Source of the DNA: Sphyrna mokarran
Lineage: Eukaryota
Assembly (NCBI GenBank): GCA_024679065.1
Contig: JAGIQG010000023.1
Coordinates: forward strand, 10,168,001 to 10,232,000
DNA: 64,000 nt
Reading direction: 5' to 3'
Shown here: positions 1-64,000 of the stretch, in pieces
How the letters are laid out: every line of letters starts with the position of its first letter
Position numbering within the stretch: position 1 is the first letter of the stretch
The notes under the pieces: model-generated
Told to the model about the DNA's origin: nothing
The model's database searches: none
What the model saw: only the letters and a program-made list of their open reading frames with translations
Made by a program: the position numbers and the translations under genes

Positions 1-260
1 CCTTGCCAACTTTTTGTCAAGGACAGCAGAGTCCAAGGTGAGATAATTCTGACACCCATCTCTCTCGATCATTGCTCTTGAGCCTCTGAATTACAATTCT
101 TCCAACATAATCATTGTTCTAAATGCCTTCTAGCTGCCGGACTCTGCACTGCTGCAGAGCCTCCAGACATCAGAGGAGCTGTCAATACTTCCTCTCAGAT
201 AAAGCACCGATCAGTCATTTCACTTGAGACTAATAAAGATAATCACTGAGAACAATTTAC

Positions 261-569
261 CTTCAGATATTTGTAGCTTTACAGAAAATATTGAAAGTAG
301 GCCGAGTTTATCAATACCACAGCTGTACCATCCTGCATCTTCTGGGCGAAGATCCTCCATAGTAACAACAAATAATCCTTGTGTTTTGTTATCTGAGATT
401 GACATTCTCCCTCGCCGTCCATCTGGATCGTCTGATTTTACCAAAACAGAGCACTGGCGACTCCAATATTTCACATGTGACTGGGACAATTTGTCATAGT
501 GACAATCAATAGTGATCGCTCTTCCCAAAGCTCCTGTTACATTATTTTTTGCCCACAATGCTATTGGAG
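261..569 (-). CDS. Ig receptor exon 22: V-set domain V10 (CD300/pIgR-like)
   Basis: Acceptor ttttag, donor G|GTAAAT, 309 nt, phase 1-1. APIALWAKNNVTG..ITIDCHY..KYWSRQC..DAGWYSC..KLQISE. Confidence 0.9.
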
Positions 570-1202
570 CTAAAAAGATGGCAAGTCAAAAGTTGAACTG
601 AAAATAATCGTTTAATACAAACAGATATGTTTCAACAGGATTTGATACCGTGCTCAGAGAAATCTCTGCGATATATTTTCTAATGCAATTGAATACTTTC
701 TTGTTTGAGATCATTGGGCTCATTGAGTACGTGCTCCCCACAGATTTATAATTAGGTAACCATATTGAGATTGTATACTAAGCCCTTTATAAAGCAGGAC
801 ATTAATAGATTACATAATCTTTTAGTTGTGTTCACCATAGGATTATGGCTATTGGTATTTCCATTTTGTACAATGAAAGCACAGTTCTGTCCCTTCCTGC
901 TAATGAAATTATAAAATTTTCATACAGCAATTGTCAAACAGAAGATTGTCTGCTCATGATCACATTAATCTTTGAGGGAGCTTATTGCTCATAGATTGGT
1001 GCTGAGCTTCCTACATCACAACAATGGCCGTGAATCAGTTCCAGCATTGACTGGAACGGAATTTAAGACTGTCCTGATGTTATGAAAAGTGAAAAATAAA
1101 TGCAATTCTATTTTAGTAAAGTTGCTTTGAACGACCAATAAATTTAAATGACATTAATTTAAAAATTAGTTGATTTTTTTTTAATTTTAATGTGATATTT
1201 AC

Positions 1203-1526
1203 CAATGTTGCTGACTTGTGTTAAATAACTGCAATCATTCTCCGAAATGTAGATCACTGACACTATAACCATTTCACTGGATTTGTCTCCCCGGTTATTT
1301 GAGGCTGTGCAGTAATATTGATGATGTCGCTGTGTGAAGGATTGACAATGTAGATCCAGTTTATTGCTGTCAGAGATCTTTGAATCTTCAGACGAGGTCT
1401 TTTTATACCATGTGTACTGAATGGGAAGTGATCCCTGGACAGACTCACAGGAGACGGACACTGAGCCCCCAGAACATGAGGCATTTGGTGCTGATAGAAA
1501 TTCAAGTTCAGGGGCTGACACGGGTT
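1203..1526 (-). CDS. Ig receptor exon 21: C2-type Ig domain C10
   Basis: Acceptor ttcccacag, donor G|GTAAAT, 324 nt, phase 1-1. EPVSAP..VSCES..YTWYK..LHC..YYCTASN..NDCSY. Confidence 0.9.
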
Positions 1527-2767
1527 CTGTGGGAAAAAGACAATCGTTAACGGATTTTCTCAATAATTTCATTGCAGTGTTTATGTGACACTAAGTAAAA
1601 AAAGCTTTAACTTTAAACTTTAAATGATTAATCTTTAGAATGACCAAAATATTAATTGGTTTCATATTACCAGTACTTCTACACTTCATCCAGGGTGTGA
1701 GGAGGAAGGGGAAGTGTTAGCGAGATATGGCAGTGGGCAATTGTCCGAAAGCAGATCTATTGATTGCTCTCATGTACAGCACATATTCATGATGATAGAT
1801 TAGTTAGTGACAAGCATTGGAGTGTGATCTGAGACAGACTGTGTATGTAGTGGAGATTTAAACATCTTTCCTAAAATCGATTGAATCTTGAGCTAAAAAG
1901 TCTGACATTGAATGATCCGCCCCCACTGCCAGTTAGAATAGGGAATTTGGCACTCAGGCAAATCTCCATTCACAGCAGCGGGACTGGATAATTCCAGCTG
2001 AGGACGAGTTTGGTGCATTCCAGACATTGTTTGTATTTGTATTTAACATTCGACAGTAAGTAGCATTGAAGATTAAAGTGTGAGTACTGTTTAAGGTCAA
2101 GATTTTATAAATTTGAACAAACGAGACTGAAAAATCCCGCGGAAGTCAACAGACGTTTCCGTTTTCTGCCCCACACCCGCTCCGAAACCATGACGGGCAA
2201 GGCAGTAAATTTTTAAAGCACCATCCAAGAACATGAGCTGGGAGATAGAAGCTTTCCGCTGGCAGCAACTGAAATAGTTAATTGGAGAAACTGGCTTGAA
2301 CTGCTGTTTTTGAGCTGAGTACCTTTGTTTTGAACATACAAAATCGGACGTTCTCATTGCAATCAACACTGGGCACTGACTTTACCAGAGTGTGGAAGTT
2401 TAATGAGCTGAAGAAATTTACTACAGAAGAAGAAGTGAGCTGTTGGTGAGTATCTGGTGAGCATCTGGAAAGTGATCAACGTTTATTGTCCGGGCATCAG
2501 GAGTATGGGTGGTATCCTTGCCAACTTGTTAACAGGACAGTCTGGTCCAAGGTGCAATAATTCTGTCCCCTCTCTCTGGATCATTACTCTTGAGCCTCTG
2601 AATTACAATTCTTCCAACATAATCATTTTTCTCCCTGCCCTCTAGTTGCCAGACTTTGCACTGCTGCGGTCTCCAGACATCGGAACGGTCAATGTCTGCT
2701 CTCAGATAAAGCACCAATCAGACTTTCCAGTCAAGTGTAATAAAGATAATCACTGAGAACAATTTAC

Positions 2768-3076
2768 CGTCAGATATTTGTAGCTTTACGGGAAATATTG
2801 AAAGGAGGCCGGGCTTATCAATACCACAGCTGTACCATCCTGCATCTCCTGGGCGAAGATCCTCCATAGTAACAACAAATAATCCTTGTGTCTTGTTATC
2901 TGTGATCGACATTCTCCCTCGCCGTCCATCTGGATCATCTGATTTTACCAAAACAGAGCACTGACGACTCCAAAATTTCACATGTGGTTGGGACAATTTG
3001 TCATAGTGACAATCGATAGCGATCGCTCTTCCTAAAACTCCTGTTACATTATTTTTTGCCCGCAATGGACTCGGAG
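2768..3076 (-). CDS. Ig receptor exon 20: V-set domain V9
   Basis: ttttcag acceptor, GTAAAT donor, 309 nt open, phase 1-1. Confidence 0.9.
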
Positions 3077-3744
3077 CTGAAAAGACAATAGGTCAAAAAG
3101 TGAACTGAAAATCATTCTTTCATACAAACAGATGTATTTCGATAGAATTTGCCACTGTGTTCAGAGAAACCTCTGCATACATCTTGTAATGCAATTGAAT
3201 GATTCTTTGTTTGAGATCGTTGGGATCATGAACATGTTCTCCGCGTGGATTGATAATTAGACAACCACATTTAGATTGTATACAAATCGCTTTATAAAGC
3301 AAGACCTTGAGAGGTTCCATTAATCTTTTAGTCCTAGTTGGGATCTGTTAGTTTCACAATTGGTATGTGGTTATTGTTCATTTTCATTTTGTACAGTAAA
3401 AACACAGTGCCTTTACACCCAACTCCTGGAGTTATTCAATTTTCAAATAGCAGTTGTCAGACAGTAGATTGCCTGCTCATGATCACATTGCTCTTTGAGG
3501 GAGGTTACTGGTTATAAATTGGCACTGAGCTTCCTACATCACAACAATGGCCATGAATCAGTTCCAGCATTGACACGAACGAACTTTAAAACTGTTGTGA
3601 GGTTGTGAAAAGTGAAAAACAAATGTAATTCTATTTTTATTGAACTTAATTTGAATGACCAATGTAACTAAGCCTGCAAGCAATTCTGACAGACATTAAT
3701 TTAAAAATAAGTTGAATTTTTTTGAAGCTTAAAGTGATATTTAC

Positions 3745-4068
3745 CAATGTTGCTGATTTGTGTTAAATAACTGCAATCCTTCTCTGAAATGTAGATCACT
3801 GACACTATAACCATTTCACTGGATTTGTTTCCCTGGTTATTTGAGGCTGTGCAGTAATATTGATGATGTTGCTGTGTGAACGATTGACAATGTAGATCCA
3901 GTTTATTGGTGTCAGAGATCTTTGAATCTTCAGACAGAGTCTTTTCATACCATGTGTACTGAATGGGAAGTGATCCTTGGACAGACTCACAGGAGACGGA
4001 CACTGAGCTCCCAGAACATGAGGCATTTGGTGGAGATAGAAATTTAAGCTCTGGAAAAGACACAGGTT
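3745..4068 (-). CDS. Ig receptor exon 19: C2-type domain C9
   Basis: ttccacag acceptor, GTAAAT donor, 324 nt open, phase 1-1. Confidence 0.9.
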
Positions 4069-5335
4069 CTGTGGAAAAAAGACAATCATTAATGGATTTT
4101 CACATAAACTTTGTTGCAGTGTGAATTTAAGTCTACATTAACTTGTGACAACATTAAATAATTCTTTAACTTTCAACTTTAAAACTTTAAATTTTAGAAT
4201 GAACAAAAAATTAAATAATTTCATATTACCAGTATTTAGACACCTCACCCAAGATGTGAGGAGGAAAGGGACATTTTAGAGAGAGAGGGACAAATGGCAG
4301 TGGGAGCTTGGCTGAATGCAGGTAGTATCTAGTGATTGCTCTCACGGATAGCAGATAGTCATGATAGCAGATTAGTTACTAACAAGCATAGGAGTGTGGT
4401 CTGAGATAGACATTAGATGTGTGCTGAGGTAACGGGAGACTTAAATATCTTTCGTAAAATCCAATCCTGACTTGAATTTTCCAATATTGTGTGATCCATC
4501 TCCACCATCAGTTGGAATTGGGAATTTGGCACTCAGCCAAATCTCTGCTCACACCAACGGGACTGAATGATTTCAGCTGCAGTAGATTTTGGTGAATTCC
4601 CACCATTGTTTGCATTTGTATTTCACATTCAGAAGTAAGTACCATTCAACATTTAAGTGTGAGTACTGTTTCAAGTCTACAGCAAGGTTTTATGGCCTTG
4701 AACGAGCGAGACTGGAAAATACCACCCAAGATCAACAGACATTTCCACTGTCTGCCTCACACCTGCTTCAATACCATGACGGGCAAGGCAGTAAAATTCC
4801 GATGTAAGTATCATCCAAAAGACATGCATTGGGATATAAAAGCTATCAACTGGCAGCAACTGAAATAGTTAATTGGGAAACTGGCTTGAGCTGCTCTTTT
4901 TGTACTAAGACCCTTTGTTTTTGAACTCAGCACTTCTCACTTCAACCAAGTATGGAAGTTTATTGAGCTGAAGGAATTTACTTCAGGAGAAGAAGTGAAA
5001 TGTTGGTGAGTATCTGGTGAATATTTGGGAAGTGATCAAGGTCTAGTCTCCAGGCAATGGGTGCATGAGTGGGATCATTGCCAACTTTTTGCCAAGGACA
5101 GCAGAGTCATTGGTGAGATAATTTTGACCCCCATCTCTCTGGTTCATTACTCTGAGCCTCTGAATTACATACTATTACTCCAACATAATCATTGTTCTAA
5201 ATGTTTTTTATCTGCCAGGCTCTGCACTGCTGCAGAACTTCCAGGCATCGGAGCTGTCAATGTCTCCTCCCAGATAAAGTACCGAACAGTCATTTCAGTC
5301 AAAAGTAATAAAGATGATCACTGAGAACAATTTAC

Positions 5336-5644
5336 CTTCGGATATTTGTAGCTTTACAGGAAATATTGAAAGGAGGCCAGGCTTATCAATACCACAGCTG
5401 TACCATCCTGCATCTCCTGGGCGAAGATCCTCCATGGTAACAACAAATAATCCTTGTGTCTTGTTATCTGTGATCGACATTCTCCCTCGCCGTCCATCTG
5501 GATCATCTGATTTTACCAAAACAGAGCACTGGCGACTCCAATATTTCACATGTGACTGGGACAATTTGTCATAGTGACAATCAATAGTGATCGCTCTTCC
5601 TAAAACTCCTGTTACATTATTTTTTGCCCACAATGCACTCAGAG
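5336..5644 (-). CDS. Ig receptor exon 18: V-set domain V8
   Basis: ttttcag acceptor, GTAAAT donor, 309 nt open. Confidence 0.9.
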
Positions 5645-6312
5645 CTGAAAAGACAAAGGTCAAAAAGTGAACTGAAAATCATTCTTTCATACAAACAGAT
5701 TTATTTCGATAGAATTTGCCACTGTGTTCGGAGAAATCTCTGCAATGCACCTTGTAATGCAATTGAATGATTCTTTGATTGAGATCGTTGGGATCACTGA
5801 ACATGTTCTCCCTATGGATTGATAATTAGACAACCATATTTAGATTGTATACTAATATCTTTATAAAGCAAGATCTTGAGAGTTTCCATTAATCCTTTAG
5901 CCCTAGTTGGCATCTGTTAGTTTCACAATTGGTATATGGTTATTGTTTATTTTCATTTTGTACAATAAAAACACAGTTCCTTTACACCCGACTCCTGGAG
6001 TTATTCAATTTTCAAACAGCAGTTGTCAGACAGTAGATTGCCTGCTCATGATCACATTGCTCTTTGAGGGAGGTTACTGGTGATAAATTGCGCTGAGCTT
6101 CCTATATCACAACAATGGCTGTGAATCAGTTCCAGCATTGACCAGAACGGAATTTAAGACTGTTGTGAAGTTGTGAAAAGTGAAAAATAAATGTAATTCT
6201 ATTTTTATTGAACTTAATTTGAACGGCCAAAGGAACTAAACCTGTGAACAATTCTGACAGACATTAATTTACAAATTAGTTGAATTGTTTTGAAGCTTAA
6301 AGTGATATTTAC

Positions 6313-6636
6313 CAATGTTGCTGATTTGTGTTAAATAACTGCAATCATTCTCTGAAATGTGGATCACTGACACTATGACCATTTTGCTGGATTTTTCTCC
6401 TTGGTTATTTGAGGCTGTGCAGTAATATTGATGATGTTGCTGTGTGAAGGATTGACAATGTAGATCCAGTTTATTGGTGTCAGAGATCTTTGAATCTTCA
6501 GATGGAGTCTTTTCATACCATGTGTACTGAATGGGAAGTGATCCCTGGACAGACTCACAGGAGACTGACACTGAGCCACCAGAACATGAGGCATTTGGTG
6601 GAGATAGAAATTTAAGCTCTGGAACAGATACGGGTT
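6313..6636 (-). CDS. Ig receptor exon 17: C2-type domain C8
   Basis: ttccacag acceptor, GTAAAT donor, 324 nt open. Confidence 0.9.
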
Positions 6637-7877
6637 CTGTGGAAAAAAAGACAATAATTAACAGATTTTCACATAAACTTTGTTGCAGTGTGGATATAAG
6701 CCTACATTAACTTGTGATACAAATTAAATAATCTTTAACTTTCAACTTTAAAACTTTAAAGTTTAGAATGAACAAAAAGTTAAACAGTTTCATATTACCA
6801 GTATTTAGACACCTCACCCAGGGTGTGAAGAAGAAAGAGAAATTGTAGAGAGAGAGAGACTGTAGTGGGAGCTTGGCTGAATGCAGGTAGTATTTATTGA
6901 TTGCTGTCACAAACAACAGATATTCATGTTAGCAAAGATTAGTTACTAACAAGCATTGGAGTATGATCTGGGATGGACTTTGAGTGTTTGCTGAGATAAT
7001 GGAGATTTAAATATCTTTCGTAAAATCCAATCCTGACTTGAATTCTCTGATATCAAGCGATCCATCTCCACCACCAGTTGGAATTAGGAAATTGGTGCTC
7101 AGCCAAATCTCTATTCACACCAACGGGACTGGATGATTCCAGCTGCAATAAGTTTTGGTGAATTCCAACCATTGTTTGCATTTGTATTTAATATTCAAAA
7201 GTAAGTACCATTCAACATTTAAGTGTGAGTACTGTTTCAAGTCTACAACGAGGTTTTATGGCCTCGAATGAGCGAGACTGGAAAATTCAGCCCAAGATCA
7301 ACAGACATTTCCACTGTCTGCCCCACACCTGCTTCAATACCACGACAGACAAGGCAGTAAAATTCCAATGTAAGTATCATCCAAAGGACATACATTGGGA
7401 GATGAAAGCTATCAATTGGCAGCAACTGAAATAGTTTATTGGGGAAACTGGCTTGAACTGAGACTTTTTGTTTTTGAACTCAGCAATGGAGTCTAACTTC
7501 AACCAAGTGTGCAGGTTTAATGAGCTGAAGGAATTTATTACAGGAGAAGAAGTGAGCTGTTGTTGAGTATTAGGGGAATATTCAGGAAGTGGTCAGGAGG
7601 CATCGGGAGCATGAGTGGAGTCCTTGCCAACTTGTTATCCAGGAGAGTGTGGTCCAAGGTGAAATAAATCTGCCCCCATATCTCTGGATCATTACTCTGA
7701 GCCTCTGAATTACAATTCCTCCAACATAATCATTGTTCTAACTGCTTTCTAGCTGCCAGGCTCTGCACTGCTGCGGAGCCTCCAGACATCAGAGCTGTCA
7801 ATGTCTCCTCCCAGATAAAGCACTGATCAAGTCATGTCAGTTGACAGTAATAAAGATGATCACTGAGAACAATTTAC

Positions 7878-8186
7878 CGTCAGATATTTGTAGCTTTACA
7901 GGAAATATTGAAAGGAGGCCGGGCTTATCAATACCACAGCTGTACCATCCTGCATCTCCTGGGCGAAGATCCTCCATCGTAACAACAAATAATCCTTGTG
8001 TCTTGTTATCTGTGATCGACATTCTCCCTCTCCGTCCATCTGGCTCATCTGATTTTACCAAAACAGAGCACTGACGACTCCAATATTTCACATGTGACTG
8101 GGACAATTTGTCATAGTGACAATTGATAGTGATCGCTCTTCCCAAAACTCCTGTTACATTATTTTTTGCCCACAATGCACTCGGAG
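7878..8186 (-). CDS. Ig receptor exon 16: V-set domain V7
   Basis: ttctcag acceptor, GTAAAT donor, 309 nt open. Confidence 0.9.
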
Positions 8187-8852
8187 CTGAGAAGACAACA
8201 GGTCAAAAATTGAACAGGAAATAATTGTTTATAACAAACAGATATATTTCAATATGATTTGCCACCGTGCTCAGAGAAATCTCTGCACTATATCTTCTAA
8301 TGCAATTGAATACTTCCTTGTTTGAGATCATTGGGCTCATTGAGTACGTGTTCTCCACAGATTGATAATTAGACAACCATATTAGATTGTATACTAAGCC
8401 CTTTATAAAGCAAGACCTTGAGAGGTTCCATAATCTATTAGTCCTATTCGGCATCTGTTGTGTCCATTGCAGGCTTATGGTTATTGTTATTTCCATTTTG
8501 TACAATGAAAGCACAGTTCTTTCCCTTCCTGCTCCTGGAGTTATTAAATTTTCAAACAGCATTTGTCAAACAGCAGATTGTCTGTTCACGATTACATTGC
8601 TCTGTGAGGGAGCTTATCTCTCATGAATTTGCCCTGAGCTTCCTACATTACAACAATTACTCTAAATCAGTTCCAGCATTGACCAGAATGGAATTAAAAA
8701 CTGTCCTGAATTTGTGAAAAGTGAAAAATAAATGCAATTCTATTTTCGTAAAGTTGCTTTGAACGACCAATAGAACTAAAGCCATGAACAATTCAGACGG
8801 ACATTAATTTAAAAATTAGTTGATTTTTTTTGAAGCTTTATGTGATATTTAC

Positions 8853-9176
8853 CAATGTTGCTGATTTGTGTTAAATAACTGCAATCATTCTCTGAAACGT
8901 GGATCACTGACACTGTAACCATTTCACTGGATTTGTTTCCCTGGTTATTTGAGGCTGTGCAGTAATATTGATGATGTTGTTGTGTGAAGGATTGACAATG
9001 TAGATCCAGTTTATTGCTGTCAGAGATCTTTGAATCTTCAGACGGGGTCTTTTCATACCATGTGTACTGAATGGGAAGTGATCCCTGGACAGACTCACAG
9101 GCGGTGGACACTGAGCCCCCAGAACATGAGGCATTTGGTGCTGATAGAAATTTAAGTTCAGGAACAGACACGGGTT
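8853..9176 (-). CDS. Ig receptor exon 15: C2-type domain C7
   Basis: ttcccacag acceptor, GTAAAT donor, 324 nt open. Confidence 0.9.
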
Positions 9177-10230
9177 CTGTGGGAAAAAGACAATCATTAA
9201 CTGATTTTCTCAATAACTTCATTGCGGTGTTAATGTATGCCTACATGTGACACTGAATAAAAAAACTTCAACTTTAAATTTTAAATGACTAATCTTTAGA
9301 ATGACCAAAAAATTAAATAGTTCCATATTACCAGGACTTCTACACTTCATCAGGGACTGAGGAGGAAGGGGAATGTGTTTGAGAGTGATGGCAGTGGGGA
9401 ACTTGGCTGAATGCAGATAGTATCTGCATTCTGATTGCTCTCATGGACAGCAGATATTCATGATAGCAGATTAGTTAGTGTCAAGTATTGGAGTGTGATC
9501 TCAGATAGACTCTGTATGTTTGCTGAGATAATGGAGGTTTAAATATCTTTTCCCAAATATAACCTTGAGCTGAATGGTCTGATATTGAATGATCTTCCCC
9601 CGCTGCTAGTTGGAATCAAGAATTTGGCATTCAGCCAAATCTCCATTTACAGCAGCAGGACTGGATAATTCTCGCTACAGATGATTTTGGTGAATTCCAG
9701 GCATTGTTTGCATTTGTATTTAACATTCAACAGTAACTACCATTCAGCATTTAAGTGAGTACTGTTTCAAGTCTAGGGCAGGGTTTTATGAACTTGAACA
9801 AATGAGACTGGAAAATCACGCTAAAGGTCAACAGACATTTCCGTTCTCTGCCCCACACCCGCTGTGGCAAGGCAGCAAAATTCCGACGGAACTATCATCC
9901 AAAGGACATGAGCTGGGGGATAGAAGCTGTTAGCTGGCAGCAACTGAAACAGTTAATTGGGGAAACTGGCTTGAACTGCTCTTTTTGTACTGAGACATTT
10001 TTGCTTTAAATTCAGCATTTCTGACTTCAACCAAGTGTGGAGATTTAATGAGCTGAAGGAATTTACTACAGGGGAAAAAGTGAGCTGTTGGTGAATATCT
10101 GGTGAGTTTCCGGAACTCTGGAGGCTGCGGAGCCTCCAGACATCGGAGCTGTCAATATCTCCTCTCAGATAAAGCACCTATCAGACATTACAATCGAGAG
10201 TAATAAAGATCATCACTGAAAACAAATTAC

Positions 10231-10539
10231 CGTCAGATATTTGTAGCTTTACAGGAAATATTGAAAGTAGGCCGGGTTTATCAATACCACAGCTGTACCA
10301 TCCTGCATCTCCTGGGCGAAGATCCTCCATAGTAACAACAAATAATCCTTGTGTCTTGTTATCTGTGATCGACATTCTCCCTCGCCGCCCATCTGGATCG
10401 TCTGATTTTACTAAAACAGAGCACTGACGACTCCAAAATTTCACATGTGATTGGGACAATTTGTCATAGTGACAATTGATAGTGATCACTCTTCCCAAAA
10501 CTCCTGTTACATTATTTTTTGCCCACAACGCACTTGGAG
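10231..10539 (-). CDS. Ig receptor exon 14: V-set domain V6
   Basis: ttttcag acceptor, GTAATT donor, 309 nt open. Confidence 0.9.
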
Positions 10540-11196
10540 CTGAAAAGGCAACACGTCAAAAATTGAAATGAAAATAATTGGTTAATACAAACAGATATGT
10601 TTCAATAGGATTTGCTACCGTGTTCAGAGAAATCTCTGCAATACATCTTCTAATGCAATTGAATACTTGCTTATTTGAGATCATTGGGCTCATTGAGTAC
10701 GTGCTCCCCACACTGATAATTAGACAACTATATTGAGATTGTATTCTATACCCTTTATAAAGCAAGACTTTGAAAGGTTCCACTAATCTTTTAGTTCTGT
10801 TTGGGATCTGTTATGTTCACCACAGGCGTATGGTTATTGTTTATTTCCATTTTGTACAATGAAAGCACAGTTCCTTCATATCCGGCTCCTAAAGTTATTA
10901 AAGTTTCAAACAACAATTGTCAAATAGCTGATTGTCTGCTCATAATCACATTGGAGCTTTTTGCTCATAAACTGGAGCGGAGCTTCCTACATCACAATAA
11001 TCGTTCTGAATCAGTTCCGGCATTGACCAGAACAGGATTTAAGACTGTCATGAAGTTGTGAAAAATGAAAAATAAATGCAATTCTATTTCATTAAAATTG
11101 CTTTGAATAACCAGTGCAACTAAAACTGTGAGCGATTCTGCTGGACATTAATTTAAAAATTAGTTGATTTTTTTTGAAGTTTAACATGATATTTAC

Positions 11197-11520
11197 CAAT
11201 GTTGCTGATTTGTGTTAAATAACTACAATCATTCTCTGAAATGTGGATCACTGACACTGTAACCATTTCACTGGATTTGTCTCCCTGGTTATTTGAGGCC
11301 GTGCAGTAATATTGATGATGTTGCTGCGTGAAGAATTGACAATGTAGATCCAGTTTATTGGTGTCAGAGATCTTTGAATCTTCAGACGGGGTCTTTTCAT
11401 ACCATGTGTACTGAATGGGAAGTGATCCCTGAACAGACTCACAGGAAACAGATACTGAGCCCCCAGAACATGAGGCATTTGCTGCTGATAGAAATGTAAT
11501 TTCAGGAACAGACACGGGTT
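11197..11520 (-). CDS. Ig receptor exon 13: C2-type domain C6
   Basis: ttcctacag acceptor, GTAAAT donor, 324 nt open. Confidence 0.9.
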
Positions 11521-12714
11521 CTGTAGGAAAAAGACAATCATTAACAGATGTTCACAAAAACTTTATTACAGTGTTAATTTAAACCTTCTTGTGACATTGA
11601 GTGAAAAAAGTATTTAACTTTAAATGACTAAACTTTAGAACGACCAAAAAAAAAATGAAATTGTTACATTTTACCAGTGTTTTTACACATCACCCAGTGT
11701 GTGAGGAGGAAAGGAAAGTGTCAGAGAGAGAGGGAGAGATGGCAGTGGGAACTTGGCCAAATGTAGATAGTATCTATTGATTGCTCTCACGGACAGCAGA
11801 TATTCATGATAGCAGATTAGTTAGTGACAAGCATTGGAGATGTTTGCTCAGATAACGGAGACATCTTTTATAAAATCTAATGTTGACCTGAATTCTCTAA
11901 TATCAAACGATCTGCCTCCGTTGCCAGTTGGAGTAGGAATTTGGCACTTAACCAAATCTTCATTTACAGCAGTGGGACTGGATAATTCCAGCTGAGGATG
12001 AGTTTGGTGAATTCTAGGCATTGTTTGTATTTGTATTTAACGTTTAATAGTAAGTAGCATTCAACATTTAAGTGAGAGTACGGTTTCAAGTATAGAGTGG
12101 GGTTTTATGGCATCGAGCGACCAAGACTGGAAAATCCCGCCGAAGGTCAACAGACATTTCCGTTGTCTGCCCCACACCTGTTCTGATACCACAATGGGCA
12201 AGTCAGTAAAATTTCAAAAGTGTATCATCCAAAAGACAAAAGTTGGGAGATAGAAGCTATCAGCTGGCACCAACTGAGATAGTTAATTGGGGAAACTGAA
12301 TTGTTGTTTCTGAACTTAGCACTGGAATCTGACTTCAACCTGGTGTGAAGTTTCAATGAGCTGAAGGTATTTACTGCAGGGGAAGAAGTGAGCTGTTGAT
12401 GAGTATCTGGTGAGTATCCAGGAAGTGGTCAAGGTCTATTATCCAGGCATGGGAGCATGGGTGGAGTCCTTGCCAACTTGTTATCCATGGTCCAAGATGC
12501 AATAAATCTGCCCCCATCTCTCTGGATCATTACTCTGAGCCTCTGAATTACAATTCTTCCAACATAATCATTGTTCTAACTGCCCTCTAGTTGCCAGACT
12601 CTGCACTGCTGCGGAGTCTCAGGAAATCAGAGCTGTCAATGTCTCCTCCCAGAAAAAGTACTGATCAGACATTTCAGTTGACAGCAATAACGATAATCAC
12701 TGAGAACAATTTAC

Positions 12715-13023
12715 CATCAGAAATTTGTAGTTTTACAGGAAATATTGAAAGTAGGCCGGGTTTATCAATACCACAGCTATACCATCCTGCATCCCCTGGG
12801 CGAAGATCCTCCATAGTAACAACAAATAATCCTTGTGTTTTGTTATCTGTGATCGACATTCTCCCTCGCCGTCCATCTGGATCGTCTGATTTTACCAAAA
12901 CAGAACAGTGACGACTCCAATATTTCACATGTGACTGGGACAATTCATTATAGTGACAATTGATAGTGATCGGTCTTCCCAAAACTCCTGTTACATTACT
13001 TTTTGCCCACAATGCACTGGGAG
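12715..13023 (-). CDS. Ig receptor exon 12: V-set domain V5
   Basis: ttttcag acceptor, GTAAAT donor, 309 nt open. Confidence 0.9.
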
Positions 13024-13684
13024 CTGAAAAGACAACAGGTCAAAAATTGAACTGGAAATCATTGTTTCATTCAGGCAGATGTATTTCAATAAAATTTCCA
13101 CTGTGTTCGGAGAAATCTCTCAAAACATCTTGGAATGCAACTGAATGATTCCTTGTTAGAGATTGTTGGGATCATTGAACATGTTCTCCCCGTGGGGATT
13201 GATAATTAGGCAACTATATTAAGATTGTATTCTATACTCTTTATAAAGCAAGACCTTGAGAGGATCCATTAATCTTTTAGTCCTGTTTGGGATCTGTTTG
13301 GGTTCACCACAGGCATGTGGTCATTTTTTTTATTTTCATTTTATACAATAAAAGCACATTTCTTTCATACCCGACTCCTGGTGTTATTATATCCTCAAAC
13401 AGAATTGTTAGATAACAGTTTGCCTGCTCACGATCATATTGATCTTTGAAGGAGGTTACTGCTTCTAAATTGGCATTGAGCTTTCTACATCACAACAATC
13501 AGTTCCAGCATTGACATCAATGGATTTTAAAACTGATCTGAATTTGTGAAAAGTGAAAAATAAATGTGAATCTATTTTTATCAAAATTAATTTGAACGAC
13601 CAATAGTACTAAACCCATGAGCAATTCCAACAGTCATTATTTTAAAAATTAGTTGAATTTTTTGAAGCTTTAACTAATATTTAC

Positions 13685-14008
13685 CAATGCTGCTGATTTG
13701 TGTTAAATAACTGCAATCAATCTCTGAAATGTGGATCACTGACACAGTAACCATTTCACTGGATTCGTTTCCCTGGTTATTTGAGGCTGTGCAGTAATAT
13801 TGATGATGTTGTTGTGTGAAGGATTGACAATGTAGATCCAGTTTATTGGTGTCAGAGATCTTTGAATCTTGAGACAGGGTCTTTTCATACCATGAGTACT
13901 GAATGGGAAATGATCCCTTGTCAGACTCGCAGGAGACGGACACTGAGCCCCCAGAACATGAGGCATTTGGTGGTGATCGAAACTTAAGCTCAGGAACAGA
14001 CACGGGCT
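13685..14008 (-). CDS. Ig receptor exon 11: C2-type domain C5
   Basis: ttcccacag acceptor, GTAAAT donor, 324 nt open. Confidence 0.9.
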
Positions 14009-15262
14009 CTGTGGGAAAAAAGACAATTATTAACGGATTTTCATAGAAACTTCATTGCAGTGTTAATTAAACTTATATTAACTTGTGACACAAATTAAAT
14101 AAAACTTTAACTTCCATCTTTTAGACTTTAAAGTTTACAATGAAGAAAATAATTAAATAGTTTCATATTACCAATATTTAGACACCTCACGCACGTTGTG
14201 AGGAGGAAGAGAATGTTTCAGAGAGAGAGGTGGCAGCTGGAGCTTGTCTGAATGCAGATAATATCTATTGATTGCTCCCATGTTTAACAGATATTTATGA
14301 TAGCAGATTAGTTAGTAACAAGCATTGGAGTGTGATTTGAGGTAGACTTTGGATGTTTGCTGAGATAACAGAGAATTAAATATCTTTTCTAAAGTCCAGT
14401 CGTGACCTAAATTCTCTGATATCGAACAATCCATCCCCGTCACCAGTTGGAATAGAGAATTTGGTGCTCAGCCAAATCTCCACTCACACCAACAGGACTG
14501 GATAATTCCAGATGCGGCAGATTTTGATGAATTCCAGCCATTGTTTGTATTTAACATTCAACAGTAATTACCAATCAACTTTTAAGTGTGAGTACCGTTT
14601 CAAGTCTACAGTGAGATTTTATGGCCTCAAACGAGTAAGACTGGAAAATCCTTCTCAAGATCAACAGACGTTTCTGTTGTCTGTCCCACACCTGCTCCAA
14701 TACCACAGCTGACAAGGCAGTAAAATTCCAACGTAAGTATCGTCCAAAGGACATGTTTTGAGACATAGAAACTATCAATTGGCAGCAACTGAAATAGTTA
14801 ATTGGGGAAATGAGCTTAAACTGCTCTTTTTGTACTTAGTCCCTTTGTTTCTGAACTCAGCACTGGAGTCTGACTTCAACCGAATGTGGAGGTTCAATGA
14901 GCTGAAGGAATTTATTACAGGAGAATAAGCGAGCTGTTGGTGAGTATTGGGTGAGTATTCGGGAAATTGTCAAGGTCTATTCTCCAGGCAACGGGAGCAT
15001 GTGTGGGGCCCTTGCCAACTTGTTAATGAGGAGAGTGTGGTCCAAAGTGCAATAAATCTGACCCCATCTCTCCGGATTATAACTCTGAGCCTCTGAATTA
15101 CAATTCCTCCAACATAATCATTATTCTAACTGCCCTCTAGCTCACAGCCTTTGCACTGTTGCGGAGCCTCCAGACATCGGATCTGCCAATGTCTCCTCCC
15201 AGATAAAGCACCGATCAGTCATTTCAGTTGAGAGTAGTAAAGATAATCACTGAACAATTTAC

Positions 15263-15571
15263 CATCAGATATTTGTAGTTTTACAGGAAATATTGAAAGT
15301 TGACCGGGCTTATCAATACCACAGCTGTACCATCCTGCATCTCCTGGGTGAAGATCCTTCATAGTAACAACAAATAATCCTTGTGTTTTGTTATCTGTGA
15401 TCGACATTCTTCCTCGCCGTCCATCTGGATCGTCTGATTTTACTAAAACAGAGCACTGACGACTCCAATATTTCACATGTGACTGAGACAATTTGTCATA
15501 GTGACAATCGATAGTGATCGCTCTTCCCAAAACTCCTGTTATATTATTTTTTGACCACAATGCACTCGAAG
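15263..15571 (-). CDS. Ig receptor exon 10: V-set domain V4
   Basis: ttttcag acceptor, GTAAAT donor, 309 nt open. Confidence 0.9.
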
Positions 15572-16230
15572 CTGAAAAGGCAACAGGTCAAAAATTGAAA
15601 TGAAAATAATTGTTTAATACAAACAGATATATTTCAATAGGTTTTGCCACCATGTTCAGAGAAATCTCTGCAATACAACTTCTATTGCAATTGAATACTT
15701 CCTTGTTTGAATTCATTGGGATCATTGAATACGTGCTTCCTGCACATTGATAATAAGACGACCATATTGAGATTGTATACAAGCCCTTTATAAAGCAAGA
15801 TCTTGAGAGGTTCCATTCATCTTTTAGTCCTGTTTGGGATCTGTTGTGTTCACAGGCATGTGGTTATTATTTATTTACATTCTGTACAATAAAAGTATGA
15901 TTGCTTCACATCCAGCTCCTGGAGATTTTAAATTTTCAATCCACAATTGTCAGACAGCAGATTGTCTGCTCATGATCACATTGCTCTTTGAGGGAGTTCT
16001 TTATTGTTAATAAATTCGTGCTGAGTTTCTACATCACAACAATGGCTCTGAATCAGTTCTACCATTGACTGGAACGGAATTTTAGACTGTTCTGAACTTG
16101 TGAAAAATAAGTGCAGTTCTATTTTTATTAAAATCACTTTGAATGACCAATAGAACTAAAATGTGAGCAATTCAGATGGACATTAATTTAAAAACTTGTT
16201 GATTTTTCTGAAGCTTAACATGATATTTAC

Positions 16231-16554
16231 CAATGCTGCTGAATTGTGTGAAATAACTACAATCATTCTCTGATCTGTTGGTCACTGACACTGTAACCAT
16301 TTCACTGGATTTCTCTCCCTGGTTATTTGAGGCTGTGCAGTAATATTGATGATGTCGCTGTGTGAAGGACTGACAACGTAGATCCAGTTTATTGGTGTCA
16401 GAGATCTTTGAGTCTTCAGACGGAGTCTTTTCATACCATGTGTACTGAATGGGAAGTGATCCCTGGACAGACTCACAGGAGAGGGACACTGAGCCCCCGG
16501 AACATGAGGCATTTGGTTCTGATAGAAATTTAAGCTCAGGAACAGACACGGGTT
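16231..16554 (-). CDS. Ig receptor exon 9: C2-type domain C4
   Basis: ttcccacag acceptor, GTAAAT donor, 324 nt open. Confidence 0.9.
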
Positions 16555-17774
16555 CTGTGGGAAAAAAGCAATCATTAATGGATTTTCACAGTAACCTAAT
16601 TGCAGTGTTTATGTAGTCTACTTGTGACACTGAGTAAAAAAAAAATAACTTTAAACTTTAAATGATTAAACTTTAGAATGACCAAAAAATTAAATAGTTT
16701 CATATTACCAGTATTTCCACACCTCACGCAGGATATGAAGAGGAAGGGAGAGAGAGAGAGATGGCAGTGAGAACTTGGCCGAATGCAGATAGTATCTATT
16801 GATTGCTGTCACGGACAGCAGATATTTACGATAGCAGTGACAAGCATTGGAATGTGACCTGAGATAGCCTGTGTATATTTGCTGAGCTAATGGAGATTTA
16901 AATATCTTTCCTAAAATATAATCTTGAGCTGAATATTCTGACATTGAACGACCCGCCCCTGCTGCCGGTTGGAATAGGGAATTTGGCATTCAGCTGAATC
17001 TCCATTTACAACGGCGGGACTGGATAATTCCAGCTGAGGACGGGTTTAGTGAATTTCAGGCATTGTTTATATTTGTATTTAACATTCGACAGTAAGTAGC
17101 AATCAACATTTAAGTGTTAGTACTGTTTCAAGTCTAGGGTGGGGTTTCATGGCGTCGAACGACCAAGACTGAAAAATCCCGCTAAAGGTTAACAGACATT
17201 TCCATTGTCTGCTCCAGACCCGCTCTGATATCACAGCGGGTAAGGCAGTAAAATTCTGACGGAAGTATCATCCAAAGGACAGAAGTTGGAAGCTATCAGC
17301 TGGCACCAAGTGAAATAGTTAATAGGGAAAACTGAATTGAAGTACTCTTTTTGTTCTGAATCCCTTTGTTTTTGAACTCAGCACTGGAGTCCGACTTCAA
17401 CCAAGTGTGGAGGTTTAATGAGTTGAAGGAATTTACTACAGGGGAAGAAGTGAACTGTTGGTGAGTATCCAGGAAGTGGTCAAGGTCTATTATCCAGGCG
17501 TGGGGAGCATGAGTGGGATGCTTACCAACTTGTTAACCAGGAGAGCATGGTCGAAGGTGCAATAAATCTAACCTCATCTCTCTGGATCATCACTTTGAGC
17601 CTCTGAATTGCAATTCCTCCAACATAATCATTGTTCTAACTGCCCTCTAGCTGCCAGACTCTGCACTGCTGCGGCGTCCCAGAAATTTGGAGCTGTCAAT
17701 ATCTCCTCCCAGATAAAGCACCAATCAGACATTTCAGTTGAGAGTAATAAAGATAATCACTGAGAACAATTTAC

Positions 17775-18083
17775 CATCAGATATTTGTAGTCTTACAGGA
17801 AATATTGAAAGAAGGCCAGGTTTATCAATACCACAGCTGTACCATCCTGCATCTCCTGGGCGAAGATCCTCCATAGTAACAACAAAGATTCCTTGTGTCT
17901 TATTATCTGTCATTGACATTCTCCCTCGCCGTCCATCTGGGTCGTCTGATTTTACCAAAACAGAGCACTGACGACTCCAATATTTCACATGTGATTGGGA
18001 CAATTTGTCATAGTGACAATTGATAGTGATCGCTCTTCCCAAAACTCCTGTTACATTATTTTTTGCTCGCAATGAGCTCGGAG
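17775..18083 (-). CDS. Ig receptor exon 8: V-set domain V3
   Basis: tcttcag acceptor, GTAAAT donor, 309 nt open. Confidence 0.9.
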
Positions 18084-18747
18084 CTGAAGAGACAACAGGT
18101 CAAAAATTGAACTGAAAATCATTGTTTCATTCTAACAGATGTATTTCAATAAAATTTGCCACTGTGTTCGGAGAAATCTCTCAATACATCTTGGAATGCA
18201 ACTGAATGATTCCTTGTTAGAGATTGTTGGGATCATTGAACATGTTCTCCCCGTGGGGATTGATAATTAAGCAACTAAGATTGTATTCTATACTCTTTAT
18301 AAAGCAAGACTTTGAAAGATTCCACTAATCTTTTAGTCCTGGTTGGGATCTGTTGGGTTCACCACAGGCATGTGGGGTTTTTTTATTTTCATTTTGTACA
18401 ATAAAAGAACAGTTCTTTCACACCCGACTCCTGGCATTATTATATTCTCAAACAGAATTGTGAGACAGCAGATTATCTGCTCATGATCACATTCCTCTTT
18501 GAAGGACTTTATTGCTTATAAATTGGCATTGAGCTTCCTACATCACAGCAATGGCTCTGAATCAGCCCCAGCATTGACCAAAATGGAATTTAAAACTGAT
18601 CTGAATTTGTGAAAAGTGGAAAATAAATGTAAATCTATTTTTATCAAAATTAATTTGAACGAACAATAGAACTAAACCCGTGAGCAATTCTGACAAACAT
18701 GATTTTAAAAATTAGTTGAATTGTTTGAAGCCTCAACTGACACTTAC

Positions 18748-19071
18748 CAATGCTGCTGATTTGTGTTAAGTAACTGCAATCATTCTCTGAAATGTAGATC
18801 ACTGACACTGTAATCATTTTACTGGATTTTTCTCCCTGGTTATTTGAGGCTGTGCAGTAATATTGATGATGTTGTTGTGTGAAGGATTGACAATGTAGAT
18901 CTAGTTTATTGGTGTCAGAGATCTTTGAATCTTCAGATGGGATCTTTTCATACCATGTGTACTGAATGGGAAGTGATCCCTGGACAGACTCACAGGAAAC
19001 AGATACTGAGCCGCCAGAACATGAGGCATTTGGTGATGATAGAAATTTCAGTTCAGGAACGGACACGGGTT
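18748..19071 (-). CDS. Ig receptor exon 7: C2-type domain C3
   Basis: ttcccacag acceptor, GTAAGT donor, 324 nt open. Confidence 0.9.
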
Positions 19072-20330
19072 CTGTGGGAAAAAAGACAATTATTAACTGA
19101 TTTTCATATAAGCAATCATTAACGGATTTTCACTTTAACTTCATTCAGTGTTAATGTAACATTAATTGTGATACTGAATAAAAAAGGCTTTAACTTTAAA
19201 CTTTAAATGGCTAAACTTTAGAGTGACCAAAAAACTAAATAATTTCATATTACCAGTATTTCTCCACCTCAACCAGGATATGAGGAAGGGGAAGTGTTAG
19301 AAGGGAGAGAGAGAGATGGCAGTTGGAACTTGGCCAAATGCAGATAGTATCTAATGATTGCTCTCATGGAGAGCAGGTATTTACGATAGCAGATTAGTTA
19401 GTGACAAGCATTGGAATGTGATCTGAGATGAACTGTATATGTTTGAAGAGATAATGGAGACTTGAATATCTTTCTTAAAATCTAATCTTGTGTTGAATAG
19501 TCTGATATCAAGTAATCTGTCCCCACTGCCAGTTGGAATGGGGAATTTGGCACTCAGCCGAATCTCCATTCACAGCAGCGAAACTGGATAATTCCAGCTG
19601 CAAATGAGTTGGGTGAATTCCAGCCATTGTTTACATTTGTATTTAACATTTAACATTAAGTACCATTCAACATTAAAGTATGAGTCCTGTTTCGAATCTA
19701 GGGCGGGGTTTTATGACTTCGTACAAGTGAGACTGGAAAACCCCGCCCAAAGTTAACAGACATTTCCGTTGTCTGCCCCACACCCGCTCTGATACCATGG
19801 CGGGTAAGGCAGTAAAATTCCAATGTAAATGTCATCCAAAGGACACGAGCTTGGGGATAGAAGCTATTACCTGGCAGCAACTGAAATAGATAATTGGGGA
19901 AATTGGCTTGATCTGCTCTTTTTGTACCGAGTCTCTAGTTTTGAACTCAGCACTGGAGTCTGGCTTCAACCGCGTGTGGAGGTTTCATGGGCTGAAGGAA
20001 TTTACTACAGGGGAAAATGTGACCTTTCGGTAAATATCTGGTGAGTATTCGAGAATTGGTCAAGGTTTATTATCCAGGCACCGGGAGATGTGTGGAGTCC
20101 TTGCCAACTTATTAACCAGGAGAGTGTGGTCCAAGGTGCAATAAATCTGCCCCCATCTCTCTGGATCAATACTCTGAGCCTCTGAATTACAATTCCTCCA
20201 AAATAATCATTGTTCTAACTGTACTTGCTGCGGTCTCCAGAGATCGGAGTTGTCAATGTCTCCTCTCAGATAAAGCACAATCAGACATTTCAGTTGAGAG
20301 TAATAAAGATAATCACTAAGAACAATTTAC

Positions 20331-20639
20331 CGTCAGATATTTGTAGCTTTACAGGAAATATTGAAAGGAAGCCGGGCTTATCAATACCACAGCTGTACCA
20401 TCCTGCATCTCCTGAGCGAAGATCCTCCATAGTAACAACAAATAATCCTTGTGTCTTGTTATCTGTGATTGACATTCTCCCTCGCCGTCCATCTGGATCA
20501 TTTGATTTTACCAAAACAGAGCACTGACGACTCCAATATTTCACATGTGACTGGGACAATTTGTCATAGTGACAATCGATAGTGATCGCTCTTCCCAAAA
20601 CTCCTGTTACAATATTTTTTGCTCGCAATGCACTCGGTG
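20331..20639 (-). CDS. Ig receptor exon 6: V-set domain V2
   Basis: ttctcag acceptor, GTAAAT donor, 309 nt open. Confidence 0.9.
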
Positions 20640-20821
20640 CTGAGAAGACAATAAGTCAAAAATTGAACTGACAATAATTGTTAAATACAAACAGATATTT
20701 TTCAATCGGATTTACCACTGTGTTCAGAGAAATCTCTGCAATACATTTTGGAATGCAATTGATTACTTCCTTGTTTGAGATCATTGGACTCATTGAATAT
20801 GTTCTCCCTGCGGATTGATAA

Positions 20822-21962
20822 TTGTTGTTCATCCATCATCATCGATGAGGACCTCGACACCATTAATCATTTTGAGTCTGGTTGCGGTGTCTCTAAAGAT
20901 GGCTGATCGGCCAATTCGGGCGTGGGATGTCCTGGCACATATTGGACAGACTTGTGTGGACACTGTAGTTGTTACAATGGTGGCTCTGGACTTGCGCAGC
21001 TCGCCCTTAAGTTGTCCTTCAGGAATACACCTTGCTACGTGAGCTTGACATCCTCCATGGATGAGGCAGCTCCAGGTAGGGCGGTGTTGTGCCAGCAGGG
21101 TGGTCAAGCGACTTCAGGAAGGTCTTGAGTATGTCTTTGAAACTTTTGTTTTGCCCTCCATTCGAGGGTCTTCAAGCAAAGAGTTCTCCAAAAAGGAGCT
21201 GCTTGGACATGCGCTTATCAGACATATGGATGACATGACCTGCCCAGTGGGTCTGCGCTCTCATCAGCAGTAGGGTTGTCCAAAAGTGTGCGCATGTTCC
21301 AAGTGCTAATGGTGAGCGGTGTCACCTTGTGTTTTGTTTGTTTGACCGCAAGCTGGGATCCCCACCAGCTGCAGTAAACTGGCCAAGGTGTAGGCAATGT
21401 TTAGGGCACTTTTCTAGCCCCTTCCTCATTCTACTGAGGTGAGCGATGTGTTCCTGAAGAGGACTGCTCAATCGCACAGGTAGACGCCAAGTTCCACTGC
21501 TACTTTGGTCAGCAGAAAATGACCATTACACCTGAGCCATCTGTGTGCAGGTCCGTGACTACAGCTCCCAGTGTATCCACACCTGCTGCTTTGTCGCTCA
21601 CCCATCGCCATGGGACTTCAAGGATTGAACAGGACACTGATGATGATGATGATGATGATGAAAATGTCAAAACTAGCATTTGGTTTGGATTAAAGTGAGG
21701 GAGATTTGCGCAGTGTCAGCCTCGCTCTCTCTTCTTATTCCCATCTAGATCCAGTGACGAGACAAGAGTCAAGGTGGCTGGAGATGGGACTAGGTGCAAT
21801 GGATGACCAGGGCGTCTTCTATGTCTTGTTCTGCTCTTCGTGTTCCATGATGCTTGCAGAAACCATCTTCTTGACTGTTGGATCTTCCATTGGTCTAATC
21901 CACTCAATCCACCAAAGTCAATCTTTACATGCTGAGATAGACATCTCCCTGTTTCACTGAAG
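20822..21962 (-). mobile_element. Internally deleted (non-autonomous) RTE-clade LINE with target-site duplication
   Basis: APE start LTISTWNMRTLLDNP (~21275-21325) abuts C-terminal motifs HWAGHV..KQLLFGEL and CPICARTSHARIG. Tail gatgatgatggatgaacaacaa. TSD GGATTGATAA at 20812-20821 and 21963-21972. Absent from the other units. Confidence 0.8.
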
Positions 21963-22481
21963 GGATTGATAAATAGTCAATCATTTTAAGATTGTATACT
22001 ACATATTGAGATTGTATACTATGTCCTTTATAAAGCAAGACCCGGAGAGGTTCCATTGATCTTTTAGTCCTTGTTGGGATCTGTTGTGTTTACCATAGGT
22101 GGTTGGTTATTGTTTATTTTCACTTTGGGCAGTAAAAGCACAGTTCCTTCCCATTAAGCTCCTGGAGTTATTAAATTCTCAAACAGCAATTCTCAGACAG
22201 CATCAGACTGTCTGTTCATTATCACATTCCTCTTGGAGGGAGCTTATTGCTTATAAATTGGCACTGATCTTCCTATATCACAACATTGGCTCTGAATCAG
22301 TTCTAGCATTGACCAAAATGGACTTTAAAACTGTCCAGAACTTGTGAAAAGTGAAAAATAAATGCAATTCTATTTTTATTAAAAATTTGTTTGAGGACCA
22401 AAAGAACTAAACCCATGAGCAATTTAGGCAGACATTAATTTAAATTTTAATTGAATTTCTAAAGCTTAAAGAGATATTTAC

Positions 22482-22805
22482 CAATGTTGCTGATTTGTGT
22501 TAAATAACTGCAATCATTCTCTGAAACATGGATCACTGACACTGTAACCATTTCACTGGATTTTGCTCCCTGGTTATTTGAGGCTCTGCAGTAATATCGA
22601 TGATGTTGCTGTGTGAAGGATTGACAATGTAGATCCAGTTTATTGGCGTCAGAGATCTTTGAATCTTGAGACGGGGTCTTTTCATACCACGTGTACTGAA
22701 TGGGAAGTGATCCCTGGACGGACTCACAGGAGATGGACACTGAGCCCCCAGAGCATGAGGCATTTGGTGGTGATAGAAATTTAATTTCAGGAACAGACAC
22801 GGGTT
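22482..22805 (-). CDS. Ig receptor exon 5: C2-type domain C2
   Basis: ccccacag acceptor, GTAAAT donor, 324 nt open. Confidence 0.9.
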
Positions 22806-24036
22806 CTGTGGGGAAAAAGAAACAATCATTAAAAGATTTTCACAGCAACTTCATCGCAGTGTAAATGTAAGCCTGCTTGTGATACAAATTAAATAAAAGT
22901 TTAACTTCCAACTTTAAAACTTTAAATTTTAGAATGACCAAAAAATTAAATAGTTTCATATTACCAGTATTTCTCCACCTCATCCAGTGTGTGAGGAGGA
23001 AGGGAAAGTATTAGAGAGAGATGGCAGTGTGAACTTGGTTGAATTCAGATAGTATCTATTGATTGCTCTCACGGACAGCAGATATTCATGATAGTAGGTT
23101 TGTTCATGACAAGCATTGGAGTGTGACCTGAGATAGGCTGTGTATGTTTGCTGAAAAAACAGAGACTTAAATATCTTTCCTACAATCTAATCTTGTCCTG
23201 AATTCTCCGACATCTAGCGATCCACCCCCACTATCAGTTGAGATAGGGGATTTGGTGCTCAGCCAAATCTCCACTCACAGAAGCGGGACTGGATAATTCC
23301 AGCTGAGGACAATTTTGGAGAATTCCAGACAATGTTTGTAATTAACATTAAACATTAAGTACTATTTAACCTTGAGATGTGAGTACTGTTTAAAGTCTAC
23401 GATGGATTTTATGGCCTCAAACGAGCAAGACTGGAAAATCACACCCAAGATCAACAGACATTTCTGCTGTCTGCCCCACACCTGCTCTGATACCATGACG
23501 GGCAAGGCAGTAAAATTCCGATGTAAGTATCATCCAAAGGACATGAGTTGGAAGGTAGAAGTTATCCGCTGGCAGCAAGTGCAATAGTTAATTGCAGAAA
23601 CTGGCTTGAACTGCTTTTTTTGTACTGAGTCCCTTTGTTTTTGAGCTCCGCACTGGAATCTGACTTCAACCAAGTGTGAAGGTTTAATGAGCTGAAGGAA
23701 TTTACTACAGGAGAAGAAGTGAGCTGTGAGTGAGTATCGGGTGAGTATTTGGGAATCCAGGCATCAGGAGCATGGGTGAGGTTCTTGCCAACTTGTTAAC
23801 CAGGGCAGCATGGTCAAGGTGCAATAAATCTGCCCCCATCTCTCCAGATCATTACTCTGAGCCTCTGAATTACAATTCCTCCAACATAATCATTGTTCTA
23901 ACTGCTTTCTAGCTGCCAGACTCTGCACTACTGCAGAGCCTCCAGACATCAGAGCTGTCAATATCTCCTCTCAGATAAATTACTGATCAGATATTTCATT
24001 CAAGAGTAATAAAGGTAATCACTGAGAACAATTCAC

Positions 24037-24345
24037 CTTCAGATATTTGTAGCTTTACAGGAAATATTGAACGGAGGCCGGACTTAGAAATACCACAGGT
24101 GTACCATCCTGCATCTCCTGGGCGAAGATCCTCCATAGTAACGACAAATAATCCTTGTGTCTTATTATCTGTGATCGACATTCTCCCTCGCCGTCCATCT
24201 GGATCGTCTGATTTTACCAAAAGAGAGCACTGACGATGCCAATATTTCACATGTGACTGGGACAATTTGTCATAGTGACAATCGATAGTGATCGCTCTTC
24301 CCAAAACTCCTGTTACACTATTTTCTGCCCACAAAGTACTTGGAG
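24037..24345 (-). CDS. Ig receptor exon 4: V-set domain V1
   Basis: ttttcag acceptor, GTGAAT donor, 309 nt open. Most divergent repeat V (KYWHRQC, GISKSGLRSIF). Confidence 0.9.
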
Positions 24346-24965
24346 CTGAAAAGACAACAGGTCAAAAATTGAACTAAAAATAGTTGTTTAATATAAACAG
24401 CTATATTTCAGTAGAATTCAGTAAATCTCCCTGATACAGCTTGGAATGCAATTGATATAATTTGGCTCATTGAATATATTCTCCCCATAGATTGATAATT
24501 AGACAACCATATTGAGATTCTATACTAAGCCCTTTATAAAGCAAGACCTTGAGTGGTTCCATTAATCTTTTCATCCTGGTTGGGATCTGTTGGGTTCACC
24601 ACAGGCGTATGGTTATTGTTTATTTTCATTTTGTACAAAAAAGCACAGTTCCTTCACATCTATCTCCTGGAGTTATTATATTTTCAAACAGCAATTGTTC
24701 GACAGTAAATTGTCTGTTCATGTTCACATTGCTCTTTGAGGGAACCTATTGCTCACACGTTGGTGCTGAGCTTCCTACATTGGTTCTGAATCAGTTCCAG
24801 CATTGACCAGAACGGACTTCAAAACTATCCTGAAGTTAATGAAAAGTGAAAAATAAATGCAATTCTATTTTTATTAAAATTGCAATTAAAATGATCAATA
24901 AAACTAAACCCATAAGCAATTCAGACAGACATAATTAAATTCCTGTAGCTTAAAGAGATGTTTAC

Positions 24966-25289
24966 CAATGTTGCTGATTTGTGTTAAATAACTGCAATCA
25001 TTCTCTGAAATGTGGATCACTGACACTGTAACCGTTTCACTGGATTTGTTTCCCTGGTTATTTGAGGCTGTGCAGTAATATTGATGATGTCGCTCTGTGA
25101 AGGATTGACAATGTAGATCCAGTTTATTGGTGTCAGAGATCTTTGAATCTTCAGACGGGGTCTTTTCATACCATGAGTACTGAATGGGAAGTGATCCCTT
25201 GAGAGACTCACAGGAGACGGACACTGAGCCCCCAGAACATGAGGCACTTGGTGGTGATAAAAATCTAAGTTCAGGAACAGACACAGGTT
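24966..25289 (-). CDS. Ig receptor exon 3: C2-type domain C1
   Basis: ttcccacag acceptor, GTAAAC donor, 324 nt open. Confidence 0.9.
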
Positions 25290-25731
25290 CTGTGGGAAAG
25301 AAACAAACATTCAGAAATTGACTGAACATTTAAAAATCAAACACTCCGTGAATTTCAGTTCACAACCTCTCATTCAGGGTCAGTCATGTTGTAATCTCAC
25401 CAATACATCCAGCTCTCCACATGTCTCCATCTTCCAAACAGTCTGAACTACATTCTCTATTATTATTTCAGAATATAGCAGCTCTCCAGGTCAGACCATG
25501 AACCAGGAGACAAAGATTTAAATTAATTGGTGAATAGATTAGAGGAGATTTGGGACAATGGGTTATTTCACTCGGGAGATGTTGAGAGTCTGGAATTCAC
25601 TGCCTGGAAGAGTGGGAGAGGATGGGAGAGGTGGATAACCTGATCAGATTAAAGAAAATGGATTAAACTTGAGATGCTGTAACCTATGGATCTCTGGATC
25701 AAGAACTAGATGGTGGGATTGGATTGGACCT

Positions 25732-25899
25732 AGCGTGGCACAGTGGCACAGTGATTAACACTGCAACCTCACAGCGCCAGGGACCCGGATTCAATTCCAG
25801 CATTGGCTGTGTGGTCAGTGTGGAGTTTGCATGTTCTCCCTGCGTCTGCCTGGTTTTCCTCTAGATGTTTCAGTTTCCTCCCACAGCCAAAGATGTGCA
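25732..25899 (+). mobile_element. tRNA-derived V-domain SINE (HE1-like), partial
   Basis: A-box/B-box-like head (ggcacagtg..ggattcaattcc) followed by V-SINE core gtgtggagtttgcatgttctccc..ttcctcccacag. Confidence 0.7.
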
Positions 25900-25909
25900 T
25901 ATATCCACG

Positions 25910-26280
25910 GGGAGGTGACAGACTATTGGTGTTATTACTCGCCTAATAATCCAGAATCTCGGTTAATGTTCTAGGGACTCAGGTTTGAATCCCACCATGG
26001 CAGGTGGTGGAATTTGATTTCAATAAGGAAATTCTGGAATTAAGGATCTACTGATGACCATGAAACATTGTCAGCTGTTGGAAATACCCATCTGGTTCAC
26101 GAATGCCTACTAGGGAATGAAATCTACCATCCTTTCCTGGTCTGGCCTACATGAGATGCCAGAGCCACAGCAATGTGGTAATTCTTAACTGTCCTCTGAA
26201 ATGCCCTTGCAAACTCTCAGGATGAGCAATAAATGCCACCCAGCCAGCAATGCCCACGTCTTCAAATGATTGAAAAAGAA
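25910..26280 (+). mobile_element. tRNA-derived SINE, unclassified (related copy at ~45880-46220)
   Basis: B-box ggtttgaatccc and a body shared with 45880-46220 (ctggtctggcctacatg..gatgcccac); A-rich end. Confidence 0.55.
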
Positions 26281-27288
26281 ATATTTGCACCTCCCATCAG
26301 GCACCACGGCCAATGTGGGTGGTGCTGGGGGGTTCGGGGGTGGCATACTGGAGGGTGGTGCCTATTGGGGGCTCAATGATTATGGTGGTTTTAACTGACA
26401 CTGACGCTGGTATCGTAGGAGAGGGAAAGGGAAGGGCAGTGGCGATTTGGGTTGGGTGGGGGGAAATCAGGCTGGCCATCTGGATGGGAGGAGATTGGGG
26501 TTGGCCCAGGAGAGATCTGGTAGGCCAGCGGTCGGATGGTAGTGATAGAGGGGAGTGAGGATAGCCAGTGATTAGGAGGCCAGAGGTGATGGGGCCACTG
26601 CGCATGTGCCAATATCTGCAGTGACAGATCGGTGCATGTGCAGTGGTCCACTCAGCATTACGCTGTGGGTCTCTCCAGTGGGATTTTGGACCTGCAGACC
26701 ACATTCCAGACTGAATCACTCTGTATCGGAGAAGCGTTCTGATTGTTGTCAAATGAGCTCTCCAGACACTGGAATTCCAACACATCACAGAAGCTGATCA
26801 GGAAACGTGTACTCCCTGTGTTGTGGGATTGCCCCGTCAGTGAGCTGCTTGTCTCTGTTCAATCTTTTGTCTTGTGGAGCAAGTTGTTGCTCTTGATGTT
26901 ATTGGTCTCATCTATTGGCCCAAAATGAAACAGTCTGAGAGCCACCCATGCTGATCTGATAGATACAATTGCCAAAATGTCACCCAGAAATATACATTCC
27001 CACCACTGTCGTGAAAGTCAACGTCCTTTAAATACTAATATTAAACCTTTCACACAATCTGGCTAGAAATAAGCAGTGAGGTTCCAATGCTTCTTGGCAT
27101 CTTTCCCGGTCACATCTTCAGCCTCCCCCATTGCCTCTGTCTTCTGCCCTTGCTCAGTAACCCGAGCAGCCAATTGCACTCACTGAGCTATTAATACACT
27201 GATAACCCGTCTCTCACCGGGGGTATTTGATCACACACAGATTGACACATTTAAAGTTTCCTTGAAGCTTTTTATGATCATATGGAAA

Positions 27289-27825
27289 TTTGGAATATGG
27301 TGTCCAATTCTGGTCACAACACAATCAGAATGACGTGGAGGCTTCGGAGAAATTGCAGAAAACGTTTACCGGGATGTCCCCTAATGTGGAGGAGACTAAC
27401 TATGAGGAGAGTTTGAATGAGCTGGGATTATTCTCCCTGGAAAGACGAAGGTTCAGGGACAACCTGATGGAAATTTATAAAATTATGAAAGTTATAGATA
27501 GAGTGAACAGTTGGAAGCTTTTCCCAAGGCAGAAATGACAATTACAAGGGGCACAACTTCAAGCTCAGGGGTGAGAGATTCAGTAGAAATGTGCAGGTGA
27601 ACTTTTTTTTTTTTACACAGAGGATGAATGGGGATCTGGAATGCACTGCCAAGTGAGGTGGTTGAGGCAGATACATTAGCCACATTTCAGACTTATCGTG
27701 ACAGACATATGAACAAACAGCGAGGAGAGGGATATAAGCACTTCGTCTAGACAGGTAAATGCGATTGGTACAGGCTTGGAGGGCCGAAGGGCCTGTTCCT
27801 GTGCTGTCCTGTTCTTTGTTCTTTG
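27289..27825 (+). mobile_element. CR1 LINE 3' fragment, degenerate
   Basis: LEYGVQFWS..LGLFSLERRR motif; tail gttctttgttcttt. Confidence 0.8.
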
Positions 27826-28457
27826 ATCCCTGTCAGGGGCTTCCACCATGTTAAATTATGTAATTGTTAAATTTTCCAATTTGTTAACTTTTAATCTGTC
27901 AGCTTCACCCTGAATTTTTACTGGTTTATTTGAAAGAAGCACAAACTGACACATTGCAGATACAGACGGATGTTGGGGATTTGACTGGCTTCCCAACATA
28001 TTGTCAATTTCTGTATATTTAACCCCTCTGTGTTCCCCCACAGCCCCACCATTCACTGCTAAACCAAAAGGTACAATTACTACCAACTGACTGCTCACTT
28101 CACTTTGTTAATGTCTGACTACTAGATTGATGCCAACTGTAAAAATCTGACAGTGTGATATTTAATACATTTCAGACACAGAAAAATATTCTGAGCATCG
28201 CAGGTAATTTTTTTCACAATATCATATAGTGAAAGGAATTGTTTGTCGAATCACGTTTGAAATTCTTGGTCAGAATATTGGACAGACCGCAAACTGAGTT
28301 TGTGTCACAAGAGTCAGATTTCGCAATCTCTGCCCTCTAGCTGTCAGACTCTGCATTGCTGCAGAGCATCGCGTTATCGGAGCTGTCAATCTTTCCTTGC
28401 AGACAAAACATGGATCAGACATTTCAGTAATAAAAAAAATCATTGAGAATAACACAC

Positions 28458-28772
28458 CGTGAGATATTTGCAGCTCCACAGTAAACTTTGGATCGAAGAA
28501 ATAAGTAGCAATTGCACAGCGATACCATCCTGCGTCTTCGAAGTGAAGATCCTTGATCGTAACAGCAAATTTTCCTTCTGACTTGTAATCTGTGATCAAC
28601 GTTTTCTCTTGAGATCCATCTGGATCATCTGTTCTCACTAAAGATGAACAAACTACACTCCAACCCTGACACCAATATTTCACATTTTCTTCGTATTTTT
28701 TATTATAATAGCAATTTATTGTGATCGCTCTTCCCACAATTCCTGTGACTCTGTTTTCTGCGCACAAATCAT
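28458..28772 (-). CDS. Ig receptor exon 2: N-terminal V-set domain V0 (canonical 4-Cys CD300/pIgR-type)
   Basis: Acceptor ttctgtttcag, donor G|GTGTGT, 315 nt, phase 1-1. INCYY..KYWCQGWSVVC..DAGWYRCAIATYFFDPKFTVELQISH. Confidence 0.88.
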
Positions 28773-28809
28773 CTGAAACAGAAGAGAAAACATTTCAGCA
28801 ATTGACCAA

Positions 28810-31800
28810 ATAAGAACATAAGAAATAGGAGCAGGAGTAGGCCATCTAGCCCCTCGAGCCTGCCTCACCATTCAATAAGATCATCAGCTGATCTGAAGTG
28901 GATCAGTTCCACTTATCTGCCTGCCCCCCATAACCCTTAATTCCCTTGTCTATCAGGAACCTATCTACCTGTGACTTAAATATATTCAGTGAGGTAGCTT
29001 CCACCACTTCAATGGGCAGAGAATTCCAGAGACTCACCACCTTTGAGTGAAGAAGTTCCTCCTCAACTCCGAGCTAAACTACACCCCCCCCCCACCTATT
29101 TTGAGGCTGTGCCCTCTAGTTCTGCTCCTTTCTAAGCGGGAAGAATCTCTTTACCTCTAGGCTATCTATCCCCTTCATTACCTTATATGTCTCTATAAGA
29201 TCTCCCCTCAGCCTTCTAAACTCCAACGAGAACAGACCCAGTCGATTCAATCTTTCCTCATAGGCTAACCCCGTCATCTCTGGTATCAGCCTAGTGAACC
29301 TTCTCTGCACTCCCTCCAAGGCCAATATATCCTTTTACAAAGCGGTGACCAAAACTGCACACAGTACTCATTTGTGGCCTCACCAGTGCCCTGTACAATT
29401 GCAGCAAGACTTCCCTGCTTTTATATTCTATCCCCCTCACTACAAAGGCCAACACTCCATTCGCCTTCTTGATCACTTGCTGCACCTGCAGACTGGGTTT
29501 TCGTGATTCGTGCACAAGGACCCCCAGGTCCCTCTGCACCATAGCATGCTTCAGCTTTTCACTCTAAATAATAATCCCCCCTACTATTATTTCTACCAAA
29601 GTGGATGACCTCACACTTGCTAACATTATACTCCATCTGCCAGGTCCTCGCCCATTCACTCGGCCTATCCAGATCTCTCTGCAGATTTTCTGCGCCTTCC
29701 ATGCAATTTGCTTTTCCACTCATCTTTGTGTCATCAGCAAATTTCATTACCCTAAATTCAGCCCCCTCCTCCAGATTGTTGATGTATATGGTAAACAGTT
29801 GAGGCCCCAGCACCGATCCCTGCGGCACTCCACTAGTCACCAAATGCCAACCAGAATAGCACCCATTGATTCCTACCCTCTGCTTCCCATTAAACAACCA
29901 ATCCTCTATCCACGCTAACGCCCTTACCCCCAACTCCGTGCACATTTTGCAGCAACCTTTTGTGAGGCATCTTATCAAACACCTTCTGGAAATCACATCC
30001 ACCGGTTGCCCTCTGTCTACTGCACTAGTCACATGCTCATAGAAATCCAATAAATTTGTTAAACACAACTTCCCCTTCGCAAATCCGTGCTGCGTCTGTT
30101 TGATCAAATTGTTCTCTTCTAGATGTCTTGCTATTTCTTCTTTGATGACAGAATCTAGCATTTTTCCAACTACAGACGTTAAACTAACTATCCTATAATT
30201 CCCTGCCTTTTGTCTGCTACCTTTTTTAAACAGCGGCGTAACATTAGCCTCTTTCCAATCTCCTGGCACTTTCCCGGAGTCCAGCAAATTTTGATAAATA
30301 ATTACTAAGGCTTCCGCTATCACCTCAGCCATTTCTTTCAGAACGCTGGGATGCATTCCATCCGATCCCAGGGACTTGTCTATCTTCCGTCCCGTTAGTC
30401 TATCAAGCACTACCCCTCTAGTGACAGTAATTGCATTAAGGATCTCATCTCCTATCATCCTTCTATCTTTAATATTCAGCAAGCTATTTGTGTCCTCCTC
30501 TGTGAAGACCAACACAAAAAACTTATTTAAAGCCTCAGCCATTTCCTTGTCACCCATCACTAAATCCCCCCTTTCATCCTCCAAGGGTCCAACATTCACT
30601 CTAGCCAGTCTCTTCTTTATATATTTGTAAAAGCTTTTACTTTTTTTTATATTTAGAGCTGGTTTAGCTTCATACTCTATCTTTCCTTTCTTTATCTCTT
30701 TGTTAATCATTCTTTGTTGTTTTTTTAAATCACTCCCAATCTTCTAATCACCCACTATTTTTAGCCGCTCTGAATGCATCAGTTTTTAATTTAATACTCA
30801 CCTTTATTTCCTTCGATAACCACGGCTGGTTATCCCTTGTCCTACAGTCCTTCTTTACCATTGGAATATATTTCTGCTGAGTACCGAAAAAGATCTCCTT
30901 AAAAAATCCTCCACTGTTCCTCAGCCGTCCTACCAACCAATCTGCGTCCCCAATCTACATTCGCCAATTCCGCCCTCATCCTACCGTACTCCCCTCTCTT
31001 CAAACAAAGAACACAGGTTTGGGATCCTACTTTCTCATCCTCCATCTGCACTAGAAATTCAACCATACTATGATCATTCATCTCAAGAGGATCCCTCACA
31101 AGAAGATCCCTAATTCTACCTGCCTCGTTACACAGTACCAGATCTAAGATAGCTCGTTCCCTCGTAGGTCCTATTACATACTGTTCAAGGAAACTATCCC
31201 GACAGCGTTCCAAGAACTCTTCCTCAAGCCCATCACATCTGACTTGGGTTATCTAATCTATATGCAGATTAAAATTCCCCATAATTATCACCATTCTGTT
31301 TCTGCACACATCAATTATTTACTTGTTTATAGCCCGCCCCACCTCAAAGTTATTATTTGAGGGCCTATAAACCACACCCACCAGTGTTTTTCTCTCCTTA
31401 CTATTCCTTATCTCCACCCACAACAATTCCACGTTTTGCTCTTTGGAGCCTATATCTTCTTTTACTATAATATCCTTTATTAACAGAGTCACCCCAGCTC
31501 CTTTTTCCTCCTGTCTATCCTTCCTAAACACCTGATACTCCTGGATATTCAGTTCCCAGTCCCTGCCACCCTGCGACCACGTTTCCATAATGGCCACTAG
31601 GCCACACCCATTTGTGCTGATTTGCGCCATGAGCTCATTCACTTTGTTCCGAATGCTTCATGCATTCGCGTAAAGTGTCTTTACACCAGCCTTTGTCTGG
31701 ACCTTATTTGTAGAAACACTACTAGCTTCTCTCGTGCCCCCTATTCCTTTAATTAGTGGAACATCCTCAACATTAACCTGCACACGTACCCTCTCCTTTA

Positions 31801-33108
31801 CTTTAGATTTTGTAATTTCCCCCACCCCTGCACTCTGCCCCCACTAATTAGTTTAAAGGCCTATCTACAATCCAAGTTATACAATTCGCCAGCACTGTGG
31901 TCCCAGCACGATTCAGACAAAGACCATCCCATCTGAACTGGTCCCATCCGGTGCCAATGCTACATAAATTCAAACCCATTTCTTCCACACCAATCCTTGA
32001 GCTACACATTCATCTCCTTAATCCTATTTACTCTGCACCAATTTGCACATAGTTCAGAGATAACCATCTTGTTGGTTCTGCTTTTTAATTTGGTTCCCAG
32101 ATTATCATACTCCCTCTGTAGATCCTTAGTTCCTATTTTGACTATGTCGTTGGCACCCACATGAACCACAACAACTGGATTTCTACTCTCCCACTCCAGG
32201 TTCCCCTGCAGCCCAGATGAGACATCCTGGACCCGAGCACCAGGCAGGCAACACACCCTTCAGTATCCTTTATCTTTGTCACAAAGGACAGTGTCTATGC
32301 CCCTAACTACCCTGTCCCCAATTACCGCTACATTTCTCTTTACTTCTTCCGCTTTGACCTCTGTCTGCACCACTATACCGTGGGCAGTTTGCTCATCCAC
32401 CCTGCAGTCCTCGTTCTTGTCCACACTGGGAGCAAGAATCTCAAACCTGTTGTGCAGATTCAGGAGCTGAGGCACTTGGGTCTCCCCCTCCTTCTCCCCC
32501 CCAGCCCCCTCCTTCCTCTCATCCTTCCTCCTCACACCCCGTTCCTTCCTTCCACCCTTCCTCCCCTCACTCCCCTCCTTCCCTTCAGCAACACCCCCCC
32601 CCCCTTAGAGTTTGTCAGTTTTGGGGGTTTGACTTTATCTTGTAACACATTACCTAGGTTACATTTCCCTTCCTTGATTTGTCTCAGTGTCTGAAACTGT
32701 GAGTTCAGCTTGTCTATTTTGAGCTGGAGCTCTTGAAGCAGCCAACACTTAGTTCAGATGTGCTCGCTGGGAATGACCTTGGGGTCCAACAGTTCCCACT
32801 TACTACAGAAACAGCACATCACATGTCCCTCCATCTCAGTCACCTAGTGTATTCTAGACCCAGTGAAGAATTTAAACTTACCTTGCTCTTTTCTCTGAAG
32901 CCCTGTGAGCCAAAGCCCTTACAGCTCACTCCACTGTCTTTTGCAACCCTCCTTTTATACTTTGGGCGGTAAAAATCCCTTCCCAGAAGACCCTGTGGCC
33001 CACTTCCTGTTTAACTTTTAAAGCTGGATTTCCATTAAAAAGCCCGCAAAAAGCTTTACAAAGTCAGTTGCTTACCTTCACACTCTTTAACCTTCTTTCC
33101 GCTCGCTC
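28810..33108 (-). mobile_element. Near full-length degenerate CR1 LINE in intron 1
   Basis: ORF1 SGNH-esterase motifs (VIGDR..LPGARVQD..HVGAND), APE fragments (31319-31642) and RT fragments (SGVPQGSVLGP, KFADD; 29559-30710), with frameshifts. Tail cctatttcttatgttctta. Confidence 0.92.
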
Positions 33109-35721
33109 CAAGGAACAACGCTTAATGTAGAGAGAAATATTTTAATAAGATTTACCACTGTGTACAGAGGAAACTCTCCAATATCTGTAGTCATCATTCT
33201 CTTTCTAGTTTGTGCTGAGTGAAAACATGAATATAAAGCCGTGCTGTCAGTGCTAAAGTACTTCACTGCCAATGATTTCTTGTTAATGTATAGTGGCCAT
33301 TGTTATTGTGTCACTTGTCACTCAAGCTTTGCACTGGTGCCTCTGAATGAATGGATTGCAGGGTCAAGACCCACTCCAGAGACTGGAGTATAAAATCTAC
33401 AGGAACATTCTAGTGTAATACTGAGGGACGAGATGGCTCAGATTTTCTTCCCCCAGTCACGTTCACAGAGCTCAGCGATGACTTTCAGGTGAAAGATTAA
33501 TCTGACACCCAGGTCTGGAGGGTCCCTGTCATGGAGAAAATCCTGGGGATGGCTTCAATTTCAAAGCCCCGAGATTGGGAGTGGGACTGGAATCGGGCTG
33601 GCATTCACACAGACATGATTCATTCAACTCTGGATTGCCTTAAATTCATCATCTGCCTCGAATGAAGTGGGATTTTGGTTGAAGAGAAGTGTGTGTGGAA
33701 TCTGGAATTGTAGATTAGAATAGTGAAGAAAAGGTCTGCATTTGATGGATTCTTATTGGACAGCCAGGGTGCACCTTCTGGAAAAGGAAGTTACCCTTTG
33801 AGACCAACTTTGGTGAGTGGCCAAGTTAACATCTTAACAAGTCAAGATGTTAACTTGATAGAAGTTAATTTAAGTTAAGTTAAATTAACTTATTTTAAGT
33901 TAAGTTAAAATAACTTAAATAACTAAATAATGGTTATTTAAGTTATTTTGTTTATGAACCATGGCGCTGGGGAACAGAAACAGGCCTTGTGTCCAGCTCG
34001 CCTCCGGGCTGAGCAGCCTGTGGATTTGTTCCCGGGTCACCCATCCCGACCCATTTTTTGTTGCCTTCCCCGACTCAGTGAATACGGCCCAGGGACGGCA
34101 ATCTGGGCCTCAGTCTGCCCCACAGGTCAATGCACCAGGAATGGCCCATTACTGAGGAAAAAATGCAATGAAGATTTCCGAGGCTGGTTCCTGGGGTAAG
34201 GGGATGGGATGGGAACAGGTTGAATCCACAAGGTGCATATTTCCTGTCGGTTGGAAGAATCAGAGGTGATTGAATTGAAATGTGTAAAATTCTTGACAGG
34301 GTACATTTTGAGCATTTATGTACCACCCTACCAGGACTGGGTATTCTGCAACACAGGATCACAGTCTCAAAATAAAGTGACAGGCACAAAGGATGTGATG
34401 AGGAGATTTTTATTCACTCAAGGTGCTGTGAACCTTTGGAATTCTCCATCCCAGAGAACTTTACATGTTTAGAATTGAAGGATATTAAACACAAAAATTT
34501 ACACATTTTTTGGCATCATCATGATTAATGGATAAGGGGATAGCGTGGGAAATAAGAATTGAGAGTGGAGCTCAGTCAAAGGTACAAATGGCCAAGTCCT
34601 GCTTCTACTTCTAAAGTTCATCTTGAAGATGACAGTATGAATCAAAAATTCCATTGCAGGCAGCATAATAACATCAGTTTAACATGGGGCTGGCATAAAA
34701 ATTTAGATTTACTTTGTTAAATGTCAAAAAATTAGAAGAAAATGATTACATCTTGGAAGGACAAAGTAGACGAAGCATGTACTAGTGATTGGATGGCACG
34801 TTGACACAGTGGTGACCACGGCTGCCTCACTGTGCCAGTGACCCGGGTTCAAATCCAGCCTCGGCTGACTGCAAAGATGTTCAGGTCAGGCTGAACATGC
34901 TAAATTGCCCCTTATTGTCCCAAAATGTTTCGGTTAAGAAAATTAATGAGGCAAATATATAACGTTACGGGCATGTGTAACACACACTTTGGTGCAGACT
35001 TAATGAGCCGAATAGCCTCCTTGTGCATCGTAGGGATTCTATGAAACAGAGTCACTGACAGAATTTAAAAAACTTTCATCAGATGTAACTTAAATAATAT
35101 AAACAATTGCAAACTTGAGGAATATTGTCCTGGAGCCTTTGTTACCTCTGCAGTTTTCAGAGTCAATTGAATGAGCAATAATCAGCAATGGATCACAGGC
35201 ATCTCTCAACATTAGGGAGAGACAAACGGTTACGTTCAGTGTCGGGGGAACGATTCCACAGGAACAGGGAAAGGTGAGGAGGCAGATTTCCATGAACTAC
35301 CACAGCCGGTCTGAGGATCGAACTCCTGCCATTGGAATCATTCTGCATTGTACTCCAAACCCTCCAGTTTCCAGGATGTATTGAGCATGGAACTACATTA
35401 CCAAGTTAACTTTTGCTGGACTGAAATGTGTTACTTCTGCATTTTAATTATTTCAGTCACATAGCTTTTTAACAAAAATGAATAGGTTAGCTTATATTTA
35501 TCGTCAATAATGCCTTTTAATATTTGCTGGTAAATATTTCTGTGGTAAAATACTATCAACAAAATAGCTACAAATATCACAAAAATGCCATTAATTTATT
35601 TTTGCTGAGTTTTCATAGCTTTACATGTCTCCAAGTGTTTAAATATTGCTGCAGGATAAACCATGCACTAGAATTAATCTAACACTCATCATCTTGGTAC
35701 CCAGTTTTGTCCCTTACTCAC

Positions 35722-35758
35722 CAGGCAGAGAAAAGATGAAAAGAATTAAAATCCACAT
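35722..35758 (-). CDS. Ig receptor exon 1: signal-peptide leader MWILILFIFSLP(G)
   Basis: ATG, 11 mostly hydrophobic codons, then a phase-1 donor G|GTGAGTA that is in frame with all downstream phase-1 Ig exons. Peptide is identical in the inverted paralogue. Confidence 0.85.
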
Positions 35759-35759
35759 T

Positions 35760-36290
35760 ATTATCTTGGCAATGTTTCGATCAGTATTTATCGTCTGTCA
35801 CCCAGCTTTTTGTTGCGATGTTGAAAGTGGATTAAATAAACTCTGATACGGAATTGAAATAAGATTGAAGAAAGCAGCAAGCCAGGCCCCAGGAAATTCC
35901 ACCTTTCAGAAAGCTCCAGAACAGAGGTCCCAGCTGGCCAGTGCTATCACTGGGTGTGCCAGCTCAGAAGATCCCTTTTAGCTGCTGATCTCCTTGTTCC
36001 GGCAGGCACGGCTCTACATCTGCCTCTTTGGTGACCTGTGGACAGTTACTGTCTGGTTTCGACAATGTCGCTCAATATGGTTGTTAATATCATGAGAGGT
36101 GTGGTTCACCCTGACCCTTCCTGCACTATTGCTGAAAACAGAAAGGCCCAGAACTTGCTGAAAATACCACAGTGTGTAAACTGGCCAATGAACTGAGACA
36201 ATGAAGAGATGTCAAACTAATTACAAGTTACTGGCTGCTTGTTTTGTCTCCTCCATTAGCTTTTAGGAAATGGTGGATCTTTCTAAAACC
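35760..36290 (-). promoter_or_regulatory. Putative promoter/5' region of the left gene
   Basis: Well conserved with 60920-61445. NF-kB-like GGAATTTCC (35892-35900, minus), RUNX TGTGGT (~36100) and ETS CAGGAA (~36120). Motif function is inferred only. Confidence 0.45.
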
Positions 36291-36595
36291 TCTCTGACTT
36301 TGATGAAATAGTGACATTTGCCAATTAATTATCTGCTAAACAGGCCACGAAATGTTCAGTGTTGTAACATCAGTCTCCCTGGCCCAGAATATGAACAATT
36401 ATAGACTCTGGATCTTCGCTCTCTCCTGGATTGAATTATTGACCTGGATTTTCCAATGAGAGGAACAGAGAAGGCTAACAAACATTCACTGTTATTTTGG
36501 AATAAGTGAGGTGGTAAAGAGGGTGGCCCTAATTCCCCAGTTTCCCCAGAGGCTGTGTCATGTCAATATCTCACCAATTGAGGTAGAATGGTTTT

Positions 36596-37763
36596 CAAAG
36601 ATCAAAGAAAATTACAGCACAGAAACAGGCCCTTCGGCCCTCCAAACCTGTACCGACCATTCTGCCTGAATTAACTAACACCCCCTATCCTTCCAGGGAC
36701 CATAGTCCTCTATTCCCATCTTATTCATGTACTTGTAAAGAAGCCCCTTAAAAGTCATTACCATATCCGCCTCCACTACCTTCCCTCACAATGAGTTCCA
36801 GGCACCCACCACTCTCTATCCACAAAATCTGCCTTGTACATCTCCTTTAAACTTTGCCCCTCGCACCTTAAACCTATGCCCCCTCCTAATTGACTCTTTC
36901 ACCCTGGGGAAAAGCTTCTGTCTATCCACTCTGTCCATGCCTCTCATAATACTGTAGACTTCTATCAGGTCTCCCCTCAACCTCTGTCGCTCCAGTGAGA
37001 ACAAACCAAGTTTCTCCAACCTTTCCCCATAACTAATGTGCTCCATACCAGGTAACATCCTGACAAATCTTTTCTGTACCCTCTCCAAAGCCTCCAAATC
37101 CTCCTGGTAGTGTGGCAATCAGAATTGAACACTATATTCCAAGTGGAGACTAAATAAGCTTCTGTCAAGCTGCAACGTGACTTGCCAATTTTTAAACTCA
37201 ATATTCTGGCTGATGAAGTCAAGCATGATATATGCTTTCTTGACTACCTTCTCCACCTACATTGCCATTTTCACTGATCCATGTATCGGTACTCCCAGAT
37301 CTGTTTGTCTATCAATACTCTTAAGGGTTCTTTCATTTACTGTATATTTCCTATCTCTATTAGACATTCTAAAATGCATTATCTCACATTTGTCTGGATT
37401 AAACTCTATTTGCCATCTCTCCACCCAAGTCTCCAACCAATCTATATCCTGTTGTATCCTCTGATGGCTCTCATCGTTATCTGCAAATACACCAACCGTT
37501 GTATCATCCGCAAATTTACTAATCAATCCAGCTACATTTTTCTCCAAATCATTTATATACATATATTGCAAACAGCAAAGACCCCAGCACTGATCCGTGC
37601 AAACACCACTTGTCACCACCCTCCATTCAGAAACACACCTTTCCACTGCTACCCTCTGTCTTCTTTGACCAAGCCCGTTTTGTATCCACCTTGCCCAGCT
37701 CACCTCTGATCCCATGCAGCTTCACCTTCAATAGCAGTCTGCCATAAGGGACCTTGTCAAAGA
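36596..37763 (-). mobile_element. CR1 LINE 3' fragment (left-arm specific)
   Basis: RT C-terminal motifs ISKFADD, LERVQKRF and LGLFSLE, with frameshifts; CR1 tail. Confidence 0.85.
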
Positions 37764-37890
37764 GAAATGATGCCAAAGGATTTTCAAATCCAACCAGTTC
37801 CTTGACTCCTGTTGGAGCTGCACTCACCCAGTCAAGTGGAGAATATTCCATCACACTCCTGACTTGTGCCTTGTAAATGCTGGACAGGAC

Positions 37891-38068
37891 ATAGAGACAA
37901 TTAGAAGTCTCACAACAACCAGGTTAAAGTCCAACAGGTTTATTTGCTAGCAAACAATTGCTGAATGGTTTTGAATATTGTGCTATCAAATAAATCTGTT
38001 GGACTTTAACCTGGTGTTGTGAGACTTCTTATTGTGTTTACCCCAGTCCAACGTCGGCATTTTCACAT
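37891..38068. mobile_element. Palindromic short element (probably Penelope-derived), TSD CAGGAC
   Basis: Long inverted repeat agaagtctcacaac..aggttaaagtccaacagg / ctgttggactttaacctggtgttgtgagacttct. CAGGAC at 37885-37890 and 38069-38074. Related pieces at ~42085-42425. Confidence 0.6.
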
Positions 38069-39486
38069 CAGGACTTCAGAGAGTCAGGGGATGAGTTGCT
38101 TGCTGAAGTATTCACAGGCATGGACCCACTTTTGCATTAATAGTATCTATATGGCTGATTCAGTTCTGTTCCTCATCAACAGTAACCCCCAAAATGTTGA
38201 AACTGAGAGATGCAGCAATGATAACATCACTGAATGACCAGGGATTCCAAATATCAGATAAACTTAATATCAAATTCTCACTCTTCTATTCAAATTTTCC
38301 ACGGTCTCATCAACCCCCATTTTTACAAATGTTTCTGTAAATCTTGTGTTTCCCCAACTCTGGCTTAGATTCTCTCCATTTGGGCTTGGGATAAGATTCT
38401 CCAGACAGGTTTGTGGATCAACCCTTTGTGAGCGAGAATGGAAAATATGGCATTCTAGCCCAAACTCCATTCACTGTCAGCAGGAGGGGAAAATCCCAAT
38501 CGTGAAAGAGGACAGAAAATTTTGCCCATGATTTATGTCTGAGAATTAAGTGGTGCTGAAGGCACTTGGCATTCACCAGGTCATATCTGGGTGCTATCCA
38601 GATCTTGCTCCGTATGTAGACAGGGACTTTTCCAATATTGGAATATTGCTGAATGGTTCTGAATGTTGTGCAACCAGCAGTCAATATCCTTACACCTGGC
38701 CAGATGATACAGGAAAGGATTATGGGCAAAATTGAGGATCTGGGATGGAGCTTGACTATTGTTCAGTGAGCCAGCTCTGGAACAATGAGTTGAATTAATT
38801 CCTTCTTGTCTGTCATTTCTAGATTTCTAATACACACTCCCTGAGGCCTCTCTCTCTGGGATAACTTGTCCACACCATGGTGTAGCCGATATGATCCCTA
38901 GTCATGCCTGTTCACCTACATCATCTGATGTTCAAGAAATGTGGCAACACCCGTGCTGTTTGCTTATAACTAATTTTGTGTCAGTGCTGATCTGCTCCCT
39001 GTTGCAAACGCAGCTCTGCATTTGGCATCTGACACCTACTGAACATTCATAGGGTTTTTATCTCACCCCACCCTGAGGACAGCAACACATTTTTCTTGCA
39101 GTTTCAAACTATAAACATTGCAAGTTGCAACAAAAATGAACACATTTATTTCCAGTGTCAATCTCTCTCTTTGCCTTTCTCATCAGCTATTAAAGAATTT
39201 GAGGAGTTAATGGAATATTGCTATAAATTGGTACTTATTTAGGATGGAGCCATCACTCACAGAATTCTATACTCAATAAAAAATGATCAAACATTGGAAC
39301 CATTTGGAAAATTCAGAACTCTGAGTACAAACTTTTACACGTGAGTAAGAACTTCACTCTAAGTAAATCTAAAATTAGAACTCTCATTGATCACAGCCTT
39401 GGGTAGAGAAACATTTTTTATTATTAACTCATTGGTGGAATCAACAACAACAGCAATAACTTGCTCTTTTTAAAGTGTCTTTTATC

Positions 39487-39800
39487 ATAGAATCCTGCAG
39501 TGCAGATGGAGGTCATTCAGTCCATCGAGACTGCACAATGCCACCAGACTCTACCCCTGTAACTTCAGATATTTACCCTGCTAATTCCCTGATATAATGG
39601 GGCATTTTAACATGGGCAATGAATCTAACTTTCACATCTTTGGGTTGTAGGATGAAACCGGGGTGCCTGGAGGAAATTCGCACAGATAACGGGGAGGAAA
39701 TTGTACAAATTCCACACTGCCAGTCACCCAATTTCAGAATTGAACTTGGGTACCTGGCACTGTGAGACAGCAGTGCTAGCCACTGTGCCACCATACTGCC
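39487..39800 (-). mobile_element. V-domain tRNA SINE (HE1-like); a second copy at ~40170-40480
   Basis: tRNA-like head ggtggcacagtggctagcactg, V core and CR1-type tail on the minus strand. Confidence 0.7.
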
Positions 39801-40683
39801 CGGTAAAACCTCCTCAGGCATTTTATGCCATCAGACAAGTGTTATTGCCGAGGCAAAGATTAGATCAAAGAGACTGGTCAGTTTTAGGGAGAGGTTGCAG
39901 GAGCTTTGAATGTAGACAATTGGAAACAGTACTTTTAGCAGTGTGGTGAAGAATTGGAAATACTTGAGAAGCCAGAGTTGGGGAAACACAAGATTTACAG
40001 AAACATTTGTAAAAATGGGGGTTGATGAGAAATTTGAATAGGAGAATGAGAATTTGATATTAAGTTTATCTGATATTTGGAACCACCCTATGAGTTCATA
40101 CACAGGACTGAGGAGCACCCATCAAGTATCAGAACAACCTGTCATGTACGATACGGAATAATTATAGATTTATAGAAGCCCTACTGTGCAAAAGGAGGCC
40201 ATTCAGTCCATCAAGTCTTCACTGACACAATCTACCTAAGCCTTATCTCTGTTATCCTACTAATGCCTCTAACCTATACATCCTGGAGCACTAAGGGCAA
40301 TTTAGCATAGCCAAAGCTCTTAACCTGCACATCTTTGGACTGTGGGAGGAAATGCAGGAGAAACCCATTCAGAAACGGGGAGAATGTGCAAACTCCACAC
40401 ATCGGTTACCTAAGCCAGGACTTGAACACAGATTTCTGGAGCAGTGAGGCAGCAGTGCTAACCACTGTGTCACTATACCACCTACGCTCTTCAAATGCTC
40501 CTTACATGTATCACCCGAACAGGTATATACTGAAACTCATTAAAGGGGCTTTTGTCAAGCAAAGCTACTACATACAAATACACAAATTAGGAACAGGAAC
40601 AGGCCATTCGGCCCCTCCTTATTAAGGGGAAACAGAGTTATGGGGAAAAGGCAGGAGAAAGGGGATGAGAAATATATCAGCAT

Positions 40684-41412
40684 ATGAAATATAGGGCTAA
40701 TGGAAGGACCCTTAATAGTGTTGTCGAGCAGAGGGATCTTGGGGTACAAGTACATAGCTCTTTGAAAGTTGGCACCCAGGTTGATAAAGTTGTTAAGAAG
40801 GCGTACGGTGTGTTAGCTTTTATTGGTAGAGGGATTGAATTTAGGAGCCGTGAGGTTATGTTACAACTGTACAAAACTCTGGTGCGGCCGCACTTGGAGT
40901 ATTGCGTACAGTTCTGGTCGCCGCATTATAAGAAAGATGTGGAAGCATTGGAAAGGGTGCAGAGGAGGTTTACCAGGATGTTGCCTGGTATGGTGGGAAG
41001 GCCTTATGAGGAAAGGCTGAGGGACCTGAGGTTATTTTCATTAGAGAGAAGAAGGTTACGCGGTGACCTAATTGAGGCGTATAAGATGATCAAGGGATTG
41101 GATAGGGTGGATAGTGAGAGCTTTTTTCCTCGGATGGTGATGACCAACACGAGGGGACATAACTTTAAATTAAAAGGTGGTAGTTATAGGACGGATGTCA
41201 GAGGCAGGTTCTTTACACAGAGTGTGGTGAGAGTGTGGAATGCCCTGCCTGCAGCAGTTGTGGACTCGCCTACTTTGGGGGCATTCAAATGTTCGGTGGA
41301 TAGGCATATGGATGATATTGGAATAGTTTAGGTTAAAGGGTCCACTGGCCGGCGCAACATCGAGGGCTGAAGGGCCTGTACTGCGCTGTAATGTTCTATG
41401 TTCTATGTTCTA
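40684..41412 (+). mobile_element. Young 5'-truncated CR1 LINE nested in older CR1 tails
   Basis: Uninterrupted 215-aa ORF2 C-terminus (RDLGV..LVRPHLEYCVQFWSP..VWNALP); tail (gttctat)n. Confidence 0.9.
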
Positions 41413-42987
41413 CGATTAAATGGTGGAGTAGACTCAATGGACTGAGTGACCTAATCCTGTTCCTGTGTCTTATGGGTCTTATGGTCTCATGCCGGATCTG
41501 TTATTCAATAATATCATGGCTGATCTGATTGTGACTTCAACTTCAAATCCCATTTATCCTGATAATCTTTGATTAAATGTTAGTCTAGAATTTTCCATCC
41601 CTGTCTTAAAAATATTTATTGTTAGTTCCTCCATTGTTTTCTGAGAAAGTGAGTTTTAACGGGCGCAAAATTGGGGTAAATTTGGGTGTCGAGCCAGAGC
41701 AGATCTCACCTTTACCGACATCCAATTTGGGCGTGGGTCGGTCTGTGCCCCATTGGGGCAGCCTAACAAATTTAAATGCATTAGCATGCATTTAAATTGA
41801 TTTAACGAACCGCGCACCCAATTCGATGCCAAATCCCACTTTATGGTCTTTGGGTCTGTTCCCGATCCGTGCTGTTATCAACCTGCAGTATAAAAATCCG
41901 AAGTGGATTCCTACTCTGCAGGGGAACCTCCAAAGCCTACCCTCCTCAAACACCCTTTGCAGACCTCCTGCTAACCACCCCGGTAAAATTCCACTCACCC
42001 CATCCATATCCATGTGGATACGATCGGTGCAACTTGTGGGCCGGAGGGCCTCTTTGTGCTGCAGTGTTCTATGTTCTATGGAGTCCTGTTGGATTTTAAC
42101 CTGGTGTCGTGAGACTTCTCACCGCACTCATTGGACAGCCTGCATCTTCCTGGTCTTCCGCTGGCATCTGCCGGAAAAGGAGTTGGTGGTGATTATCCCA
42201 AGTCCATCCTCCACCTCACTACCCCCCACCAGAAATCCATCTGAACACGCCCCACCCTCTGCTTTCAGCAGACGCCAGCAGAAGGCCAGGAAGGTGTTGC
42301 AGGCTGTCCAACGAGTGCAGTAAGAAGTCTCACAACATCAATAGGACTTTCCAACAGGACTTTAACCTGGTGTTATGAGATCTATTACTGTGTTTACCCC
42401 CGTCCAACACCGATATCTCCACATCAACGACTGCAAGTCAGAAGGATGGTGGAGGGAGAACAGCAATTGAGGTGGATTAGGGGTGTACTTTGCTGGTAGG
42501 CCTGCCTCCTGGGGTGGGTCTGATCGCGGGGAGTGCGGGGTGCTGCCTCCCCAGGAGGAGGGGGGAGGTTCTGTTTGGTGAACGTTCACTGAACTGGCAT
42601 GGTTATCTTAGGGCAAAAAGTTACACAGGTTGGGCCTGTATCCATTGGAGTTTAAGGATGAGGTGTGACCTTATTGAAATCAATAACTCTTTACTCAGAG
42701 AACTGTGAATCTTTGGAATTCTTGACCCCAGAGGGCTGTGGAAGCTCAGTCACTGAATTGAAAATTGACATGTTCCGGGAGGTACAGAGAATAACACTCG
42801 ACAAATACAAACAACCACATATTCTAAATCCTATTATTACAATAAGCTAGTTCCCCACAAATACAATCAGATATTCCAAACACCATTACTATAATAAATT
42901 AATTATAAACCAACATTTAACCAAACATTAGAATAAAGTATTTGCAAATCCGAGACACATTTTGGGAGTAGAATTTTTAATGGCTCA

Positions 42988-43900
42988 TTAATATAAATCA
43001 CAAAATAGCACCCTTCCTATAAACATTGTTCTACTGAATAATGATTCAAGGGTGAACCCTACATTCTGCCTCCAGGCCATCCTCTTTTTCCATCGGTTGA
43101 ATTGGACTGTGAGGATGATTAGATATACCAGGGCGAACAAAATTAGTACTACAGCCAGGTGTGATATTAAGCGAACAAATGGATGGATTTGAATGTTTGA
43201 ACCCCAGTTCCAAAGGTCATCCCACCAAGTGGTGACTTTGATTTCCTTAATCCTCTTTTTTACCTCTTGGGTCTGTTGTACTACTTTGGTGAAGGTTCTG
43301 TGGGCTGTAGCCAATTTTGCCTGAACCAGGTTCAATTCCTCCGGCAGGAGGTTTAAGCTTGTATCATGTTTCTCATGGCACTTCCCGAGAGTCTGTCGGA
43401 GCTTGTCAGTGGCGTTCAAATCTATCCTCTCCCTCTTATGAATGTCTATTAGTTGAACGAAACTCACTCTGGCTGGTATGTCTGGTTTGATGCAGAATGT
43501 AGTGTTAGTAATATTACAATGTGTCGTGCTATACTGATGTTGTTTCAGTGAGGTGGTAAGGCAGTACCCCCTGCTCCTTTGTAAGCTACTTGGGTTATGT
43601 CTGTGTCCAGGTTACGAACTTTTACTGAGTAACTTAGACTAGTGCTTGTTCTAAAGCCACACACTGCATGCTCATTTAACTAAACTGGGGGCGGACATGC
43701 AATTATTTCATCAGTTTGCTGATATCTGTCCAAAGTAGTGCCCATGATTCCCCCTTCTTCTTCCACTGCGTATGGTAAATTGCCTTCGTATCTTATCCAG
43801 ATACCCTCATGGATACTCCCTATATCTTCCACATCAAAGACCCTCAGTCCAACCTGGTTGTCAGCCCTGGGGGATGGAGACTATTGATGAGTCCAGGACA
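42988..43900 (-). mobile_element. Endogenous viral envelope/fusion glycoprotein gene fragment (C-terminal half), degenerate
   Basis: Cys-rich ectodomain (one stop, one frameshift), heptad repeat, Trp-rich TTWWDDLWNW, TM LISHLAVVLILFALVYLIILTV and basic tail RWKKR. Confidence 0.7.
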
Positions 43901-44309
43901 TTGTTAGGAGTAGATTTGTATCGTTGTGCCATTAAACCCTTCATTGTATAGAGTTCATCTCAATCAATAAATTCCTTAGTTTGTAATTTAACCATATTGA
44001 GTTATCTCATGTTATTTCACCTGGAGAACTCAGTCTCTTACCAGAACACAATTTCCTCCTTGGGAATCAGCACAGTGAACGGAAGGTGGGAATGTCCGAC
44101 CTGCAGCCAAAAACTACGAACAGCACTCCAGGTGTGGCCTCACCAATTCCCCATTTGTAACCCATCTGTAACAGAAGATAACAACCCTTTCTTTAAATTC
44201 AAAACAATGTGGGACCATGTACCCTGCAGCACATATTCAGTTGAGACATTTTAAGTATAACTACCATTCTGATTTAAGCCTTTTCAATGTTAATATTTTC
44301 GTTTTTCAG

Positions 44310-44362
44310 ATACAGATGACAATGGCCATGGAAGACACACTGATAATCTTTATGACAATCAG
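44310..44362 (+). pseudogene. Orphan cytoplasmic-tail mini-exon (DTDDNGHGRHTDNLYDNQ) of a receptor paralogue
   Basis: Acceptor ttttcgtttttcag, donor CAG|GTGATG, phase 1-0, YDN motif; in phase with the ITIM exon at 46563. Confidence 0.55.
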
Positions 44363-46562
44363 GTGATGAAATTGAGTATGAATTCTCTAATATCTGGACA
44401 TTTTCAACCTGGATGGTATAGAACTTACAGCACTGAAATAGGCCATTCAGGCCAACTGTCCATGCCGGATTTGATGCTCAACCCATCCTCCTCCCATCTC
44501 TCTTTATCCAACCCAAACAGCATAAGCTTCTATTCCTTTCACTCACACTTGTTTCTGTGGATTTGCCTTAAATATATTGATGCTGTTTGACTGAACTACA
44601 CCTTGGATTGGCTCCAATCTTTAATCTCATTGAATGGGCACAAAGGTAGACAGACCTTGGCTTTACCATCAGAAATGAGACCTCGTTAATTATTTCATCC
44701 CAACTTTGGATTTGATGACATTTGTCAGTTTACGGTCTCATCTATTCCTGTAAAGTCTCAAATATTACTGCCAAAACAGAACAAAAGTTGAAAATAAGAA
44801 AATGCTATCAAAAGCTAATGAGTCCATCTGTTTGGTGATGAGAGATTGGCCTTGCTGTAACTTCATCCATCTAGTCCCTAAGCTCTGGGTTCCTCTCTGT
44901 CTAATTCATCACTTCATTATTCCTTTAGGCATTCCTTAAAATATCTTTGCCTTAATTCTTTGAAGGATTTTGGTCACCTTCACTAATATCTTCTTCCTTG
45001 GTTTAGTTTGTGTTTGTACCTGATGATGTTGCCATGGGTCTACGTTGAAGTCTCCAAATAAATGTACTTATTCCTATTAAATGTGGACATTGCTAATTCT
45101 AATTCTAATTTAGGATCACTGTTGATTCTACTGTGTGATAGTAATGTGAAAGTTTCTGTCATTCTGAAGGGGTTTGCATCATTGAACGCAGTCCTGTTTC
45201 CCTGTGAATTAATTACAGTTCACTGGGAAGCTGCTGTGAAGATGTTTCAGTGCGGTTCCCACAATTACAGATGCGCAGCACACACAAACTGATCAAAAGA
45301 CAGAAAAAAGAACTCTGATAATCATAAGCCATAACAGCAGGCATGGATGTTTGGATGGTGTAACCGTGTCAGCACACCTCGTTAGTAATTAATCATTATA
45401 ATTAGACAAGCATATAGAGGCTACAACTGGTTAACTATATTCACCTGACATAAATGAAGTTATCAGAACTATTTGCTGTAATTGGATATCAATGAGTTCT
45501 GAAAAAATGTGTCCTTGTGATTGGTGTGTGAGGATTATGTGTAAGAATCACCAAGTTATAATGGTGTGTGCCATGTACCAGTACGCCACCTTGTGGGATG
45601 CAGACCTCATTGCTAAAGGGTGAATAAAGGCTGATTTAAAACCCCGAAAGTTTCATCTGGTCTGTCGAGGGTATGAGATATAATTTCCCTGAATGGCAGC
45701 AAAATTCCATATCACATCCTGCCTTGGAAAATTTAAAATTTAAGGTTGGATTCAGCAAGCTGGGGCTCTCTTTGACTAATGATCTGATTGAGATCTTCAA
45801 GATTCAGTTAGAGATAACAAAGATGTTTCCACTTGCAAGCAGTGACCAGAAATCGTGGATAGTCATTAATAACATGGAAGCAGTGGGGTAATGGTATTGT
45901 CATTGGATGAGGAATCCAGAAATCTGGGATCATCATCTTGTGACCTCAGTTCAAATCCCATCACAGCAGAATTCAATAAAAATCTGGAATTAAATGTCTA
46001 ATGAGGACCACAAAACTACTGTCGATTGCTGTAAAAATCCATCCACTAATGTCCTTTAGGGACATTTCCTTTCAAAAATCTGCTGCTTTTACCTGGTCTG
46101 GTCTACATGCGTTCATAAATGTCCCCTGAGATGCTGAGCAAATCATTCAGTCCAATTATGGATAGGTAACAATTGTTGGCCCAGCCACTGATGCCCACAT
46201 TCAATGTGTGAATAAAAAAGGTTCATCCAACAGTGAATTCAAGAGAAACATCTTTACCCAGAGTGTTCAAAATGTCGAATTTTCCACCACAGAGAACAGT
46301 TGAGGCAAATAGCTGAAATACGTTAAAACAGAAGTTGGATAAGCACATGGGAAGGAAAGGATTTGAGTGTTATTTTGATGAGATTAACTGGACAAGTTTA
46401 TGTGGAGTTACGGACAAATAATGTGTTTCACCGCTGGAGATAGATTATCAAATGCTGTAATCATTTGTAAACTGATTTGCAATCATCTAAAAATCGATTT
46501 CTCCACAAATCACCATTCAAGTTAAATGGAAATAAATTAGATCTTTATTTTTTCTATTACAG

Positions 46563-46838
46563 TAATTGGCAGTTGTAGAAGAGAACATTGTGTATGCCAG
46601 TGTAAAATGCAATTGAAGGAACTCAGCAGAAACACACAGAGAGCAAACTGTCCACTTCACTAACAATGAGGATGGAGTCACAAATGCAGCAGTGCAGATT
46701 CAAAAGCCTGAAGAGTTAAGAGGTTGAGGCACTCAGTTAACAATGAGGATGTCTCAAAGTTCAATGGTAGCTCTGAAAGAACAACATACAAACTTTAATA
46801 AATTTGAAATGGCAATACATACTAATATAACTCATTAG
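46563..46838 (+). pseudogene. Decayed terminal cytoplasmic exon with ITIM (IVYASV) and degenerate ITIMs
   Basis: Acceptor ttttttctattacag. Frame reads *LAVVEENIVYASVKCN*..GVTNAAV..*..AIHTNI*, with in-frame stops. AATAAA downstream at ~47058. Confidence 0.7.
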
Positions 46839-47710
46839 GAAAAGAATTCATGAAGTGCATGTGATAAATATTATTCCTTCTTATTTTGCAATTAAATTTC
46901 ATCTGCAATGAACTGTCCACAAACTTACTTTGTCAATTTGTCTATAGTCTGAGTTATTCCCTCCAGTTTTATTGCCGCTTCCTATCTGGTATCATCATCA
47001 TATTTAATCACTGAACAATTGATATAAATGAGAAATAGCAAATTAAAACAAATTACCAATAAAACTTTATATTTAAGTTATTTTCATGAAACTTGCGGGG
47101 TTGTTTTTCTTAACACTTTGTCTTGCTGGAGGCTTTGTTCCCTTCAAGTGGTCAGACCAGGTTTTGGGATTTTAAATTAGATGTTTATTAGTAGCTATAG
47201 TAAGAGCCCAAGCATGCCAGGTAAAGGTTAGCCAGTTTCTGTCTATATTTCTGGATATCAATTATCTCTCCCATGTCCAGATATCTGACTTAATGAATTC
47301 TCTCAGACAATGCATGGGATGTTCTGACTGTGCTCACCTTGAAACTGGAAAATCCCACCCAAATTGAACAGACCTTTCCATAGTCCAACCCTTGTTCGCT
47401 ACAATTCCTCTAACAGGAGGAATAGGAAAATTTGCCTCTATGAGTCTAAGATAGATAAATAAACCTAAATCTACAGTGTCTCCCTCAATGCAAGCTGGTG
47501 TAATTCTTTTATTAGATATGACTAACAGAAGGTGAAGACCTTATGGACTAGATTTCACCATCTGGATGACTGAGCCTTCATGACATAACTTCCTGCTGCC
47601 TTCTTCCTCTTTTAAATTCCTTCTACATCTTATACTCAAGTCTTTTTTCTGTGTGAGACACAGGAGCTGAGTGACTGATGAAAAGCACTGAGTTGATGTC
47701 CAACAGAACG

Positions 47711-47746
47711 TTGTGAATTTTGATTCTCCTCGTTTGATCTCTGCCT
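47711..47746 (+). pseudogene. Dead leader exon of another paralogue
   Basis: ttg tga att ttg att ctc ctc gtt tga tct ctg cct|gtgagtaa aligns codon by codon with the live leaders. Flanks ~47660-47850 align with ~61395-61595. ATG lost, two stops. Confidence 0.8.
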
Positions 47747-50087
47747 GTGAGTAACAGCCAGAACTGGACAATCAGATAATGAATGTTAGTTTAACTCTAG
47801 TGTATGGTAGAGATGTTTAAATATTTGGAGATGTGTAAAGGCACAAAAGACAATTTTGTCTTGCAGTGGGTAGAGTCTCTGTATCTGAGTCTGAAGCTCC
47901 AGGTTTGAGTCCTGCTCTGCTACTGATGGGAATGGAAGGTGGGTTTTATCAAGGCCAAACAGTTTGATTGTCATTCTGAAAACTGTTCCAATATGCTGAA
48001 GGCGGGTGGTAAGAGGGAAAGATACTCAGTCAGCAATGTCTTGATGTGGAGTGATGTCCTTCATGCTATAATCCCTAACTTCAGGCTTGTGAGCAGGTCC
48101 AAGAACAAACTATTGGGAACAGGCACACACATTTGTTTTGTCTGCCTTGTGTGTCTCCAGATTTGGGAAATCTCCTAAGTTTAATGGCACAAAATACTTA
48201 GCAAATATAAGTGAATAATATTTATGACATATTGTATCTGCTCATGAATGTATGAGCACAACATTGATGCATTCACCAAATAAAGTAAACTGCATTATTA
48301 ATTGTGGATGTGAAATTAAGGATAATTTAATTTTTAAAAATCTAGTCAAGCCACATTTTTAAAATGGAAGCTGCCTTTAATTGGTAATTGTTTGAAATTG
48401 TGGGGAGAGGTTTTATATTCTCGCTTGTCCCGAAATTATAAAATCCTGCCCAATGTCAATGGAGCTTCTCACTGTCTGCCCGTCGCCCGCTCCGATTCCC
48501 ATATTGGGTGGGGCGGTAAAATTCCGATTATCTGTGTGCAATCCACACTGAAAACTGCAATGATAATAATCCCACAAACAGAACTCATTTGCAACAGTTT
48601 CGGTTGTTTAACATACAGTTGATGAGATGTGATTTTATGAGATCTTGTCAATGTTCCTCTATAGTAAACAATTGGTTCATATTAATGTTCCCACTCTTCT
48701 TTCAATTCATTAACTTTATTAAACTAGATTTCACTTTTCACTCCTACCCATTTTAACATTATCGAACATTATAGTGCAATGGAGTTCTTGATCAACTCTG
48801 CACCATTTACAACAGATCTATTTTCTTATCAGCAATGACAAACTCTGAGTCCCACTTTCTTTTGAGTTTCTCTAAGGAAATGATTCAAAGTTCCTTTCTT
48901 TATTTTAAACTTTGCACATCTTCCCAGAATGTTTCCTGAAATTTAACCATTGGAAACTGATCAGTGTTTGATTTAGTTTACACATAAACAACTCCCAAAT
49001 AACACACCAAGTGTCAATTGATGTCTCACTGGACACGTCATGATTTGTTTCAATCTTCTCTGACTTTTTTCAACACAACTTGTTCAAAATTCCCAGCATG
49101 CTTGATTATAGCTCTTAACAATTCTCATTGTTATTGTTGTTAATTAAAGTACTTGCCCAACTACATCATTTTTCACCAGATTTCCCTGGTCTTGAATTTC
49201 TACAATCTGAAAACCTGTTAGTTTATCACTTGTCCTCTTGTTCACATCGGGGAATCTAACTAACAATTTTGCTCATCTTGTACCAAAGTGACCTTCACTG
49301 GTCCCTGTGACAGGGTTGATACAATATCAGACTGGCTGATTATCGATCTGACTATCTGATTATCTGTCTGCAAAGTCTACACTGATGAAGAATTGGATGG
49401 AGAAGGACCAAACCAAAAAGAACAGCAATGAGTATGCATGCCACATGTTTTCAACATAACACAATATTGATGTGTTATGTTGAAAACATGTGTATTACAC
49501 TGAGTACTATATACTTTCATTTGATTTCCATAATACCATTCAGTCTTTCCAGAGTTCATTAACACTTTGTACAGAGATGGACTCACTTTATCTATAATGG
49601 AATGGAGTCCAGAATCTCTAGGAGAGACAAATCTGTTATCTCTTCTTATTCACTCTTGGGTTCACTTTCCCATCAAAATAAGCCTTACTCTGCTTCCTTC
49701 TACGCCCCATTTTAACAGCAGCTGACATCTTGGCAGCGAGAACATTGTGCACCAATTGCTATACGATTCTCTCATGACTAAGCGCAATCATTTCAGATTC
49801 AGAAAAGTTCAATCCTAAAAGAAGTCCAATTCTCCTCACAAGATGTGCAGTCATTAAAACGCGTGGAGTAAATGCATTTGAATTTGACACTGAATTTTGT
49901 GCTATTATCAGAACAAAGGGTAATAATGTGTTCCACATGGAATGATTTTGCTCTACACTTTTCCGAATCAAGGGTTTTAAAGGGTTATTCATTCTTTCTA
50001 CTACCCCACTCGATTGAGGTTGATAGGCAATGTGGAACTTTTGGTTGATTCAAAATAAGGTCAAGACATCCTGCATTACTTGAGCAG

Positions 50088-50649
50088 TAGCTCACCAATG
50101 CCTCTACTTTCTTAGATGGCTAAGAAAATTTGGCACATCTCCAAGACTCTCACCAACTTTTACAGGTGCACCATAAAAAGTCAATTTTCTGGTTGTTTTG
50201 CAACTTGGCATGGACCCTGCTCTTCCCAAGACTGCAAGAAAATACAAAAAGTCGCAAATGTAGCTCAATCAATCACGTAAACCAGCCTCCCATTCATTGA
50301 CTCTGTCTACATTTCCCACTGCCTCGGCAAAGCAGTCAGCATAATTAAGGACACTGCGCATCCAGGACATTCTCTCTTCCACCTTCTTCCACCATGAAAA
50401 ATATACAAAATTCTGAGGTCATGTACCAACCAACTGAAGATTATCTTCCCTGTTGCCATCAGACTTTTGAATGAACCTATCTCACAATTAGTTGATCTTT
50501 CTCTACACCCTAGCTATGACTATAAGCTACATTCTGTAGTGTCTCATTTCCTTCTCTATAAATGGCATGCTTTGTCTCTATAGCGTGCAAGAGACCCAAT
50601 ACTTTTTACTCTATACCAATACATGTGACAAAAATAAATCAAATCAAAC
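50088..50649 (+). mobile_element. Rex1/Babar LINE 3' fragment
   Basis: LYFLRWLRKFG..LTNFYRCTI-type C-terminal motif; tail aataaatcaaatcaaa. Splits the integrase. Confidence 0.7.
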
Positions 50650-51156
50650 AGGAAAAAGAATGCTTTGATCTGATTCAATGCTACTTAGGAGTACCCACCC
50701 GGTAAACACTTGCTGTACCAGAATATTAGCTGTCATTTTAGCTGTGTTGTTATGGATGGGGAATACTCCAACTCATTGACTGGAAGTGTCAATTATTACC
50801 AGGATACATTGGTATCCTCCCTGACATGGTGGTAAAGGAGCAACATCATCTATCTGCAATTAGTCTATGGCCCTTCAGTTGCTCCTGTATGCCTCAATTT
50901 CCCTTTACTTTTTTTTTAAGAGCAACACAGCACGGGAAACAGGCCCTTTGGCCCAATGAGCCCGCGCCGCCGTCATAACTATATAGTAGCAATTCCATTA
51001 TCCTATTATAGATTTAGGTTATTCCTAATATGGAAGGCTCTCACTATAGGGACAATTTGTTTCCCAATCAGCCTAAGAGCGAATTTTTGGGTTGTGGGAG
51101 GAAACCGGAGTGCCCGGAGAAAACCCACGCAACCACGGGGAGAACGCGCAAACTCC

Positions 51157-51256
51157 NNNNNNNNNNNNNNNNNNNNNNNNNNNNNNNNNNNNNNNNNNNN
51201 NNNNNNNNNNNNNNNNNNNNNNNNNNNNNNNNNNNNNNNNNNNNNNNNNNNNNNNN
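51157..51256. other. Assembly gap (100 N)
   Basis: Run of N. Confidence 1.
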
Positions 51257-52512
51257 TTTATTTCCCTCAACGGATCCTCAACTTTGTCAAAATCAGCAAC
51301 AGACATCTGGCCAGTCTCCTGCGTGAATACCAACGCAAAGTATTCATTCAGGATCTCCCCCATTCCCTCAGGCTCTAAGCATAGATCCCCTCCTCTGTCC
51401 CTGAGAGGTCCAATCTTGCCTCTAACCATCCTTTTGCTCCTTACATAGGTGTAAAATGCCTTTGGATTTTCCTTTATCCTACCTGCCAGAGCCACCTCAT
51501 GGCCCCTTTTTGCCTTTCTAATACCCCTTTTAAGATCCCGTCTACACTCTCTATAAGCTTCCAGTGCTGTCTCAGTCCCCAGTTGCCTAGATCTAATGTA
51601 AGCCTCTCGCTTCTTCCTGATCAAGTCCTCAATATCCCTGGTAAGCCACGGTTCTCTAATCCTACCTTTCCCATTCTTCCTCCTTGCCGGCACGTATCTT
51701 TCCTGCAGAGAGTTTAGTTTTCCCTTGAAAGACTCCCACATGTACCTCGTCGACCTGCCCTCGAAAAGCTTATCCCAGTCGGGATCTTTAAGATCTTGCC
51801 TAATCTGGCTGTATCTAGCCCTCCCCCAGTTAAATACCTTCCCTTTTGGGCCGGTCTCGTCCTTTTCCATTAATAGCCTAAAGCAGACAGAGTTGTGATC
51901 ACTATTTGACACCTGCTCTCCTACCTCGATGTCAACCACCTGGCCTGGCTCATTCCCCAGAACCAAATCCAGTATAGCCCCATCTCTAGTCGGGCCATCC
52001 ACATACTGCTCCAAGGACCCTTCCAAAACACACTGTACAAATTCCTCCCCGTCCACTCCTACAGCTCTGGGCCCTCTCCAATCTACTCCAGGAAAATTGA
52101 AATCTCCCACTACTACTACCCTATTTTTCCTACACTTATCTAAAATGTTCCTGCATATCCCTTCTTCCACGGCTCGCGGGCTGTTGGGCGGTCTGTAGTA
52201 AACACCCAACAGAGTAACCACTCCCTTCCTATTCCTCAACTCCATCCATAGAGACTCAATTCCTAAATCATCCATACCTCCCTCCCTCTGCACTGCTATG
52301 ATGTTGTCCTTAACTAATAAAGCCACTCCCCCGCCTCTCCTCACACCAACTCTGTCACGCCTAAAACACTTATATCCTGGAATATTCAATCGCCAGTCTT
52401 GCCCCTCCTTCAACCACGTCTCGGTCACCGCCACCACTTCTAAACTCCTCGTGAACATTATTGCCTTCAGTTCATCTGTTTTGCCAGTCACACTTCTCGC
52501 ATTAAAACACAT
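51257..52512 (-). CDS. CR1 ORF2, APE endonuclease and linker (RT lost in the gap)
   Basis: FNARS, VTETW, GGGVAL, YYRPP, VGDFN and SDH motifs; no stops up to the gap. Confidence 0.9.
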
Positions 52513-52622
52513 GCACTGAAGACCCTCAGCTCTCGGATATTCCTTTCTACCTTCTGGTGTTACCCTATCATCCCTCTATCTCCCACTCCCAGTTCCCTCT
52601 CTCTCCCCACCCTCCCTCCCTA

Positions 52623-53528
52623 TTAGTTTAAACACTTCTGAAACACTCCAGCTAACCTCCCAGCTAAAATATGTGTTCCCCTCCCAGTCAACTGCTCCCT
52701 ATCCCTCTTGAATAGGTGACCATCCCTCCTGAAGACCTCCCAATGATCAATGAATATGAAGCCTTCTGCCCTATACCAATCCCTCATCCATGCATTTAGT
52801 TGGAGTGTCTCATTTGTTTTTACCCAATCAGTCCCGGGCACAGGCAGCAGGCCAGAGAACGCCACCCTGGAGGCCCTACCTTTCAGTTGAGCCCCCAACT
52901 CCCTAAACTGCCTATGTAAGTCCCCCCTGTGCTTTGTTCCTACATCTTTCTGTCCTACGTGAACTATTACATTTGCCTTAGACCCTTCTCCCTTCAAAAT
53001 TCCCTTTACCCTCTCTGAAACATCCTGGACCCCTGCTCCAGGGAGGCAGACTACCATCCTGGAGTCTCTCTTTTGCCCACAGAAACGCCTATCGATCCCT
53101 TTAACCATCCCATCCCCCACCACTATCTCACTTCCTGCTTTCCCGCCGGTCTCTGTGGCATTCTGTTCCCCCTCACTTGCCCTCTCCATCACAGCTTTTA
53201 CCCCTCCCTTGGTTTTCTTGGAATCCTCCTTTGAGATGGCCTTTGTGCCTTGATTTTTATTCTTGTTCCTCGTAACTGTAACCAGCCCGTCCCTACTACT
53301 AGATCCTGGGGTCCCCGCAGGACTACCTTCCCTATTCATTGTAACCTCATTTTCCCTCACTAGACACATGTCCTCCAAGTGCAGCTCCAGCTGTCTCAAC
53401 TTTGCTCTTAAACGTTGCAGTTCTAAACATTTTGCGCATATGTGGGCCTTCGGGAGACGTGATGCCTCCAAGAAGGTCCACATATGGCAGCGTACGCAGT
53501 GAACGCGTTTGGCCAAGTATCGTGGCAT
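52623..53528 (-). CDS. CR1 ORF1 (zinc finger/leucine zipper + SGNH esterase-like)
   Basis: CxxC..CxxC, coiled coil, VVGDG..LPGAGVQD..HVGQKD; 301 aa intact. Confidence 0.9.
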   Translation of the reverse strand: MPRYLAKRVHCVRCHMWTFLEASRLPKAHICAKCLELQRLRAKLRQLELHLEDMCLVRENEVTMNREGSPAGTPGSSSRDGLVTVTRNKNKNQGTKAISKEDSKKTKGGVKAVMERASEGEQNATETGGKAGSEIVVGDGMVKGIDRRFCGQKRDSRMVVCLPGAGVQDVSERVKGILKGEGSKANVIVHVGQKDVGTKHRGDLHRQFRELGAQLKGRASRVAFSGLLPVPGTDWVKTNETLQLNAWMRDWYRAEGFIFIDHWEVFRRDGHLFKRDREQLTGRGTHILAGRLAGVFQKCLN

Positions 53529-54345
53529 TTTGTATACCCCCTTTAAAGGTGTTGAGAAAAGTGTTGATTAGGTAGGAATCAAGGTACTCACCGTGTCCAA
53601 GCCTGCGCTCGCCCAAGCCCAGTGAGCTTAAGCCCTTGTTGTTCTCACTCTAATTCCCGTCTCACTCCGCTGCCCGCTCCCGACGCTGCCCGCTGTCTTA
53701 CCTTGGCCTTCCTTTTATACTCCCGCGCTTCCTTCCCTGCAGCCCCCCGCGCCTATCTCCCGCTACGGAGCGCCGAAATAAACACTCTAACAACTAAAGT
53801 GCAAGACAGAAATTGCAAGTCAGGAATCTCACCAGCCACTCTCCAAAAACTCTGCTCCGAAGTACTTTGTTACTTTGAAGGTTATTTTGAAGACATACTC
53901 AATAATTATCCACATAATGCTTTACATCTTTAGTCACATTCGGCCACCAGCATCCCTTTAATTTAATCATCAATTGTTTCAGCTCCCTGATGACCCTGAT
54001 CATCACGATTTTGGTAAACGATTTGATTACAATCTTGGGTTGGTACCACATACAATCCATTCTTAAGAATAAGCCCATCCTGTAGTTGAAACTTATCTTT
54101 CCATTTGTTCTAAGAAGCAGGGCATGCTCCATCTTGTAGCTGTTCTGAAATATCACCACCTCACTGAACCTGTTTAAGATCTTCCAGATGGAATTCTCTG
54201 ACCATGTGGATCCAAAAGCCTGCCTGTCTGTCAATGGGGTTTCACATTGTCTGCAACCTGCCTGCTGAAATTCCAGTGGGGATGGGATAGGAGAATTCTA
54301 GCCTCCATACTCACCTGACAAACAGTAACAGCATCTTTGTATCAT

Positions 54346-54620
54346 GGGTCATACGGTGACACAGTGGTTAGCACTGCTGCCTCACAGTACCAGGCACCTG
54401 AGTTCTATTCCCACCTTGTGTCAGTGTCTGTGTGGAGCTTGTATGTTTTCCCTGTGTCTGCATGGGGTTTCCTGTCACAGTCTGAAAGACGTACTGGTTA
54501 GTTGCATTGAGCCAAACAGGTGCTGGAGTGTGTCAACTGGGGGAATTTCACAGTAACTTCACTGCAGTGTCAATGCAAGCCTTGCTTGTGACTAATAAAT
54601 AAATAAACTTTTACTTTAAC
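54346..54620 (+). mobile_element. tRNA/V-SINE with L2-type tail
   Basis: Head ggtgacacagtggttagcactg, V core, tail ttcacagtaacttcactgcagtg..gtgactaataaataaa(cttt)n. Confidence 0.7.
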
Positions 54621-55661
54621 TATCTCTTCACCTACTTCTATTTGTAACATACATAAATGACTTGGAAGAGGGAGTAAGTGGAGTGATCAGCAAGTTTGCA
54701 GACGATACAAAGATGGCTGGACTTGCGAATAGTGAGGAGCATTGTCAGGCGATGCAGCAGGATATAGATGGGCTGGTAGCTTGGGCAGACAGATGGCAGA
54801 TGGATAGATCTATAAACATAGACAGGGATCACGGGTAGAGGTGGGAACATCGGGGTGGCGGCGCAGGCTCGTTGGGCCAAAGGGCCTGTTTCCCGCGCTG
54901 TTTTGTTCTTTGTACTGGAGGCTGCTATGATTTTTCCTTTTCAAGCACCATGTTTTATCAATTCATCTACTCAAGAATTCCCAATGGGAGAGGTTGTGTG
55001 ATGTGCTCCAATGATCCCATATTCCCATCCTTTGACAAAATGAAAAATATATTTTAGCAAAGGTGCTGACAGTTGAGGTTTCTGAATCATTGAAACAAAA
55101 CCTCTCACTTCCCACAATGGCAGGACATCAGTTCCACTATTGCAGACAAACCTGCTGTCAGAATATAGATATATCAACACAGTATGGAAACATACCAGGG
55201 TGACTAACCACATAAACCACAGCCGTCAGCTCAGCTGCTTGAGCACTCATTCCACTGGATAGTTTTGCAGCTAAATCAACAAGAGCTATTCCTCGATCAA
55301 CCTCAACATAGAACCCACATCCTGTCACTCCTCCACAACAGAAGATCCAGCAAAAAAAATATTCAAAGACCATTTTGTGTCTGCCCTCTGTACAGGTATG
55401 TCAGATATATACCAGATCGAGCAGGCTTCATGGATCAGCCCGATTTTATTTTGGCAGAAATGGCTCCTTGGGATTACTTGTTGCCACTATTTAACACTCA
55501 TGAGACTCACCGCTGCAATTTAGATTGTCAGCTCAGAAACTGGGCAATTTAGTCTGTTTGGCTGTAATATCTTAATCCTGAAGCATTAAAGTCCAATGTG
55601 CTTTACAGATTGGACTGATCTTAGCAACTGAGTATTTGACAAAGAAACTGAGAGACCATGT

Positions 55662-56740
55662 TGACTACAGTTCCTCACACCCCACATCCTGTAAGAAGCC
55701 CATTCCGTTCTCTCAGTTCCTTCGCCTCTGCCTCATCTGCTCAGATGATGCTACTTCCCAAAATAGACCTGCCAATATGTCTTCCTTCTTCCTCAATTGT
55801 GTTTTTCCATCTACTGTGGTTGACAGGGTCTCAACCATGTCCAGTTCAGCCCCTGGACTACTGCTCTCACCCTCTCCCATCCCTCCCAGAATCAGGATAA
55901 AGTCCCCCTTGTCCTCACTTTTCACTCCACTAGCCTCCAAATTCAAAGGATCATCCTGCATCATTTCCACAAACTCCAGTAGGGTGCCACTACTCAACAC
56001 GTCTTCCCCTCAAATCACCCCCAACCCCATCAGCATTCCGCAGGGATCCCTCTCTCCGGAACACACGGGCTCTCTCCTCCATCACACCCAACACCTCATC
56101 CGCTGCCCACGGCATCATGCCATGCAACCATAGAAGGTACAACACCTGCTCCTTTCCTCCTCCCTGCTCACTGTCCCAGGTCCTAAACAGCCATTTCAGG
56201 AGAAACAGCACTTCACACACACCTCCTCCAATCTGGCCCATTGCATTCACTGCTCTCAATGTGGTCCACTCTGCATTGGAGAGACCAAACACAGACTGGG
56301 CGACTGCTTTGCTGAACACCTATGGTCTGTCTGCAAGTAGAACCCTGACCTTCCTGTCACTTGCCATTTCAACACACCGCCCTGCTCTCCTGTCCACATA
56401 TCCGTTCTTGGCCTTTGGTAATGTTCCAGTGAAACCACAATGCATACTGAAGGAACAGCACCTCATCTTCTGATTGGGCACTTTACAGCCTTCTGAACAG
56501 AACACAAAGTTCAACAACTTCAGAGTATGAACTCTCCCCTCCACTTTCACACCTTTCCTATTTACTTTATTCTCGTCTTCATCCATTTTGTCATCTTTCT
56601 TTTTCACTTCTATTTTTCCAGTGCTCCATTCCAGCTCTCCTTCTTTCCCCGTTCACCCCCTCCCCACCTTTCAGTGAAACTGCCACATTCCTCAGGCTGT
56701 CCTTTAAACAATCTGTACCTCTGTTCTGCAATTCTCGCAT
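55662..56740 (+). mobile_element. Penelope-like element fragment (RT C-terminus + GIY-YIG endonuclease)
   Basis: DYSSSHP..IPFSQFLRL..ICSD and CIHCSQCGPLCIGETKHRLGDCFAEH motifs. Confidence 0.85.
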
Positions 56741-56749
56741 TCTGATTAC

Positions 56750-57250
56750 CACACCACTGAGCTCGCTGCTGGGTGTCTGAAATGACCCTGATGCAAAAAG
56801 GTTCAGAGCAGCCGTCACCTTAATTCCCACAGGGAGCGGGTGGCTGCCCCTTGCCTGAGTTGTCAGGTGGTGTGAGCACCTCACATAGGTGCTGCTCCGT
56901 GCTCTTGGAGATCTGCAGCTGGTGAGGGCACATCACCTCTGAGAGGGCCTCAAATGAATTCTGGGGTTTGCGCCTCCTTGCCCTCTGCGCCCTCCGCCTT
57001 CTGTGCACCCGTTTGGGAGACTGCTCACCCACTTGCTGGCCCTCAGCGGCAGCCCCCTGCCCTCTTTCCTGAGGGACTGGGATTGGCTGCTCCTGCGGTG
57101 TTCTCCCCACACTCTCCACCTCCTGAGCTGCCTCCTCCTCCTCTTCATCCGCCACCATAATGGAGAATTCCAAATCAGTTCAAGGTCTATCTGCAGAGTG
57201 GGGTTGGGAAAGAGCAAAGAATGACAGATTAATGTCATTGGCTGCACTGA
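56750..57250 (-). mobile_element. PIF/Harbinger transposase N-terminal relic
   Basis: LPVGIKVTAALNLFASGSFQ..SGV is HARBI1-like. Confidence 0.7.
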
Positions 57251-58586
57251 CCCAGCATCACCTCAATCCCTCACTTGGGCCGGTACCCCCACTTGTGGGA
57301 GCTGGCAACACCACACAATCCATGGTACCGATTAGGTTGTGTGAAATTTCCATCATGACAAATGCTGACACAGATTACACAGGCGGGTGTGCAGCCGTGG
57401 GCAATGCGCACTCTTGATCCATTGCTCTGTTACAGGCAGGTGTTGCTGGTCCGTGTCCCGGGGTAGGGAATCAGCACCAGATGGGTGTCCAGTGACAGCA
57501 GATTTCATGCACTCCTTGTCTGAACCTTGGCACTCCGGCCTGGAGCACTAGCTGCTTATTCTGGTCGGGCCTCAGTCAACACATGGTGCACTCCTCCACC
57601 CCTCCCCCTCATTTTCCCCCAGAAGCGCCCTAATCTTTGCCTCAGCAACAACATTTGTCATTACTGTAAACGCCGGAGGAGGTTTTATTGAGTGAAAGGT
57701 ACTTTATAAAGAGCAAGTTATTGCTGTTGTTGTTGATTCCATCAATGAGTTAATAATAAATAAGTTAATAATTCATTGCCCATATTAAATTGCCCCATTG
57801 TGTCAGGGGATTAGCAGGTTAAATATGTAGAGTTACAGAGATAGAGTCTGGGTGGCATTGTGCAGTCTCAATGAACCAAATGGTCTCTATCTGCACTGTA
57901 GGATTCTATGATAAAAGGCATTTTTAAAAAGAGCAAGTTATTGCTGTTGTTGCTGATTCCACCAATGGGTTAATAATAAAAAAAAACATGTTTTTCCACT
58001 TAAGGTTGTGGTCAATAAGAGTTCTAACTTTAGATTTACTCAGTTTGAAGTTCTTACCCACGTGTAAAAGTTTGTTCTCAGAGTTCTGAATTTTTCAGAT
58101 GGTTCCAGTGTTTTTTCATTTTTTATTGAGTATAGAATTTTGTGAGTGGCAGCTTCATTTTAATTAGGAACCAATTTACAGCAATATTCCATTAATTCCT
58201 CAACTTCTTTAATGGTTGATCAGAAAGGCAAAGAGAGAGATTGACATTGGAAATAAATGTTGGTTCATGTTTGCTGCAACTTGCAATGCTCGTGGTTTGA
58301 AACTGCAAGAAAAATGTGTTGCTGTCCTCAGGATGGTGTGAGACAGAAACCCTGTGAACGTACAAGAGGTGTTAGATACCAAATGCAGAGCTGTGTTTGT
58401 AACAGCAAGAACATCAGCATTGATACAGAATTTGTTCGAGGCAAACAGCATGGGGGTTGCTACGTTTCTTGAACATCAGATGATGCAGGGTGAAGTAGGA
58501 ATGACCAGGGATCATCTCAGCTACACCACGGTGTGGACAAGTTATCCCAGAGAGAAAGGCATCAGGGAATGAGTATCAGAAATCCA

Positions 58587-59640
58587 AGAGGCAATTCTCC
58601 TAAAAGGGCTGAATTGGTGGGAAAACTGTTCTAGATCGTGACTGTTTATCCAATGCAGCTCCTCACTCAAATCTCTGCACTTTGTGCAATGCTGGGGTCA
58701 GAATCGGGAATCTTATGAAATACCTGGGGGTGGGGCCTATTTGCACCGGAGTCTGATAGCTCTGGAACTCTGAGCGTGTGCAATGGTCCTGATCTGTCAG
58801 TCTCCCCATTTGCTGGCCTGCCCAGGACCCTCACAGTTTTGACCCTCCAGCAGCCCGCACCCATGACAATTCCCAGGTCAGCCCTGACCCTCCATGCCCC
58901 CATCCTGGAGCACCCCGATATCCAGTACATTCCCCCCAGTAGTGGTAATCCCCCCACACCCCTCACCACGGCAGAACATCCCCTTTTGCTGACCCCTCCC
59001 CAGAGTCAGATCTTCCCCCTACCTGGGAGGGAGGCAAGCACCCCACTCCTGGAAGACCCACTCATCCTGACCCGATCGCTGGCCTCCCTTCCTCCAATCC
59101 AGATTGATCGCCATGCAGAGTGGCAGTAGGACCCCACACCCCCCACCGACTGCCTCGAAGCCTCGCCAACAATAAACCTCACTCCCTTGGCACTTTCCGA
59201 TGCCTCGTGGGCTGTGCCAAGTGCCCCTGGGTATGGGCACTTTGATGTTTGGGCAATGCTGGGGGAACAGTTTGGCATTGCCGGGGGTCCATGGCAAGCG
59301 GGCATGAACCCCCTGTGGAGCCCCGATAATTCCCCCTTCATTATGGTGGGGTCTCCCGCTCGTTCCCCAAATGTGGGGAGTTATTCTAAACCCTGCCGAG
59401 TGAAGTGCTCCTGGTGCGATGTGAGATTCAATTGGGCCCAGGAAGTTCCCGATAATCGCATGCAAAACATATTCAAAAAAGATTCAAATCACTTACCTGT
59501 CTCCCCGTCGGTTTCCAGTGTGGTCTGGACTCCGACTGTCCTCCAGCTCTGGGAGAAGCGCATGTGTTCCCGGCGCTTGCGCAAATCCCTGAATTTTCCC
59601 ACCGGAAAATTTGCTAGTCATGATTGGAGAATCACATCCC
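58587..59640. mobile_element. GC-rich non-autonomous DNA transposon (Harbinger-type), right-arm specific
   Basis: Termini ggcaattctcc..ggagaatcac; no counterpart in the left arm; no credible ORF. Confidence 0.5.
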
Positions 59641-60573
59641 TCCTTCTCCCTAGAAACTACAGAATAGATGGAGTTGATTCAGCTCATTGTGCTGGAGTTG
59701 GCTCATTGAACAATAGTCAAGCTCAATCCCAGATCCTCAATTTTCACAAGTGGGAGGGACCATCCCTGATTCATGACCCTCCTTCCCCTGTCAATTGTAC
59801 TCACCATCCTCTCTGGTGCTAACATTGACTGACCCTGGTGACTCCACCCAAGTCAGCTCCTGCTTGGACCTTCATCATTAGCTCGCTCCAAAACTGACTG
59901 CAGTCCCTGCAGCGACCACAGCTCCTGATGGTGCTGCTGTGACTGAAGAGCTGCCAACCCCCTGATTGGCCAGCAGGTCTCCTATCCCTGTTGTAACAGT
60001 GCTATAATGGGCTGGAGGAGAACTGCTCGCAGAGGCCAAGTCTAAGAACAACCATGGCCTTGCCAGCCTCAGTGTAAAATGACTGAGAGATCAGAGTGGG
60101 CAGGAACCCACTCTGCAAATAATCCCGTCTCTGCAATTTTATTCACTCTCCCCACGTGAATACCTACTGAGGGGTGGAGGGTGGGGAGCGGTGCAGTGAC
60201 AGGATAGTGTGGAATGTGAAACTCAGACCCATGACTTTATATCAGTTTCCTTGCTGCATCTATCAGTTTGGTATTGATACAATCTCTGGGGAAACTGGGG
60301 AACTAGGGCCACAACTTGTACATTTCTGAATTTAATTGCACGCGCACCCTCTTTACTGACTCATTTATTCCATAATAATTCTAAATGTTTGTTAGCCTTC
60401 TCTGTTCCTCTCATTGAAAAGTCCGGGTCAATAATTCAATCCAGGAGAGAGTGAAACTCCGGAGTTTATAATTGTTCACATTCTGGACCAAGACTGATGT
60501 TCCGAGACTGAGCATTCTGTGGTCTGTTTAGCGAATAATTAATTGGCAGATATCACAATTTCATTCAAATCAG

Positions 60574-60916
60574 GGTGTCATGGTAGCACAGATGTTAGCA
60601 CTGCTGCTTCACAGGTCCAGGGTCCTGGGTTTGATTCCGGCTTGTGTCACAGTCTGTGTGGAGTTTGTCCATTCTCCTCATTTCTGTGTGGGTTTCCTCT
60701 GGGTACTCCGGTTTCTTCCCCACAGTCCAAAGATGTGCGGGTGAGGTTGATTGGCCATGCTAAGAAATTGCCCATTAGTGTCCAGGGATGTTTAGGTTAA
60801 AGGGATTAGTGGGCATAATGTGTACGGATATGGGGGTAGGACCTGGATGGGATTGTGTTCAGTGCAGACTTGATGGGCTGAAAGACCTCTTTCTGCATTG
60901 TAGGGTTTCATGATCT
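60574..60916 (+). mobile_element. V-domain tRNA SINE (HE1-like), right-arm specific
   Basis: tRNA head, V core and CR1-type tail; empty site at ~36288 in the left arm. Confidence 0.75.
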
Positions 60917-61445
60917 ATTTAGAAAGATCCACCATTTTCTAAAAGCTAATGGAGGAGACAAAACAAGCAGCCAGTAACTTGTAATTAGTTTGACATTTCT
61001 CATTGTCTCTGTTCATTGGCCAGTTTACACACTGTGGTATTTTCAGCAAATTCTGGGCCTTCCTGTTTTCAGCAATAGTGCAGGAAGTGTCAGGGTGAAC
61101 CACATTTCTCATGATGTCAACAACCACATTGAGCAACACTGTCAAAACCAGGCAGTAACTGTCCACAGGTCACCAAAGAGACAGATGTAGAGCTGTTCCT
61201 GCTGGAACAAGGAGATCAGCAGCTAAAAAGTATCTTTCGAGCTGGCACACCCAGTGATAGCAATGGCCAGCTGGCACCTCTGTTCTGGAGCTTTCTGAAG
61301 GGTGGAATTTCTGAGGCCTGGCTTACTGCTTTCTCCAATCTTATTTCTGTTCTGTGTCAGAGTTTATTGGATCCGCCTTTCAACATTGCAACAAAGAGCT
61401 GGGTGACAGACGATAAATACTGATTGAAACATTGCCAAGAAAACA

Positions 61446-61482
61446 ATGTGGATTCTGATTCTTTTCATCTTTTCTCTGCCTG
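61446..61482 (+). CDS. Leader exon (MWILILFIFSLP) of a second, divergently transcribed Ig receptor paralogue; its downstream exons lie beyond the window
   Basis: ATG..CCT G|GTGAGTAA; differs from the left leader only by TTA>CTG (both Leu). Confidence 0.85.
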
Positions 61483-64000
61483 GTGAGTAAGGGACAAAAC
61501 TGGGTATCAAGATGAAGAGTGTTAGATTAATTCTAGTGCATGGTTTATCCCATAGAGATATTTAAACACTTGGAGACGTGTAAAGCGACAAAAACTCAGC
61601 AAAAATAAATTAATGACATTTTTGTGATATTTGTCACTATTTTGTTGATAGTTTTTTACCACAGAAATATTTACCAGGAAATAGTAAACAACGTTATTGA
61701 TTATGACGATAAATTAACTATTCATTTTTGTTAAAAAAAACTATATGATTGAAATAATTAAAATGCAGAAGCAACACACTGTAGTCCAGTAAAAGTTAAC
61801 TTGTTAATGTAGTTTCATGCTCATTATGTCCTGAAGACTGGAGAGTTTGATTCGCTCAGTTACTTGGAGTGCAATGCAGAATGATTCTAATGACAGAGGT
61901 TCAATCCTCGGACCGGCTATGGTAATTTATGGAAATCTGCCTCCTCACCTTTCCCCAATCCTGTGAATGGTGCCCCTCACACTCAATGTAACCAATTGTC
62001 TCTCCCTCATGTTAAGAGATTATTGCTCATTGAATTGACTCTGAAGATTGCAGAGTTAACAACCACTCAAGGAGGACATGCTCAAGTTTGCGATTGTTTC
62101 TATTAACAAAATTAGAACTGATGAAATGTAGTTTTATGATATTTTGTTGATGACTTTGTTTCATAGAATCCCTACAGTGTACAAGTAGGCTATTTGGCCT
62201 ATCAGGTTTGCACCAGCTCTCTGACAGAGCTAACCAGTTCCTACCTCCGTAACCCCACATATTCACCTTGTTAATTTTCTTAATCTGTACACCTTGGTAT
62301 ACCAAGGGCCAATTTACCCTGCTAATCTCTATTATTCTAAGGGGCAATTAAGCATAGGCAATCAACCGCAGAACACATCTTGGAGTGTCAGAGGAAAGCG
62401 AAGCACCCGGAGGAAGTCCACACAGGCACAAGGAAGACATGCAAACTCCACACATAGTCAGCCGAGGCCAATATTGATCCCAGATCCTTGGTGCAATGAG
62501 ATAGCAGTGATCACCACTGTGCCATTCAATCACTGGTCCGTGATTGGTCTACTTCGATGTTCCAAGATGTAATTATTTTATTTTCATTCCTTGACATTTC
62601 ACAAAAGTAAATTTAAATTGTCACGCCAGCCCCATACTAAACTGATGTTATTATACTGGCTGTAATGGAACTTTTGATTCATACTGCCACCTCTCCTCCT
62701 CAAGATGAACATTAGAAATAGGAGCAGGAGTTGGCCATTTGTCCCTTTGAGCTAGCTCCATCATTCAGCAACATCCTGACTGATCTCCACTCTCAATTCT
62801 TATATCCCGCACTATCCCCACATTCCTCAATTATGTTGATGCCAAACAATTATATAAATCTCTGTGTTTAATATCCTTCAAGACTGAATATCTAAAGCTC
62901 TCTGGGGTGGAGAATTCCAAAGATTCGCAACACCTTGAGTGAATGAAAATCTCCTCATCACATCTTTTGTGTCTGTCACTTTGTTCTGAGACTGTGATCT
63001 TGTGTTGCAGAATGCCCAACCCTGGTAGTGTAGCACATATATGCTCAAAATGTACCCTGTCAAGCTCCTTAAGGATTTTGCACATTTCAATTCAATCACC
63101 CCTGATTGTTCCAACAGACAGGGAATATGCACCTTGCAGACTCAATTGTTCCCATCCCATCCCCTTATTCCAGGAACCAGCCTTGGTTATCTCCATTGCA
63201 CTTTAGCCTGAGTAATGTGTCATTCCTGCTGCATTGACCTGTGGGGCAGACTGAGGCCCAGATTGCCGTCCCTGGGCCGTGTTCACTGAGTCGGGAAAGG
63301 CAATAAACAATGAGTTGGGATGGGCAACCCAGGAACAAATCCATAGGCTGCTCAGCCCGGAGGCGAGCTGGACACAAGGCCTGTTTCTGTGCCCCAGCGC
63401 CATGGTTAATAAATAAGATAATTTAAACTACCAAATAATCACTCCAGCCCTGACAACTCACCAGAGTTTGTCCCAAAGAGTAACTTTCCTCTCCCAAAGA
63501 ATAACTTTCCCCTGTCAAACAGTAACTTCCATTCCCAGAAGGTATACCCTGACTGTCCAGAAGAATCCACCAAGTTCAAACTTTCTCTTAACTATTCTAA
63601 TCTGCACATTCTGGATTCCACACTCCTGATTATACAAAATCCCACTTCTGTCGAGGCAGATGATGAATTTAATGACAATCCACCTCTACAAATCACGAAT
63701 GCCAACCCAATTCCTGTCCCATTCCCAATCTCAGAGCTTTAAAATTCCAGCCATTCTCAGATTTTCTCCATGACAGGGACCTTTCAGACCTGGATGTGAA
63801 ATTAACCTTTCAACTGAAAGTCATCACCCAGCTCTGTGAACGTGACTGGGGGAGGAAAATCTGAGCCATCTCGTCCCTCAGTATTACACTGGAATGTTCC
63901 TGTAGATTTTATACTCCAGTCTCTGGAGTGGGACCTGACCCTGCAATCCACCCATTCAGAGGCACCAGTGCAAAGCTTGAGTGACAAGGTGACACAATAA

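Follow-up and report, generated by a model that had tools for sequence, protein, structure and literature searches.

The window, by which we mean the whole 64,000-nucleotide stretch of Sphyrna mokarran DNA analysed here, carries on its minus strand part of a gene built of alternating V-type and C2-type immunoglobulin (Ig) exons. The 21 Ig exons that the first-pass annotation had placed between 28772 and 261 were recovered as described, all in phase 1-1 and with AG/GT ends in 21/21. Their lengths are 315, 309 or 324 nt, all multiples of three, and splicing them in silico, in order, gave 2227 aa with zero stops. One repeat unit measures 309 + 324 = 633 nt, in agreement with the step of ~633 nt proposed earlier. 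The leader exon lies outside the span of 261..28772 to which the gene had been assigned. The earlier count of 11 V exons fell short, as the gene extends to the left past the window: in total it has 14 V and 14 C exons, i.e. 14 V-C2 units or 28 Ig domains, and 28/28 Ig exons are open. The features are listed below; positions prefixed G000:C805 lie to the left of the window.

35722..35758, minus strand: leader exon, ATG to phase-1 donor GTGAGT, 37 nt, MWILILFIFSLP
28458..28772, minus strand: V0, divergent tip V domain (CD300/pIgR type), upstream tandem acceptor lost, starts DDLCA
24966..25289, minus strand: C0, FCRL-like C2-type Ig exon
24037..24345, minus strand: V1
22482..22805, minus strand: C1
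20331..20639, minus strand: V2
18748..19071, minus strand: C2 (third C exon)
17775..18083, minus strand: V3
16231..16554, minus strand: C3
15263..15571, minus strand: V4
13685..14008, minus strand: C4
12715..13023, minus strand: V5
11197..11520, minus strand: C5
10231..10539, minus strand: V6
8853..9176, minus strand: C6, predicted fold pLDDT 83.7
7878..8186, minus strand: V7, predicted fold pLDDT 86.9; first strand begins at the L of ALWA
6313..6636, minus strand: C7
5336..5644, minus strand: V8
3745..4068, minus strand: C8
2768..3076, minus strand: V9
1203..1526, minus strand: C9
261..569, minus strand: V10
1..260, minus strand: intron leaving the window
G000:C805 10166990-10159087, minus strand: C10, V11, C11, V12, C12, V13, C13
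G000:C805 10156737-10156659, minus strand: stalk exon containing a stop
G000:C805 about 10154890, minus strand: remnant of the deleted transmembrane (TM) exon
from G000:C805 10151661, minus strand: last tail exon, both tyrosines lost; first tail exon missing

The V domains are 51-53% identical to three skate MDIR3 V domains (E 2e-35), and the C2 domains are 52-67% identical to MDIR3, with C6 at 67% and 52% against the MDIR3 C domains. The closest solved relatives were pIgR/CD300 for V, pIgR being the best match by sequence, and FCRL5 for C. In a VIA-align comparison, the top matches to the V fold were CD300a (Z 11.4, rmsd 2.9, 93 aligned), CD300c (11.0) and CD300lf (10.9), and the C-domain fold search gave generic Ig and Fn3 matches only. 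No homolog of 2,301-5,000 aa appeared among 5,884 candidates, which is weak evidence. Clearnose skate MDIR2, MDIR3 and MDIR5 share with the shark gene the leader type, the VSGALWA V start (also internally) and a C2-type domain, but have 2, 5 and 4 Ig domains against its 28; the fetched homologs have at most 12.

According to excerpts of PMC3031540, MDIR genes form a multigene family in which some members are activating and others inhibitory. Arg-bearing and tyrosine-motif members lie clustered in that family, and the shark cluster likewise holds TM exons of an Arg-bearing type and a tyrosine-tail type, along with 13 leader exons within 464 kb (pattern search). CD300/pIgR-like V homology, a mixture of V and C2/I-type domains (VC x14) and multigene organization were all found here, but the MDIR layout of a type I receptor with TM and tail was not, and the gene is an MDIR-derived variant, not a receptor. 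In Mustelus asterias, XP_078098058 (P0047) and XP_078098045 (P0002) have six V-C units each; the P0047 leader is identical to that of the shark gene and its internal V domains are of the APSALWA type, but both proteins retain stalk, TM and tyrosine motifs and are less than half as long. Mustelus P0001 and P0003 are without TM, but may be truncated models.

Other known systems differ further. Mammalian CD300, pIgR and TREM share the V fold, whereas the shark gene alternates V with FCRL-like C2 domains. As described in part of PMC7916673, pIgR has two to five V domains only and a single-pass TM; V-C2 alternation and absence of a TM separate the shark gene from it. Carp SITR appears in excerpts of PMC3031540 as a soluble, CD300/MDIR-related Ig protein without TM or tail, but it has two domains, whereas the shark giants have 20-28 and still carry the ruins of anchor exons in their DNA.

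The second giant, paralog B, comprises 10 V-C2 units, or 20 Ig domains in about 2,150 aa, and the middle units of the two arrays result largely from separate expansions. The repeat Ig exons are under purifying selection: for V exons dN/dS was 0.28 in this gene and 0.43 in paralog B, for C exons 0.36 and 0.49, and all bootstrap intervals lay below 1. Neither stops nor frameshifts were found in the 28 Ig exons of this gene or the 20 of B, and the introns carry 8-13 indels of lengths other than 3n per kb per pair.

The 3′ ends, where the anchor would be encoded, are damaged in both genes. The stalk of the giant gene contains TAA where 5/5 sister stalks have AAA, a deletion of about 880 nt has taken out its TM exon, with a donor change from GT to AT, and a LINE is inserted behind the TM remnant. 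In paralog B, the TM exon has a changed acceptor, 5 nt deleted and its donor deleted. Both genes lack the first tail exon, with breakpoints that differ between them; in the tail, this gene has lost its tyrosines (IVY to IVS and VTY to VTN) and B has a 1-nt deletion. The stop in the giant gene lies 11 nt before the putative last (stalk-to-last-exon) junction, and its transcript would therefore escape nonsense-mediated decay; the stop of B is likewise placed to escape decay. Small lesions numbered 2 (this gene) and 4 (B) in the 499-nt 3′ arm against 0 in 8,859 and 6,327 coding nt. Counting the first lesion as free and assuming equal mutability, their confinement to the 3′ arm gave P 0.053 for this gene, which is marginal, and 0.0004 for B, in a test blind to whole-unit deletions and gene conversion, which leave no trace.

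We also rejected a candidate 'secretory' last exon that reads SLIFPG-stop and lies between stalk and TM. Its divergence was 0.119, compared with 0.147-0.159 in the closest intron segments, its ATTAAA falls inside a dispersed repeat, and a stalk joint to it was absent among the listed joints.

With the membrane anchor lost, which the first-pass annotation could not have seen, the product is likely to be a giant secreted protein. The reading that we moderately favour is that an MDIR-family gene of the CD300/pIgR-like kind was expanded by tandem copying of its V-C2 unit to 14, lost its membrane and signalling exons, and is now secreted after mostly in-order splicing. The leader would join V0, the units would follow in order and the stalk would join the last exon, giving a chain of about 2,990 residues, predicted to carry 45 sequons and 114 Cys. 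This would be a long glycosylated molecule whose single tip V evolves fast and whose other 13 V domains are nearly identical. Known ligands in the CD300 and pIgR families are lipids and polymeric Ig, and pIgR also transports polymeric Ig. Such a chain is predicted to bind repetitive ligand through avidity and could serve as a soluble decoy or opsonin for membrane-bound paralogs. The same conversion would have occurred independently in paralog B, so that MDIR-type receptors, on the best reading, twice turned into secreted proteins of about 2,150 and 2,990 residues.

Several observations count against secretion. The dN/dS signal may be older than the loss of the anchor. V0 shows dN/dS of 1.0-1.6 against its sisters and a signal-peptide end that looks degraded by sequence, although of its 26 private residues only 1 falls at any of the 20 invariant columns, where 5 would be expected (P 0.015). 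The six-unit Mustelus arrays kept their anchor, and for this gene by itself the lesion test gave a marginal result. The main rival is a young pseudogene, in which growth of the array and selection on it date from a membrane-bound stage, the gene died when its TM exon was lost, and decay has yet to reach the Ig exons. The multiple 3′ lesions with the LINE, the fast V0 with its degraded signal-peptide end and the many relics in the surrounding cluster all fit this scenario, as does a V contig of the one RNA run available (X1, presumed RNA, contigs only), which differs from every internal V exon by at least 3 of 220 nt. However, broken paralogs in the cluster do show stops in Ig exons (2 such exons), the two giants have none outside the 3′ arm, and both of their stops are positioned to escape decay. 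We therefore regard a pseudogene as rather unlikely, though a serious competitor to the secreted chain.

The first-pass annotation had proposed a cassette system, in which the single leader could splice to any V exon (14 in the whole gene) or whole units could be skipped under regulation, tuning tip identity and ectodomain length. The symmetry of every exon stands, but phase 1-1 was also found in 80/80 stop-free Ig exons with boundaries in the cluster, including single-unit genes, and it is the ordinary state for Ig-domain exons. The signal-peptide-like starts were likewise as reported: the 10 repeat V exons in the window open with APSTLWA, APSALRA, APSSLRA, ASSALWS, APSALWA (x3), ALSALWA, APSPLRA and APIALWA, whereas the leader-V0 fusion reads LP-DDLCA. 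V0 has indeed lost the usual signal-peptide end, its upstream AG being gone and GALWA having become DDLCA, which favours the cassette idea.

The motif itself is nevertheless the (VS)GALWA of the family. Among first V exons in the cluster, 12/13 open with GA(L/F)(W/Q/R)A behind a tandem acceptor, and internal V domains of skate MDIR3 and MDIR5 also open with VSGA(L/V)WA; internal V exons of the shark carry Pro at the Ser position of the first-V VSG. In the structure model, the motif sits within the first strand of the mature V domain, residues 3-4 aligning with residues 2-4 of CD300lf and pIgR. Across 25 internal V exons it ranked 2nd in variability among 97 seven-codon windows (pN 0.102 vs 0.042; pN/pS about 0.40 vs 0.33). 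The motif is no more constrained than the exon remainder; cleavage after ALWA may occur. The repeated start is thus most likely an inherited family feature, the alternative that the annotation had itself raised, and not a splicing switch.

The splice sites gave a similar picture. GTAAAT donors are indeed the majority (16/21), but they are not weaker: U1 matches out of 9 averaged 6.2 for internal V, 6.3 for C and 5.3 for first/other V exons, which rules out weak donors as a tuning device. The V0 acceptor has 15/17 pyrimidines against 12-14 in repeat V exons. No internal leader copies were found. In Dscam1-type exon choice, docking/selector pairing picks one exon. Dscam1 resembles the shark gene in its tandem array of related Ig exons, but the shark exons are read in series and the repeats are near-identical. 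Between intron 1 and 10 pre-V introns, a search for perfect pairings found no selector pairing, the longest being scattered and of 10-12 nt (shuffled mean 11.2). Tip choice would also yield little diversity, as repeat V domains are 88-97% identical to V7. Compared with CD300/pIgR/TREM, one Cys of the extra pair is absent from internal V exons, which have an odd third Cys that may depend on the preceding C domain.

Among RefSeq models of relatives, 4/19 isoform sets show skipping of whole Ig exons, one of them joining leader to second V. In the Heptranchias perlo models XP_067863712-714, isoforms X1/X2 consist of leader plus unit 2 and X3 of leader plus units 1-2, and they show 0 mismatches elsewhere; over their first 30 residues V1 and V2 do not differ, however, so that the model might stem from mis-mapped reads or from a second leader. 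RNA run X1 contained 0.05 of the words of window positions 10200-19100. At window positions 23900-35900 it was swamped by repeats, with no joint at the leader among the 15 of 68 joints and 6 of 986 loose ends listed, and at L041:600-6460 no leader-to-V joint was seen among the 15 joints and 6 of 274 loose ends listed; these absences do not argue against skipping. In spliced contigs of the family, the end of C is joined to the start of V and the last C to the stalk. The exon-boundary joints listed fit in-order splicing, but the contigs are not assignable to this gene. Overall, the exon symmetry and the V0 signal-end loss hold, whereas a dedicated, regulated system is not supported and seems improbable to us; exon skipping may occur here as ordinary alternative splicing.

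A route that skips the stalk exon and splices C13 to another anchor exon, leaving the protein membrane-bound, is compatible with the phase-1 ends and the variable 3′ ends of RefSeq models of the family but is highly improbable, as no convincing hydrophobic exon was found within 19 kb downstream and the closest intact TM exon found on the same strand is that of gene A, at a distance of about 150 kb.

More broadly, and tentatively, sharks may repeatedly have converted a paired CD300/pIgR-like receptor into giant, multivalent Ig chains for secretion, with 20 and 28 domains in the two cases within one cluster, which would act as germline-encoded soluble decoy or opsonin, possibly with a length ladder produced by skipping of symmetric V-C2 units. 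The MDIR family has barely been studied, and excerpts of a 2014 survey report that pIgR and FcRL homologs were not found in shark genomes (PMC4016189). If both genes are merely young pseudogenes, they would represent ordinary birth-and-death in an immune cluster. If the longest arrays did undergo two independent anchorless conversions, this would suggest that a soluble function was selected at the base of the CD300/pIgR lineage, and would provide a concrete target for proteomics of shark plasma or mucus.

The anatomy of W, a minus-strand MDIR-family (CD300/pIgR-like) gene, the selection on its repeats and the loss of its membrane anchor lead us to lean, by a modest degree, towards a secreted chain spliced in order, which would bind repetitive ligand by avidity as a decoy or opsonin. 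Beyond the leader exon, a 6.9-kb intron containing a LINE precedes alternating V and C2-type Ig exons. As the first-pass annotation had noted, all 21 Ig exons of W in the window are symmetric (3n, phase 1-1), and they join into a single open frame of 2227 aa with 0 stops. Over a neighbourhood of 46 adjoining 10-kb stretches and one overlapping stretch, W extended past the window edge to 14 V and 14 C exons in full, and a pattern search found 13 leader exons in 464 kb of the surrounding cluster. The window covers G000:C805:10168001-10232000, and its features are listed here by window position.

35758-35722, minus strand: leader exon of W, 37 nt
61446-61482, plus strand: leader of the paralog D, divergent from that of W
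44272-46756 and about 47700-47767, plus strand: relic of another family member, made up of its two tail exons, of which the last contains stops, plus a degenerate leader copy that lacks an ATG; Ig exons were not found next to it
29562-30743 and 51073-53567, minus strand: LINE remnants (RVT_1, E 2e-20; esterase-like ORF, E 7e-6)
51157-51256: assembly gap, 100 N
42988-43611, 49759-50049 and 53899-54297, minus strand: ORF pieces (a membrane-spanning piece and integrase-like pieces) that resemble LTR-element remnants by eye; no Pfam match

The V exons of W matched the Pfam V-set and pIgR/CD300 structures, and the C exons matched FCRL5. Of the 40 homologs from a first search, 39 were chondrichthyan and one came from a sturgeon (Huso), the closest being from Mustelus (82-88% identity). 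A second search brought up skate MDIR2, MDIR3 and MDIR5; MDIR3 is 51-53% (V) and 52-67% (C) identical to W. The C1-V2 intron (20640-22481) measures 1,842 nt versus ~660 in the other units of W, implying an insertion of ~1.2 kb.

No stops or frameshifts were found in the Ig exons of W (28/28) or of B, the second giant gene of the cluster (20/20). Repeat dN/dS in both genes was 0.28-0.49, with all bootstrap intervals below 1, when the first V, the last C and one shorter C exon per gene were excluded; in introns, non-3n indels numbered 8-13 per kb per pair. A tree of 26 C-V units placed six of nine B units in one starred clade and W units in clades of 6 and 4; the final units of W, B and D clustered together, and neither W nor B was a single clade. 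V0, the first V of W, has 26 private residues versus 2-6 in its sisters. Since these spare the invariant core, the pattern looks more like diversification than decay.

Five sister genes have a 70-79-nt stalk exon after the last domain, and the intact path continues through a TM exon and a short tail exon to a last exon that carries both tyrosine motifs of the tail. The TM exon is kept in the four short sisters A, C, D and E. In W, the stalk has TAA at a codon that is AAA in 5/5 sisters, the TM exon has been removed by a deletion of about 880 nt and its donor is also changed, the first tail exon is absent, and both last-exon tyrosines are replaced. In B, the TM exon shows a changed acceptor, a 5-nt deletion and a deleted donor; the first tail exon is absent here too, and the last exon has lost 1 nt. 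The deletion breakpoints differ between the two genes. Small lesions were confined to the 499-nt 3′ arm (with the first lesion taken as free, P is 0.053 in W and 0.0004 in B). If the stalk splices to the last exon, the products would be 2,987 aa for W, whose stop would lie 11 nt upstream of the last junction, and 2,153 aa for B, with a stop in the last exon. Escape from nonsense-mediated decay depends on stop position relative to the last junction, so both would escape. That W is instead a young pseudogene is the main alternative, though a rather unlikely one. Paralog D, whose second V is broken and whose last exon contains a stop, is probably a pseudogene.

The first-pass annotation had suggested a possible cassette system, in which the leader could join any V exon or skip units. 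Skipping does occur in predicted models: among 19 RefSeq isoform sets (30 of 135 homologs inspected, mostly from multi-member clusters; three sets paired by name only), four skipped a whole Ig exon or unit, including a leader-to-second-V form in Heptranchias perlo (X1/X2 versus X3). A fifth pair, differing by one unit with 32 mismatches, was left out of this count. On the other side, the array contains no copy of the leader, and intron 1 showed no perfect pairing with the 10 pre-V introns beyond what chance would give. The donors, described in that annotation as mostly the weaker GTAAAT, were no weaker than those of first V exons: U1 matches over 9 positions averaged 6.2 for internal V and 6.3 for C, versus 5.3 for first/other V exons. 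Acceptor pyrimidines numbered 15/17 at V0 and 12-14 at repeat V exons. In run X1 (contigs only, presumed RNA), three of the 15 joints listed lay at exon ends. One led from the last C into the stalk, one from the end of a C to the start of a V, and one from a first-V-like contig to the start of a C; that contig is equated with another V0-like record because the two are equal in length and depth. In-order splicing would account for all three joints, but none of the contigs is an exact match to any unit, and they are blind to unit skipping.

The APSALWA motif, likened by that annotation to a signal-peptide C-region, also weighs against cassettes. A tandem acceptor (cag-tttcag, AGs 6 nt apart) precedes first V exons across the family, the upstream AG giving LP-VSGALWA and the downstream AG LP-GALWA, and RefSeq isoforms contain both. 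Among first V exons with boundaries, 12 of 13 had a GA(L/F)(W/Q/R)A start, the exception being V0 of W, whose acceptor (28772) has lost the upstream AG. Because internal V exons splice at the upstream AG, APSALWA represents the same seven codons as VSGALWA. The internal V domains of skate MDIR3 and MDIR5 likewise carry VSGA(L/V)WA. An AlphaFold model of V7 (pLDDT 86.9, 21 rows) places the start of the first strand at L4, and its residues 3-4 line up with residues 2-4 in CD300lf and pIgR chains. Among 25 equal-length internal V exons (1/26 excluded for a 24-nt insertion), the motif codons were the second most variable of 97 windows, with pN/pS ~0.40 versus 0.33 in the rest of the exon. Family-wide occurrence, modelled first-strand position and codon variability thus indicate that the motif is inherited and under no special retention, supporting the annotation's alternative of a vestige; the signal peptide may be cut on either side of ALWA. 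We regard a regulated cassette system as improbable. A W still membrane-bound through a hidden anchor is hardly credible.

Internal V exons carry 3 Cys and C exons 5. Among homologs (rows not independent), a stalk Cys accompanied the extra C-domain Cys in 97/128 stalks versus 4/53, and among the 18 V domains that have a free Cys, 17 came after a C with the extra Cys. This suggests that each C is disulfide-linked to the V or stalk that follows it, C12-V13 being an exception. The single-unit paralog C (G000:C805:10096028-10110830) has lost the extra Cys of its C domain as well as that of its stalk, and has an Arg within a TM segment of the tyrosine-tail type.

No literature on giant or secreted shark MDIRs was found in a search that covered few subscription journals. 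If the favoured reading of a secreted W holds, its exons would be spliced in order into a chain of one variable tip V and 13 similar V domains. Such a chain may bind repetitive ligand by avidity, and could serve as a decoy or opsonin alongside membrane-bound activating and inhibitory paralogs.

Follow-up and report, generated by a model that had tools for sequence, protein, structure and literature searches.

A predicted MDIR3-like poly-immunoglobulin receptor gene with at least 21 Ig domains in Sphyrna mokarran

A series of V and C2 exons lies on the minus strand of a Sphyrna mokarran contig (JAGIQG010000023.1), within the 64,000-nt stretch analyzed here (the window). The locus raises the question of whether these exons belong to a single, unusually long immunoglobulin (Ig) receptor gene and, if so, to which receptor family.

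Exon anatomy and domain identity

Read along the minus strand, the locus comprised a leader exon of 37 nt, a distinct V exon of 315 nt (V0), and 10 successive pairs of C2 and V exons. The leader exon (positions 35722..35758, minus strand, as for all exons below) began with an ATG at 35758, encoded MWILILFIFSLP plus 1 base, and ended in phase 1 at a GTGAGT donor; the same 12 amino acids make up the leader in Mustelus asterias LOC144511685 (P0001). V0 (28458..28772) was of the CD300/pIgR type and kept the extra-cysteine pair KYWC...C. In unit 1, the C2 exon (24966..25289) matched Pfam Ig_3/Ig_2, and the V exon (24037..24345) matched Pfam V-set (1.8e-12). The exon survey placed the C2 and V exons, respectively, of unit 2 at 22482..22805 and 20331..20639, of unit 3 at 18748..19071 and 17775..18083, of unit 4 at 16231..16554 and 15263..15571, of unit 5 at 13685..14008 and 12715..13023, of unit 6 at 11197..11520 and 10231..10539, of unit 7 at 8853..9176 and 7878..8186, of unit 8 at 6313..6636 and 5336..5644, of unit 9 at 3745..4068 and 2768..3076, and of unit 10 at 1203..1526 and 261..569, the last with its GT donor intact. 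All 10 C2 exons were 324 nt in length, and all 10 repeat V exons were 309 nt. Each of the 20 array exons was preceded by AG, followed by GT, and free of stops; all 22 exons had phase 1 (leader) or phase 1-1 (the others), with splice sites nearly identical across units. The V-(C2-V)x10 anatomy claimed in a sequence-only reading of this DNA was reproduced in its lengths, AG/GT borders, phase, and absence of stops, and the total of 6,682 nt given there agreed with 37+315+10x(324+309), which is arithmetic only, with no joined sequence built. The 11 V and 10 C2 exons amount to a minimum of 21 Ig domains within the window.

In searches of the PDB, the best single-domain match of the repeat V domain (unit 5) was CLM-1/CD300f (57.5 bits). 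V0 also matched CLM-1/CD300f (52.6 bits), with the best single pIgR domain at 36.0 bits, and every pIgR domain could be aligned to window V domains at 7 to 36 bits each. The AlphaFold2 model of the unit 7 V domain (pLDDT 94.3) had CD300lf as its nearest solved fold in Foldseek (TM 0.93, rmsd 1.9 Å, 35 to 36% identity), followed by pIgR D1. The unit 5 C2 exon aligned to six domains of human FCRL5 (9loc_A) at 16.9 to 34.3 bits (summed E 4.3e-47), and these alignments covered the PVS...P start of each domain. The W-C...C pair, which we take to be a C-C' disulfide, was retained in V0. All 10 repeat V domains carried W-S/H-R-Q/H-C and only three cysteines, leaving the extra disulfide short of one Cys. 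V0 was strongly diverged, with 52 to 64% amino acid identity to Mustelus Va domains and a branch of 0.52 in the V tree.

With one V exon as the query, a search of representatives returned 1832 proteins at E≤0.001, of which the best was M. asterias LOC144511685 (5 stretches at 75% identity). MDIR3 (P0192) was found from the Mustelus relative (E 4.9e-182); in a tblastn of MDIR3 on the window, amino acid identity was at most 70% for C2 and 43 to 44% for V0. By these sequence matches, the predicted gene is a member of the elasmobranch MDIR3-like family, whose NCBI models are labeled “polymeric immunoglobulin receptor-like,” “Fc receptor-like 5,” or “titin-like.” The earlier suggestion that the V domains are kin to CD300, pIgR, and MDIR was borne out by the PDB, Foldseek, and protein family searches.

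Divergence and selection among the units

Nucleotide identity between units was 92 to 93% in exons and 81 to 82% in introns, the latter with indels. The intron indels, described as many from the letters alone, were indeed frequent, with mean gap fractions of 9 to 17% in the unit alignments. Distinct gap blocks occurred in the array introns at 0.054 per well-filled column; at that rate, about 34 indel blocks would be expected across the 633 exon columns, and none was seen (Poisson, 1e-15). Similarly, the 2,090 exon codons contained no stops, compared to 114 expected from the intron stop frequency.

The ratio dN/dS over all unit pairs was 0.36 for C2 and 0.26 for V, and over disjoint unit pairs it was 0.31 to 0.45. 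This comparison between units had been proposed as a check on function, and its range of 0.26 to 0.45 across both pairings agrees with functional constraint. In five disjoint pairs, nonsynonymous changes made up 71 of 116 in C2 (P = 4e-5) and 53 of 103 in V (P = 5e-9), against a neutral fraction of 0.78. Values of dS between units (0.16 to 0.17) were close to the intron divergence, and the similarity of the exons therefore reflects constraint at replacement sites and not exon-only conversion. The exons are under purifying selection. All five cysteines of C2 and all three of V were invariant in 10 of 10 units. Constraint was uneven, in that nonsynonymous-to-synonymous counts against the majority string were 21:6 in unit 1, 9:4 in unit 7, and 18.5:10.5 in unit 10, which are indistinguishable from the neutral ratio of approximately 3.5:1.

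Even the most similar units had exon identities of no more than 96.4% and intron identities of no more than 93%. Unit-specific indels were present in each unit, including a private 1,119-nt insertion in unit 2, and the unit tree was star-like, its inner branches being short and its terminal ones long. With no two units alike and with private indels in each, the units are diverged genuine copies, as had been argued before, and not an assembly expansion.

The predicted gene and alternative accounts of the array

In eight of the nine remaining units, the V-to-C2 intron was 84 to 88% identical to the 260 nt left of the last V exon (positions 1..260, minus strand), versus 60% in unit 6. By this resemblance, these 260 nt are the start of the next V-to-C2 intron, and the array therefore continues beyond the window, as anticipated in the sequence-only reading. 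No second leader-like sequence (≤8 mismatches in 37) was found inside the array. A transmembrane (TM) scan calibrated on family proteins, in which the TM was recovered in 7 of 7, gave one match on the minus strand across positions 35721 down to 1; this match sits 33 to 88 nt past a donor and cannot be an exon. No TM or tail exon was detected on the minus strand in positions 1 to 35721 by the TM scan and family tblastn, and the prior statement that no leader or TM exon lies among the units held in the leader search and in both of these searches. A search for short protein fragments yielded no candidate.

The first intron (6.9 kb) contains a same-strand LINE. A leader copy matching 35 of 37 nt occurs on the plus strand at 61446, and a block of promoter, leader, and intron 1 is duplicated head-to-head (inverted) at 81 to 85% identity. 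A relic family tail exon with three stops lies at 46560-46793 on the opposite strand; gene death therefore does occur in this cluster.

The interval is probably the 5' portion (35.5 kb) of a single, real MDIR3-like gene on the minus strand, with a poly-Ig receptor as its predicted product. As judged by sequence comparison, this predicted gene is the longest member so far of a receptor family known from skates, and its novelty is its size. In the predicted gene, the leader and a CD300-type Va domain with both family disulfides come first, and at least 10 units of an FCRL5-like C2 and a CD300-type Vb domain follow. Tandem duplication of a two-exon block of approximately 2.5 kb made the units, mostly in one old burst, as the star-like unit tree shows; exon length, frame, splice sites, the 8 cysteines per unit, and amino acid sequence have been retained since, whereas the introns drifted. 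Because all exons are in phase 1-1, the loss, gain, or skipping of a unit stays in frame, which would account for the wide range of unit numbers among family members. The product would be a very long, multivalent Ig-superfamily receptor, with its membrane anchor and signaling tail, if any, placed off the window. Ligand binding probably falls to the CD300-like V domains, whose repetition would confer avidity for polymeric ligands or repetitive surfaces, with the C2 domains as spacers. A reach of 80 nm presupposes a fully extended chain, and such an extended shape, like the ligand, is something that we purely infer.

The same gene could instead use its array as cassette exons, so that a typical mRNA carries a subset of the units and the locus yields a graded set of shorter isoforms, some of them secreted, in place of one chain of 2,200+ aa. 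Such isoforms would arise where the similarity of splice sites lets units be skipped in frame or where transcripts end at an alternative terminal exon in a C2-to-V intron. Phase-1 exons with near-identical splice sites would keep any skip in frame. An AG|GAG acceptor in 8 of 10 C2-to-V introns opens phase-1 ORFs (13, 2, 32, 14, 32, 110, 30, and 30 aa), of which the 32-aa ORF in unit 3 is similar to the C-terminal 32 aa of the “titin-like” model from M. asterias, a model that terminates after a C2 without a TM; the Mustelus models are, moreover, limited to 11 to 12 domains. However, the exit ORF is unconserved, ranging from 2 to 110 aa and having no site in two units, and conservation of the putative exit region (0.83) is below that of the exons and only slightly above that of the adjoining intron. 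Selection on most units implies translation of each in some of the products, if not all, and skate models put 18 to 19 domains in one chain. Isoforms of this kind as the main output of the locus are accordingly considered unlikely.

A bolder extension appears quite improbable, namely that the product is the longest CD300/pIgR-type vertebrate protein (at least 21 Ig domains) and is secreted to work in mucosa or plasma as a multivalent agglutinin, even a stand-in for secretory component that binds polymeric IgM/J chain, with the orphan cysteine of the repeat V domains serving for covalent coupling to a partner.

We give still less credence to a recently dead or dying gene, in which a former receptor ectodomain would have ceased to be made as protein, for example through loss of the TM and tail or through the intron-1 LINE, too recently for its exons to have decayed. 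The long branch of V0, the near-neutral ratios of units 1, 7, and 10, the same-strand LINE, and the decayed tail exon nearby on the other strand would fit such a loss, but despite approximately 17% silent-site divergence, 20 of 20 array exons are without stops or indels and every cysteine is kept, and any loss of function must therefore be very recent. A stop ahead of the TM would give a secreted protein, which need not mean that the gene is dead. That the array is an assembly artefact, with a repeat collapsed or expanded, or else several small genes lying together, is scarcely credible: 2.5-kb tandem repeats are hard to assemble and automatic models of relatives at times fuse neighbors, but the limits on exon and intron identity, the indels of each unit, and the private insertion of unit 2 oppose an artefact, and units with no leader, TM, or tail exon among them cannot be separate genes.

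As one long MDIR3-like receptor gene, the locus would be an unusually clean case of growth of an Ig receptor ectodomain, by a phase-symmetric two-exon block present in at least 10 copies and kept by selection. The MDIR3-like family joins CD300/pIgR-type V domains and FCRL-type C2 domains in one chain, and it does so in cartilaginous fish, which among antibody-bearing jawed vertebrates are the oldest. The full chain, if produced, would rank among the longest leukocyte-type Ig receptors and would open testable questions on reach, avidity, and CD300-like ligands before mammals. Comparable giant models from skate and smooth-hound already stand unremarked in annotation, so the advance is one of degree and documentation, not of kind.

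Comparison with relatives and known receptors

Relatives were parsed with HMMs from the window exons, with V subtype assigned by a motif rule. The 48 relatives parsed had alternating V and C2 domains, 4 to 19 Ig domains in all, and many had a TM and ITIM-like motifs; tails consisted either of a TM with ITIM-like motifs or of an Arg-containing TM followed by a short tail. Several automatic models of relatives had evidently fused neighbors, with two or three TM stretches. The highest identity to the window among proteins in the set was 93.2%, so that the DNA stems from a different species or represents a paralogue lacking annotation, and 9 of 10 window V units clustered apart from the Mustelus units in the V tree (weak support). 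The expectation that relatives would be short was contradicted by thorny skate models of 18 to 19 domains, M. asterias models of 11 to 12 domains, and a stickleback model with 19 V domains.

The last of these, stickleback LOC120820825 isoform X1 (P0152, 2141 aa), is likewise a giant pIgR/CD300-like array with one TM; it is an automatic model from a teleost, with 36% identity, and is composed of V domains without C2. Carp SITR, as described in PMC3031540, is a soluble protein with a V/C2-type domain followed by a CD300-like V. Its domain order, likened here by description only, equals that of one window unit, whereas SITR is a teleost protein with a single unit.

CD300 proteins (CD300f/CLM-1, CD300a, and CD300c) are the best match in sequence and fold for the window repeat V, but they have a single V with both disulfides, whereas the window has 11 V domains interleaved with C2 and its repeat V has three cysteines. 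In pIgR, a multidomain chain is built of the same V subtype as in the window, but it consists of V-type domains only (five in the matched mammalian chains and two in teleost) and lacks the C2 spacers that alternate in the window. The survey of Akula et al. (2014; PMC4016189) reported no homologue of either pIgR or FcRL in sharks. The domains of FCRL5 (9loc_A) resemble the window C2 with moderate similarity, and its eight aligned stretches were all to the C2 query. FCRL5 is not known to carry V domains in its ectodomain, and of the two, only the window has V-set exons alternating with C2.

Among skate proteins, Amblyraja radiata LOC116987004 (2193 aa) and LOC116986997 (2000 aa) are giant V-C2 chains like that of the window, with 19 and 18 Ig domains, one C-terminal TM each, and ITIM-like motifs in LOC116987004. 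These are predicted models only, and unlike the window Vb, all of their V domains are two-disulfide by the motif rule. They had 55 to 57% identity to the Mustelus relative, and the A. radiata expansion is probably independent of the window array. MDIR3 of the clearnose skate (701 aa, a UniRef name) shares with the window gene the alternation of a CD300-like V with the same C2 type, and the original paper is that of Cannon and colleagues (2006, Immunogenetics), as cited in PMC3031540. MDIR3 comprises 5 Ig domains (Va-Va-C2-Va-C2) and also carries a TM and ITIM-like motifs, whereas in the window gene the Ig domains number at least 21 (Va-(C2-Vb)x10), the repeat V lacks one cysteine of the extra disulfide, and the C terminus is off the window. 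MDIR3 belongs to a multigene family in elasmobranchs, and the window locus, with its second leader and relic tail exon, likewise lies in a multigene cluster.

The nearest relatives are the M. asterias “titin-like” model (P0155, 1314 aa) and LOC144511684/5, with amino acid identities of at most 93% per exon. Their leader is identical or nearly identical to that of the window, and they share its Va-(C2-Vb)n layout, which in the “titin-like” model is Va-(C2-Vb)5-C2. The Mustelus models contain 11 to 12 Ig domains, compared to at least 21 in the window.

Exon structure of the array gene

In the six-frame ORF list, open frames of two alternating kinds, each ~110 amino acids long, recurred at ~2.5-kb periodicity along the minus strand between the left edge of the window and ~25.3 kb. 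Anchoring on one conserved motif per kind yielded 10 V and 10 C2 copies, and with splice sites placed, all 20 exons had uniform lengths (324 nt for each C2 exon and 309 nt for each V exon). Each of the 20 was preceded by a pyrimidine tract and AG, was followed by GT (mostly GTAAAT), lacked stops, and was in phase 1 at both ends. Upstream of the resulting ten units (one C2 and one V exon each, numbered leftwards) were a distinct V exon of 315 nt (V0; 28772-28458, minus strand) and, 6.9 kb upstream of V0, a 37-nt leader exon starting at position 35758 on the minus strand (MWILILFIFSLP, donor GTGAGT). These lengths reproduce the spliced total of 6,682 nt (37 + 315 + 10 × 633) reported in the sequence-only reading of this DNA. 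The 260 nt left of the last V exon were 84 to 88% identical to the start of the V-to-C2 intron in eight of nine other units, so the array does not stop at the window edge but is truncated by it; its continuation beyond the window, also part of that reading, is thereby upheld.

Array introns were searched for hidden exons. The best 60-column stretch of the intron alignments reached 0.85 versus 0.92 to 0.93 in exons, and no conserved exon-like stretch was found. A scan of the window at up to 8 mismatches returned no second minus-strand leader. A hydrophobic-stretch scan, which recovered the transmembrane (TM) segment in 7 of 7 proteins of the elasmobranch family to which the array gene belongs, detected a single stretch on the minus strand from 35721 to 1, located 33 to 88 nt behind a donor; a donor so close ahead rules this stretch out as a TM exon. 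Family proteins used as tblastn queries matched no tail exon on the minus strand of the window. Since the leader scan, two TM scans, and the tblastn search all agreed with the earlier statement that no leader or TM exon separates the units, and no tail exon does so either, the units cannot be separate small genes. A protein fragment search produced no candidate for short fragments possibly crossing a V/C2 junction.

In the C2-to-V introns of 8 of the 10 units, an AG|GAG acceptor opened a phase-1 ORF of 2 to 110 amino acids, at a site ~300 to 320 nt after each C2 donor (e.g., 8535-8203 in unit 7). The 32-amino-acid ORF of unit 3 resembled the last 32 residues of a “titin-like” model of the starry smooth-hound Mustelus asterias. 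The ORF was not kept across units when all ten were compared. As a lead only, it may represent an alternative terminal exon giving rise to truncated secreted forms.

Divergence of the units and selection

Exon identity between units was 92 to 93% (range, 90 to 96%), and in aligned columns the two intron classes had 81 to 82% identity, while their gap fractions averaged 17% and 9%. At the intron rate of 0.054 gap blocks per well-filled column, 34 would be expected in 633 exon columns, and none was observed (Poisson, 1e-15); likewise, 114 stops would be expected in 2,090 exon codons from the intron stop-codon frequency, and none was observed. No near-identical pair occurred among the ten units. 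Unit 2 carried a private 1,119-nt insertion in its C2-to-V intron (20759-21877, minus strand), the last ~65 nt of which matched the introns of other units, while the rest had no second copy within the window. Because all units differ, one has a private insertion, and exons contain neither indels nor stops, assembly expansion is ruled out, as had been argued previously from divergence. The maximum likelihood tree of the ten genomic units was star-like (inner branches, 0.002 to 0.023; end branches, 0.05 to 0.10), a shape pointing to duplication in an old burst, after which the units diverged independently and underwent little homogenization.

Across all unit pairs, dS was 0.16 to 0.17, close to intron divergence, and replacement-site divergence was 0.046 to 0.059. 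The corresponding dN/dS values (0.36 for C2 and 0.26 for V) were clearly below 1, in keeping with the functional gene proposed from the sequence alone. In five disjoint unit pairs, replacement changes accounted for 71 of 116 changes in C2 and 53 of 103 in V, against a neutral proportion of 0.78 (P = 4e-5 and P = 5e-9, respectively). Variation was greatest at third codon positions of the array exons, and the eight cysteines per unit were unchanged in all ten units. At the level of predicted exons, the array was shown to contain one transcription unit's worth, with no internal starts or anchors, under purifying selection. Constraint is uneven across the aligned units. Relative to the majority string, silent changes equaled or exceeded replacement changes in units 3, 5, 6, and 8. 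Replacement and silent changes numbered 21 and 6 in unit 1 (24037-25289), 9 and 4 in unit 7 (7878-9176), and 18.5 and 10.5 in unit 10 (261-1526), small counts that were indistinguishable from neutral in each of these three units. Relaxed or diversifying selection may act on some units.

Surroundings of the array gene

An inverted copy of the promoter, the leader, and the start of intron 1 (33303-36525) occupied 64000-60345 at 81 to 85% identity. This duplicate contained a second leader exon on the plus strand (61446-61482), identical at 35 of 37 nt, so a paralogue lies head-to-head with the array gene and exits the window rightwards. The tblastn search with family proteins also detected a relic of the family's cytoplasmic-tail exon on the plus strand (46560-46793) with three in-frame stops, 55% amino acid identity to residues 1364 to 1441 of M. 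asterias LOC144511684, and a surviving ITIM-like motif, NIVYASV. Its position, upstream of the plus-strand leader and on the other strand from the array gene, makes it an orphan pseudo-exon. The locus is a cluster of receptor genes whose members arise and die. LINE-type ORFs for reverse transcriptase and endonuclease occupied 29559-31642 on the minus strand, within the first intron of the array gene and in the same orientation, and further reverse-transcriptase-like ORFs were found at 36816-37715, 40684-41331, and 51073-53528, the spacer right of the array gene being rich in such elements.

Domain identity, predicted product, and relatives

The 309-nt exons matched the Pfam V-set family (E values of 1e-11 to 1e-12), and the 324-nt exons were at or slightly under the Ig_3/Ig_2 thresholds. 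In a search of solved structures, the best single-domain score of the repeat V domain was to CD300f/CLM-1 (57.5 bits), with lower scores to each of the five pIgR domains (7 to 35 bits); V0 scored 52.6 bits versus at most 36.0 bits, respectively. The AlphaFold2 model of the unit 7 V domain (pLDDT, 94.3) had CD300lf as its nearest solved folds (TM score, 0.93; root mean square deviation, 1.9 Å; 35 to 36% identity), followed by pIgR D1, CD300a/c, TREM2, and NKp44. Human FCRL5 was the leading match to the C2 exon, with alignments to six of its domains in succession (best, 34.3 bits), followed by weak matches to titin and CD22. The C2 model was set aside as poor (pLDDT, 50.7), probably because several rows of its alignment (A2) lacked the domain. 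V0 resembled the family in keeping the W-C...C pair, which we take to be the C-C′ disulfide of CD300/pIgR, whereas in the ten repeat V domains Ser or His replaced its first Cys, leaving three cysteines.

The predicted product would be a long chain in which CD300-like V domains, probably binding modules, alternate with FCRL-like C2 domains acting as spacers, and the many V copies could give the chain avidity for ligands that are polymeric or repetitive. Since the exons are phase-symmetric, unequal crossing-over or exon skipping could alter length in frame, which would explain the range of 4 to 21 domains in the family. Exons outside the window would decide between a secreted product and an anchored one of inhibitory or activating type. 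The reach of 80 nm or more proposed earlier assumes a straight chain and the common estimate of ~4 nm per Ig domain; given the compact form of unliganded pIgR, the actual reach of the array product could differ.

A HMMER search of 1.84 billion representative proteins with one V exon returned 1,832 proteins at an E value of ≤0.001. The top match was a 1254-amino-acid model from M. asterias with a 12-amino-acid leader identical to that of the array gene, and with this protein as the query, 47 shark, skate, and ray members of the family were retrieved, labeled by NCBI as “polymeric immunoglobulin receptor-like,” “Fc receptor-like protein 5,” “titin-like,” or uncharacterized. They included “Modular domain immune-type receptor 3” (MDIR3) of clearnose skate. 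The profile and structure searches thus bear out the suggested kinship, with V nearest CD300f, C2 nearest FCRL5, and MDIR3 among the relatives. No protein among 194 exceeded 93.2% identity to a window exon, so the array gene either belongs to a species not represented among these proteins or is an unannotated paralogue. In the V-domain tree, 9 of 10 window V units grouped apart from Mustelus units with weak support, which fits expansion or homogenization after the split from Mustelus.

MDIRs are mentioned in PMC3031540, and PMC4016189 reports that no pIgR/FcRL homologue was recognized in sharks. No description of giant (V-C2)n receptors in elasmobranchs was found in the literature searched. 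Domain parsing of 48 relatives, with HMMs derived from exons of the window, showed a usual layout of 4 to 6 alternating V and C2 domains, a TM segment, and ITIM-like motifs or a short tail. The earlier view that relatives are short did not hold for all automatic models: those of M. asterias had 11 to 12 domains (the “titin-like” one being Va-(C2-Vb)5-C2, with Va having both disulfides and Vb lacking one Cys of the extra pair), a sawfish model had 12, an epaulette shark model had 10, and thorny skate models had 18 and 19 (2000 and 2193 amino acids), each with a single C-terminal TM segment and the longer also with ITIM-like motifs. Some relatives' models, which carried two or three TM stretches, were visible fusions of neighbors. 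Among the best 8000 candidates by shared words in the range of 1206 to 3838 amino acids, no family model exceeded 2193 amino acids. In the stickleback Gasterosteus aculeatus, the automatic model LOC120820825 isoform X1 (P0152; 2141 amino acids) comprised an uninterrupted run of 19 V domains of pIgR/CD300-like type and a single C-terminal TM segment, and giant poly-V receptors may have arisen independently in teleosts. Comparable giants are already in public annotation as unexamined automatic models, and the array gene, which is real, belongs to the known MDIR3-like family as a very large member rather than being a new kind of molecule.
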